A stretch of DNA of 64,000 bases from Cetorhinus maximus (taxonomy: Eukaryota), in the NCBI RefSeq assembly GCF_964194155.1, contig NC_135901.1:23188001-23252000 (forward strand), read 5' to 3'. How positions within the stretch are numbered: position 1 is the stretch's first letter; each line of letters begins with the position of its first letter. Below, one piece after another: positions 1-64,000 of the stretch. The position numbers and the translations under genes are program-made. The notes below the pieces were generated by a model. The model had not been told where the DNA came from, did no database searches, and saw only the letters and a list, made by a program, of their open reading frames with translations.

Positions 1-397
1 TTACCCGTGGGCTTGGAGATAATCTACAGAGCAGACGTGAAACCTACACCACCTTCAAAACAAAACCAGAGTTAGTCCAAGCTCAGACATTGAGCTCCAG
101 TATGCCGATACCGGATTTCTATGTTAAATCCATCCAAATACGTTGATTCCATGACCGTTAATACTCTCTTGCCTCACAAACGTCTGGCAATCTGGGTTAT
201 TTATTTTCAATTATCTGAATCTCAACTGAATTCCAAATTTCCACTATATTTTCTGTGAAGTGATTTCTGACATTGTTCCTGAACAGCCGAGTCTCAGTTA
301 AACAAATAAATATCACTGATTTGTGCATTTAAATGGTAACAATTATTTTACGCTTAATTAGTTACGCAACAAAATTTTAAAAAACATAATAATTTTA

Positions 398-560
398 GTA
401 AAATAGTGTGAATGCTGGAATTCTGAAATAAAAACAGAAAGTTCTGGAAATCCTCAGCAGGTTTGGCAGCTTCTGTGAAGAGAGAGAAACAGATTTAACA
501 TTTCCAATCCAATATGATTCTTCTTCAGAACTGAGTATTTCCAGCATTCTGATTTCATTT
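398..560 (-). mobile_element. Penelope-derived short element (terminal-repeat fragment, partly inverted), degenerate hammerhead motif
   Basis: Matches the end of the Penelope element at 50982-51090. Minus strand reads AGTTCTGAAGAAGAATCATATTGGATTGGAAATGTT. Confidence 0.65.
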
Positions 561-699
561 TAAACACATAATTGATGTAAACTTTATTGTCCTTACAGGT
601 ATCTGGATGTAAATCTGATTTCAGACCTTCCTCTGAACAGTTTTCAAACTAACTCCAGCTCGTTGTCCATTCCTTCACTAAAGACCCGGATGGAAAACA

Positions 700-1150
700 C
701 TCAGCACAAGTTGGCGGCGGCTGGTTGCCCGGGTAACCCGGGCCTGTCACCGGGGAGGAAGCCCCGTCCTCACTCCTCTCTTCCCACATCAAGATGGCCG
801 CCTCTGCGCCTGGCTCCCTGAACAAGAGCCACCTTCCTCTCCCAAGATGGCGGCATCCGGTGAGCCCGGCTCCCAGTGCGCAGGTGCAGTGAGGGTGTGC
901 GCTCTGAGCATGCTCAGTGTCAGTCATGGTGACAGAGTGAGGAGGAGCGGACGGTGAGGGAGGAGATTGTGAGCACAGGGTAGGAATGGAAACCGCGGCT
1001 GGACTGGGAACTGGATCAACTTCTGGGGTAGGCCCCAGGCCCTAGGCCCCGTGTTTACCCCGCGGTGACAGGCCCGGGGGGAGGGAGCGATGGAGCCGCC
1101 GGCTGGACGGGGAGGATTTGGAAACACTTTGTGGATCCGCAAAGCGGCTG
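700..1150 (+). promoter_or_regulatory. CpG-rich promoter/first-exon region of the ZNF locus at 2.0-3.8 kb
   Basis: High CpG; YY1-like AAGATGGCCGC and AAGATGGCGGC; near-identical paralog of 885-1080 at 31007-31212. Confidence 0.6.
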
Positions 1151-1979
1151 CTCAGTTAGTGGTTAATGGAGATCAGAAACCCAGAGTCAGAGTGTCGAAC
1201 CCCACATTGGGTGGTTGTTTTATTAAATATCGTTATTTATTATTTATTTACTGAAGAATATGTTCATATATTTGTTTTAAAGTCATTTTATAGCATTTGT
1301 GAAAAGACCTATTAAAATACAATCCCCTGATGTATTTCTGATGAGAATTTGACTGACGAGGTTTTGAAGAACAGTCAATCCTAACATGATTGTGTTTTAA
1401 TTTACTCCCTAATACCAGATTTCAGCTTGTATTTCAAAACTTAATTTAGAATGTCAGTCCAGCAGCAAATGGTAAAATGAGATATAAGACACCAGTTGCA
1501 CTTGAAACCATCTCTGACTTTTCGTGTCCGACACTGTCCTTGTGCTGATGCAGGAAGTACTTCCTCTGGTGTTGTGGCACAAATAAATGCAGCCTCTCCC
1601 GGGAACAGGCCCATGTTGGTGGTCTTCATGTTTCAGCGGCGAGCAGAGCACGTGTGGTCATTGTGGTAATGCAACACAGAGTGGGTGGGACTTCAGGGGC
1701 CTGTGACCAGGAGAGAAAATTATTGACTCGTTGATTTTACTCTCACTCTGCACACAGGACAGAAAACTGAATTCAGCCAGTCTTGGGTGGGGGTGAGGGG
1801 AGCTTGGGGGGAAGCTCAGAGTGGAGACTTCAGATGGTGCAACAGGTTTGGATTCCAGCCTAGGGATGAGGGAGTGTGTGTGGGACAGGGATTTATAGCT
1901 CTGAGTAGATGAGAGGAAAAATGTTCCACAGAAACTAGAATTGTTTGTTCTGAATTAGTTTTGTAAATTCCTTTTCCAG

Positions 1980-3760
1980 GGTATTAGAAGAGGAGGATTT
2001 ACAGACAGGAAACTCAAACTAAACTTCACGTCAAGGTCTGACAGAGCCATTTGATTCATCACAACCTAAACAGGCAGCTCACCACCACCTTTTCAAGGGC
2101 AACTAAGGATGGACAATAAATATTGGCCCAGCCAGTGAAGCCCACATCCCGTGACCATGGAAGGAGAAATATTTCTCTCTTCTGTATGTGAAAGAAGATT
2201 TCAAAATTCAGTGTGACTGGAAAAGCACCAAGATACACACATATACCCGAGTCAGTGTGTTCCAGTGTAGTGACTGTGGAAAGAGGTTTAACCAGTTATT
2301 CTGCCTGAAAAAACATCACAGCAGGGTGAAATCATACACGTGTTCTGTGTGTGGCTGAGGCTTCAACTGATTGTCCAACCTGGAGAGACGCGAGGATGCC
2401 AGGTTCATGGAGAAACCGTGGAAATGTGAGGATTGTGGTAAAGGATTCAATTATCCATACCTGCTGGAAAACCATCGACGCAGTCACACTGGGGAGAGGC
2501 CATTCACCTGTTCAGTGTGTGGGAAGGGATTTACTCTGTCATCCCACCTACTTTTACACCAGCAAGTTCACACTGAGGAGAGACCTTTCAGCTGCACTTA
2601 CTGTGGAAAGAAGTTCTCGTGTTCCTCCAACCTCAATGCACATCAGCGAGTTAACATTGGGGAGAGACCATTCACCTGCTCCTTGTGTGGTAAGGATTTC
2701 ACTGGGCGAACCGGTCTTTTGTTACACCAGCGAATTCACACAGGGGAGAAGCCGTCCACCTGTTCCGTGTGTGGGAAGGGATTTACTTTGTCATCCAAAC
2801 TGCTCTCACACCAGAGAATCACACTGAGGAGAGGCCGTTCAGCTGCGCTTTCTGTGGAAAGAGGTTCAGATCTTCATCCAACCTCAATGCACACAAGCGA
2901 GTTCACACTGGGGAGAGGCCGTTCACCTGCTCTGTGTGTGGGAAGCAATTTACTAAATCATTCAGCTTTCTGTCACATCAGCGAATTCACACTGAGGAGA
3001 AGCCATTCAGCTGCACTCACTGTGGAATGAGTTTCAGGCAGTTATCAGCCCTCACTGCACATCAACGCGTTCACACTGGGGAGAGACCATTCACCTGCTC
3101 CGTATGTGGGAAAGGATTCATTCAATGCGGCAGCCTGAATTTACACCAACTCACTCACACTGGGGAGAGACCGTTCACCTGCTCTGTGTGTGGGAAGGGA
3201 TTCAAGCAGTCATCCCACCTGCTGACACACCAGTGAGTTCACACTGATGAGAGACCTTTTAAATGCCCAGACTGTGGGAAGTGCAATAAAAGTTCTGGGG
3301 AACTGATGTCCCATCAACGTGTTCACACTGATGAGAGACCGTTTAGGTGCTCTCACTGTGGGACTGGGTTCAAGCGATCATCTGAACGCATTGTGCACCA
3401 GCAACTTCACAGTGGGGAGAGGCTGTTCACCTGCTCCGAGTGTGGGAAGGGATTCACTCAGTCATCCCACCTGCTGACACATCAGCGAGTTCAAAACTGT
3501 CAAGAAACCTTTTAAATGTCCAGACTGTGGGAAGTGCTATAAAGGTTGCAGGGAACTGATGCACCATCAACGTGTTCAGACTGACGAGATACTGTTCAGG
3601 TGCTCTCACTGGGTTCAAGCAATCAGCTCCACTTATTGTATAGCAGTGAATTCACACTGGGGAGAGACCATTCACCTGCTCTGTGTGTGGGAAGAGATTC
3701 ACTCAGCCATCCCACCTGCTGACACACCAGTGAGTTCACAAGTAACGACTATGATTTTGT
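1980..3760 (+). pseudogene. C2H2 zinc-finger array gene, about 16 fingers, disrupted (at most a truncated ~5-finger product from ATG 2408)
   Basis: ORFs 2371-3030, 2769-3236 and 3306-3515 contain repeated CxxC..HxxxH with TGERP linkers. Frameshift near 2820; TGA at 3234, 3647 and 3731; family splice acceptor ttttccag at 1979. Confidence 0.85.
2073..2154 (+). mobile_element. 3' tail fragment of LINE family B inserted in the ZNF spacer region
   Basis: GGCAGCTCACCACCACCTTTTCAAGGGCAAC..CCCACATCCC matches the tail at 4620-4700. Confidence 0.7.
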
Positions 3761-3821
3761 TTTGCTGTTAACCACATCCAGGACTGAATCATGTTCATTG
3801 GGATCTGTTTTTATCTTCTTC

Positions 3822-4710
3822 AAAGGAAGATGGTTGTGGCTTTTGGAGGTCAATCATCTCAATCCCAGGACATCGCTGTAGGAGTTCCTCAGGGAAGTGT
3901 CCTGGGCCCAATCATCTTCAGCTGCTTCATGAATGACCTTCCCTCCATAAGGTCAGAAGTGGGGATGTTCACTGATGATTGCACAATGTTCAGTACCACT
4001 CATGACTCCTCAGATATTGAAGCAGTCGTGTCCAAATGCAGCAAGACCTGGACAACATTCAGACTTGGGCTGACACGGGGCAAGTTACTTTAGCTCCAAC
4101 AAGAGAATCTAACCATCTTCCATTAATGTTCAATGGCATTACCATCACTGAATCCTTCACTATTAACATCCTAGGGATTGCCATTGACCAGAAACTGAAC
4201 TGGAAAACCCCTAGATACAGTGTGGTGAAAAGAACAGGTTGAGATTGGGAATTCTGCAGCACGTTTCTTAGCTCCTGACTCTCCAAAGCCTCCCCAATAC
4301 CAAGAAGGCACAAGTCAGAAGTGTGATGGAATACTCTCCACTTGCCTGGATGAGTGTCGCTCTTGCACGGAGCAGCCCACTTGACTAGTGTCCAATCCAC
4401 CATGTTCAACATTCACTCGCTCCACAACCGATCCACAGTGACATCATCTACAAGGTGCGCTGCAGCAACTCACCTAGGCTCCTTCAACAGCTCCTTCCAA
4501 ACTTGCAAATCTACCACCTGGAAGGACAAGGGCAGCAGACACAAGAGAACACCACAACCTGCAAGTTCTCCTCCAAGCCAGTCACCATCTACACTACATG
4601 GACTACAGCGGTTCAAGGAGGTGGCTCACCACCACCTTCTCAAAGGCAGTTTTGGATGGGCAGTAAATGCTGACCTAGTCAGTGACATCCATACCTAATG
4701 AATGATGGAA
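3822..4710 (+). mobile_element. 5'-truncated non-LTR retrotransposon (CR1/L2-group, 'family B'), RT 3' half plus tail
   Basis: VPQGSVLGPIIFSCFMNDLP..MFTDDCTMF reverse-transcriptase motifs, frameshifted. Confidence 0.85.
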
Positions 4711-4728
4711 AGAGTATTGTTTTGTTGT

Positions 4729-4802
4729 CCTTCTCCTCTTCCTCCTCCTCCTCCTTCATCTCTTCCTCCTCCTCTTCCTCTTCCTCCTCCTCCTCCTCCT
4801 TC
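4729..4802 (+). repeat. (CCT/CTT)n polypyrimidine microsatellite
   Basis: About 75 nt of almost pure C/T trinucleotide repeats. Confidence 0.9.
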
Positions 4803-4887
4803 TGTAGACCTCTATGACTTGACTAAATCACTTTCAAACACAATATAAAATACCATTATGGCCACTCTTCCCTAGATGGCAATATTT

Positions 4888-7800
4888 AGAGTCATAGAGG
4901 TCTACAGCACTGAAGAAGGCCCTTTGGCCCATCGAGTCTGCGCCGGTCAAACAAGAACCAAACTATTCTAATTGCGTTTTCCAGCACTAGGCCCAGCCTT
5001 GTTTGCCATGGCATCGCAAGTGCACATCCAAATACTTCTTAAATGTTATGAGGGTTTCTGCCTCTATCACCCTTTCAGGCAGTGAGTTCCAGATTCCCAC
5101 CACCCTCTGGGTGAAAAAATTCTTCCTCACATCCCCTCTAAACCTCCTGCCCCTTCCCTTAAATCTATGCTCCCTGGTTAATGATCCCTCCATCAAGGGG
5201 AAAAGTTCCTTCCTGCCTTCCCTATTTATGCCCCTCATAATTTAATACACCTCAATCATGTCCCCCCTCAATTTCCTATGCTCCATGGAAAATAACCCCA
5301 GTCTACCCAATCTCTCCTCATAACTAAAACTCTCCAGCCCAGGCAACATCCTGGTAAATCACCTCTGCACTCTCTCTAGTGCAATCACATCCTTGCTATA
5401 ATGCGGATTCCAGAACTCCATGCAATACTCTAGCTGTGGCCGAACAGCATTTTATATAGTTCCAGCATAAGCTCCCTGCTCTTATATTCTATTCCTTGGC
5501 TAATAAAGGCCAGTATCCCATATGCCTTCTTAACCATCTTATCTACCTGTTCTGCTACCTTAAGGGACCGGTGGACATGCACACCAAGGCCCCTCTGATC
5601 CTCGGTACTTCCCAGGGTCAAATCATTCATTGTGTATTCCCATGTCTTTTTTGTCCTGCCCAAGTGCATCACCTCACACTTATCCAGATTAAATTCCATT
5701 TGCCATTGATCAGCCCATCTGACCAGCCTGTCTATATCCTCCTGTAATCTCAGGCTATCCTCCTCACTATTTACCACCCCACCAATTTTTGTGTCACCTG
5801 CGAACTTATTGATCAATCCTCCTAAATTCAAGTCTAAATCGTTCATATACACCGCAAACTGCAAGGGACCCAACACTGATCCCTGTGGAACCCCACTGGA
5901 CACAGGCACCCAGTCACAAAAACACCCCTCAACCATCACCCTCTGCTTCCTGCCACTCAGCCAATTCTGGATCCAATTTGCCAAACTGCCTTGGATCCCA
6001 TGGGCTCTTACCTTCATTATCAGTCTCCCATGCGGGACCTTATCAAATGCCTTCCTGAAGTCCAAGTAAACTACCTCAAATGCATTGCCCTCATCTACAC
6101 TCCTGGTCACCTCTTCGAAAAATTCAATCAAATTCGTAAGACATGACCTCCCCTTAACAAAACCATGCTGACTGTCCTTGATTAATCCCTGCCTCTCCAA
6201 GTGTAGATTAACTCTGACCTTCAGAATTGCTTCCAATAGTTTCCCCACCACTGAGGTTAGACTGACTGGCCTGTAGTTCCCTGGTTTATCCATTCCTCCC
6301 TTCTTGAATAACGGCACCACCTTGGCTGTCCACCAGTCCTCTGGCACATCTCCTGTGGCCAGAGGGGTATTGAAACTTATTGCCAGCGCCCCTGCCATCT
6401 CCTCCCTTGCCTCACTCAACAGTCTGGAATACATTCCATCCAGGCCCAGAAATTTATCTACTTTTAAGCCTGCCAGACCATTTAGAACCTCCTCCATTTC
6501 TATGCTAGTTTCTTCAATTATATCATAGTCCTCCTGCCTGATTTTCATACTCACGTCGTCCCTCTCACTTGTGAACACCGACACAAAGTATTAATTTAGA
6601 ACTCTACCTACATCTTCCGGCTCCACACACAAACTGCCACTATGGTCCTTAATGGGCCCTACTCTTTCCATAGTTATCCTCTTACTCTTCATGTACTTGT
6701 AAAATAACTTTGAATTTTCCTTTATTTTACCTGCCGATGTTTTCTCATGTCCCCTTTTTGCTCTCTAATTTCCTTTTTAAGTTCCTCCCTACACATTCTA
6801 TGTTCCTGTAGGGCTTCTGCTGTTTTGAGCCCTCAGTATCTGCCATAAGCCTCCCTCTTTCTCTTTATCTAATCCTGTATATCCCTCAACATCCAGGGTT
6901 CCCTGAACTTGCTGGTACCACCATCTTTCTGGAATATGTTGGCCCTGTACTCTCCCTATTGCCTTCTTGAATGAGTCCCACTGCTCTGACGCAGATTTAC
7001 CTAAAAGTAGCTGCTCCCAGTCCACTCTGGCCAAATCATATCTGATCTTATTAAAATTGGTCTTCCCCCAATTTTGAACTCTGATTTCTGGCCCATCCTT
7101 GCCCTTTTCCATAACAACCTTTAACCTAACGGAGTTATGATCACTATCTGCAAAACGCTCCCCCACTGATACCTCTACCATTTGCCCGCCTTCTCTCTTG
7201 TAGGACCTTCTACGTATTGGCTTAATAAGCTCTCCTGGATGCATTTTAAGAATTCCGCTCCCTCTAAACCTATCACAACCATGACTAACCCAGTTAATGC
7301 TGAGGAAGTTGAAATCGCCCACTTTTACTACCCTATTATTTTTACACTTCTCTGGAATTTGCCTACACATCTGCTCTTCTATTTCTCTCTGACTGTTTGG
7401 GGTCTGATTGCTGTGATTGCTCCTTTTTTGTTTTTCTGTTCTACCCATGTGGATTCACTTGAGGAGCCTTCTAAGATGTCATCTCTCCTTATTGCTATAA
7501 TTGATTTCTTGATCAATATTGCAATACCCCCTCCTCTCTTATCTCCTTCTCTGTCTTGCCTGAAGACCCTATATCCTGGAATATTGAGCTGCCTATCCTG
7601 GAATATTGAGCTGCCGATCCTGCCCCTCTATCAACCACATCTCTGTGACAGCAATGACATCATACTTCCATGTGTTAATTTGTGCCCTCAACTCATCTGC
7701 CTTATTCATAAGACTCCTTGCATTAAAATAAAAACCATCCAACCTTGCCGAACTCCCTTGTGCCTTAACTGGCCTATAATTTCTATGCCTTCCAGACTCA

Positions 7801-8385
7801 CTTGCTCTCCCTTCTAATTTTGGCTGTGCATCTCCCCCTGCTGAACTTCCTCTAAGGATCGCATCTCCCTGCTAAGTTCTTTTAAACCCTCCCCAACAGC
7901 ACGAGCAAAGCTCCCCACAAGGATGTTGGTCCCATTCCGGTTCAGATGCAACCCGTCCACCTTGTACACGTTCCACCAGAAACGGTTCCAGTGTCCCAGA
8001 AATCTAAAGCCCTCTCTCCAGCCACACATTCATCTGGACTAACCTCCTATTTCTATACTCACTAGTGCATGGCACTGGAAGTAATCCAGAGATTACTGCC
8101 TTTGAGGTCCTGTTTTTTAATCTGCTACCTAGCTCCCTAAATTCTGCTTGCAGGATCTCTCTTTCTACCTATGTCATTTGTCCCAATATGTACCACGATC
8201 TGTCTGTTTGCCCTCTCCCTTTCGAATGCCCTGCACCGCTCAGTGACATCCTTGACCCTGGCACCAAGGAGGCAACATACCATCCTGGAGTCACATCTAC
8301 GGCCGCAGAAACGCCTGTCTGTTCCCCTTACTATTGAGTCTCCTACCACTATTGCTCTTCACCTCTTTTTCCTCCCCCTCGTGCA
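4888..8385 (-). mobile_element. CR1 LINE, near full-length and decayed (ORF1 esterase, ORF2 APE endonuclease + RT)
   Basis: ORF 5430-6584 is RT (NYRPVSLTS, YLDFRKAFDKV, VPQGSVLGP). 6798-7448 is APE (GDFN, SDH). 8137-8349 is SGNH esterase (VGDSIVRG, HIGTND). Confidence 0.95.
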
Positions 8386-8929
8386 GTTGAGCACTGGACC
8401 CTTGGACATTTGTTGGTTGATTTCCTTCTCCGCCGTTGCATTCAGAGCAAAATGAGTCACCAGTGGAAACCACTGCTTGCCTTGCTCTAATAAGAGATTT
8501 GGATGTACAATTACTGCATGTCTGGCCAGCTCAACCAGTAAAGCAAAACTTTGCTGCTTTAATGCGTTAAGCCCAACTCTCCATTTCTGTGGCAGTAACA
8601 TCACTCTGAAACTGAGCTTTTCTCCTGCACGCTTTTGTTAATATCAATATTTCTGCTTTATGAGTGAAAACTCTCCTCTGCTTCACTGGAAGCACAAGAC
8701 ATGTTTGTAGCTGAGGCCGAATGTATAATGAATGATAAAACTTTAAAACAAGAAGTTCCAGTCAAGCCCCTATATCAACAAAACTGCTCTGAGTCACAGA
8801 ATTAGAATGGCCACTTCCTGGGGGACCAACAGCAGCTGGTGAACATTAAACCTGATCCAGAGTGGAATGATCTGATACATCAGATTGGGGACAGGATTCG
8901 GGAGCTCCCCTTGAACATTATTCACATCA

Positions 8930-10300
8930 AAATGAGCGAGGAGGAAGGATTGGATACAATGGGTTTGTATTCTTTGGAACAGGGAAGGCTCAGGGGAAAT
9001 TTAATTGTGGTGCATTAAAATTGTGAGGGACATAGATACAGTGGATAGGGAGAACTTATTTCTGTGAGCAATGAGATCAATAACCAGGGGCTTAGATTTA
9101 GGAAGAAAGAAATCCTCACATTTATGTAGCACCTTCCACCACCCCTGGAATCCCAAAACACTTTACAGTCAGTGAAGTTCTTGTTGTAAAGTAGGAAACG
9201 CAGCAAACTCTCACAAGCAGCAACATAATAATGACCAAATCATCTGTTCTTGTGATGTTGGTTGAGGAATAAATATTGGCCTGAGCGCAGAACCCTGTTC
9301 ATTGTCAAAATTAGTGATCTTTTACATCCATCTTAAATAGCAGAGGGGGCCTCAGCTTAACATCTTATGGCATAAATGGCAGCACCTCCAATGGTGACAC
9401 ACACACACTCAGTATTCTGCCAGCCCAGATTGCTGTGCTCATGTCCTGCAATCAGATTTTGAACTCATAACGTACTGACTTAGAGGTGAGAGTGTCTGAC
9501 CCACGGTTGACTAATCAATCCAAATTATCCTAATTGGTGGATGGATTAGAGCAGAGTTGTGGAGTAATTTATTTCTCATGGGGGGGGATGGGGGTGGGGA
9601 CCTGGGAATCACTGCTTGAGCTGGTGGTGGAGGCAAAATCCTCCTTTGAATTAAAGAAAGGAGCACTTGGGAAAAACACCTGAGGCGCCACAATCTTCAG
9701 AAGAGCTAAAACGTGGGATTAGACCAGATTGTTCTGTTTCTGCTGGCATGGACACTATGGATGGAATGGTCTCCTCCTGGCCCGTAAATACTTCTATCTT
9801 TAAATCATAGAATCTTGACAGCACAGAAGAAGGCCATTCGGCTCATCGTGTCTCTGCTGGCTCTCCTAAGGAGTAATTTATGTCCTGCCACTCCCCCACC
9901 CTCTCCCCACATCCCTGCACATTCCTGCCTTTGAGGTGTTTAGAAAATTCAGAAATTGTAGAAATGTTTATGGCACAGAAGGAGGCCACCCGGCCCACCG
10001 TGTCTGTGCCAGATGGAAAACGAGTCACCCAGCCCAATCTCATTTTCCAGCTTGGTCCATAGCCCTGGAGGGTAAGGGACTTCAGGTGCATATCCAGACC
10101 CCCTGGTTTCTGCCTCTCCTCCCCTTTCAGACAGGGAGTTCCAGACCCTTTGCAGCCTCTGGCTGATTTCCCCCCCCCCCCCCCCCCCCACCAAATCTCT
10201 AATCCTTCCAACAATCACTTTAAATCTATGCCCCCCTCCACCACCACCCCTACCCCGCCCTCTAGTCACTGACCTCTCTCCTAAGGAAATAGTTTACATT
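8930..10300. mobile_element. Cluster of short CR1 3'-end fragments in both orientations
   Basis: 8930-9100 and 9540-9800 (+), 9805-10290 (-) resemble the CR1 3' end at 4888-5330. Confidence 0.7.
9105..9510 (-). mobile_element. Deu-domain SINE (SacSINE1/AmnSINE-like), decayed
   Basis: Reverse complement aligns by eye to the copy at 22941-23392, including the L2-type tail. Confidence 0.65.
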
Positions 10301-10599
10301 TCAGGTCTATGATCTTTTATCAGAAATGTTATCAGAAGTGACCTCAAACATTAACTCCATTTCTCAAACTACAGATGCTGCCAGATATGCTCAGCATTTT
10401 GTCTTTTTACCTCCAGTTAAAGAAGTTGCTCCCAAATTGCACATTAGATTTATTGCTGTCTAACTTATAATTATTATCATATTTCCACCATTCTGGGCTT
10501 TTAATTCAGATTCCAAGAATCTACATTGTTTTGCTTTTCTTTAACTGTGGAGTGCTGAGAATGTGGAGCTCATTACCAGAAGTGTTTGAGATCTCCATG

Positions 10600-10945
10600 T
10601 GAGCTGGAAACTAATGGGTCAATTCCCACCAAGAAAAGATCATTCACCAGCTGAAATTGGAAAGGGATTCATTCGGTGAATCCATTTACTTAGAGTGCAT
10701 TCAACACAGCAGGGAGACCATTCAGGTTCCACACGTGTGTGAAGGAATTTACTGAGTTTCCCCATATGTTAACATTCCAGCCTTAGAAGTTTAAAGAATT
10801 TGATTCACAATTGGTGGCTTCTTATTGGCGAGGGGCAGTTGAACTGTTCTGTATATGGTTGAAACAAATATTTGTTCACTCCACCTGCTGAGACTCCAGT
10901 GAGTTCACATCTGATTGTAGGGGTTTGTTCTGCTGTTCACAGAAT
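10600..10945 (+). pseudogene. Fossil ZNF fragment with family 3' UTR start
   Basis: Decayed GGAAAGGGATTCA / GGGAGACCATTCA / CACCTGCTGAGACTCCAGTGAGTTCAC finger and linker sequences. Confidence 0.65.
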
Positions 10946-11240
10946 TGTTTAGGTGACGAAGGAGGCAATTTGGCCCATCGTCTCTGCACCAGTTCTCCCA
11001 ATGAGTAAATGACCGAGTGCCACTCCCCCTCCTTCTCTATGTAACCCTGCACATTCTTTCTTTTCAGATAACAGTCTAATTCCCTTTTGAACGCCTAGAT
11101 TGAACCTGCATCCACCACGCTGTCAGGCAGTGCATTCCAGGCCCTAACTACACGCTGCATGAAAAAGGTTTTTCCTCATATCACTTTTGCTTTATTTACC
11201 AATTACTTTAAAACTGTGCTCTCTCGCTCTCGACCCTTTC
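10945..11240 (-). mobile_element. CR1 3' fragment
   Basis: Aligns with 43040-43340. Confidence 0.75.
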
Positions 11241-11369
11241 AATCACACTCAGCACAGAACTATGGTGGAGAGCCCGTGCACTTTGGTTGCTGCATTTGTG
11301 ATTTTATATCTTGTCCTTATGGCTCCAATCGAAATCGGACCACAAAACATAATTTTCGATACACAAATG

Positions 11370-11800
11370 GCGTGGCTCTAACCCAGCATTCGCCGCGTTG
11401 CAGAATGTGCCTTATCAGCAGAGCAGGAGCTCTGCGCAGGGGCAATGCTCAGTTGCGACTGGAGCATGCGCCTTGCGAGTTGTGTCAGGGGCAGGTGCAT
11501 TGCTGGAGCTGGACTGAGCGGTTAAATAACCACGAGCAGTTGGGTAATCGAGCCGCTGGGTAAACGGGGAGCAGTAGAACCAGTGGGATGATCTGAAAAA
11601 CTTCATAAGCACCCCGTGGAAGCTTCAAACCCTGAATGAGCAGGGCCGCGCTTGTAGCTGTGCGGCTTTTCCTGAGGTCAGGCCCAGGTAACCGCCGCCA
11701 TTTTTATAGGAGCAATGAGAATCAGGGTGCATGCTCGACTATAATCATACGGGACACTGCGCATCAGGGCGCATGCGCAGAGATCAGGAAGAGAGAATGT
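11370..11800 (+). promoter_or_regulatory. Type-A ZNF promoter (ZNF143/SBS-like, YY1 and NRF1 motifs)
   Basis: AACCCAGCATTCGCCGCG at 11380-11397, GCCGCCATTTT ~11695, GCGCATGCGCA ~11770; splice acceptor at ~11853. Confidence 0.7.
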
Positions 11801-12189
11801 TTTGAATTTCAATCCTGGACTGACAGCGATAACTTCTGTAAACTCCTTTTACAGGTGGTTAGGAGTTCCAGACGGGAAAGTCATAACAAACATCATGTCA
11901 AGATCTGACAGTCACTTAATTCACCAGGACCTGAATATCATTGGCCTTTGAATGTGGAAGGTGAAGTATTTGCTCTGTGGGAGAAGATTTCAAACATCAG
12001 TGTGACTGGAAAAGCACCAAGGCACACACACCTGAGTGAGAGTGTTCCAGTATACTGGCTGTGGAAAGAGCTTTAACCACTTACACAGCCTGAAAAACAT
12101 ATTGAACCATTCACTTTGGGGAGACACTGTACTGGTGGATGAGGCTTCCACTGATCATTCAACCTGGAGAGATACATGGACACTACACC

Positions 12190-12918
12190 ATGGAGAAACC
12201 ATTGAAATGTGGGGACTGTGGGAAAGGATTCACTTTCCCATCCCAGCTGGAAACTCATCAACGCATCCACACTGGGGTGAGGCCATTCACCTGCTCTGTG
12301 TGTTGGAAGGGATTCACTCGCTCATCCAACCTAGCATTACACCAGCGGGTTCACACTGGGGAAAGGCCTTTTACCTGCTCTGTGTGTGGGAAGGGATTCA
12401 TTAATTCATCCAACCTAGTGTCACACCAGCGAGTTCATACTGAGGAGAAACCATTCAGCTGCACTTCCTGTGGAATGAGCTTCAGACTTTCATCCACCCT
12501 GCAGCAACACCAGCGAGTTCACACTGAGGAGAAACCATTCAGCTGCACTGACTGTGAAAAGAGCTTCAGGCATTCTAGCAGCTTCATTGTACACCAGCGA
12601 GTTCACACCGGGGAGAGGCCGTTCACCTGCTCCATGTGTGGGAAAGGATTCACTCAGTCATCCAATCTAGCATTACACAAGCGAGTTCATACTGGGGAGA
12701 GACCGTTCACCTGCTCCATTTGTGGGAAGGGATTCACTGATTCATGCCAATTGCTGAGACACGAACGAGTTCACACTGGAGAGAGACCGTTTACCTGCTC
12801 CAAGTGTGGGAAGGGATTTCCTGATTCATCCCAATTGCTGAGACACCAGCGAATTCACAAGTCACTGCAGGAGTTGGGTTCTGCTGTTATGGACACTGTT
12901 AATTCCAACCAGGCCTGA
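12190..12918 (+). CDS. C2H2 zinc-finger protein, 8 tandem fingers, 242 aa
   Basis: Uninterrupted ORF. ACC-ATG-G start ([10 protein letters not shown]), canonical linkers, family 3' UTR follows. Confidence 0.85.
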
Positions 12919-13368
12919 ATCATGATCATACTGATTGGTCAGGCTTGTTTCTTCTCATAAACTCCAGCCTAGATACAGGGATTATTAATATTCTGTATCT
13001 ATAGCTGATTGTGTTTTCAGGGCTGCACTGTCCCTTTAAGAACCACTGTCTGTGATCCTTCCCCATAATTCAGGAACTCTCTTCAGAAATTAGTTTACAA
13101 CAAGATCACGAACTTTTACTTCAATCCTAAATTAATCTTTGGTACAAACTCTACAATTCAGTGTCTGAAAGGTCCACTGATTAACATTCCTGATTAGAAA
13201 GTGCTGATTAATCCTTGTTGACAATTCTTACTGACTTGCACATTACAAACAGTGACACCTCCATTATCCAGCAGAAAGAAGGGGAATGGGATTTGGTGGA
13301 GAATCGAGAGTCCCCAAATTTACCCCATCCCATCTGGTAAAGTCAAAGTAACAAGCCAGGTAACGGAC

Positions 13369-13932
13369 TGTAAGAAATTGCCATCTAATAACCTTAGAAA
13401 ATCTTCAGAAATTTATGAAATATTATAAAAATAGCTCACACTCTCTCTCTCTCTCATGAAGAAAGCTTCCATAGCAACTTGCTGGCTAACAACACAGGAC
13501 AGGCCTGTTATCTCTGCTGAGGTCATGTCTCTAGCATGGGCCCTGAAACAAGACATTTCTCACCCTGATACGATTGGATCTCGTGACCTATACGTAAACC
13601 AACTGCCTGTGTAAAGGTTAAAACAGGTTCTCAAGACCAAAAAAAGATTTCTAAGTGATCCATACTGGCTTCACCCCGACACCCATACTCTGGCCATTCA
13701 GAGGAGACTGCCACCATCAGCTACGTAGACTGACGTTCGCTCTGCATCATCTGTCCTTTTATCCTCCGGGACCGGTAAACCGTTCCCACCTGTCACAGCT
13801 CATATGCTTTTCCTGTCTATTTAACTCCTGCATCATATTACAACTCTTGCTACTCAATAAACTACTTTAAAATCACTTCTGAGCTGGACCCCCTTTTGAG
13901 GTTATCTGTGACTCCCGGACCTAAATCTTACA
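13369..13932 (+). mobile_element. LTR (564 bp) of a Gypsy/ERV-like element
   Basis: Termini TGTAAGA...TCTTACA, AATAAA near 13856, primer-binding site 2 nt downstream; paralogs at 21.9-22.9 kb and 32.2-33.1 kb. Confidence 0.85.
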
Positions 13933-13934
13933 AC

Positions 13935-13949
13935 TGGTGTTAGGAGTGG
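13935..13949 (+). other. Primer-binding site complementary to the tRNA-Leu 3' end
   Basis: TGGTGTTAGGAGTGG versus TGGTGTCAGGAGTGG (complement of vertebrate tRNA-Leu(CAG) ...CCACUCCUGACACCA); 1 mismatch. Confidence 0.75.
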
Positions 13950-14019
13950 TCGAGACCATAGGCTTGAGAACCAACAGTCTTGGTTAAATATGAATGGAGA
14001 ATATGAATCTTGACTCCAA

Positions 14020-15295
14020 AGAGTTAAAAAACAGATTATAAATGCTTCTGTAGTTATGTAAATAGGAAGAGATGAGCGAAAGTAAACATGCCCCCATTAG
14101 AGGCAGATGCAGGGGAAATTATAATGAGGACTAAAGAAATGGCAGAGACATGAAACAAATACTTTGTATCTCTCTTCATTGTAGAAGACAGAAAAAATTC
14201 TGGTGATGGGGAACTGAGGGTTCAATGCAGGGGTCAGCAACCTGGATAGAAGGAAGAGCCATTTTTAAAAAATTGGTCAAAAATACAATATCCGAAGAGC
14301 CACAATGCTGTTCATCAAATGTTGGCAATAATGGAAAACGAGGCAGAGACAAGTTTCAACAACATTTTATGGATTTTTACTGAAAAGTTGTTAATTTAAT
14401 GATACTTTCTAACAAGTACAATGTTACTAAAAGTTTTTAAAAATGGATCAAACCATTTAATTACTATCAAAATGGGTTTGATTGATGAAGAGTGGTTGCT
14501 GCATGAGTCCTTAGTGAGCTGCACTAGCTTTGGAGACACAGATTACAGACCCTTGTCTACTGAGAAGGAGGAACTTAAAGAAGTAGCACTGGAGAAATTA
14601 ATGGGAATAAGCGGTGACAAGTCTCCTGGACCAGGTGACCTGCATCCTCGGGATTTAAGAGAGGGAGCTACAGAAATAGTGGATGCATTGTTTTTGATCT
14701 TCCAGAATTCCTCAAATTCTAGAACAGTTCCCAAGGATTGGAAGGTAGCAAACATAACCTCAGTATTCTAGAAAGTAGGAAGAGAGAAAACAGGGAATTT
14801 TAGGCTAGTTAGCCTAACATCAGTTGTAGGCAAAACACTTGAATGTATTATTAGGGACATGGTAACAGGATCCTTATCAGATCAGACTAGGCCCAAATTT
14901 CATAGAGTTTAGAAAAATGAGAGGTGATCTTGTTGGGACATGTGATTCTTAAGGGGCCTGACAGTTAGATGCTGTGAAACTGTTTCCCTGCCTGGGGCAA
15001 TGCAGAACAGTCCCAGAATAAGAGGTTGAACATTTAAGACTGAGATGAGGAGGAATTTCTTCACTCGAAGGCTGTGAATCTTTGGAATTCTTTATCCCAG
15101 GGAGCTTTGGATGTTCAGTATCTGAGTGTAATTAAGACGAAGATCAATAGTTTTTTGGGTATAAAGAGAATTGAAGGGATATGGGGTGAGGGCAGGAAGG
15201 TGGAGTTGAAGTAGGTGATCAGCCACGATCTTTTTGAATGACGGAGCTGAATTGAAGGGCCGAATGGCCTATTCCTGCTCCTATTTCTTATGTTC
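14020..15295 (+). mobile_element. CR1 LINE fragment with internal deletions
   Basis: DKSPGPGDLHPRDL..IFQNS..VPKDWKVANI ORF2 motif; CR1 3' tail ends ~15295. Confidence 0.85.
14228..14555 (+). mobile_element. hAT (Charlie-like) MITE nested in CR1
   Basis: Termini CAGGGGTCAGCAACCT ... AGATTACAGACCCTTG form imperfect TIRs. CR1 sequence resumes on both sides; TSD degenerate. Confidence 0.6.
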
Positions 15296-16021
15296 ATTTG
15301 TCAGTCTGGTTCCCCTCAAGCTGCTGAGTGAATGAATTAAATCTTTCTTCATAAATCACCCGGATACCAGACTACAAGTCAGGCCATGAGCATTGTTTAT
15401 TGTTTCCAAATCACAGTGAAATGTGGGCACACAGACCCTTTCTAGACGTGTCTAAATGTAATCAGAGTTATCCAGCAGTTCAGCACTAATGGGGAGAGCT
15501 ATTTCACAAAACAAGGAACAAAGACTCCAGAGGATGTTCAGTGATTCACTGTAAATCAGCACGAATGGATGCTGAGTATTAATTACAGCAGGGAGCAGAG
15601 TCTGAGGTTATCAATTGGTGAGTTTATTGTCAGAGTAATTCCTTCAATATCTGACAAGTTAACAGCTTTGAACAGCCCGTCTCTCAAATAGCTCGATCCT
15701 ATTACAAACATTCAGAGCTTACTGAGCCTCATCCTCGAGTTACAGAACAGACTTTCTCCTGTCAACATAGAGATGCAGGATTGGACTGTGATCTGTTTCT
15801 TGTTCATCTTTAGTTCAATACAGCTTCTGAGTGATTTACATTTCAGACAAGGTTTGCAGGTGTAAAGGTCTTTTCACACATGTATGAGAGAGGCTGTGGG
15901 GTACACACAAAGTCCAATTGGGCAATTTATATATGCAATGAACTCCAACTATCAGAATGAACACGGTTCAGCTGTGGATGTGATTAATAGCAGCGATAAC
16001 AGCAGAATCCCACCCCTGTGA

Positions 16022-16489
16022 TCACTGGTGAACTTGCTGGTGTCTCAGCAGGTTGGATGACTGGGTGAATCCCTTCCCACACATGGAACAAGTGAAGGGC
16101 TTCTCCCCACTGTGGACATGCTGGTGCCTCAGCAGGGTGGATGAACGAGTGAATCCCTTCCCACACTCAGTGCAGCTGAATGGTCTTTCCCCAGAGTGAT
16201 TACGCTGGTGGGTGAACAGATCTTTTCTGCTTTTGAAGCTTTTCTCACAGTCAGAACATTGAAAAGGTCTCTTATCTATGTGAACAAGTTGGTGTGAAGC
16301 GAGATGGGATAAACAAGTCAATCCCCTCCCACACTCTGTGCAGGTGAATGGCCTCTCCCCAGTGTGAACGCGCTGGTGTACAGTGAGGTCGCCTGATTGC
16401 TTGAACCCAGTCCTGCAGTGAGGACACGTGAATGGTCTCTCGTCAGATTCTTGATTTGATATTGTCTGCAATTCCTCCTCTTCTAATAC
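16022..16489 (-). CDS. C2H2 zinc-finger terminal exon, 5 fingers, spacer in frame (needs upstream coding exon, candidate 18576-18605)
   Basis: VLEEEELQTISNQESDERPFTCPHC... open to the stop at 16022; polypyrimidine tract plus CAG acceptor at 16490-16492. Confidence 0.75.
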   Translation of the reverse strand, partial: VLEEEELQTISNQESDERPFTCPHCRTGFKQSGDLTVHQRVHTGERPFTCTECGRGLTCLSHLASHQLVHIDKRPFQCSDCEKSFKSRKDLFTHQRNHSGERPFSCTECGKGFTRSSTLLRHQHVHSGEKPFTCSMCGKGFTQSSNLLRHQQVHQ

Positions 16490-16692
16490 CTGGAAAATGA
16501 ATTGAAAACAGAAAAAGGGGAACATGAGAGAGAGAAGCCACAACAACACAAAGGCAGGTTGTGAAATTGAGCTGAATGCATCTGGTAATTTGTTGGGCTG
16601 ACACCAGGAAGAAGTGACCATGAAAATTCCTGGATTGTCATAAAAACCCAACTGGTTCACTAATGTCCTTCACGGAATGGAACCCACTGGAC

Positions 16693-17030
16693 AGCTTTAG
16701 TCTCCTTATTTAAGAAAGGATCTAATTGCATTAGAAACAGTTCAGAGAAGGTTTACTAAATTCATACTGGGAATGGGCAGGTTGTCTCATGAGGAAAGAT
16801 TGGACAGGCGAGGCTGGAGAACTAGGGGTCACTGTTTAAAATTAAGGAGTCGCCCACTTAAGACAGAGATAAGGAGAAATTTTTCTCTCAGAGGATAGTC
16901 AGTCTTTGGAACTCTCTTCCACAAAAGGAAGTGCCTTTGAATGTCTTTAAGGCAGAGGTAGGTAGATCTGATTGAATGGCAGAACAGACTTGAAGGGGTG
17001 AGTGGCCTACTCCTAATTCGTATGTTCATA
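16693..17030 (+). mobile_element. CR1 3' fragment (intronic)
   Basis: Similar to 55690-56190. Confidence 0.75.
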
Positions 17031-17242
17031 CATATGCTCGTATCCCGTCTGAGCCTACATAAGACTCCAGCCTTTATGAGAGGAGAGGGAGAGGTCGGGG
17101 AGGAGGGGGAAGGAGAGGGACTTTATACATCAGCAACTCAACCAGGATTTTGACAGAATATCTCAAACCCACAATCTGCACCATCTGGAAGAACCATAGC
17201 AGCTGGTGCATGGGAAAACCATACATTATCCTAACTTGGGAC

Positions 17243-17555
<313 letters not shown>

Positions 17556-17569
17556 CTATAAAACCTGCA

Positions 17570-18075
17570 ATAAAACAAGAGCAAAACCCTGATGCTGGAA
17601 ATCCAAAAGATAAAGAGAAAATGCTGGAAATCCTTAGCAAGTCAGGTGAGTTCCTGCAGCATCTGTGGAGAAGGAAACAGAGTTAATGTTTCAGCTGAAG
17701 CTTAGTGTGAAAAGTTTCTCTGCAGAAGCTGAGGATTTCCAGCAGTTTCCGTAAGGTTTTGATAGAGACAATACAGTGAGAATGGGGGCAGAACAAAACT
17801 GAGACCATCAATATAAGATAGTCACAAGAAACCCAACAGGGAATTCAGAAGAAACTTCTTTACCCAAAGAGTGGTGTGAATGTGGAATTCACTACCACAG
17901 GGAGTGGTTAAAGTGAATAGTCAAAATGAATTTAAAGGGAATCTGGACAAGCATATGACAGAGAAGGGAATAGATGGTTACGATGGTAGACTTAGAGGAT
18001 AAAAGATGAGAGGAAGTTCGAGTGGAGCATAAATACTGGCAGGGAGTGTTGGGGCCGAATGGCCTGTTTATGTGT
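17570..18075. mobile_element. Penelope-derived short element (17570-17750) followed by a CR1 3' fragment (+)
   Basis: GATGCTGGAAATC..GGAAACAGAGTTAATGTTTCAG motif, then CR1 tail ending GGCCGAATGGCCTGTTT. Confidence 0.65.
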
Positions 18076-18269
18076 CGCATACGCTCGGCCATCCCGTGTT
18101 TTTCTTTCCCAAGGGTGGGTGGGTGGGGGAGAAGGTGCCACACTAACCATTTAAATCATTGCTGAGTATAAAAAATAAACTATATTTAAATATTTAAACA
18201 TTCCAGCTTCTAAAATTTCCCTTTAAAGTGCAGGAAGACTGTGGTGTTTCAGTTCTTGAATGGTTCCCA

Positions 18270-18990
18270 AGAAAATTCCTCCGGGGAATCCCCTTTCTCT
18301 CTCCCCGGGCAGCAGCTGGGGATCGGTCTGATCCCCCGGGGCTGCTGAACTGAGCCCAGAAGGAGGGAGAAAATTCCCCCGAGCTACGATCCCGGGACCT
18401 GCAGGATCTTATTGGGGGTTTGCGGCCTCCACCGGGTGTTTCTGAATCCTCCCCGCGGTGCAAACGCGGGCCCGGTCGCTTCTTGTTGGGTGTCTGAATC
18501 CTCCTGAAGGAATTTGTGAAACCTCCCGGTCCAGCTGCCGGCTCCATTCCTCTCCTGCCCGGGGACATTTCTCACCCCCTGCGGGAGCCACAAAACCGCC
18601 TCCATTCGGCTCCAGCACCCGCACTGCGCATGTTCTAGTCACAGACCTATAACCCGCCTGCGCGGGTGTCTCCTGCAATGTTGATAGGGCTCCGCCTCTC
18701 ATTCACTCCGATTGGCTGGAGCCCCGGCCGCTCCCGCCCGCTCCTCCAGTCCCGCCCCCTCTCGTTCCATTTTTCCGGCTCCGCCGTCAATCAGCCGGGC
18801 ATTGTGAGGTGTCAGGTGAGAGGTCACTGTCGGGAGCGGGTTAATAAACCCCGGGCGCGGGGGTGGGGGCGGGGTTTACAAATCCCGAGTGCGGCCCCAG
18901 AGCCGAATATTAAACAATGAACATTCTCCACTCTCACTATCCGCCGCTTCCGGCTTCTCTCCGGGAACAACCTCAAACAAAGAGCCCAGG
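18270..18990. promoter_or_regulatory. Bidirectional CpG-island promoter between divergent ZNF genes (16.0 kb minus, 19.8 kb plus)
   Basis: CCAAT box (ATTGG 18711), GC boxes, ETS-like CTTCCGG, NRF1-like TGCGCATG; GTGAGA donors facing both ways (18575 minus, 18816 plus). Confidence 0.75.
18576..18605 (-). CDS. Candidate 10-codon first coding exon (MEAVLWLPQG) of the 16.0-kb ZNF
   Basis: ATG at 18605; GGG|GTGAGA phase-0 donor matches the phase-0 acceptor at 16489. Confidence 0.45.
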
Positions 18991-19125
18991 GGGAGACAGT
19001 GGCCTAGTGGGAATGTCACTGGATCAGTAATTCAGAGACCCAGGGTCATGTTCTAGGGACATGGATTTAAATCCATTAAATTAATACAATCTGGAATATA
19101 AAGATAGTCTCAGTGATGGTGACTG
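18989..19125 (+). mobile_element. tRNA-derived SINE, 5' part
   Basis: A-box TGGCCTAGTGG; same head as 61426. Confidence 0.7.
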
Positions 19126-19828
19126 AGGCCCCTCTGAGAAAATCTCCACACAGTCAGTTCTGGACACAAGGTAAATGTCTGTTATTCTGCCTGGTCGTCA
19201 GGGTGATCCTGGTTAATGTTGTCATGAATGAAGTGAATTATCAAACATGTTGCTATCTCTCATTGTACAAATTTGTTAAAAGATTACAGAAAGAATTATC
19301 CAACACTTCATTCAGATTTCAACCCAGGGAGGAGGGAGAGTGTGTGGGACGGGGATTTACAGCTTTGGGGAACCAGGAGAGGAAAAAATGTTCCATGGAA
19401 ACTAAAATTGTCTGTTCTGAATTTCTACCCTAAACTTACAGTGATGACTGTTTTGGAACTCTATTTACAGGATGTTAGAAGGAGGATTTGCAGACCAGAA
19501 ACTCAAACCAAACATCACGTCAAGATCTGACAGAGTCACTCCATTCATCAGGGTCTGAATATCATCGGCCTCTGAATTTGGAAAGAGAAATGTTTCTCCG
19601 TTCTGTCTGTGGGAAAAGATTTCAAACATCAGTGTAACTGAAAAAGCACCAAGACACAGACACACCCAACTGAGTGTTCCAGTGAACTAACTGAAAGAGC
19701 TTTAACCAATTCAACAGCCTGAAAAAAAATCATACCATTCCCAGTGGGGAGAAAGTGTACACGTGTTGTGTGTGTGCACAAGGCTTCAACTGATTATCCA
19801 ACTTGGTGAGACACAGGGCTCCGGCTTT

Positions 19829-20599
19829 ATGGAGAAACCGTGGAAATGTGAGGATTGTGGGAAAGGATTCAATTATCCATCCCATCTTGAAATCCATCGA
19901 CGCAGTCACATTGGGGCCGGCACCATGGAGAAACCATGGAAATGTGAGAACTGTGGTAAAGGATTCTATTACCTATCCCTGCTGAAAAACCATCAACGCA
20001 TTCACACTGGGGAGAAGCCGTACACCTGCTCTGTGTGCGGGAAGGGATTTACTCAATTAGCCGGCCTCACATTACACCAACGAGTTCACACGAGGGAGAG
20101 GCCATTCACCTGCTCCGTGTGTGGGAAGGGATTCACAAATTCATCCCATCTGCTGACACATCAGCTTATTCACACTGAGGAGAAGCCATTCAGCTGTACT
20201 TACTGTGGAAAGAGGTTCAGATCTTCAGCCAACCTTACTGCACACCAGCGAGTTCACACTGGGGAGAAGCCGTACACCTGCACAGTGTGTGGGGAGGAAT
20301 TTGCTCGGTTATCCAGCCTCCAGTATCACCAGGGAGTTCACACTCAGGAGAGGCCATTCAGCTGCACTTCCTGTGGAAAGAATTTCAGGTCTTCATCCAA
20401 CCTCATTGAACACCAGCGAGGTCACACTGGGGAGAGGCCGTTCATCTGCTCTGTGTGTGGGAAGGGATTCACCAAGTCCTCCAACTTGGTGATACACCAG
20501 CGAATTCACACTGGGGAGAGACCGTTCACTTGCTCCGTGTGTGGGAAGGGATTCGCTGAGGCAGCTAAAGAGCGGAGACACCAGCGAGTTCATAAATGA
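19829..20599 (+). CDS. C2H2 zinc-finger protein, 9 fingers, 256 aa
   Basis: Uninterrupted ORF; MEKPWKC module occurs twice (19829, 19925); acceptor ~19470. Confidence 0.85.
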   Translation: MEKPWKCEDCGKGFNYPSHLEIHRRSHIGAGTMEKPWKCENCGKGFYYLSLLKNHQRIHTGEKPYTCSVCGKGFTQLAGLTLHQRVHTRERPFTCSVCGKGFTNSSHLLTHQLIHTEEKPFSCTYCGKRFRSSANLTAHQRVHTGEKPYTCTVCGEEFARLSSLQYHQGVHTQERPFSCTSCGKNFRSSSNLIEHQRGHTGERPFICSVCGKGFTKSSNLVIHQRIHTGERPFTCSVCGKGFAEAAKERRHQRVHK

Positions 20600-21880
20600 C
20601 TGCAGGGGTTGGATTCTGCTCTTATTGCTGCTGTTAATCACATCCAGCATTGATGGTCTGACAATATTAGGTTTGTTTCTGCTGATATTAACAATCCTTA
20701 TATCTGACTGGAGTTTAATATTTTGAAGTTGTCGTTGATTTTCAGGTCTGCAATGTCCTTTTTTAAGGGACCATCTGAGATCTTTACTCTTAATCCAAGA
20801 ACTCTCGACAGGAACTCACTTACAATAACATTATGAACTTTTACTTCAATCCTAAATTGATCTTTGGTGAAAACTCTACAACCCAGTGTCTGAAAGGCTC
20901 CACTGATTAACATCTCCAATTAGAAAGTGCTGAATAATCCTTGCTGATGATTATCAATAACTTACACATTCTTCACAGTGGCACCTCCATTATGAGAGTA
21001 AATTATCAAAGAACAAATCTGGCATCAGTGTACATTCTAGTGAATGTGTACATGAAACTAGTAAATCTCTTGGAGATGCTTGTATTCTTGCCTCTGAGCT
21101 TTTTCAGAAAACTGTCTCTGGCCATTATCTGAGGCATCACAACTTGCAGAGGGAGATAAGCAAAGATCTTGAGAGAGACACCACTGCACCCCCACACCCC
21201 TGATCTTTGGTAATTTTACCTAAAAGTCTAGAATGGCTTGTAGCAGTATGAGATCCCGGTGTGAGTGTGCAGATGTGATTTGTTACGTATTGGAGTAACT
21301 AACACGGGGAAATGCAAGTTGAGCCTGCACTGAAGAACAGGTCCCAGACATGCTCAATACTCGACAACAGAATCTCATTGAATTGGTTAATGTGGTCAGG
21401 AGAATGAGACAACATTTAAATCATCAAGATATTGACACAAACTCCATAGGGAAACTGACTTTAAAACAATCCAGATAGAATCAATCACACTGGTATCTAT
21501 CAGAGGGAGTAAAATTAAAGTGAAGGGGCATATAGAATCTGGATTTAGAAAATATTCACAAGGTGGATGCAGGTGAACAAAGAGCTGGAGAATCGTTAAA
21601 CTCCATGCATGAACTTTTGTTTGAACCATATGTATTTACAACATGTCAATAATTTAGAATTGTGTGAGATAATCTGCAGGTGGGGAGGATGAATCGAAGT
21701 CAATAATTATCACATTTTACTCGGAAAGTTTTTTAATTTTTTCTTGGTTGCAGATCAAGGTTTTTGTGTTGCTGATTCTGCTAATTCTCGTGGCTTTAGT
21801 ATGTTATCCACGGTTTGTAATCAAAAAATTAGGAAAACAAACTAGTAGCTTAGAAATAGCTGGGCTGGACAGAAATCAGT

Positions 21881-22885
21881 TGTGAAAACTCAGATAGAGT
21901 GGGGGTTCTCATGAACCATGTTATTTTTTATTATTCGTTCACAGGATGTGGGCGTCTCTGGCTAGGCCAGCATTTATTGCCCATCCTTAATTGCCCTTGA
22001 GAAGGTGGCAGTAAGTTGCTTTCTTGAACCGCTGCAGTCCATGTGTAAACCAACTGTCTGATTAAAGGTTAAACAGGATGTCCTAGGACCTGATGAGCCA
22101 TGAAATGACTTCATGGATTGCTGATGGAAACAGGAGCGATTAACTTGAATATCTGTCTCTTGCTAAAGGACAATTGAATAAGTGATTGACAAAAGACCCC
22201 CAGGAATAAGGTACAAGAACTAGCTTCTGAGAAGGAAATCACTTCAGACAAGAAACAGCTTCTCAAAGTGATCCATGCTGGATTTGGCCAAACACTTTGG
22301 GTCAAAGAGACTGAGAAAAGATGAGACTGCCACCTCCAGCCACAGAGATCAGGATCCCACTGATCTGGGACCAGTAAACCATTCTGAGGAGACTGCCACC
22401 TCCAGCCACAGAGATCAGCATCCCCCTGATCCAGGACTAGTAAATCATTCCGAGGAGACTGTAACCTCCAGCCACGGAGATCAGCATCCCCCTGATCCGG
22501 GGCCAGTAAACCATTCCGAGGAGACTGCCACCTCCAGCCACGGAGATCAGTATCCCCCTGATCCGGGGCCAGTAAACCATTCCGAGGAGACTGCCACCTC
22601 CAGCCACGGAGATCAGCATCCCCCTGATTCGGGGCCAGTAAACCATTCCGAGGAGACTGCCACCTCCAGATACGGAGATCAGCATCCCCCCTGCTTTTTC
22701 CCCATCCACTTGTTCAACCCGGGATCAGTAAACCATTCTCACCTGTTATGGGTCGTATGTCTTTTCTGTCTTTTTAACTGTTGTATCATGTCTAAACTGT
22801 TGCTTCTTAATAAAATGCTTTAAAATCGCCTATGCCTTCGACCCTCTTTTTGGATAAACTGTGACTCCCGGACTAAAATATTACG
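21881..22885 (+). mobile_element. LTR paralog with 66-bp VNTR, interrupted by a LINE-B tail (21920-22044, minus)
   Basis: GTAAACCAACTG..AAAGGTTAAACAGG and 3' end TGTGACTCCCGGACTAAAATATTACG align to the 13369-13932 LTR; left boundary uncertain. Confidence 0.75.
22323..22691 (+). repeat. 66-bp tandem repeat, about 5.6 copies
   Basis: Unit GAGACTGCCACCTCCAGCCACGGAGATCAGCATCCCCCTGATCCGGGGCCAGTAAACCATTCCGAG. Confidence 0.95.
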
Positions 22886-22940
22886 CTTGTCCATGAGAGT
22901 AACTGAAGTTATGAGAACTGAAATAGAGAGGAATGATGAG

Positions 22941-23392
22941 GGGTTAGTTGTGGCTCAGTGGTTGCATTCTTATCTCTGAGTCAGGAGGGTGTGGGTTCAA
23001 ATCCACATCCAGAAACATGAGCATAAAATCAAGATTGATATTTTGATGCAGTACTGAGGGAGCACTGCTCTGTCAGAGGTCCCATATTCCAGATGAGACC
23101 TTCAGCTACGGCCCCATCTGCCCTCTCATTTGGTGTAAAAGTTCCTATAATGTTATTCCAAAGAGCAGGGGAGTTCTCCCTGGTGTACTGCTTCATATTT
23201 ATCCCTCAACAAACATCACTGAACAGATTACCTGGTCAAAGTCACATTTCTATTAGTGGGATCTTGCTGTGTGCAATTTGGTGACTGCATTTTCTCCATC
23301 ACAGCAGTGACTACACTTCAAAAGAACTTAATTGGCTGTAAAGCATTTTGGGACATCCTGAAGTTGTGAAAGGTGCTATATAAATACAAGTC
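22941..23392 (+). mobile_element. Deu-domain SINE (SacSINE1/AmnSINE-like), full-length
   Basis: A box TGGCTCAGTGG, B box GGTTCAAATCC, Deu-like core, L2-type tail GTAAAGCATTTTGGGACATCCTGAAG..GAAAGGTGCTATATAAAT. Confidence 0.8.
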
Positions 23393-23640
23393 TCCATTAA
23401 TGAAGGAGAAAAGGCCCAAAAATGGAACAGTCGGTAACAGGACATCAATCAGTCTCCTCTTATCTTAGAGAAATCAAGGACTCGAGCACTGTGTGTTTGA
23501 CACAAAGCTGATTTATTTAATCTATATCCAGAATATTAAACTCCAACCTAGTTACAGAGATTATTAACATCAACTGAAACAAACTTCAGCTGTCAGAATG
23601 AACATGGTAACAGCATAACACCAGAATCCAACTCCTGCAG

Positions 23641-24483
23641 TCACTTATGAACTTGCTGGTGTCTCAGCAGGTACGATGAACAAGTGAATCCTTTCCCACA
23701 GACGGAGCAGGTGAACGGTCTCTCCCCAGTGTGAGTGTGTCGGTGTCTCTGCAAGTGAGATAACTGAGTGAATCCCTTTGCACACACGGAACAGGTGAAT
23801 GGCCTCTCCCCAGTGTGAACTTGCTGGTGATTCAGCAGGGTAGATGATTGAGTGAATCCCTTCCCACAGATGGAGCAGGTGAATGGCCTCTCTCCTGTGT
23901 GAGTGCGTTGGTGAATCTGCAGATCTAATTTGCCTTTAAAGCTCTTCTCACAGTCGGAACATTTAAAAGATCTCGTGTCAGAGTGAACTCGCTGGTGTCT
24001 CAGCAGGTGGGCTGAAATGGTGAATCCTTTCCCACACTCAGAGCAGATGAATGGTCTCTCCCCAGTGTGAGTTCTCTGGTGTTTCAGCAGGCTGGATGAC
24101 TGAGTGAATCCCTTCCTACACACAGAGCAGGTGAACGGCCTCTCCCCAGTGTGAATTTGTTGGTGCGTCAGCAAAACCTTTTTGCTTTTAAAGCTCTTCT
24201 CACAGTCAGCACATTTAAAAGGTCTCATGTCAGAATGAATAAGATGGTGTGACGTGAGGTCGGTTAGTTGACTGAATCCCTTCCCACACTCAGAGCAGGT
24301 GAATGGTTTCTCCCCAATGTGAGTTCTCTGGTGTTTTTGTAAGCTGGATGACTGAGTGAATCCCTTCCCGCATACGGAGCAGGTGAACGGTCTCTCCCCG
24401 GTGTGACTGCGTCGATGAATTTCCAGCACGGACGGGGATCTGAAGCCCTTCCCACAGTCGCCACATTTCCATGGTTTCTCCAT
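23641..24483 (-). CDS. C2H2 zinc-finger protein, 10 fingers, 280 aa
   Basis: Uninterrupted ORF from ACC-ATG-G ([10 protein letters not shown]); family 3' UTR and AATAAA near 23512. Confidence 0.88.
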
Positions 24484-24606
24484 GGTGCCAGTGTCCTCGT
24501 GTTTCTCCAGGTTGAATGGAAGCCTCATCCACACACACAACACGTGCACATTTTCTCCCCGCTATGAATAGTGTGATTTTTTTTCAGGCTGTGTAACTGG
24601 TTAAAG

Positions 24607-24750
24607 GTTCTTGATTGGTAAGGGGATCAAAGGTTACGGGGAGAAGGCAGGAGAATGGGGAAACTTGAGAAACTTATCAGCCATGATTGAATGGTGGAGC
24701 AGACTCGATGGGCCAAATGGCCTAATTTCTGCTCCTAGGTCTTATGGTCT
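24607..24750 (+). mobile_element. CR1 3' fragment inserted in the decayed upstream finger region
   Basis: CR1 tail flanked by repeated TAAAG; host consensus GGTTAAAGCTCTTTCCAC is restored on removal. Confidence 0.75.
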
Positions 24751-25859
24751 AAAGCTCTTTCCACAGTCCATGCACTGGGACACTCTCACTCGGGTGCGTG
24801 TGTGTCTCTGTACTTTTCCAGTCACACTGATGTTTGAAATCTTTTCCGACAGACAGAACAGACAAACATTTCTCCTTCCACATTCAATGGCCAATGATAT
24901 TCAGGTCCTGATAAAAAGAGCGACTGTCAGATCTTGACATGATGTTTGATTTGAGATTTCTCTCTGCAAATCCTCCCATTCTAATATCCTGTAAAAGGAG
25001 TTCATAAAAGTCATCACTGTCAGTGCAGGATAGAAATTCAGAACAGATTATTCTAGTTTCTGTGGAACACTTTTTCCTCTGTCTTGTTTGCACCAAGCAT
25101 GTTGCCCAATCAAACTAAAAGAAATCAAAATCAGCAACATCCAACAAAAGCAAAGGGAACTTTCCCAGCTAAACCAGAATGTTGTTTCCAGTGTCTGAAA
25201 CACTCTGTACCCTGAGGTGCCCACCAGTTGTGGAATGTACCAAGCATCCCAGTGGACACTGCTCCCTCTCCAGGGCCACCTGAGCACAGACATGACCACG
25301 GAAAAGAGGTTGGTGGCCAGAGTGATTCCCACCCACCCCCCCTCCCCTCCCCTCCCTCCCCTGTATCTAACTTCTGTGTGTGAGATACTGTGAGTGAGAA
25401 GAGTGATTGAGATGTTGCGTTTAAACATCCAGGGCAAGAGTGTGACAATAAATAACCTGCTTTACTTTTAAAAATTACCAGAAAGCCTGCTGCTGGAATT
25501 TATTTTAAGTTAAGAAAAATCACTCAGAGGGTAAGGAAATGACACACAAACATCCTGATTATGGACTGGAAGAGACCACATAAATTCTGTCTGTAACAAT
25601 GAGAAGATCCTCTGACTTCCCCACCCGCAGCCCTCCACACTGGGTAGTCAAAGATTAGGAGCCTGGGGCTGAAGTGTAACCAAAAGTTGTGTAGCTCATT
25701 CCAGTAACTATACAGAGACTGCAACCTCTCACACTGAATATATACATGGCCTACGGACTCCTCTCGGCTGCAAACATCACCTGCAAACTGGGAGTGCGTG
25801 AAACTGTTTCAAAACCTGTTGCCCCCACCCCGCAAACAATTCCAAATAGCACTAGGACC

Positions 25860-26330
25860 CAATTGGGAACACAAATCCTTAAGCCCCGCCCACTCAGTTA
25901 CGTCACCAAGATGGCCACGCATGCACTCTACCCCCTTCAATCAAGATGGCGGCCGTAAACCTGGGCTTGTTCTCGGGAAATAGACTAAAAGCTGCAAACA
26001 CGGGAGTTGCAGGTCCGTATTAGAGATTTGAGGGCTTCACCAGGCGTTTAAAAACCCTCCCTGGCAACCCGCTGGCTCCATCGCTCCCTCTGCGTTTGCA
26101 TATTCTTACCGGCTGCAGATGACACAAAAGAGCGTCTCTTCCCATCGCTATCACTTGTGTTGCGCCTGCTCCCGGCACTGCGCCTGCGCACTGCTCTCCT
26201 GTGGTTTGGATAGGGGACCTTCACTACCGCTCGGAATGCTGGGTATAGACCCCGCCATCGAAAATTCAAATAAGTGAATAGTCATTTTTCGCTGTGATGT
26301 GGAGATTGGGGCGGGGTAGCGCAATGAATA
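25860..26330 (-). promoter_or_regulatory. Type-A ZNF promoter and first exon for the 23.6-kb gene
   Basis: TACCCAGCATTCCGAGCG (26245-26228), TGCGCAGGCGCA, donor CCG|GTAAGA at 26109, YY1-like AAGATGGCGGC ~25944. Confidence 0.7.
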
Positions 26331-26919
26331 AAATTCGGAATAAATCCCACTGCATTTCTGTTTCTGGCCACCGCATCTTTCCATCTGGTCTTAGACCTTC
26401 CTCTTCTCCTTCTTCCTGACAATCCTGTGTCCATCACTCACCTCACCTCCTTTCCTCTCTCCCCACAACGGATGATCAGGCCATTTCAATCTCTTCTCAG
26501 CTACTCCCTTTGATGTTTCCACGATCTTCACTGACCCCTTAATGCACTGGTTCCTGATCTTGTCCTTTCTTATCACTCCACGCATCCATCTCAATATCTG
26601 TATCTCATTAGGATCCAGGCGTTGTTCTTCTCTTCTTGAGATTACCCAAGTTTCTGCTCTGTACAACAAGGCTGGTCTCAACTGTCCTGTAGATTCTTCC
26701 TTTTCAATTTCAGTGACGATTTTCTATCACATCATACTGCACCGCACTTCTTCCAATTACTCCAACCAGAGCTAATCCATTTCTTAATTTCTGTACTTCC
26801 ATCTCCTGCCATCACTGACACCAGACACTTGAAGCTACTCACATTCTCCAAGTCTTTGCCCCTAATCTTTACACCTTCACTCTGATTCTCTTCCCTAGAC
26901 TCGAACTGACAGTCCATAG

Positions 26920-27090
26920 ATAAAAGCAAAATACTGTGGATGCTAGAAATCTGAAACAAAAACAGGAAATGCTGGAAAAACTCAGCAGTAGACCTCAGCA
27001 GTAAAATCTCAGCAGCTAGACGCAGCATCTGTGGAGAGAGAAACAGAGTTAATGTTTCAAACCCGTATGACCCTTCTTCAGAGCTCTTCT
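26920..27090 (-). mobile_element. Penelope-derived short element with hammerhead-like motif
   Basis: Minus strand CTGAAGAAGGGTCATACGGGTTTGAAACATTAACT. Confidence 0.75.
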
Positions 27091-27111
27091 GACAGACCAT
27101 AGATTGGGTCT

Positions 27112-27320
27112 TTGGTTTACCAATGTCCTTTAGGAAAGGAAATCTGCTGTCCTTACCCAGTCTGGCCTACATGTGACTCCAGTCCCACAGCAATGTGGTT
27201 GACTCTTAACAGCCCTCTGCAATGGCCGAGCAAGTCAATCAGTTCAAAGGCAATTAGGGATGGGCAACAAATGCTGGTCTTGTCAGTGACTCCCACATCC
27301 CATGAAAGAATAAAAACAAA
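27112..27320 (+). mobile_element. tRNA-SINE 3' half sharing the LINE-B tail
   Basis: Matches 61580-61890; ends GGCAATTAGGGATGGGCAAC..CCCACATCCCATGAAAGAATAAAAA. Confidence 0.75.
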
Positions 27321-27384
27321 ACTAATCTTTATACCTGTGTCTTCCAGTGCATTTCTCCAGTTCTCCAGATATTGTTACCAACAT

Positions 27385-28300
27385 ATGAATTAGGGGTAGG
27401 AGTAGGCCACTCAGCCCATCGAGCCTACTCTGCCATTCAATAAGATTATGGCCGATCTGAATGTAACCTCACCTCCACATTCCCGCCTACACAACTGCCC
27501 CCCGCCACCCCACCGATAACCTGTCACCCTCTTGTTAATCAAGAATCTATCTAACTCTCCCTTAAAAATATTCAAAGACTCTGCTTCCACTGCATTTAGA
27601 GGAAGAGAGTTCCAAAGACTGACTACCCTCTAAGAGAAAAAAATTCTCCTAATCTCTGTCTTAAATGAGCGACCCCTTATTTTTAAACAGTGACATCTAG
27701 TTCTAGAGTCTCCCACAATAGGAAACATCCTTCCACATCCATCCTGTCGACACCCCTCAGGATCCTGCACGTTTCAATCAAGTCACCTCTTACTCTTCTG
27801 AACTCCAGCGGATACAAGCCTACTCTGTCCAATCTTTCCTTATACGACGACCTGCCAATTCCAGGTATTAATCCAGCAAACCTTCTCTGAACTGCTTCCA
27901 TTTACATCTTTCCTTAAAAAGAAGACCAATACTACACACAGTACTCCAGATGTGGTATCACCAGTGCCCTGTATAATTTGAAAATAACCTCCCTACTTTT
28001 GTATTCAATTCCCCAAGCAATAAACAATAACATTCTATTAGCTTTCCTAATTGATTGCTGTACCTGCTTATTAACCTTATGCGATTCATGCACTAGGGCA
28101 CCCAGATCCCTGTGCATCGCAGAGCTCTGCAATCTCTCACCATTTAGATAATATGCTGCTTTTTGCTCTTCCTGCCAAAAGGGACAATTTCACATTTTCC
28201 CACATTATATTCCATTTGCCAGATCGTTGCCCACTCACTTAACCTAACTAAATCCCTTTGTAACCTCCTTATGTCTTCCTCACAACTTACTTTCCTAAGT
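27385..28300 (-). mobile_element. CR1 3' portion
   Basis: PHLEYCV and EAVQRRFAGLIPG..YKERLDRVGLYPLEFRR. Confidence 0.9.
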
Positions 28301-28699
28301 ACTCAGTCATATTCTCATCATCCTCACGACATTGCTCAATATCATCTGCAAATATCATTGATCATGGCATTTCCTGCCATACTTGCTCAGTTAGAACATC
28401 CGTGGCCATCAGGAAGAGGAAGGGGTTCAGTGTCCACCCTTGATGCAATTCAACTTTGACTTTGAAACTCTCTCTCTGTCCCCACACTGCTTCTTACTCT
28501 TGCCTGGCACTCCTTGGACATGTCCTGTATTAGTCGTACATACTCCTCAGGGACTCCATGAATTCTAACACATCTCCAGACTTCCTCCCTGGGCACCCGA
28601 TCATAAGCCTTCTGTAGATCAATGAATACAGTCTTCATGTTGCAATGAATTTCCAGATATTTCTCCAACGCTAGTCTTAAAACAGAAATAGCATTGGGA

Positions 28700-29430
28700 T
28701 ATGTTTCTACCGATGTTAAGAAGCTCTAGCCCAGTTATATGTGTTAATATTCTGGATAAAAGTCAAATAAATCAACTTTTTGTTAAACAGAGTGACGAGT
28801 CATTTAAGTATCCCTAATACAAGTCTATTCCTTTAGAAATGTTCTCCCTCTCCCCTGTCTTCTCCATCCTCACCTCTAACAACAGAGGAGCTTATGGACT
28901 TCTTTGTCTCTAAGATTGTGACAATCTGATCAGCTGCCTCTGCTGCTTCCCTTCATTCCATTAGTTCACTGGGCTAAATTTCCTCTAACGATCTGACCAG
29001 CCCGAGCCCTGAACTCACATCTTTCTTTAGTTTCTCTCCTATATCCTCTTATCCTCTCACAAGCTCATCTTATCCATGAGACCCAGCTTCATCTCTATTC
29101 ACCCTATTCCCACTGGACTGCTGTCCACGCAGGAGAGTTTTGGACGAGAGTAAGTTTATGCAGGGTGGAAGGTGGAAGACCAGGCAGGAGAGCAGTGGAA
29201 TAGTCGAATCTGGAAGTAACAATGATGTGGATGAGCAGCAAATGAGTTGGCGTGGCATGGAGACAACAGATATAGAGGTGGAAGGAGGTGATCTTCGTGA
29301 TAGAGAGGATAAGTCATCGATAACTCAGCCCTCAGCTCAGGGTCAGGTCGGAAACTAAGGTTGCAATGGGTCTGGTTTAGCCTCAGAATGTGGCAGGGAG
29401 AGGGATGGACTTGGTGGTGAGAGTAACTGA
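28700..29430. other. Orphan ZNF 3'-UTR/polyA remnant (28700-28800) followed by L2 fragments
   Basis: TAATATTCTGGATAAAAGTCAAATAAATCAAC followed by the same L2 junction as at 59450-59850. Confidence 0.65.
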
Positions 29431-29819
29431 CCCTATGATGGTGGGTTTTTACAGGCCTGAGCATTAATCCACCTCCTGGGCCGCAGCTGTACAGACCTGT
29501 GCATTAACCAACCTCTGCCACGTAGGATTACATTACAGTAACAGGCCTCTCATTCCAATCTCGATCTGTCGATAAAAATGTCTGTTCACCAATTGGGCTT
29601 TCAATGATGCTGTTACAATCCATAATGTCCATGTGGCAGAATATGCTCCATCAATGACTGCAGAGCCCAGTGTGATTACGCAGTACTGGGTTGTACTCTG
29701 AACATGTGCAGTACAAGTGATGGATAGCTGATCAGGAGCCAGTAGGTGATGACATTGAATTACAGAGAATATCGAGTCTGGAAACACTATTTGGTACAAT
29801 GATTATCTTCAATGAATTT

Positions 29820-30780
29820 CCTTCCATTCCATCTCCCTCACCTCAGCCTTTCAGCTTCTCTTTCTAATTTCCTTTCTCTCATGTACTCATCTAGTTTCCT
29901 TTGAAAGCATCTAAGTTATTTCACCTCAACCACTTCCTGTGGTAGTGAATTTCACATTCTAGCTATTCTCTGAGTAAAGACATTTTCCTGTTGGGCTTAT
30001 TTTCCTCTTGGGCTTATTAGGAACTATCTTGTACATATGGTCCTGGTTTTTGATTCTCCCCTACGTGGAAACATTGGCTCCACTTTTACCCCGTACAACC
30101 CATTCATAGTTTAAAGAATCCTCTGGCAGGTCACCTCTAAGTCTTCATTTTTCTAAAGAAAAAAGCCCTATCCTGTTACTTTTTTTCTAAATAACTGTAA
30201 TCGCTTTGTTATGATATCATCCTTACAAATCCTTCTTGCACAAGCTCCCATGCTTATTGGACTTTTTAATTGTATGGAGACCAGAACTGCCTGCATGGTC
30301 CTAAACAAATTGAATATTATTTCATTGTTTCTTAATTTTGTACCCCTGGAAATACATCCGGGTCTTTTGTGAGCATTTTTAATTGATTTGCTGACTTACA
30401 GTAATGTTTGTCATTATTCATCTGTTTCCCGAGATTGCACTGCTCTTCTTCTCCATTCAGTTTCTTATTCTCTAAGGTCTAGGTAATGTTTGTATTTTTG
30501 CTCCCAAGGTATATCATTGCATATTACACGAATATATGGGCAAGGAGCAGGAGTCGGCCATTTAGCCCCTCGTTGTTGAAGTTCATTTGCCACTTAACTG
30601 CCAGTCTGCAGGTGTTCTAATGTCTTCTTGTATTATGTTGCATTTTTCCTCAGTGTTAGAAATGCTGTTTGATATCAGCTACGAATATTTTCATTGTTCC
30701 CAAGTCCCCGTCATCCGTGTAAATTATGAATAACAGTGTTGGATCACCACTTTGAATCTTCTTCCAATCTGAAATTGTGG
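29820..30780 (-). mobile_element. Old, highly decayed CR1-like fragment
   Basis: Residual similarity to CR1 3' ORF2 (TATGGAGACCAGAACTGC, GAAGTTCATTTGCCAC). Confidence 0.5.
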
Positions 30781-30999
30781 GTGGATGTGGCGGTGATTGC
30801 ATAGATTGCATCAGGGAGGAGGGTCCAGACATTCGGGTTTCTACATAATGTAAGCGTTTATTTTTTGTATTCTGCCTGTAGCAACGATCTTAATTGGAAT
30901 GCCGAAGCATTACATTCTCTGCCCGCAATTCAATCTATCAATGGCAGCTTATTTACCCTGAACACCCCGCGCTTCAGAAAGTCCCCTATCAATGCCTGT

Positions 31000-31640
31000 A
31001 GGAGTCCAGTGCGCAGGTGCAGTGTGGGTGTGCGCTCTGAGCATGCTCAGTGTCAGTCATGGTGACAGAGTGAGGAGGAGCTGACGGTTCGGGAAGCGGG
31101 AGGAGATTGTGAGCACAGGGTAGGAATGGAAACCGCGGCTGGCCTGGGAACTGGATCAACTTCTGGGGTAGGCCCCAGGCCTCGTGTTTACCCCGCGGTG
31201 ACAGGCCCGGGGTCAGCGGGCTCACTGGCCGCCATCTTGCGAGTGGGAGTAAGGGCGGATCCGGGAGGCGGGGCTTCCTCCCCGGTGACAGACCCGGGTC
31301 ACAGAAACAAAACTTGCTGGAAAAACTCAGCAGGTCTGACAGCATCTGGGGAGAGAGACAGAGTTAACGTTTCGAGTCCATATGATTCTTCTTCAGAATT
31401 GAAGAGAAGTATAAATGTGGTGAAATATATACTGTTTAAGGGGGAGGGGGGTGGGGTGGTGGGAATAGGTAAAGCTGGATAGAAGACCAGTGATAGGTGG
31501 AGACAAAGGAGAGTCAACTTACCCAGGCCGCCGCCATCTTGGGAGAGGGAGGCGGGGCTTGTTCAGAGAGTGGGGCTCTTGGGCGGCCATCTTTGTGAGG
31601 GAAGCGGCAGTGGGCGGGGTTTCAGGGACCCACAGGTCTG
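31000..31640 (+). promoter_or_regulatory. Paralog of the 0.7-1.1 kb promoter, rearranged and interrupted by a Penelope end (31300-31519)
   Basis: 31007-31212 near-identical to 885-1080; YY1 blocks occur in reversed orientation. Confidence 0.7.
31300..31519 (-). mobile_element. Penelope terminal fragment with hammerhead motif
   Basis: Colinear with 50990-51200; minus strand CTGAAGAAGAATCATATGGACTCGAAACGTTAACT. Confidence 0.8.
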
Positions 31641-31984
31641 TGGAGCATTGTCAGATGGACTTCACTTCCCCAGAGAGCAGTGAAGGCTGGGTCATTGCAC
31701 ATTTTCGAGGCTGAGTTGGTTGCACTGATTTTTGATCCACAAGGCAGTCATGGGTTAATGGGTGCGAGGAGAAATGTGGAGTGAAGGCCAGAATAAAATC
31801 AGCTGTGATCTTATTGAGCCGAATTGACGGGCCGAATAGCCTCTGCTGCTCTTATTTCTTATGATCTTATGAAGTTGGGGCCGCTTCAGCGAGCGGAGTG
31901 CATGTTTGGCCACCTTATTGGGGAACAGAGTTGGTGGAACTTCAGCATCCCAGTCATCAGGAGATAAGGAGGGAGAGTATGTGG

Positions 31985-32075
31985 GACACGGAGACACCAG
32001 AGAATTCACGAGTGTCTGCAGGAGTTGGATTCTGCTGTTTTTGCTGCTGTTAGTCACATCCAGGACTGAACCTCT
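31985..32075 (+). pseudogene. ZNF terminal remnant (last HQRIH plus 3' UTR start)
   Basis: GAGACACCAGAGAATTCACGAG..CTGCAGGAGTTGGATTCTGCTG..CACATCCAGGACTGAA. Confidence 0.7.
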
Positions 32076-32208
32076 GTATTAATCCTGAGGTGTGTAAGAA
32101 ATGTGTCCCAGCCGCTCTCTTCCATAGCTCAGAGCTCCAGGCACGAAACAGAAGGCCCCTTTACAACTGTATTTGGAGTCAAGAAGAGCAATTGTGATTG
32201 CTGGAAAC

Positions 32209-33075
32209 TGTAAGATTTTAGTCCAGGAGTCACAGATTACCCAAAAAGAGGCAACATTTAGATATGCTACATCCGCTAAATATTCAGAAAAGACACACAA
32301 CCTATAACAGCTGAGAATGGTTTACCGATCCTGATCTCCATGGCTGGAGGTGACAGTCTCCTCGGAATGGTTTACTGGTCCTGGATCAGGGGGATGCTGA
32401 TCTCCATGGCTGGAGGTGACAGTCTCCTCGGAATGGTTTACTGGTCCTGGATCAGGGGGGATGCTGATCTCCATGGCTGGAGGTGACAGTCTCCTCGGAA
32501 TGGTTTACTGGTCCCGGATCAGGGGGGATGCTGATCTCCATGGCTGGAGGGGACAGTCTCCTCGGAATGGTTTACTGGTCCCGGATCAGGGGGATGCTGA
32601 TCTCCGTGGCTGGAGGTGGCAATCTCCCTGGGATGGTTTACTGGTCCTGGATTGGATGATCGAACAGATGAAGCTGATCTCTGCAGCTGGATGTGGCAGC
32701 CTCTTCTGTTCTCATTCTTCTGGATCTAGTCCAAGTGTTTGGTGTTAATCTGAAGCCAGATCATTATGGATCAGTTTGAAAAAATCTTTCCTGTTCAAAG
32801 TGATGTTCCCTCTCAAGCCTGTTTAAACTTCACTCAGACAGTTGGTTTACATGTGGGTCATCAGATCTAACTTGATCAGGGTTAGAGATCTCTTGTTTCA
32901 GGGACATTGATAGAGAGATGTCCTTGGTAGAGATCACAGGCCTGTCCTGTGTTTGTCACCAAACAAGCTGCTGTGGAAACTTTCTTCATAGCAGAGCGTA
33001 CGAGAGCTGTTTCTATTAATGTTCAATGAATTTCTTCACATCTCATGAAGATTATTAGATGGTGATATTTTTACC
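32209..33075 (-). mobile_element. LTR paralog (solo-like) with 66/67-bp VNTR at 32312-32700
   Basis: Minus strand ends GTGACTCCTGGACTAAAATCTTACA; 5' part aligns to 13369-13630. Confidence 0.85.
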
Positions 33076-34902
33076 AAATATGCTGTCAAATTAGAAATTG
33101 GTGTGAAACTGTGATCTGCTCCTGACTGAAAGTGAAGTTCAGTCTGAAGGTTTGCAAGTGTTTATGTGACATTTCGGAGTCTCCCAATGTAAGGCAGTGA
33201 CAACAACAACTTGGATTTACCCTTGAACAGATTAAAATGTCCCAAGACCCTTCACAGATAGCCTGAATCTCTGGATTACTGCTCCAGTGATATTACCACT
33301 ACACTACAGTCTCCCTATTCGGAGGAGCACAGGGATGTCGTCGGGCTGGACAGGGTTCCAGAGACTGTCTGTCATGGAGAGAGTGGATGCCTCCATGGAG
33401 ATTCAACAGCAGCTCTGAAATGGGTCCATGCAGGCCATGACCACGGCCGTGTAGGAGATATCTGTTGTCTTAATCAGGATGACAGATATTGTATCCCTGA
33501 TCTTACAACACGTCACTGATCTCCACCAAGCTGGTCTGCAGCAGAATGGGAGGAATGATGTGGCGCTGGTCCAGGAGAGGGATGATGGAGAAAAGAGACA
33601 CAGAAGTGGGAACTCCGGTCAAAGTGCTCCCACTTTTCACCTGTTGCCCCACAAAGCCCCCATCTCCCGACATGCTGCCCCATCTCCCACGTGCTGAACT
33701 TGCCCCTGTACAGATACAGGTGGATCAGTCTTTGCCAGGATCCTGAGGGGCTCTGAAACCCAGAGGGTGGAGACCACAAGCCTCTTGGTAGTGAGAGCAG
33801 GGATCTGAGCAGCCTGTCTCTCCCTCTGCTGAAACCATGAAGAAGCAATAGGAAGGGTCTGGGCCATAAATTGTAATTCACCAAGGGTGTGCACATAGGG
33901 GTTTGACAAAATATTAAGTTTCCTTTTTAAATAATGACACAGAAAATGTATTGATTGGAACCACTTCCAGCTCTTGTCCATTCTGATATCCCGAGGGCCA
34001 GCTCACCCTCTCGCTGGGTTCGTGCTGAATGTCAATCCAGGCTGGGTGCCATTGGGTGGATGTGCAATGGGTGGATGAGTGGGTGAAGGAATGTTCAGTG
34101 AACAGGGAGGTGGAGGGGGGTGTTGGTGCTGGTGGGAAGTGTTCATTCTGAAGGAGTCCTACCTGAAACAGTGACCATTCATTTATCACTTTGAAATGAT
34201 CGGCCTGCTGTGTATTTCCCAATTTTCGTCCTTTCCAGTTTTTCAGTATTTGTATTTTTAAAAAAAATTTACTCAAACACATTCTTGTTGTAACACTGAA
34301 ATCCAGAAAGTTTGAAATCTATTGAAGTCAATCCCCAGGAGAGCTCAACTGGTCCTAACTTTTTATGGTATCAATAAAAAAAGATGTTACAAAATGTCTG
34401 TAGGAAGAATTATTTTTATCTGAGACTAGGGACCGTCAAACTATGTCCCAACGTTCAGATTTGGGTCTTGAGCCTGGGCTATCGAGCCCACATACATGGA
34501 GCACCATTACCCAATGTCCTTCATCCCCGATTTTAACTTCTGCACCATTGGCGCCTTCAGGGGCCTGGACACTAAGCTCTGGAATTTCCTCCTGAAACCT
34601 CTCCACCTTTCTACTTCACTTTCCTCCTTTCAGACCTCTTTGACCAAGGACAGAGGGTTTGTTATTTTGAGGAGGGGGTGATGATGGTGGATTTGAAAGT
34701 GAGCAAGCCAGCACCTGAAGAGAGAGAACTGTTAACGATATCAGCGCAAACATAGAGAATGCGCATGATCAGCAGTTTCGTGAGAATATGGCCAATGGAA
34801 CAGGAGGTGGATCTAACAGAGAAAATGAGCACTGAGCGGAGATGATTGGAGATGGGAGAGAAACTAAAGAAATGTACAGGATAAGGGCTCTGGAAAGAAT
34901 AA

Positions 34903-37655
34903 CAACATAAGAAATAGGAACAGGAGTAGACCATTCAGACCCTCTAGCCTGCTCCGCCATTCAATAAGATCATGGCTGATCTTCTTGTGCTTCGATTTCC
35001 ACATTCCCACCTAACCCCGATAACCTTTGATTCCCTTGCCTAACAAGAATCTATCTACCTCTGCCTTAAAAATATTCAATGACCCTGCCTCCACCACCTT
35101 CTGAGGCAGAGAGCTCCAAAGTCTCACAACCCTCTGAGAGAAAAAAATTGCTCCTCCTCTCTGTCCTAAAAATGCGACCCCTAATTTTAAAACAGTGCCC
35201 GCTAGTTTTGGACTCACCCACAAGAGGAAACATCCTTTCAACATCTACCTTATCAAGGCCATTCAGGATCTTGTATACTTCAATAAAATCACCCCTCACT
35301 CTTCTAAATTCCAGTGGAAACAAGCCCAGTCTGTTCAACCTTTCCTCGTAAGACAACCCACTCATTCCAGGTATCAATCTAGTAAACCTCCTTTGAACAG
35401 CCTCCAATGTATTTATATCCTTCCTTAAATAAGGAGACCAAAACTGCACACAGCATTTGAGATGCAGTTTCACCAATGCCTTGTATAACTTAAGCATAAC
35501 ATCCTTATTTTCATGTTCAATCCCCCTCATAATAAAGGATAGCATTCCATTAGCCTTCTTAATTACTTACCACACCTGCATACTAATTTTTTGTGACTCA
35601 TGTACTAGAATACTTAGATCCCTCTGCATCTCAAAATTATGCAGCCGTTCTCCATTTAAGTAACACTGTGATTTTTTGTTCTTCCTGCCAAAATGAACAA
35701 CTTCACATTTTCACATATTACACTCCATTTGCCAAATCTTTGCCCACTCACTGAACCTATCTATATCCATCTGCAACCTCCTTAAGTCCTCTTCACAATA
35801 TACTTTCCGACCTATCTTTGTGTCATCTGCAAATTTAGTTACCATCTCTCCACTCCCCACATCTAATTTATCTAAGTAAATCATAAAAAGTTGAGGCCCC
35901 GAGTACAGATGCCTGTGGGACTCCACTCGCCACATCCTGCCAATCAAAAAATGACCCATTTATGTATACTCTCTGCTTTCTGCCAGCCAGCCAGCCAATC
36001 TTCTATCTATGCTAATATGTTACTCCCTACACCATACACTTTTATTTTCCATAATAAGCTTTGATGTGGTACCTTATCAAATGCCTTGTGGAAATCCAAG
36101 TACAGTACATTTACAGGCTCCCCTTTATCCACTGCGCATGTTACTCCTTCAAAAACTCCAATAAATTGGTTAAACATGATTTTCCTTTCACAAAACCATG
36201 CTGACTCTTCCCGATTGCCTTGAGCTCTTCTAAGTGCCCAGCTATAATCTCCTCAATGACCAATTGCAATAACTTCCCCACAACAGACATCAAGCCAACT
36301 GGCCTATAGTTTCCTATTTTCTGACTTCCTCCCTTCTTGAATAGAGCGGTGATATTTGCTACTTTCCAATCTGATGGAGCCTTTCCAGAATGTCGTGAAT
36401 TTTGGAAAATTAACACCAGTGCATCACCTACATCATTAACAACCTCCTTTAAGACCCTAAGATGTCATCCATCGGGACCCGGAGATCTGCAGCCCCAACA
36501 ATTTGGTCAATATCATTTCCCCAGTGATTTCAATTTCACCAAGTTCCTTTCTCCCGTCCACCTCTTGATTTGCAGCTGTTGCTGGAATGCTTTTTGTATC
36601 CCCTATAGTGAACACAGAAGCAAAATATGTGTTCATTTCCTCCACCATTTCCTTCTTTATTATCTACCATTAACTCCCCACTGTCACTCTCTGGAGAACG
36701 AACACTCACTTTACTTACTCTTTTACTTTTTAAGTACCTGTAGAAACTCTTGCTACCAGTTTTCAAATTTCTATCTAGCTTCCTCTCATACTCTAATTCC
36801 TTTCTCTTGATTAACCTTTTAGCCATTATCTGCCATTCTATATATTCTGTTCAATCATCTGTCCTGCCACTCAACTTTGTGGAGTTCCCTGCTTTTTTCT
36901 TAAGTTTGATGCTTTCCTTAACTTCTTTAGTTAACCACAGATGGTGGGTCCTCCCCTTAGAATTTTTCTTAATAGTAGGAATGTACTTATTCTGAATACT
37001 CTGAATTATCTCCTTAAGTGTCTGCCACTGTTTCTCTATTGATTTATCGTTTAGCCTGGTTTCCCAGTTCACTTCAGATAGCTTAGCTTTTATCCCCACA
37101 TAGTTGCCCTTATTTAAGGTACTAGTCTTAGACCCACTCTTCTCCTTTTCAAACTGGATGTAAAATTCAATTATATTGTGGTCGCTGCTACCCAGGGGTG
37201 CCCTTACTCTGAGGTAATTAATTAATCCTGTCATGTTACACATTACTAAGTCTAATATAACCTGCTCTTGGTTGGTTCTCTAAGAAACAATCTCAAAAGC
37301 ATTCTAAGAACTCCTCATCCAGGCTACTATTCCCAATCTGATTTTTCCAGTTTATGTGTAAATTAAAATCACCCATGATTATTGCCATCCCTTTATCACA
37401 AACATACAAAATTTCCTCTTCAATACTTTGTCCTATACTGTGGCTACTGTTAGGGGGCCTGTAGTCCACACCCACTAATTACTTTTTCCACCAACGATTC
37501 CTCATCTCCACCCAAACTGATTCTACATCCTGAACTCCTGAACCAAGGTCATCTCTAACTATTGCACCAATGCCCTCTTTGATTAACAGTGCTACCCCCC
37601 CTCGCCTTTACCTAGCTTCCTATTCTTCTTGAATGTCATGTACCCTACAATATTA
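34903..37655 (-). mobile_element. CR1 LINE ORF2 (APE + RT), 5'-truncated and decayed
   Basis: YRPPNS, GDFN, GSSDHN, NYRPVGL, KFADDTK, VQRRFTRLIPG motifs across several broken ORFs. Confidence 0.93.
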
Positions 37656-38043
37656 GTATATATTTATCACAAAGCACACAATATTTTCTCTTGAATACTT
37701 TGTCCTACACTATGGATGAAATTTGAAGGCAGTTCAGCCTGATGGGTTAGTGGGAGGGAAGCAGCTGATTGGATTGTTTCGATCTTAGTGACAAAGAAGC
37801 TCAATGAGCTCCTCACAGTTGTTGTTGGAGGTGAGGACACAGCGGAGAGGGAGAACACTTCAAAAAGAATTAATGTGTTAAAAATATTAAAAACATTCAA
37901 GATGCTGTGTGTTTAGTACAAAAATGATTTATTTGCATTTTATCCAGAATATTTGTCTCTATAACTGGCTGGAGATTGTTAACATCAGCAGAAACAGACC
38001 CCAATGAACATGGTTCAGTCCTGGTTGTGATTAACAGCAAAAT

Positions 38044-38674
38044 TCAATCACTGTAGTTACTATGAACTCCTTGGTGTCTCAGCAAATGGGATGGCTGACT
38101 GAATCCTTTCCCACACTTGGAGCAGGTGAACGGTCTCTCCCCAGTGTGAATTCGTTGATGTCTGAGAAGGCTAGATGACTGGGTGAATCCCTTCCCACAT
38201 TCTGAGCAGATAAATGGTCTCTCCCCATTGTGAACTCGCAGATGTGTCAGTAGGTCGGATGACCGAGTATATCCCTGCTCACACACGGAGCAGGCGAACG
38301 GCCTTTACCCAGTGTGAATTCGTTGGTGTCTCAGCAGGTAAGATGTCTGAGTGAATCCCTTCCCACACTCGGAGCAGGTGAATGGTGTCTCCCCTGTGTG
38401 ACTCCGTTGATGAGTTTCGAGCTGAGAAGGGAATATGAATCTTTTCCCACAATCCTCACAATTCCATGGCTTCTCCCCATTGTGACAATATTGTCTGAAG
38501 ACTCGTCCACACACAGAACACGTGTATGGTTTCTCTCCACTGTGAACGGTGCATTTTCCTTCCATGTCCAAAACCTGATGATATTTAGGTTCCAACAAAT
38601 TGGGTGACTCCGACAGATTCTGATTTGATGTTTGGTTTGAATTTCCCGACTGCAAATCCTCCCCTTCGAAGACC
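38044..38674 (-). pseudogene. C2H2 ZNF exon, 5 intact fingers plus 1 deleted, with one in-frame TAA at 38305-38307
   Basis: ORFs 38305-38730 and 38044-38286 are in the same frame; acceptor at 38675; Met at 38565. Confidence 0.8.
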
Positions 38675-39059
38675 CTGTGAAATTGATTTAAAACAGATGA
38701 AAGGGAGTGAGAGAGAACCCACAAAAACACAAAGGCAGGTTGTGAAATTGAGCTGAATGAATTTGGTAATTTGTGGGGCCGGCACTAGGAAAAAGTGACC
38801 ATGAAAACTGCTGGATTGTCAAAAAACCCAAATGGTTCACTAATGTCCTTCAAAGATGGGAATCTGCCACCTGATCTTGGTCTACACAAGAATCTGACCT
38901 CAATTGGAGGAGAGAGAGGGGGATGGGAGCAGCAAGGAGCAAAAGAGAGGGATTTTACATACATAAAATTCAACCAGATCCTCCACAACCTATAAGGACC
39001 AAAGGAGCAGGTGTGTGTGAACACCATCACGTTCAAGTTCTTCTCCAAGTCACACATCG

Positions 39060-39600
39060 TCCCGGCTTGACTGACATCCAGTACTGGATGAACAGGAATT
39101 TCCTCCCATTTAAATATTAGTAAGACTGAAGCCATGTCTTTAGTCCTAACTGCAAACTCCATTCCCGAGCCAATGACTCCATCCGGTCCATCTGTCTCCC
39201 TGGCTATCTACAGCTGAACCAGACTGTCACATTTAACCCCCAGCTGAACTTCCAACCACATATCTGTGCCATCTCGAACAGTGCCTATTTCTATCTTAGT
39301 CACATTGCTCAACTTTGCACCGTCTCAGCTCATGTTTCTGAAACTCTCATCCATTCTTTTGTTATCTCTAGACCTGGCTATTCTAACACACTTCTGGCTG
39401 GATTCTCACATTCAGCCCCTCAGACACTTGAGATTATCTAAATCTCTGCTGACTATGTCCTCTGCACTGAGTCCCACTCACTCACCCACCCATCACCCTG
39501 TCCTTGCTGACCTACATAAGCTCCTAGTTATGCAGCATCTAAATTTAGAATTCTCATCCTTCTTTTTGAATTCCTCCATGACTTTCCTTTCCCTATTTCC
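39060..39600 (+). mobile_element. L2 LINE 3' ORF2 fragment (intronic)
   Basis: Inverse paralog of ~57400-57870; L2-like CATCACCCTGTCCTTGCTGACCTACAT. Confidence 0.7.
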
Positions 39601-39879
39601 AGTTGCACAGATGTTTGAATCTATTGCCACAGGACAACATACATTCAGGTCCTGATGAATCGACTGTGCTGTCAGGTTTTGATGCGTTGCTTGGTTTGAG
39701 TTTCCTGCCTTCAAATCCTGGTCTTCTAATGACCTGTTCAAAAAAAAGTCACCACTGTCAGTCCAAGATTAAAAATTCAGAAGGGAAAAGCATTTCAATC
39801 TTTGATTTGAGTTTGCTGTGTGTAAATGCTCCCCTTCTAACCCCCTGTAAATTGAGTTTCCAAAATCCATCCCTGACAG

Positions 39880-40370
39880 TCCAGGGTAGAAATGCACAAT
39901 ATTCTCTCCTGCTGCTGACAGGACATGGATGACTGCGCATGCGCACCGCTGCACATTGCCCATATAAAGATGGCGGCCATTAATCTGAGTCTGTTGTCAG
40001 GTTCAGTCCCTCAGCTGCAGCTCCGTTTGATGGCAACGCAGGACACAGAGTTTCTTATTCGGATTTTGAGTTCTCCACTGCGTGTTTATGAAGCCTCCCC
40101 ACCCAGTCCACCACATTTACTGCCCTCCTACAATCGGCCGTTTCTTAGAGGCTGCGGCGTCAAGTTGACCGCCTCACTGAAAAGCCAGCACCAAATATGC
40201 GCATGCGCCTTTGGAATAGCGTTGCGCATGCTCCTGTATGAGACGGCAAGGCGCATGCTTACTCCACAACTCGCCACTGCGCCTGCGCGAGAGACTCCTG
40301 CAGTGAATTTGGGGCACGTTCTCTTTTGTCGCGAATGCTGGGTAAGAGCGTCGCCATTGAAAGGCAATGT
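39880..40370 (-). promoter_or_regulatory. Type-A ZNF promoter
   Basis: TACCCAGCATTCGCGACA (40344-40327), NRF1 palindromes TGCGCATGCGCA ~39934 and TGCGCATGCGC ~40198, YY1 AAGATGGCGGC ~39967. Confidence 0.75.
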
Positions 40371-40379
40371 TCAATAGAA

Positions 40380-41395
40380 AATTACCAACACGAATTGGGA
40401 GCAGGAGGTCCATTCGGACCTTCCAATCCGCTATTTAATAAGATATGATTTTGGCCTCAGCTCCAAATAAAAGGGGTCGCCCATTTAAAACAGAGATGAG
40501 ACGAATTATTTTTCACTCAGAGGGTCGTGAAGCTTTGGAACTCTCTTCCAGAAAGGCAGTGGAAGCAGAGACTTTGAATATTTTTAAGGCAGAGGTAAAT
40601 AGATCCTTAATAAGCAAGGGGGTGATAGGTTATCGGGGGTAGGTGGGATGCAGATTTCAGGTTACTATCAGATCAGCCATGGTCTTATTAAATGGTGGAG
40701 CAGGCTCGAGGGGCTGAATGGCCTACTGCAGCTCCTTGTTCATATGGTCATATGTTCTGCTTGCCCTGATAACCTTTGACCGCCTTGTCAATCAAGAATC
40801 TACCTCCACCTGCTTTAAAATATTCACTAACACTGCCTCCACTGCTCTCCGGGGAAGAGAGTTATAAAGATTCATGACCCGCTGAGAGAAAAAAATTCCA
40901 CCTCATCTCTGTCTTAAATGGGAGACCCCTTATTTTTAAACTGTGTCCCCTAGATCTAGTCTCTCCCACAAGGGAAAACATCCTTTTGGCATCCATCCTC
41001 TCAGGTCCCCTCAGGATCTTATATATTTCAATAAATTCACTTCTTAACGTTCAAAACTCCAATGGATACAGGCCCAGCCTGTCCAACCTTTCCTTGCAAG
41101 AAAGCACTACCGCCCATCAACCCCACCCACCCCCCGCTCCCCTCCCCCTCCCCCTCCCACTGCCCCACCATCCCAGGTATTAGTCTAGTGAACCTTCTCT
41201 GAACTTATTCTGTATTTATATCCTTTCTTAAACAAGGAGACGAAAACTGCATACAGTACTCTAGATGAGGTCTCACCAATGCCCTGTCCAAATGTAGCAC
41301 AACACCCCGACTTTTATATTCCATTTCCCTTGCAATAAACAGCAACTTTCAATTTGCCTTCCTTATCAATGGCTGTACCCGCATACTAATTTTAT
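40380..41395 (-). mobile_element. CR1 3' fragment containing an oppositely oriented CR1 3' fragment (40470-40755)
   Basis: Both align to the CR1 tail at 34903-35590. Confidence 0.8.
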
Positions 41396-41479
41396 GTACT
41401 AAAATTATGTTTTGCGATCAGATTACAATGGAGCCATAAGACAAAGATATAAAATTATTAAATCAATTAATACAACAAC

Positions 41480-41870
41480 CAAGTTGCACAGAACCTCCAC
41501 ATAGTTCTGTCCGATGTGTAAATAACAGAACAAACTCCTCTAGTTCGATGTGAACTTATTGGAATCTCAGCAGCTGGGGTGAACAAGTGATTTTCTGCTG
41601 ATACATGGAACAAGTGTCTTGCCAGAAATAATGTGTCAATTGTGGATCAAATCCATTGAACTTTTATCGCTGGAATGTTGATAGGTGTGGGATCAGTAAA
41701 TCCCATCATACATTTGATTAATCTTAGTGGTGTTTCTCCAGTGTGTCTGTGCTACTGTGTCAATAAATGGAATGACTGAGTGAATCCCTTCCAACTTTCA
41801 GCCTGTGAGCAAACTATTCATTGGTGTGATTTTACCCATAAGTTTCCAGTCAGACGGGGATCTCAACTCC
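41480..41870 (-). pseudogene. Fossil ZNF fragment
   Basis: TGACTGAGTGAATCCCTTCCAA and ACATGGAACAAGTG decayed finger sequence. Confidence 0.6.
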
Positions 41871-41911
41871 TCTGATAATGAGTTCCAGATTCTCAAATCT
41901 CTCCCTTAAAG

Positions 41912-42140
41912 AAAGGCAAAGTACTTCAGATGCTGGAAACCTGAAATAAAAACAGAAAATTCTGTGATTCTCAGCAGGTCTGGTAGCATTGTGGAGAGAA
42001 AACATAGTTTACATTTCAGGCCTGTGACCTTTCAAAACTGCACTGCATCAGTTCACAGAACTGAAACATTAACGATGTTTTCCAATCCACAGATGCTTCC
42101 AGATGTGGGATGTATTAGAAGCATTTTCTGTTTTTATACC
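41912..42140. mobile_element. Decayed palindromic Penelope-derived element
   Basis: Same inverted arrangement as 55369-55621. Confidence 0.65.
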
Positions 42141-42369
42141 TGGTTGCAGAAATTGCTCCTGATTTGCACATTAGAATTAATAGTGATTAACTTATATTTA
42201 TTATCATCTGTCCACAAGTGAAAGCATCTCCCACTTGTCTATCCTGTCGAACACTTTCATAATGTTAGAGTCCTCAATGAGGTCATCTCTCACTTTCCTT
42301 TCCAGAGAAAACATCTCCAATTTGTTCAATCTTTGTTGATTGGTATAACCTCCTCGTTCTCGCATCATT

Positions 42370-43030
42370 CCAGGAGATTTTGATGCAAGCACAGCAAATG
42401 CAGCAACCGCCTTTTCACCTCCTCCCTTTCCAGGTTCCAGGGCCTCAAATACACTTTCCGGTGATAGAATGATTTGCCAGCACTTCTTGCAATTTAGTAT
42501 CATGTATTCACTCTTCATGATGTGATTTCTCTACACTGAGGAGATAAATCAACATTGGATGATTGCTTTGCGGAACATCACCATTCAGTGTGCAAGTATG
42601 TTTCTGAGCATCTGGTAATTTGCTATTTTAATTCACCACCCCATTCCTGGTCTGACCTCTCTGTCTTCGGCCTCTGGAACTGTTCCTTTCAATCTTAATG
42701 GAAGCTCAGAGAAGAGAACCTCACCTGTCAATTCGCCATTTTATAACCTTCCAAACTCAACATTCATTTCAACAATTTCAGATATTTACCACTGCTCCCA
42801 TCTTTTCGGACAGTAGGTGCTGATAATGGTTTTGCTGTTACCATTTATGCCTTCTCTGGACCTGTCTTTTGTTTCATCTCTGGCTCATTAGTTACTTTCC
42901 TTGTCTCATTATCGCACAATTTTGTCTTGCACCATCATCACCTTTGTCATTTGATCTCTCTCTCTTCCATCATAACACAATGCTCATTGTTGCTCTCTAC
43001 CTCTCCTTTCCATGATTCTGTACTTGTTTG
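42370..43030 (+). mobile_element. Decayed Penelope fragment (GIY-YIG region and 3' UTR)
   Basis: Aligns to the reverse complement of ~51200-51870. Confidence 0.7.
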
Positions 43031-43039
43031 AAAAAAATT

Positions 43040-46000
43040 ATAGAATCACAGAATTATTACAGTGTAGAAGGAGGCCATTCGGCCCATCTTATCTGCACTG
43101 GCTCTCTGAGCATTTTCATTTAGTGCCAATCTCCTGCCTTTTCCCCATAACCCGGCACATTGTTTCTGTTTAGATAATCATCTAATACCCTCTTGAATGC
43201 CTCGATTGAACCTACTTCCACCACACTTCCAAGGCAGTGCATTCCAAACCATAACTGCTCGCTGTGTAAAAGAGTTTTTTCTCAGCTTGTATTTGCTTAT
43301 TTTGCAAAAGACTTTAAGACTGTGCCCTCTGGTTCTCGATCCATTTACGAGCAGGAACAGTATCTCCCTATCTACTCTCTCCAGGCCCCTCATTATTTTG
43401 AAAACTTCTATCAAGTCTCCCCTCAGTCTTCTCCCCTCCAAAGAAAACAGTTCCAACTTCTACAAACTTTCCTCATAACTGAAGTCTCATCCCTGGAACC
43501 ATTCTCGTTAACGTCTTCTGTACTCTCTCCAATGCGTTCACATCCTTCCTATAGTGTGATGCTCGGAACTGTACAAAATACTCCAGCTGAGGTCTAACCA
43601 GTGTCTTATATAAGTTCAACATAACCTCCCTGCTCTTGTACTCTATGCCCCTATTAATGAAGCCTAGAATACTATATGCTTTAGTATTCGCTCTCTCTAC
43701 ATGTCCTTCTACATTTAATGATTTATGTATATATACACCCAGGACTCTGATCCTGCACACTCTTTTAGAATAGTATACTTTATATTATTCTGTCTCTCCA
43801 TGCTCTTTGTACCAAAGTGTATCACCTCACACTTCTCTGCACTGAACTTCATCTGCCACCAATCTGCCCACTCCACCAATGTGTCAATGATCTTTTGCAG
43901 TTCTACATTGTCCTCCTCACAGTTTACAATTCTCCCAAGTTTTGTGTCATCCACAAACATTGAAATTGTCCCCTGCACACCAAGATCCAGATCATTTATA
44001 TATATCAAGAAGTCCCAATACCGACCCCTGGGGAACTCCATTACCAACCTTCTTCCAGCCTGAAAAATACCCATTAACCATTACCCTCTGTTTCCTGTCC
44101 CTCAGCCAATTTTGTAGCCACGTTGATACTGCCCCTTTTATTCCATGACCTATAGCTTTCCTCACAAGGTTGTTGTGTGGCACTACATCGAACGCCTATT
44201 GGAAGTCCATATACACATCAACGGCCTTGCCCTCATCAACCATCTCTGTTACCTCTTCAAAAAAAACTCTGGCAAATTAGTTAGACACGAGTTTTCTTTA
44301 ACAAATCCATGCTGACTCTTCCGAATCAATCCAAATTTTTCCATGTGACTATTCATTCTATCCCGAATAATTGTTTCTAGAAGTTTCTCCACCACCAAAG
44401 TTAAACTGACTGGTCTGTAAATGCAGGGCAGATCTTTACAACCTTTTTTGAACACGGGCGTAATGTTTGCAATTCCCCTGTCCTCTGGCACCTCCACTGA
44501 GCCTAAGGAAGACTGAAACATTATGGCCAGTGCCTCTAGAATCTCACTTCCTTCAATATTCTTGGCTGCATCTCATCTGGTCCCAGTGCCTTATCAACTT
44601 TAAGTACCAACAGCTTATCCAATATTTCCTCCTTATCAATTTTAAACCCTTCCAGTGACTGAGTTTCCTCCTCTGTCACCATGGCCTGGGCAACATCTAC
44701 CTCGTAGGTAAAGGCAGCAGCAAAGTATTAATTTAACACCTCAGGCATGCCTCTTGCCTCTATGTGTAAATCCCCTTTTTGCTTCCAGTCGGCCCTACTC
44801 CTCCTTTTACCACCCTTTTACTGTTGATGTGTTCGTAGAATACTTTGGGATTTCATTTTATGCTAGCTGCCAGTCTCTTTATAATCCTTCTTTGCTTCTC
44901 ATATTTGCTTTTTCACATCCTTTCTGAACCTTCTGTATTCAGCTTGGTTCTCAATTCTATTTGCTACCCGACACCTGTCGTAACTTCTTCTTTAACTTAA
45001 TTTCTATCTCCTTTGTGATCCAGGGAGCTCTGGATTTGTTTGTTCTACCCTTCCCTTTTGAGGAAACATACCCAAACCATCTCCTCTTTGAAGGTAGCCC
45101 ACTGTTTTCCCGCCAACCTTTGGTTCCAGTCAATCTGGCACCGCTCAGTTCTTGCCCCATTGAAGTCTGCTCTCTGCCAATTGATTATTCTTATTCTGGA
45201 TTGACCAATATCCTTTTCCACCATAATCATAAACTTTCTAATACAATGATCACTGTCCCCTAAATGTTCCCCCATTGTCACTTGATCTACTTGGCCCACC
45301 TCATTCCCAAGAACCAGATCCAGCAGTGCCTCCTTTCTTGTTGCACTGGACACATACTGCTAAAGGAAATTCTCCTGAACACAATCTAGGAACACTTGTC
45401 CCCCACTGCTCCTTGCACTGCCACTATCCCAGTCTACATACGCATAATTAAAGTCCCCCATTATAACAACTCTATAATGTTTACACCTCTCTGTAATTTC
45501 TTTGCAGATTTGTTCCACTATATCCTTTCCGCTAGCTGGTGGTCTATACATTACACCGAGCAATGTAATTGCACACTCCATATTCTTTAGCTCTAGCCAA
45601 ATCGATTCTGTCCTTGAATCCTCTGACACATCCTTTTTCTCCAGTACTGCAATATGCTCCTTAACCAAAAATGCCACTCGTTCTCCTCCTTTTTTCCCTT
45701 TCCTATCTTTTCTGAATACTTTGTAACCAGGAGTACTTATCACGCAGATCTGCCCTTCCTTAAGCCAGGTCTCCATTATCACCACAACATCATAATCCCA
45801 CAAGGCAATCTCTGCCTATAAGACCCCAATTTTATTAACTGTACTCCGTGCATTCACATATATGCAGTGTAACCCTGATTTCGACTCCATTACTTGCTCC
45901 TTTACTCCAACACCATTATTAACTTGCTATTCTCTATTTTAGTGCTATCTGCCTCTCCCAACATTCCGTACACACTGGCATTCCTCTCTAATATTCTCTC

Positions 46001-47230
46001 CTGGTTCCCACACCCCTGCTGAGTTAGTTTAAACCCTCCCTAACAGCACCCGCAAAACAACCCGCAAGGAACTCAGCCCCGGCTCTGTTCAGATGCAACC
46101 CATCCGGCTTGTACAGGTGTCATCTCTGCCAGAGCTTGTCCCAGTGTCCCAGGAATCTATAGCTCTCCCTCCTGCACCATCTTTCCAGCCACGCATTCAC
46201 CTGTCTTATCTCTTTGTTTCTGTACTCACTTGCATATGGCACAGGGAGTGATCCAGAGATTACTACTTTAGAGGTCCTGCTTGCTAATTTTCTACCTAGT
46301 TCCCCAAATTCCGGTTGCAGGACCACATCCCCCTTCCTACCTATGTCATTAGTACCACCGTGGCCACGACCTCTGGCTGTTCGCCCTCCCCCTCAAGAAT
46401 GTCCTGCAGCCGCTCTGTGACATCCTTGACCCGAGCACCAGGGAGGCAACAAACCATCCTGGAGTCATGTTGACGGTCGCAGAAACGCCTGTCTGCTCCC
46501 CTAACTAGAGAACCCCCTATCAGTACTGCTCTTCTGCTCTTCTTCCTCTCGTCCTGTAGAGCTGGGCCACCCGTGGTGGCACGGACTTGGCTCTTGCTGT
46601 ACTCCTCCAAGGATCCATTGCCCTCCAGATATCCAGAATGGAAAACTGGTTAGTGAACGGGACCTCTGGCGACTCCTGCACTGCCTGCCCATTTCTCTTA
46701 GACTGCCTGGTGGTCACCCATTCCCTATCTGCCTGCTTGCCCCTAACTTGCGGTGTGACCATCTCTCTGAACGTGGTATCCACGGAGTTCTCTGCCTCAC
46801 GGACGGTGACTCCAACCACTGCTCAAGCTCTGAAACACAGAGCTCAAGCTTGTGCAGCCGGTGACACTTGCTGCACATGGGCTCGTCTGGGTCACGAGAA
46901 GTGTCCACAACTCCCCACATGCCACAGGACGGGCATTCCACTTTTCTGAGCTGTCCTGCCATGCCTTAAACTTTTAAATCACAAACTTTTAAATCTTACT
47001 TAATAAACCTTACCAAAAAGTACAGTTCTTACTTTATTCTAAATCTTAGACATATAATAAACCTTAAACATTTATGAAGATACTCACCAGATACTCAGCA
47101 AGTAGCCAGCTTCTTCTCCAACCAATCAAATTGCTTCTTTCCTGTGATGTCACAATGTGTTTTTTTTCACTCTCCTTTTGAACTCAGCGCCGGCCGGTTC
47201 CGAGCAGCTGACAGCTCCACCTCTCCCACT
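43040..47230 (-). mobile_element. CR1 LINE, essentially full-length and decayed (ORF1 Zn-finger/zipper + esterase; ORF2 APE + RT)
   Basis: MAGQLRKVECPSCGMW..CSKC..LELCVSELE (46962), IGGSLVRGADRRFC, ETWL, YRPP, GDFN, SDH, VDDTK, RPQLEY. Confidence 0.95.
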
Positions 47231-47624
47231 GCACTTCGCCAAGGTGAAGAATCTCCAAAACTCTTCCAGTTTGGGTAAAGGGTCACTGACCAGAAACATT
47301 CACTCTGTTTCCCTCTTCATAGATACGGTTTAACCTGCTTGGTTTCCGACATTTTCTTGTTTGAGTTTGGATTTCCAGCATATGCCATATTTTGAGTCAC
47401 TGTGGATCAGTTTTCTTTCACTTAATGTGAGCTTTTCAAGCTTCAATTGAGCAAACATTCACAAGATACACAATGAACAATAGAAATGGTTACGTCTTAG
47501 GAGGCCATTTGATCCACCTTATCCATGCTGGCAGGAAAAGAGCAACGCATTCTAAATTCTTCCTCCATAGGTCTGTAGGTTATGGCACCTCAAATGTTTT
47601 CCCAAGTTGAATTGTTTGTTTTGC

Positions 47625-47790
47625 TGTGACTCTGTTGATAGCACGTTCACCTCTATGTGGGAAGGTTATGAGGTCAATTCCCATGGTTAAGACTTTGAGA
47701 ACATCAATCGAGGTTAACACGCCCCAGAGGACTGAGAGAGTCTTGCACTGTCAGAGGTGCTGTCCTTTGCTTGAGACTTTAAACCGAGAC
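47625..47790 (+). mobile_element. Deu-SINE 5' fragment
   Basis: ACTGAGAGAGTCTTGCACTGTCAGAGGTGC matches 23052-23082. Confidence 0.55.
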
Positions 47791-47924
47791 TTTAAACCAC
47801 AACAACAGCATTCGGGAAACTTCAATGATGTATGGAGCACAAAAGGAAAGAGAGAGGCCAGGAGCTGTGCTGAGGGGGTGAGGAGCAGGTAGCCAAGAAT
47901 GTGCACTCGACACCAAAGCTCTTC

Positions 47925-48985
47925 AGCCAGTGCTGTTAGGAAGAGAGTTCCAGGAATTTGACCCAATGACAGTGAAGGAATGGCGATATATTTCCAAGTC
48001 AGGATGGTGAGTGACTTGGAGGGGAACTTCCAGGTGGTGGTGTTCCCATCTATCTGCTGCCCTTGTCCTTCTAGATGGCAGTGGTCATGGGTTTGGAAAG
48101 TTCTGTCGAAATGCCTTGGTGAATTCCTGCAGTGCGTTTTGTAGATGGTACATACTGCTGCTATTGTGCATCGTTGGTGGAGGGAGTGAATATTTGTGGA
48201 TATGGGCCAATCAAGTGAGCTGCTTTGTCCTGGGTGGTGTCAAGCTTCTTGAGTGCTGTGGGAACTGCACATCCAGGCAAGTGAAGAGTATTCTATCACA
48301 CTCCTGACTTGTGCCTTGTAGATGATGGACAGGCTTTGGAGAGTCAGGAGGTGAGTTACTCATCGCATGATTCCTGCTCTGGCTACAATATTTATATGGC
48401 TATTCCAGTTCAGTTTATGGTTAATGGCAACCCCCAGGACGTTGATAATGGGGGATTCAGTGATGGTAATACAACATCAAGGGGCGATAGTCGGATTCTT
48501 TCTTGGTGCTGAACATTGTGCAATCATCAGCGAACATCCCCCCTTTTGACATTATGATGGAAGGAATCTCAATGATGAAGCAGCTGAAGGTGGTTGGGCC
48601 TTGGACACTACCATGAGGAACTCATGCAGTGATGTCCCAGAGCTGAGATGACTGACCTCGAAAAGCCACAACCATCTTCCTATGTGCTAGGTATGACTCC
48701 AACCAGCGGAGAGTTTTCCCCATGATTCCCATTGACTCCAGTTTTGCTGGGCGTCCTCACTCGGTCAAATGCTGCCGTGATGTCAAGGGCAGTCACTCTC
48801 ACCTCACCTCGGGAGTTCAGCTGTTTTGTCCATGTTTGAACCAAGGTTGTACTGAGGTCAGGAGCCAAATGGTCCTGGTGGAACCCAAACTTGGCGTCAG
48901 TGAACAGGTTATAGCTAAGCAAGTGCCACTTGATTGCACTGTTGATGACCCCTTCCATTACTTTACACATGATGGAGAGTAGACT
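47925..48985 (-). mobile_element. LINE family B RT fragment
   Basis: FGFHQDH..VTALDITAAFDRV; colinear with 53490-54680. Confidence 0.85.
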
Positions 48986-49579
48986 GCTTCATGACACATC
49001 TAATATCCTTATTAACTCTGGGAAGAAAATCGGTCTGGGCGGGTAGGATGTAGATGGGAAACGTATAATGAAAAAGGATAGTGAAGAAAAATGAGCTAAA
49101 ATAGAAGTAAGAAATAACAAGGGGGTCAACTGGATGCAGAAGCAGTAGAAACAAAGCTCAGAAATAAGAAATACTGATTATTAAAGTTGTTGGAATAATT
49201 CTGCCTGGGAAACAATCAGCATCAAGACCTTCAACTGAAATAAATGTGTGTGATATAGCAGACATCAAGTCTATTCCTAACAGATCTACCAAGGCACAGA
49301 TCAAGCTGAGCCAGATAATCTACTATTTTACATTCAGAGGAGTGATGTACAATTATGTTGGTAAAATATGTGCATTCCCAATTTTCTTGTATGGAAATTA
49401 GAGCAAAATTATACCAAATGAGAGACACAAGCACAGACTGTGTTAACATGGGGATTGTTAACTCTCATGTGAAGCATCTCAGGACATTTTTATTACATTA
49501 AAGGTGCTGTATAAATGCAAGCTGTTGTTGTCTACTTTAAGGAGCGATTCCATTACCAGTCTAAGCTGAAAAACTATGA

Positions 49580-50420
49580 TGCTGTGGCACCAGGGAGAGG
49601 ATCTTTATTGGCTGAGAGTGGAAAAGGATTCACTTGGTCATCCCATTTAGTGACACAGCAACACAGTCACAATGGATACACTGCTCAGGTATTTCATGAG
49701 TGCAAGAGGGTTTACTCAGTTTTCCCAACAACTTTGAAAGTTCACATAATTGCTCTGGAGAGAGTCTAGAGGAGATTTACAAGAAAGTTGCCGGGGCTTG
49801 AAAATTGCAGCTGAGGAGATATTGGATAGGCTGGGCTTGTTTTCCTTAGAACAGAGGAGGCTAATTAGAGGTGACCCAATTAAGGTGTACAAAATTTTGA
49901 GGAGTCGAGATAGAGTAGACAGGAAAATCTTGTTTCCCCCGGCTGAGGGGTTAATTGTCAGGCAGCATAGATTTAAGGTGATTGGGAGAAGGATTAGTGG
50001 GGATATGAGGAAAAACCTTTTTCACCCAGAGGGCAGTGTGCATCTGGAATTCACTACCTAAGTTGGGAGTTGACGCTAAAATGCTCAACTCATTTAAAAG
50101 TTATTTGGATCTGCATCTGAAGTGTTGGAACATGCAAGGACACGGACCAGGTTCTGGAAAGTGGAATTAAAATGAGTGGCTGGTTTCCTTTTCTCTTTTT
50201 TGGACGGCACAGATACAGTGGGCTGAATGGCCTCTTTCTGCACCATAACTGTTTTTATGGTTCTAAAGGATTTGATGGATGCAGCACATTCATACCAGAG
50301 AGAGACTGTTTAAATGTTCTCTGTGTGTGGGCAGTGATTCACTTGTTTTTCCCACCAGCTGAGACACCAGTGAGTTTACGTGACTGCAGGGGTTGGATTC
50401 TGCCGTTTTTGCTGCTGTTC
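49580..50420 (+). pseudogene. Fossil ZNF fragment split by a CR1 3' fragment (49745-50265)
   Basis: ESGKGFTWSSHLVTQQHSH, then GAGACACCAGTGAGTTTACGTGACTGCAGGGGTTGGATTCTGC. Confidence 0.65.
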
Positions 50421-50579
50421 TCCTTCTTTCCGGTGGATAATGGAGAGCCCATGCAGTTGGCTTTCAGTATAATTTGTTCTTTAACTTTATTATTGGCCTC
50501 TCCGGCCCCAGTCTCCACTCTGCAACAGGGAAACAAATCAGGATATCCTACTTTGTTCTTTCAACTTGAGAGGGGGGGG

Positions 50580-50981
50580 GAGGTTACCCAGCATTCGCCG
50601 CGGAAGAGAATGTCCCCTATGCACACAACAGGAGGTCAGTGCGCAGGCGCAGTGTCCGAGCATGCGCGGAGCGAATAATGGCGATATATAGAAGCTTCTT
50701 TGTTGGGTCCGCGATCAGTAAAGCTGGATGGAGGGATGGGTGGAGCGATGGACCCGGACAGTGGACCGAAAGATTTTTTAAAATATGTTATGTAAGCTTC
50801 AGACTGCCGAACTCGAAGCTGCCGGTCCCCGTTTACAAGAGTAGGGATAAAGCTGAGGGGCTTCTGCTGCTGCAAAGCGAGGTTAACGGCCGCCATGTTG
50901 ATCAGTGGCAATGTGCAGCAGAGCGCATGCGCGGCCATCGTTGTCCCTGTCAGCAGGAGGAGAGAATGTTGTGAATTTCTA
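50580..50981 (+). promoter_or_regulatory. Type-A ZNF promoter
   Basis: TACCCAGCATTCGCCGCG 50585-50602, TGCGCAGGCGCA, GCCGCCATG, GCGCATGCGC ~50923. Confidence 0.75.
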
Positions 50982-53207
50982 AAAGAAAAACAGAAACAGA
51001 AATACCTGGAAAAACTCAGCAGGTCTGGCAGCATCGGCGGAGGAGAGCACAGTTGACGTTTCGAGTCCTCATGACCCTTCAACAGAACTAAGTAAAAATA
51101 GGAAAGGGGTGAAATATAAGCTGGTTTAAGGCGGGAGGGGGGGTGGGGTGGTGTGGTTGTTGGGACAAGCAGCCAGTAATAGGTGGAGATAACCAAAAGA
51201 CGTCACAGACAAAAGTGCAAAGAGGTGTTGAAGGTGGTGATATTATCTAAAGGAATGTGCTAATTAAGAGTGGAAAGCAGGACAGATAAGGTACAGATAG
51301 CTCTAGTGGGGGTGGGGGAATACTAAAAGTGCTAAAAGGTAGAGATAAACAATGAGTGGAAATACATTTAAAAATAATGGAAATAGGTGGGAAAAGAAAA
51401 GTCTATATAAGTTATTGGAAAAAACAAAAAGGAGGGGGAAGAAACGGAAAGGGGGTGGGGATGGAGGAGAGAGTTCAAGATCTAAAATTGTTGAACTCAA
51501 TATTCAGTCCGGAAGGCTGTAAAGTGCCTAGTCAGAAGATGAGGTGCTGTTCCTCCAGTTTACGTTGAGCTTCACTGGAGCAATGCAGCAAGCCAAGGAC
51601 AGACATGTGGGCATGAGAGCAGGGTGGAGTGTTGAAATGGCAAGCGACAGGGAGGTCTGGGTAATGCTTGCGGACAGACTGAAGGTGTTCTGCAAAGCGG
51701 TCACCCAGTCTGCGTTTGGCCTCTCCAATGTAGAGGAAACCGCATTGGGAGCAACGAATGCAGTAGACTAGGTGAGGGAAGTGCAAGGGAAATGCTGCTT
51801 CACTCGAAAGGAGTGTTTGCGTCCTTGGATGGTGAGGAGAGAGGAAGTGAAGGGGCAGGTGTTGCATCTTCTGCGGTCGCATGGCAAGGTGCCGTGGGAG
51901 GGGGTTGAGTAGGGGGTGATGGAGGAATGGACCAGGGAGTCACGGAGGGAACGATCCCTACGGAATGCCGCCAGGGTGGGTGAAGGGCAGATGTGTTTGG
52001 TGGTGGCATCATGCTGGAGTTGGCGGAAATGGTGGAGGATGATCCTTTGAATGCGGAGGCTGGTGGGGTGATAAGTGAGGACAAGGGAGACCCTATCATG
52101 TTTCTGGGAGGGAGGAGAAGGCATGAGGGCGGATGCGCGGGAGATGGGCCGGACACGGTTGAGGGCCCTGTCAACCACCGTGGGTGGAAAACCTCGGTTA
52201 AGGAAGAAGGAGGACATGTCAGAGGAACTGTTTTTGAAAGTGGCATCATCAGAACAGATGCAACGGAGGCAAAGGAACTGAGAGAATGGGATGGAGTCCT
52301 TACAGGAAGTGGGGTGTGAGGAGCCGTAGTCGAGGTAGCTGTGCAAGTCGGTAGGCTTGTAATGGATATTGGTGGACAGTCTATCACCAGAAATTGAGAC
52401 AGAGAGGTCATGGAAGGGAAGGGAAGTGTCAGAGATGGACCATGTGAAAATGATGGCGGGGTGGAGATTGGAAGCAAAGTTAATAAATTTTTCCAGGTCC
52501 CGACGAGACCATGAAGCAGCACCGAAGTAATCATCGATGTACCAGAGAAAGAGTTGTGGGAGGGGGCCGGAGTAGGACTGGAACAAGGAATGTTCCACAT
52601 ACCCCATAAAGAGACAGGCATAGCTGGGGCCCATGCGGGTACCCATAGCCACACCTTTTATTTGGAGGAAGTGAGAGGAGTTAAAGGAGAAATTGTTCAG
52701 TGTGAGAACAAGTTCAGCCAGACGGAGGAGAGTATTGGTGGATGGGGATTGTTCGGGCCTCTGTTCAAGGAAGAAGCAGAGAGCCGCCAGACCATCCCGG
52801 GGGGGTGGATGGAAGTGTAGAGGGATTGGACGTCCATGGTGAAGTTGGGGCCAGGGAACTGGAAATTGTTGATGTGACGTAAGGTGTCAGAGGAATCACG
52901 GATGTCGGTGGGAAGGGACTGGACAAGAGGAGAGAGAAGGGAGTCAAGATAGCGAGAAATGAGTTCCGTGGGGCAGGAACAGGCTGACACGATCGGGCTG
53001 CCGGGACAGTCCTGTTTGTGGATTTTGGGTAGGAGGTCCAAGGTTGGGCGACTATCAGGTTGGAAGCTGTGGAAGGAAGATCTCCAGAGGAGATGAGGTC
53101 AGTGACAGTCCTGGAAACAATGGCTTGATGTTCAGTGGTGGGGTCATGGTCCAGGGAGAGGTAGGAGGAAGTGTCTGCGAGTTGACGCTCAGCCTCCGCG
53201 AGGTAGA
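50982..53207 (-). mobile_element. Penelope-like element, 5'-truncated (RT + GIY-YIG endonuclease, frameshifted)
   Basis: LPKIHK..PIVS, MDVQSLYTSI, AMGTRMGPSYACLFM, YIDD; VYCIRCSQCGFLYIGEAKRRLGDRFAEH..PVACHFN. Confidence 0.95.
51051..51089 (-). ncRNA. Minimal type-I hammerhead ribozyme motif in the Penelope terminal repeat (core variant CUGUUGA)
   Basis: AGTT-CTGTTGA-A-GGGTC-ATGAG-GACTC-GAAAC-GTC-AACT: stem I AGTT/AACT, stem II, GUC cleavage triplet. Confidence 0.6.
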
Positions 53208-53354
53208 TCCTGGACTGACAGGGATGGATTTTGGTAACTCCTTTTACAAGGGGTTAGAAGGGGATTATGTCGACATGATAAGCTGCCACATCAAAGTTTA
53301 TTGCAAAAAATAAAAGCTCATGGTGTAGGGGAAACATTATAATGGATGGAAGAT

Positions 53355-54875
53355 TTTTTTAATCCACTTCTGGGATGTGGCTTCACTGACTGGACCAGCA
53401 TTTATTGTCCATCCCTAATTGCCCTTGAGAAGGTGATCGTGAGCTGCTTTCTTGAACTGCTGCAATCCATGTGGTGTAGGTACACCCACAGTGCTGTTAG
53501 GAAGAGAGCTCCAGGATTTTGACCCAGCGACAGTGAAGGATCGGCATTATATTTCCAAGTGAGTGATTTAGAGGGGAACTTCCAGATGGTGTTCCCATCT
53601 AACTGCTGCCCTTGTCCTTCTAGATGAGAGTGGTCGTGGGTTTGGAAGGTATTGTTGAAGGAGCCCTGGTGAATTCCTGCATTGCATCTTGTAGATGGTA
53701 CACACTGCTGCTACTGTGTGTCAGTGGTGGGGGGAGTGAATGTTTGAGGATATGATGCCAGTCAAGTGGGTTGCTTTTTCCTGGATGGTGTCCAGCTTTT
53801 TGAGTGTTGTGGGAGCTCCACTCGTCCAGGCAAGTGAAGAATATTTCATCATACTCCTGACTTGTGCCTTGTAGATGGTGGAACGGCATTGGTGAGTCAG
53901 GTTGTAAGTTACTCGTCACCCGATTCCTAGCCTCTGACCTGTGCTTATGGCCACAGTATTTATATAGCTGTTCCAGTTCAGTTTCTGGTCAGTGGTAACC
54001 CCCAGGATGTTGATAATGGGTATTTAGTGATGGTAATGCCATTGGACATCATGGGGCGATGGTTGGATTCTTTCTTTTTGGAAATGGTCATTACCTGACA
54101 CATGTGTGGCGCAAATGTTACTTGCCACTTGTCAGCCCAAGCCTGGATATTGTCCAGGTCTTGCTGCATTTGGAGATGGGCTGCTTCAGTATCTGAGGAG
54201 TTATAAATGGTGCTGAACATTGTGCAATCATCAGCGAACATCCCCACTTCTGACCTTATGATGGAAGGAAGGTCATTGATGAAGCAGCTGAAGATGGTTG
54301 GGCCGAGGACACTACCCTGAGGAACTCCTGCGGTGATGTCCTGGAGCTGAGATGACTGACCTCCAATAATCACAACCATCTTCCTTTGTGCTAGGTATGA
54401 CTCCATCCAGCGGAAAGTTTCCCCCCTGGTTCCCATTAACTCCAGTTTTGCTAGGGCCCTTGATGCCACACTCGGTCAAATGTGGCCTTGATCTGAAGGG
54501 CAGTCACTCTCACCTCACCTCGAGAGTTCAGCACTTTTGTCCATGTTTGAACCAAAACTGTAACGAGGTCAGGAGCCAAGTGGTTCTGGAGGAACCCAAA
54601 CTTGCTGTCAGTGAGCAGATTATTGCTAATCAAGTGCCGCTTGATAGCACTGTTAACGACCCCTTTCATTACTTTGCTGATGATAGAGGTTAGACTGATG
54701 GGGCAGTAAATGGCTGGGTTGGAGTTGTCCTGCTTTTTGTGTACAGGACATACCTGGGCAATTTTCCACATAGCCGGGTAGAGCCAGTGTTGTAGCTGTA
54801 CTGGAACAACTTGGCTAGGGGCGCAGCAAGCTCTGGAGCACAAGTCTTCAGTACTTTTGCCGGAATCTTGTCATG
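53355..54875 (-). mobile_element. LINE family B, RT + 3' tail (longest copy)
   Basis: WKIAQVCPVHKK..YCPISL, VPQGSVLGPTIFSCFINDLP..MFADDCTMF..WADKWQVTFAP. Confidence 0.9.
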
Positions 54876-55368
54876 GTTGGCTAGCAGAAAACAGAAACAT
54901 CATAAATGGCTCTTTTTCTGATTAACAGGATGTGACAAGTGGAGTCCCGCAGGGGCCTGTGCTGGGGCCTCAACATTTTCTAATTTATATCAATGACTTA
55001 GAAGAGGGGAGTGAAGGCAGCCAGCTAAATTTGCAGATGACACAAAGATAGGTTGGAAAGTATGTTGTGAAGAGGACATAAGCAGGTTGCAGACAGATAT
55101 AGATGAGTTGAATGAGTGGGCAAAAAATCTGGCAAATGGAGTAAAATGTTGGAAGTGTGAACTTGTTCACTTTGGCAGGAAGAATAAAAAAGCAGAGGAT
55201 TACTTAAATGGAGAATAGCTGCAGGATTCCAAGGGGCAGAGGGATCTAGGTGTTCTAATGTATTCGTCACAAAAAGTTAGGATGCAGATACAGCAAGTAA
55301 TTAAGAAAGCTAATGGAATGCTATCCTTTATTATGAGAGCAATTAAACATAAAAGTAAGGATGTTATG

Positions 55369-55621
55369 ATAAAAGCAAAATACTGCAGATGCTGTAAATC
55401 TGAAATAAAAACAGAAAATGCTGGAAAAACTCAGCAGGTCTGACAACATCCGTGGAGAGAGAAACTGGGTTAACGTTTCGAGTCTGCCTGACTCTTCAGA
55501 GCTAAAGAGAAGTCTCTTCAGCTCTGAAGAAGGGTCATACGGACTCGAAACGTTAACCCTGTTTCTCTCTCCACAGATGCTGTCAGATCTGCTGAGTTTT
55601 TCCAGAATTTTCTGTTTTTAT
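55369..55621. mobile_element. 253-bp palindromic Penelope-derived element with 13-bp TSD
   Basis: Inverted arms ~55405-55503 / 55520-55621; TAAGGATGTTATG at 55356-55368 and 55622-55634. Confidence 0.9.
55520..55558 (+). ncRNA. Minimal hammerhead ribozyme motif with intact catalytic boxes
   Basis: CTGAAGA (55524-55530)-A-GGGTC-ATACG-GACTC-GAAA-CG-TT; stem I weak in this copy. Confidence 0.6.
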
Positions 55622-56454
55622 TAAGGATGTTATGCTTCTGTTATACAGGGCATTGGTGAGACAACATCTCGAACCTTGCGTGCAGTTTTGGTCTCCTTAT
55701 TTAAGGAAGGATGTAAATGCATTGGAGGTGGTTCAGAGGAGGTTTACTAGATTGATACCTGGAATCAGTGGGTTGTCTTATGAGGAAAGGTTAGGCAGGC
55801 TGGGCTTGTTTCCACTGGAGTTTAGAAGAGTGAGGGTGACTTGATTGAAGTATATAATATCCTGAATGGTCTTGACAAGGTGGACGTGCAAAGGATGTTT
55901 CCGCTTGTGGGTGAGTCCAGGACAAGGGGGCACTGTTTTAAAATTAGGGGTTTCCCTTTAGGACAGAGGAGAAATTTTTCTTTGTGGGCTGTGTGACTTT
56001 GCCTCCGAAGGTCATCGAATATTTGTAAGGCAGAGGTAGGGAGACTCTTGTTTAGCAAGGGAATCAAAGGTTATCAGGGGTAGATGGGAATGTGGAATTC
56101 AAAACACATACAGATCAGCCATGATCTTATTGAATGGGTGAGCAGGCTGGAGGGGCTGAATGACCGACTCCTGCTCTTAGTTTGCATGTTCATATGTACA
56201 TAGTTAGCTCAAACCAAGACAAATGTTTGTCTGTTCTCAATTTTTATCCTAGAGTGACAATGATGGTATTTGGAAACCCCTTTTACAAGATATTAAAAGG
56301 GGAGAATTTGCCAACAGGAAACTCAAAACCAAGCATCACGTCAAGAAACAACAGCATCACTCGATCCAGCAGGACCGGGATATTATCAGCCTCTGAGTGT
56401 AAGCACTGAGTTTCAGATTATTACTACTCACTGTGTAAAAATGTTTTTCCTCAC

Positions 56455-56740
56455 ATCTAGAAGGACAAGGGCAGCAGACACATGGGAACACCACCACCTG
56501 GAAGTTCCCCTCCAAGTCACTCACCATCCTGACTTGGAAATATATTGGCTGTTCCTTCACTATCACTGGGTCAAAATCCTGGAACTCGCTTCCTAACAGC
56601 ACTGTGGGTGTACCTACATCACATGGACTGCAGCAGTTCAAGAAGGCAGCTCACCACCGCCTTCTCAAAGGCAGTTAAGGATGGGAATTAAATGCTGGCC
56701 TAGCCAGCAATGCTCACACCCCATGAATGAGTTAAAAAAA
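56455..56740 (+). mobile_element. LINE family B 3' end with poly(A)
   Basis: Inverse match to 53355-53625. Confidence 0.85.
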
Positions 56741-57219
56741 ATCCCCCTCTACCTTTTGCCTAAAACCTTAAATCTTGTGTCCCTTATCCTTTTACGAATT
56801 GAATGGGAACAGCTTTTCTTTATCTACCTTATCTAAATCTATTAGAAACTTGTACAACTCTATCAAATCTCCCCTCAATCTCCTGCACTCCAAGGAGAAC
56901 ACCCACAGTTTCACAAACAAACATTGCAATTAAAATCCCTCATACCTGGAACCATCAAATTCTGCACCATTTTTATTCCTCGTAATTCATTCTGCACACC
57001 CTGAATTGTTCACTCTTTCTCTCTCCACAGATACCAGCATATATTGCTAATTCCTCAGCATACATTGCTAATTCCAAGCTGCCTGTGGAGAAGATGATAT
57101 CTGACCTCCTTGAACCGCTGCAGCCCATGTGGTGAAGGTGCCTCCACAATGCTGTTCGGTAAGGAGTTACAGATTATTCACCCAGTGATGATGAAGGAAT
57201 GGCGATATATGTCCAAATC

Positions 57220-57870
57220 AATGACAATCAGTTGTTTTTATATCACACTTTTAATGCAATACAACGTTCCAAGACATTTCACAAAGCAACTTCTGACACT
57301 GAGCCACATGAGCAGATATTAGGGCAGGTGACCAAAAGCTTGGCTAAAGAGGTGGTTTTCAGGAGGTATTTCCAGAGCTTGGTCCCAGGCAACTGAAAGA
57401 ACGGCCACCAATGGTGGGGTGATTAATGTCGGGAATATTCAAGAGATAGAATTCAATGAACACATATTTTGGAGAAATGCGTGGGTAGAGGAGATTACTG
57501 ATAGGGATTGATCTCAAGATTACAGGGAGGTTGAATGTGGCTGACCGGCTGAGAGTGCATTAGGATAGTTAAGTCTAGAGGTAACAAAGGAATGGATGAT
57601 GGTTTCAACAGCAGGTAAACTAAGACGAGGGTGGAGTTGGGCACTGTGGTCTTGGTGATGATGTGTGTATGTGTTTGGAAGCTCATCTTGGGATGAAATA
57701 TTTCACCATGGTTGTGAACAGTCTGTTTCAGCCTCAGACAGTTGCCAGGGAGAGGGATGGACTCGGTGGCTCAGGAGTGGAGTTTGCCACTGGAACTGAA
57801 GACAAGGCTTCGGTCTTCCCAATACTTAAATGGAGGAAATTTCTGCTCATCCGGTGCTAGATGTCAGACA
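57220..57870 (-). mobile_element. L2 LINE 3' fragment
   Basis: L2-type tail near 57225-57290; paralog of 39060-39600. Confidence 0.7.
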
Positions 57871-58290
57871 AGTCAGGATGGTATGTGACTTGGAGGGGAA
57901 CTTGGAAGTGATGGTGTTCACATACACCTGCTACCCTGGTCCTTCTAGGTGATGGAGGTTGAGGGTTTGGGAGATTCTGTCAAAGTTCTGGTCGAGTTGT
58001 AGATATATAAAATCCCTCTCCTTCACCCACTGCCTCTCTAATGTCTCCATGTCTTCTTCCACTGAGGCTATTGTCTTGTGTAGGACCAGTCCGAGAGGCA
58101 GGTTCCCTTCCCTGAAGGACATTAGTGAACCAGTTGGGTTTTTAGGACAATCCAGCAGTTTTCATGGTCACTTTTTCCTAATGTCAGCCACACAAATGAC
58201 CAGATTCATTCAGCTCAATTTCGCAGCCTGCCTTTGTATTTTTGTGGGTTCTCTCTCACTCCCTTTTTTCTGTTTTCAATCAATTTCACA

Positions 58291-59350
58291 GGGGATTAGA
58301 AGCGGAGGATTTGCAGTCGGGAAACAAACCAAATATCACATCAGCATCTGATGGAGTCACCCAATTTATCGTAACCTGAATACCGTAGAACTTTGAACAT
58401 GGATGGAAAAAGCACTGTTCACAGTGGAGAGAAACCATGGAAATGTGGGGATTGTAAGGAGAGATTCAGTTACCCATCTGAGCTGGAAACTCATCGACGC
58501 ACTCACACTGAGGAGAGGCCGTTCACCTGCTCTACATGTGGAAAGGGATTCACTTGCTCATCCCAGCTGATTACACACCAGCGAGTTCACACTGGGGAGT
58601 TCACCTGCTCAGAGTGTGGGAAGGGATTCACTCAGTTTCCAACCTGCTAACATACCAGCGCATTCACACTGGGGACAGGCCATTCACACTTTTCAATGTC
58701 CAGACTGTGGGAAGTGCTATAAAAGTTCTGGGGACCTGATTACCCATCAACGTGTTCACACTGATGAGAGACCTTTCAGGTGCTCTCACTGCGGGACTGG
58801 GTTCAGGGGATCATTTCAACTCACTGTACACCAGTGAATTCACACTGATGAGAGACCTTTCATCTGCTACATGTGTGGGAAGGGATTCACTCAGTTATCC
58901 CATGTGCTGAGGCATGAAAGAGTTCACACTGATGAGAGACCTTTTAAATGCTTGGACTGCGGGAAGTGCTATAAAAGCTCGGGGGAACTGATGTCCCATC
59001 AACGTATTCACACTGACGAGAGACCGTTCAGGTGTTTTTACTGTGGGGCTGCATTCAGGGGATCATCTCAACTTTCTGTACATCAGCGAATTCACACTGG
59101 GGACAGGCCATTCACCTGCTCTGAGTGTGGGAAGGGATTCACTCAGTCATCCATACTGCTGAATCACCAGTGGGTTCACACTGGGGAGAGGCTGTTTAAT
59201 TGCTCCGAGTGTGGGAAGAGATTCACTCAGTCGTCCCACCTGCTCAGGCACCAGCGAGGTCACACAATGGAAAGTCGTTCACCTGCGCCAGGTTTGGGAA
59301 GAGATTCAGTCAGTCATCCATACTGCTGATTCACCAGTGAGTTCGCAAGT
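58291..59350 (+). pseudogene. C2H2 ZNF, about 11 fingers, frameshifts and stops
   Basis: ORFs 58393-58650, 58616-58837 and 58871-59329; TGA at 58835 and 59338; acceptor at 58290. Confidence 0.85.
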
Positions 59351-59529
59351 AACTACAGTGATTGGATTTTCTGTTAATCACATCCAGGACTGAAATATGC
59401 TTATTGGGATCTGTTTCTGCTGATGTTAATAAACTCCACACCATTAAAGGATATAATATTCAGGATAAAAGTCAAATAACTCACCTTTGTGCTAAACATA
59501 TAGTGTGTCGTGTCTTTTTAATATCTCTA

Positions 59530-60125
59530 ACACAGGTTAGTTCCTTTTGAAGTGATTTTCCTCTCCCCTGTCTCCACCATCCTCACCTCCGACAACAAGT
59601 GCAATGAGTTCATGGAGCTTCTTTGACACTAAGATTGAGACAATTTGATCAGCTGCCTCTCTGCTTCCTTCCCTTCCATTATCCCACCGGGCCAAACTGT
59701 CTAAAGCTCCTTCCTGCTGCAGCCCTGAACCTGCTTCTTTCTTTAGATTCTCTCCAATCTTCTCTCATGCCCTCTCAGAGCTTATCTTTTCCATAAAACC
59801 CGTCCTCCCTCACTATTCCCATCAAACTACAGATCACCCAACTTCCCCATGTTCGTTGATATTGTTAAAAGTTATCTCTCTTCAGCTACTGTCCTTCATT
59901 CCTTTCAATCTGTCATCATCACCCACTCCTCCATGATACAAACCCTTGACCCCAATGCCCTTGCAAAATACTGCCCCATCTCTAACCACCCTTTCCTTTC
60001 CAAAGTCATTGTCACCTCTCAAATCCATGCACATTTTCCCCAGAACTCCATGTTTAAATCCTTTCAATGAGATTTCTGCACCTGTCACAATATCAAAACA
60101 GCTCTTACTGAAGTCACAAATTACA
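59530..60125 (+). mobile_element. L2 ORF2 fragment directly after the ZNF polyA region
   Basis: TLDPNALAKYCPISNHPFLSKV L2-type motif. Confidence 0.75.
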
Positions 60126-60559
60126 TTCTGGTTACATCTAATTATAGCCAGAGAATCACCTGCAGTAACTGTGATTATTTTATTTACATTTTTACATACT
60201 GACTCTCTGGGTAAGTGATTAGGTGTCACTGAACTTTGACATAAAAATGTTCCATTATCACTCTCACTGTGACTGTATCTTGCAGGCCAAGTCCTTTCAA
60301 CTACAGCAGCTCTTCTGGATTCGATCAACAGGGAAAAGTGAAGACATGACAGTCCACAACCCAAGCTCACCGCTAATTGATAATTTCCATTTAAATACAA
60401 AGCATAGCTGAACATCTGTGTATTGCTCTGTTACAGACTTATTGAAACAGATTCTTTGCCAAGATTGGCCAACAGCTCCATTATTGAAGGATGTGGATGA
60501 TAGGAGATGGATCTTGGTTTTTCTTATTTTGCAATCCTGATGCCAGTAGAATCTCATCT

Positions 60560-60705
60560 TCACTTTCCCAGATTCAGACAAAGATCCGAAAAAGGGTCAT
60601 ACGGACTCGAAACGTTAACTCTGTTTCTCTCTCCACAGATGCTGCCAGGCCTGCTGAGTTTTTCCAGCATTCTCTGTTTTTATTTTAGATTTCCAACATC
60701 CGCAG
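60560..60705 (+). mobile_element. Penelope-derived short element
   Basis: CCGAAAAAGGGTCATACGGACTCGAAACGTTAACTCTG.. matches 55524-55621. Confidence 0.8.
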
Positions 60706-60744
60706 GGACTGATTTTATTTTAATGATTAACTGGGACTTAGCCT

Positions 60745-61200
60745 CTAATGCCGTCCGAATTACCCACAATCCCGTGCGCATCAGAAACCGGTCTATCTGC
60801 CACGGGTTGGCCGCGCATGTTCGGAGGGTCCTGGTCTCTTTGTTTGAGGTTGTTCCCGGAGCGAAGCCGGAAGCGGCGGATAGTGAGAGTGGAGAATGTT
60901 CATTGTTTAATATTTGGCCCTGGGGCCGCACTCGGGATTTGTAAACCCCGCCCGGGGTTTATTAACCCGCTCCCGACAGTGACCTCTCACCTAACAGGTC
61001 ACAATGCCCGGCTGATTTAAGGCAGCTTCGGACCAATAGGAAGAGAGGGGCGGGAGTATAGGACAGAGCGAAGCGGTTTGTCCTCCAACCAATCGGAGTG
61101 ATGGAGAGGCGGGGCTAGGCTGTGAATGATGCATGCGCAGTACTGAAACCGGAGCTGGATGAAGGAGCGGGCGAGCTCAGATCACAAAGGGTGAGAAGTG
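60745..61200. promoter_or_regulatory. Inverted paralog of the 18.6-19.0 kb bidirectional promoter
   Basis: 60830-61020 is near-identical to the reverse complement of 18790-18990; SBS-like TACCCACAATCCCGTGCG 60761-60778; two CCAAT boxes; donor GG|GTGAGA at 61191. Confidence 0.8.
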
Positions 61201-61205
61201 AAGTC

Positions 61206-61425
61206 GGCGGCTGGAGATTCTGCACCGGGGGGAGCCTGGGAACCGCGCGCAAGCTCAGAGGGCGGCTGGAGATGGTGAATCGGGGGGAGCCTGGAAACCG
61301 CGCGCGACCTCAGAGGGCGACTGGAGATTGTGCACAGGGGGGAGCCTGGAAACCGCGCGCGAGCTCAGAGGGCGGCTGGAGATGGTGAACCGGGGGGAGT
61401 CTGGAAACAGCGCGCGAGCTCAGAG
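61206..61425 (+). repeat. 55-bp CpG-rich tandem repeat, 4 copies (ABAB)
   Basis: Units start at 61206, 61261, 61316 and 61371. Confidence 0.95.
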
Positions 61426-61890
61426 GGGAGACAGTGGCCTAGTGGTAATGTCACTGGGCTAGAAATCCAGTGATCCTGGTCTGAGGATATGGGTTCGAAT
61501 GGCAGCTGGTGGGCTTTAAATTCAGTGACTAAATCAGTCATAGTGACCATAAAACTATCATCGATTGTGGTGAACCCCATCTGATTCATTAATGTCCCTT
61601 TAGGGAAGGAAACCTGCCGTGCTTACCAAGTCTGGTCTACATGTGACTCCGGACCCACAGTGATGTGGTTCATTCTGAAACAGTCAAGCCCAGAAGGAAA
61701 AAAAAGCAGTTTGGACTAATACTCTTAATTCCCAGTTTTTAACTGCTGTTCCATTCTAAGTTATACAAGGCTATTTCCGACCAGCATTCTTATTTCCCAG
61801 GTTTTACTGTTTTTTTCCTCCTGAGAAGTCACACAATTCAAGGGCAATGAGGGATGGGCAACGCCCACATCCTAATATAGAATAAAAAAA
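61426..61890 (+). mobile_element. tRNA-derived SINE, near full-length, with LINE-B-type tail
   Basis: A box TGGCCTAGTGG, B box GGTTCGAAT, tail TTCAAGGGCAATGAGGGATGGGCAAC..AATAAAAAAA. Confidence 0.8.
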
Positions 61891-62029
61891 CAAATGATGA
61901 GTGCATAACTGGAGACCCTGATGACTGGCCTGTCTTACTGCGGGCAACTGCCTTTCACCATCTTGGGAGGGAAGGAGGTGGGGGGAGGTGAATGGCTGGC
62001 AATATTGGTGAGGGAATTGTCATTTGTGG

Positions 62030-63040
62030 GAGAGAATTCCAAACTTTTCCCAGCCTTTGTGTCAACAATTGTTACCTAATTTCGCTCTGGAAAACCTGGC
62101 TACAATTTTTAGACTATTTCCCTTGACCTAGACTCCCCAGTCAGCAGAAATAATTTCTCTCAATCTTGGATTAAATCACCCTTTAATTTACTAAATTCCA
62201 GGAAACAATCTTGAGTTTCAGTCATCTCTCCTGATAATTTAATTTCAGGTATCATGATGACTAGAAAAGCATCTGGATACACAAGCCCTGGTCAGACCAC
62301 ACCTGGAGAACTGTGTTCAGTTCTGGGAAGGATATATTGCCCTTGGAGAGAGTGCAGCACAGATTTACCTGAATGATACCTGGACTCCAAGAGTTAAGTT
62401 GTTAGGAGAGATGACACAAGCGTGTGTTGTATTTCCTGGAATTAAGAATAAGGGGTGATTTGATCAAAGTTTTCAAGATATTAATTGGAACTGATTGGGT
62501 AAAGAGACATGATTTCCACTGGTTGGGGAATCTGGGACTGGGGGCATAGTGTAAATATGAGAGCCAGACCTTTCAGGAATGAAGTTAGCAAACACTTCTA
62601 CACACAGAGGGAGGTAGAAGTTAGGAACTCTGTTCCACAAACAGCAGTTGATGCGAGATCAATGTTAATGTTGAATCTGACATTGAACGATCTTTGTTAA
62701 CTAAAGCTATTAATGGATATGGGGAAAAGGCAGGTGTATAAAGTTAGATCACAGATCAGCCATGATTTCATTGCTTGGTGGAACAGACTCAAGGGGATAA
62801 ATGACCAAATCCTAGAATCAAAGAAACTTACAGCACAGAAAGGCCATTCAACCCTTTGTGCTTGTGCTGTCTATTTGAAAGAGCAGTCATGTTTCGTCCC
62901 TCACACCCACTTTCTGTTTGTAATCATTAAGTTCTTCATTATCAAATACCTGTCAACTCCCTGTTAAAAGTTCCTTATAGAATCAGGTTCCACCACCTTT
63001 TGATGTAGAGAGTTACCGATCCTGACAACTCTCTGCTGAT
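62030..63040. mobile_element. CR1 3' fragments (62030-62250 minus, 62270-62810 plus, 62810-63040 minus)
   Basis: AGACCACACCTGGAGAACTGTGTTCAGTTCTGG and tail motifs. Confidence 0.7.
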
Positions 63041-63360
63041 GCAGAAACTGCTGAACTCGATGCTGAGTCTGGAAGGTTGTAAAGTGTCGAATCGAAAGAT
63101 GAGCTGCTGTTCCTTGAGCTCCCATTGAGCTTCAATGGAACAGTTCAGGAGGCCAAGGACAGAGAGATCAGAGTGGGAGTGGGGCAGAAAATTAAATTGA
63201 CAAGTGACCAGAAGCTCAGGGTCAAGCTCACAGAATGAACAGAGGTTGTTCCACAAAGTGATCGCCCAACCTGGGTTTGATCTTCCCAATGTAGAGCAGG
63301 CCACATGGTCAGCACTGAATACAGTAACTAAACTGAAAGCATTACAAGCAAATCACTGTT
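63040..63360 (-). mobile_element. Penelope GIY-YIG 3' fragment
   Basis: Aligns to 51490-51800 (LKEQQLIFRFDTLQP). Confidence 0.75.
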
Positions 63361-63419
63361 TGTTATAAGCCGAAGAAAGATACTTCATTTGAAGGGTAAG
63401 GGTTACAAAGTAAAATAAG

Positions 63420-63650
63420 CTGATTTCCCAAATATTAAACCTCCAGTCCAGTTACAAAGGTTATTAACATCAGCAGAAACAAACACAAAGTATCAGAATG
63501 AACATGGCTCAGTCCTGGATGTGATTAGCAGCAGAATCCAACCCCTGGAGTCAATGCTGAACTCGCTGGTGTGTCAGCCGGTTGGATGATGGATTAGATC
63601 CCTTCTCACACGTGGAGCAGGTGTCCGGTCTCTCCCCAGTGTGAACCCTG
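63420..63650 (-). pseudogene. ZNF terminal remnant (one finger + 3' UTR)
   Basis: [32 protein letters not shown] followed by the family 3' UTR. Confidence 0.75.
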
Positions 63651-63654
63651 CTGT

Positions 63655-64000
63655 GTGTCTTGGAGCTGATGGTTTTCCCCATGCACCAGCTGATCTTGTC
63701 TTTCCAGGTGGTAGGGGTTTGGGGGATTCTATCAAAATTCTGGTTGAAATGCATATCTATGAAATCCATCTCCTTTTCCCCTCCTACATCTCTCACTCTC
63801 TCTTCTCCCATAGAGGCCAGAGTCTTGTGTAGGCCCAGACTGGGTGGCAGCTTCCTTTCTGTGAATTACATTAGTGAACCAGTTGAGTTTTTAATGACAA
63901 TCCAGCAGGTTTCATGGTGACCTTTTCCTCGTGCCGGCCAGATTCATTCAGCTCAATTTCACAACCTGCCTTTGTGTTTTTGTCGGTTCTCTATCACAGT
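63655..64000 (+). other. Subfamily-B intron end preceding a ZNF exon predicted just beyond the window
   Basis: Colinear with 57900-58260 and the reverse complements of 16530-17220 and 38700-39030. Confidence 0.75.

What the first reader, a model, noticed from the sequence alone, without database searches (positions are those of the whole stretch)
398..60705. Dispersed family of short Penelope-derived elements built around a minimal hammerhead ribozyme
Seen: about ten 90-250 bp copies (398, 10320, 17570, 26920, 31300, 41912, 47270, 50982, 55369, 60560) share one sequence that is also the terminus of the Penelope element. The best copies read AGTT-CTGAAGA-A-stem II-GAAACG-TH-AACT. The stem-II loop varies (ATACG, ATGAG, AGGCA, ATATG) while the arms mostly keep pairing (GGGTC/GACTC, GAGTC/GACTC). 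Known: Penelope-like elements carry minimal type-I hammerheads whose palindromic helix III is thought to work as a dimer, and non-autonomous hammerhead 'retrozymes' exist in metazoans. Inference: a high-copy non-autonomous ribozyme-bearing family that is usually annotated only as an anonymous repeat.
Basis: partly seen in the sequence, partly recalled or inferred. Interest (0 to 1): 0.7.

Follow-up and report, generated by a model that had tools for sequence, protein, structure and literature searches.

The report
Penelope end stubs, not retrozymes
These short repeats are the ends of a known kind of jumping gene (Penelope) with a mostly decayed copy of its hammerhead self-cutting RNA motif; they are likely dead-end by-products of that element's copying rather than a separate ribozyme parasite, and their shared start point likely marks where its RNA begins.

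Summary
The repeats are real: 12 profile hits at the 10 named places. An unbiased 1.39-Mb sample gave 144 hits (about 400,000 in the genome) and a reversed control gave 0. They match the terminal ~135 nt of endonuclease-bearing Penelope-like elements, with a minimal type-I hammerhead motif on the sense strand, a known feature. A separate non-autonomous retrozyme family is not supported. There are no head-to-tail arrays, no column separates short from long copies, and the same subfamily has ORF-bearing copies. Only 5 of 94 copies keep a strict core, which decays about like the tail. 5' ends pile up at the first base of helix I (15 of 75, 0.9 expected), about 30 nt behind a TATA-like box (44 of 48 long copies), not at the cut site. 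Head-to-head pairs carry one long and one short 3' end in 33 of 34 cases (control 9 of 16). Likely mechanism: two-ended target-primed copying that starts inside the RNA and runs off its 5' end. The youngest subfamily has a non-canonical core (A6 to U). Cleavage is untested. The scan found this before on other DNA, in this genome and others.

The parts
50982..53207 (-). 5'-truncated, frameshifted Penelope-like element (RT, CX4CxxC linker, GIY-YIG, 3' pLTR with hammerhead motif, short-type 3' end)
   Evidence: 94% to a longer natural copy over 2257 nt; GIY-YIG PF01541 E 7e-5; an 880-aa relative has RVT_1 E 9e-7 and the linker motif
51051..51089 (-). Minimal type-I hammerhead motif of the young subfamily; helices I and II intact, core CUGUUGA (A6U), predicted cut after GUC
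   Evidence: 6,925 exact copies of the 38-nt motif in the genome, control 0
51086..51119 (-). Predicted core promoter: TATA-like box about 30 nt upstream and initiator-like TTAGTT/TCAGTT whose A is the first base of helix I
   Evidence: TATA-like start at -32..-28 in 44 of 48 long copies; promoter function inferred, initiator consensus recalled
55369..55622 (.). Head-to-head pair: long arm (-) 55513->55369 and short arm (+) 55510->55622, flanked by a 13-bp target-site duplication (55356-55368 / 55622-55634), lying in a CR1-like repeat (class of the host repeat recalled)
   Evidence: a transcript would fold into one long hairpin, -164.5 kcal/mol, z -23
55520..55558 (+). Hammerhead motif with canonical CUGAAGA core but only two helix-I pairs
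   Evidence: 149 exact copies of its first 38 nt in the genome
400..562 (-). Stub: long arm (-) from helix I (532) plus a ~30-nt vestigial second arm (531-562 +); possible 11-bp duplication with 1 mismatch
26921..27085 (-). Stub starting at the first base of helix I, with an internal duplication; 16-bp target-site duplication (1 mismatch) and 3 extra bases at the 5' junction
60582..60705 (+). Stub starting at the first base of helix I; core decayed (CCGAAAA)
   Evidence: three 95-97% matches on the same contig that include query flank bases, probably segmental duplicates
31301..31506 (-). Ordinary 5'-truncated copy with ~100 nt of upstream pLTR (TATA-like box present), CUGAAGA core
41912..42147 (.). 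Old head-to-head pair (- arm 42041->41912, + arm 42055->42147), core decayed
10290..10414 (+). Old decayed copy; shares its right flank with the 41912 pair (probably duplicated with the ZNF cluster)
17578..17695 (-). Old copy that starts downstream of the 5' core box
47268..47395 (+). Old stub, core decayed (TGGGTAA)

Best explanation
The repeats are the terminal 100-135 bases of endonuclease-bearing Penelope-like elements, and they are likely dead-end products of the autonomous elements' own copying, not a family that spreads by itself. Shown: the same motif-plus-tail sits at the 3' end of long copies and also just upstream of the ORF; short copies begin preferentially at the first base of hammerhead helix I; paired arms have one long and one short 3' end. 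Inferred: the element's RNA starts at that base (TATA-like box at about -30). Inferred: the enzyme nicks both target strands and starts reverse transcription at two internal sites about 100 and 135 nt into the repeat, as shown in vitro for the anole element. When it uses the repeat copy at the RNA's 5' end it would run off after 100-135 nt, and the two cDNAs would join head to head, or one would stay vestigial. The hammerhead is likely kept by selection only in the autonomous masters, where it would cut slowly as a dimer or with protein help; in the stubs it decays.
For: HHR+tail lies upstream of the ORF in L112, L127, L128 and L132 and at the 3' end of the long copies. 5' ends at positions 0..+2: 15 of 75 arms that reach that far, 0.89 expected from the upstream truncation rate, p 1.5e-14; 11 of 67 in the well-assigned subset. 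Of 520 young-subfamily motifs with a purine just before helix I, 30 were examined and 29 lack the upstream pLTR. TATA-like box at -32..-28 in 44 of 48 long copies from four upstream clusters. Only 4 of 144 arms start at 34-38, around the predicted cut. 33 of 34 mutually nearest divergent pairs have one long and one short 3' end, against 9 of 16 convergent control pairs; 15 of 15 close pairs do, each with its own junction. Target-site duplications next to +1 starts: 6 of 24 vs 0 of 133 controls, 3 of 12 vs 0 of 132. No diagnostic column between 12 short and 8 long CUGAAGA copies, and that subfamily has ORF-bearing copies. Core vs tail divergence at non-CpG sites 4.5% vs 7.1% (p 0.11) and 2.2% vs 3.3% (p 0.38); CpG sites inside the motif 40% decayed in the older group. 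5 of 94 copies keep a strict core, 30 of 94 if position 6 is free. Literature: two internal RT start sites, both strands extended, HHR cutting not needed for insertion (PMC11167929); inverted 5'-truncated copy and one-sided tail (PMC8557442); TATA+Inr-like motifs in a rotifer pLTR (PMC3846280).
Against: No RNA 5'-end data: the four runs laid are contigs whose RNA status is a guess, and they cannot show starts or cuts. The 0..+2 bin was chosen after seeing the data, and local-alignment ends can pile up where an unknown subfamily's upstream differs; the young-subfamily test reduces but does not remove this. An extra cap-derived G was not established: G before +1 in 10 of 19 mostly AGCT-type copies, where fold-back gives the same letter, but 6 G and 6 A in 12 solo young copies. 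Most +1 stubs show no scored target-site duplication (18 of 24). The core is slightly, though not significantly, better kept than the tail in both groups, and the samples are small. In D. virilis the promoter is reported TATA-less, the start lies upstream, and an intron ends at helix I (PMC2377424; PMC4209133), so the pyrimidine tract + AG here could be a splice acceptor instead.
Confidence: 0.72

Rival explanations
1. A non-autonomous, retrozyme- or SINE-like family that starts at the hammerhead is transcribed and copied in trans by the Penelope enzyme.
For: Very high copy number; 104 of 144 arms end within 60 nt upstream of the motif; 79 of 91 arms assigned to the CUGAAGA group are short; sharp shared 5' end; stubs keep the tail that the enzyme likely binds. 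A preprint argues that animal retrozymes derive from pLTRs (10.64898/2026.07.22.740005).
Against: No private substitutions in short copies. Stubs that start at +1 have lost the TATA-like box. Only 6 same-strand pairs within 1 kb among 144 arms and no head-to-tail array at unit spacing, apart from one duplicated core-less piece in L179. Junctions differ pair by pair. Core decays. A head-to-head pair would fold into a long hairpin that hides the motif.
Confidence: 0.12
2. The 5' pile-up comes from the junction step, not from the RNA start: cDNA ends fold back or anneal at the short palindrome AGCT at helix I, or at the foot of the structure.
For: Many junctions extend the AGCT palindrome; the pile-up is strongest in the AGCT-bearing group (8 of 30 exact copies vs 2 of 30 in the AGTT group); palindromes at inverted junctions are read as self-priming in PMC3846280.
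Against: The young subfamily has non-palindromic AGTT yet gives hundreds of +1 starts; the TATA-like box sits at the expected distance in 44 of 48 long copies.
Confidence: 0.2
3. The pyrimidine tract + AG at helix I is a splice acceptor, and stubs are copies of spliced RNAs whose upstream exon ends in AG.
For: All four upstream clusters have a pyrimidine tract ending in YAG, some with a CTAAC-like word; an intron ends at helix I in D. virilis (PMC4209133).
Against: No shared upstream exon among +1 stubs. Where a target-site duplication is resolved it lies 0-3 nt from the AG, leaving no room for an exon.
Confidence: 0.1

Closest known systems
Minimal type-I hammerheads (min-HHR) of metazoan Penelope-like elements (Cervera and de la Pena 2014, PMC4209133; read: abstract, results, discussion, start of methods; supplements not seen)
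   Same: 4-bp helix I, bulged base before helix II, G10.1-C11.1, palindromic 15.2-16.2 with no helix III, located in the pLTR, most copies dispersed as single motifs that the paper already ascribes to truncated elements, several consensus families per genome.
   Different: Helix II is 5 bp; the youngest subfamilies carry U or C at core position 6; about 400,000 arms against the 4,000-9,000 descriptor hits reported there for coelacanth and frog (different counting method).
EN+ Penelope-like elements, Neptune/Nematis type, and their insertion units (Craig et al. 2021, PMC8557442, Introduction and passages; Arkhipova et al. 2013, PMC3846280, passages)
   Same: RT followed by a CX4CxxC linker and C-terminal GIY-YIG, pLTRs, frequent 5' truncation, inverted 5'-truncated partner, 30-40-bp tail at one end only, TATA+Inr-like motifs in the pLTR.
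   Different: Here the one-sided tail is counted in an unbiased sample (33 of 34 pairs), and the 5' ends pile up at helix I, which I did not find in the passages read. Neptune vs Nematis was not resolved (no tree).
PAc, Poseidon element of the green anole (Frangieh et al. 2024, PMC11167929; main text and start of methods read)
   Same: Two internal start points that define the tail; both strands extended; hammerhead at the pLTR-ORF junction; no RNA ends seen at the cut site.
   Different: In PAc the ORF starts inside the hammerhead; here the first in-frame ATG lies roughly 170 nt after the start of the motif, and the protein has the Zn-finger-like linker.
Non-LTR retrozymes of animals (Cervera and de la Pena 2020, PMC7229834, passages; Li et al. 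preprint 10.64898/2026.07.22.740005, main text)
   Same: Short, non-coding, carry a type-I hammerhead, related to pLTRs.
   Different: Retrozymes are head-to-tail repeats of 150-450 bp with intact, mostly canonical ribozymes and circular RNAs; these copies are dispersed, single or head-to-head, with minimal and mostly broken motifs.

Membership tests
Minimal type-I hammerhead of PLEs | Core boxes CUGANGA and GAAA...UH in type-I order | tested here: met
   Met by the older subfamilies (CTGAAGA 26, CTGATGA 8 of 94 copies); young subfamilies depart at position 6 (CTGTTGA 21, CTGCCGA 9, CTGCTGA 5); only 5 of 94 copies are strictly intact.
Minimal type-I hammerhead of PLEs | Helix I and II pairing, G10.1-C11.1, bulged base after A9 | tested here: met
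   90.9% of cells paired vs at most 49% for slid controls in 43 copies preselected for intact boxes; C-A mismatch in helix I of the AGCT group (11 of 35 distinct rows).
Minimal type-I hammerhead of PLEs | Covariation beyond relatedness | tested here: inconclusive
   2 pairs with two-sided change (U-A to C-G, G-C to A-U) but not above shuffles (75-427 of 500).
Minimal type-I hammerhead of PLEs | Palindromic positions 15.2-16.2 allowing a dimeric helix III | tested here: met
   ACGT/AACGTT; predicted self-duplex -3.1 and -5.6 kcal/mol for two natural copies, but the co-fold minimum is not the ribozyme fold.
Minimal type-I hammerhead of PLEs | Self-cleavage | not testable with these tools
   No raw RNA reads were offered; genomic 5' ends do not peak at the cut site (4 of 144).
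EN+ Penelope-like element (Neptune/Nematis type) | One ORF with RT, Zn-finger-like linker and C-terminal GIY-YIG | tested here: met
   880-aa natural ORF: RVT_1 E 9e-7, GIY-YIG E 0.002, both just under the curated cut-offs; CPRRRCNTC linker; window copy GIY-YIG above cut-off.
EN+ Penelope-like element (Neptune/Nematis type) | pLTR at both ends, inverted truncated partner, one-sided tail | tested here: met
EN+ Penelope-like element (Neptune/Nematis type) | Placement by RT phylogeny | not tested
   No reference PLE proteins were on hand; the clade label rests on the linker motif and PMC8557442.
Non-LTR retrozyme | Head-to-tail repeats with two or more complete hammerheads | tested here: not met
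   6 same-strand pairs within 1 kb among 144 arms, none a unit-spaced array with hammerheads; arrays elsewhere in the genome were not searched.
Non-LTR retrozyme | Own non-autonomous lineage distinct from the autonomous element | tested here: not met
   No diagnostic column, 12 short vs 8 long copies; ORF-bearing copies in the same subfamily.
Non-LTR retrozyme | Abundant unit-length linear or circular RNA | not testable with these tools
   Only assembled contigs were available.

The most novel reading that the evidence does not exclude
In these elements the hammerhead is the very first 39 bases of a TATA-driven transcript, and each insertion is built from two cDNAs started at two fixed internal sites. 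Several hundred thousand genomic junctions then record the start site and the two-ended mechanism in vivo. The most successful recent subfamily did this with a core in which A6 is replaced by U or C, so fast self-cutting is dispensable or supplied with protein help.
Probability: 0.5. Interest if true: 0.55.

Novelty: new member of a known kind. Interest (0 to 1): 0.3.

Why it matters
As a ribozyme finding it is ordinary: minimal hammerheads in Penelope ends, scattered as single truncated copies, have been in print since 2014. The value is mechanistic. How Penelope-like elements copy themselves, and what the hammerhead is for, are open questions. The stubs give a testable start-site prediction and in-vivo support for the two-start-site model that was shown in vitro for one lizard element. 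They also point to a natural position-6 variant for a simple cleavage assay.

Tried and rejected
Rfam scan: no hammerhead family matched, 5 weak unrelated hits. Monomer folding of 7 window stretches: none folds better than shuffles (z from -1.05 to +2.17) and none gives the full ribozyme fold. PDB sequence search with the window's RT frame: 0 hits; Pfam missed that frame too. RNA: 24 runs listed, all assembled contigs. Four were laid on L116:2900-3790; they cover the repeat but pool many copies, table 6 lists no start or end pile-up, and the joints shown are not informative, so no inference was drawn. Ribozyme cleavage as the source of stub ends: rejected, 4 of 144 starts at 34-38. Palindromic MITE-like family: rejected, junctions differ in all 15 close pairs. 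The apparent peak of starts at 26-30 was set aside as partly an artefact of older subfamilies with a different helix II. Rows dropped: 50 of 144 arms did not span the motif and were left out of the core census; one search used only the 32 and 35 well-assigned copies of two groups and excluded CpG and sub-lineage columns, and it stopped on a script error after those results (remaining parts rerun); one search used 41 of 44 preselected sample copies plus 2 window copies. Lunse et al. 2017 on dimeric cleavage is not held and is known to me only through a review. One paper id recalled from memory was wrong and was not used. Literature searches turned up no paper on shark Penelope hammerheads, on A6U cores, or on stub ends at helix I; the library lacks most subscription papers, and supplements of PMC4209133 and the preprint were not seen and may list such motifs.
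Full report
Setting. The window lies on contig C24 of a 3.99-Gb animal assembly, in a cluster of C2H2 zinc-finger genes with many retrotransposon remains. It looks like a shark genome; that label is my impression and matches earlier notes, and I did not test it.

Observation. Natural copies used as seeds hit all ten named places. A profile iterated from them gives 12 arms in the window and none in reversed sequence. The shared sequence is the sense-strand 3' end of a Penelope-like copy at 53207->50982. It reads helix I (4 nt), a 7-nt core box, a bulged A, a 5-bp helix II, GAAA, CG, UH and helix I, which is the minimal type-I layout of PMC4209133. The quoted best-copy string occurs in none of the 12 arms: 2 keep both boxes and CGUH, one more has intact helices with U at position 6, and the rest are broken or truncated.

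The parent. A search with the window's Penelope copy returned 2-kb relatives at 91-95% identity. Several have long open frames; one of 880 aa has RT and GIY-YIG matches just under the Pfam cut-offs and a CX4CxxC linker, the mark of the Neptune and Nematis clades. In four loci the motif and its tail also stand upstream of the ORF, so the repeat is the pLTR-ORF junction region as well as the 3' end.

Unbiased sample. I took 139 stretches of 10 kb at round coordinates on the large contigs. They hold 144 arms in 72 stretches, about 104 per Mb. That extrapolates to roughly 400,000 arms, or 320,000 insertion events when pairs are merged. Several subfamilies differ in core and upstream sequence. The youngest has CUGUUGA, with 6,925 exact 38-nt copies against 149 for the CUGAAGA version found at 55520. 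A natural A6C hammerhead is reported to cut slowly (PMC3088659, passages).

Is the ribozyme kept in the copies? Mostly not. 5 of 94 arms that span the motif keep a strict core, and 30 do if position 6 is free. Within two groups the core diverged 4.5% and 2.2% at non-CpG sites against 7.1% and 3.3% in the tail, neither significant, and CpG sites in the motif are 40% decayed in the older group. Pairing is high (90.9%, slid controls at most 49%), and two helix-II pairs show two-sided changes between subfamilies, but covariation does not exceed shuffles. This fits selection in the masters and neutral decay after insertion.

Is there a separate short family? I find no sign of one. Twelve short and eight long CUGAAGA copies differ at no column, and same-strand neighbours within 1 kb are few (6 pairs) and not arrays. 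Long copies of that subfamily carry RT or endonuclease remains upstream in 6 of 14 and 6 of 12 cases. The 15 close head-to-head pairs each have their own junction. A transcript of the 55369 pair would be one long hairpin. Retrozymes are defined as head-to-tail repeats with intact ribozymes and circular RNAs; that test fails here.

What makes the stubs. 3' ends fall into two classes near 100-110 and 130-135, with 70 and 74 arms. Divergent nearest pairs have one of each in 33 of 34 cases, and convergent control pairs in 9 of 16. This is the one-sided tail of PMC8557442 and PMC3846280. It matches the two internal RT start sites and two-strand extension shown in vitro in PMC11167929. 5' ends pile up at the first base of helix I: 15 of 75 arms at 0..+2 against 0.89 expected. 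In the young subfamily, 29 of 30 examined motifs with a purine before helix I lack the upstream pLTR. Target-site duplications flank such starts above chance (6 of 24 vs 0 of 133; 3 of 12 vs 0 of 132). The predicted cut site is not a preferred end (4 of 144). A TATA-like box starts 28-32 nt upstream in 44 of 48 long copies. I infer that the RNA starts at helix I and that copying from the 5' repeat runs off that end. Fold-back at the AGCT palindrome and a splice acceptor at the same AG remain rivals. A cap-derived G was not established, and the RNA data on offer cannot show starts.

Prior work. The motif class, dispersed single copies and inverted units are in print. My searches found no paper placing stub ends or the transcription start at helix I, or reporting the A6U core. 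This scan has noted all of these points before: 1,958 notes in at least 60 genomes hold the search words, and 46 notes in this genome fit. I had formed the start-site reading before the first look-up. Those notes are unchecked and are not counted as support.

Verdict. Real repeats and a real known motif; not a new ribozyme-bearing family. Interest is modest and rests on the mechanistic record in the junctions and on the position-6 variant.

Noticed in passing
L179:8127 and L179:8215: Two same-strand ~70-nt pieces that start at about position 66 of the tail, lack the hammerhead and share the same 15 upstream bases; 6 of 144 arms start at 65-69.
   Followed up: partly
window 51079-51085 (-) and genome-wide: Young subfamilies replace core A6 by U or C (35 of 94 sampled copies read CTGTTGA, CTGCCGA or CTGCTGA) while still spreading.
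   Followed up: partly
window 2330-3760, 12100-12920, 16020-16670, 19700-20600, 23640-24560, 38060-38780, 58420-59370: Cluster of C2H2 zinc-finger exons on both strands, several with frameshifts or stops; signs of unit duplication (975-1123 resembles 31115-31266; shared flanks at 10320/41912 and 398/31300).
   Followed up: no
window 22254-22756, 32327-32652, 61151-61425: Tandem repeats of 66, 66-67 and 55 bp; the first is open on both strands. A CTGATGA...GAAA word lies at 22090 just upstream with too short a stem to judge.
   Followed up: no
window 63045-63331 (-): Older Penelope endonuclease-region fragment, 69% to the young family.
   Followed up: no
L012, L095, L265, L266; window 531-562: Apparent solo stubs often carry a 15-45-nt vestige of the second arm between the target-site duplication and helix I, so true solos may be rarer than counted.
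   Followed up: partly
window 5430-6590 (-) and others: CR1/L2-type RT frame of 386 aa (RVT_1 E 3e-31; class recalled); several stubs sit in such repeats.
   Followed up: no
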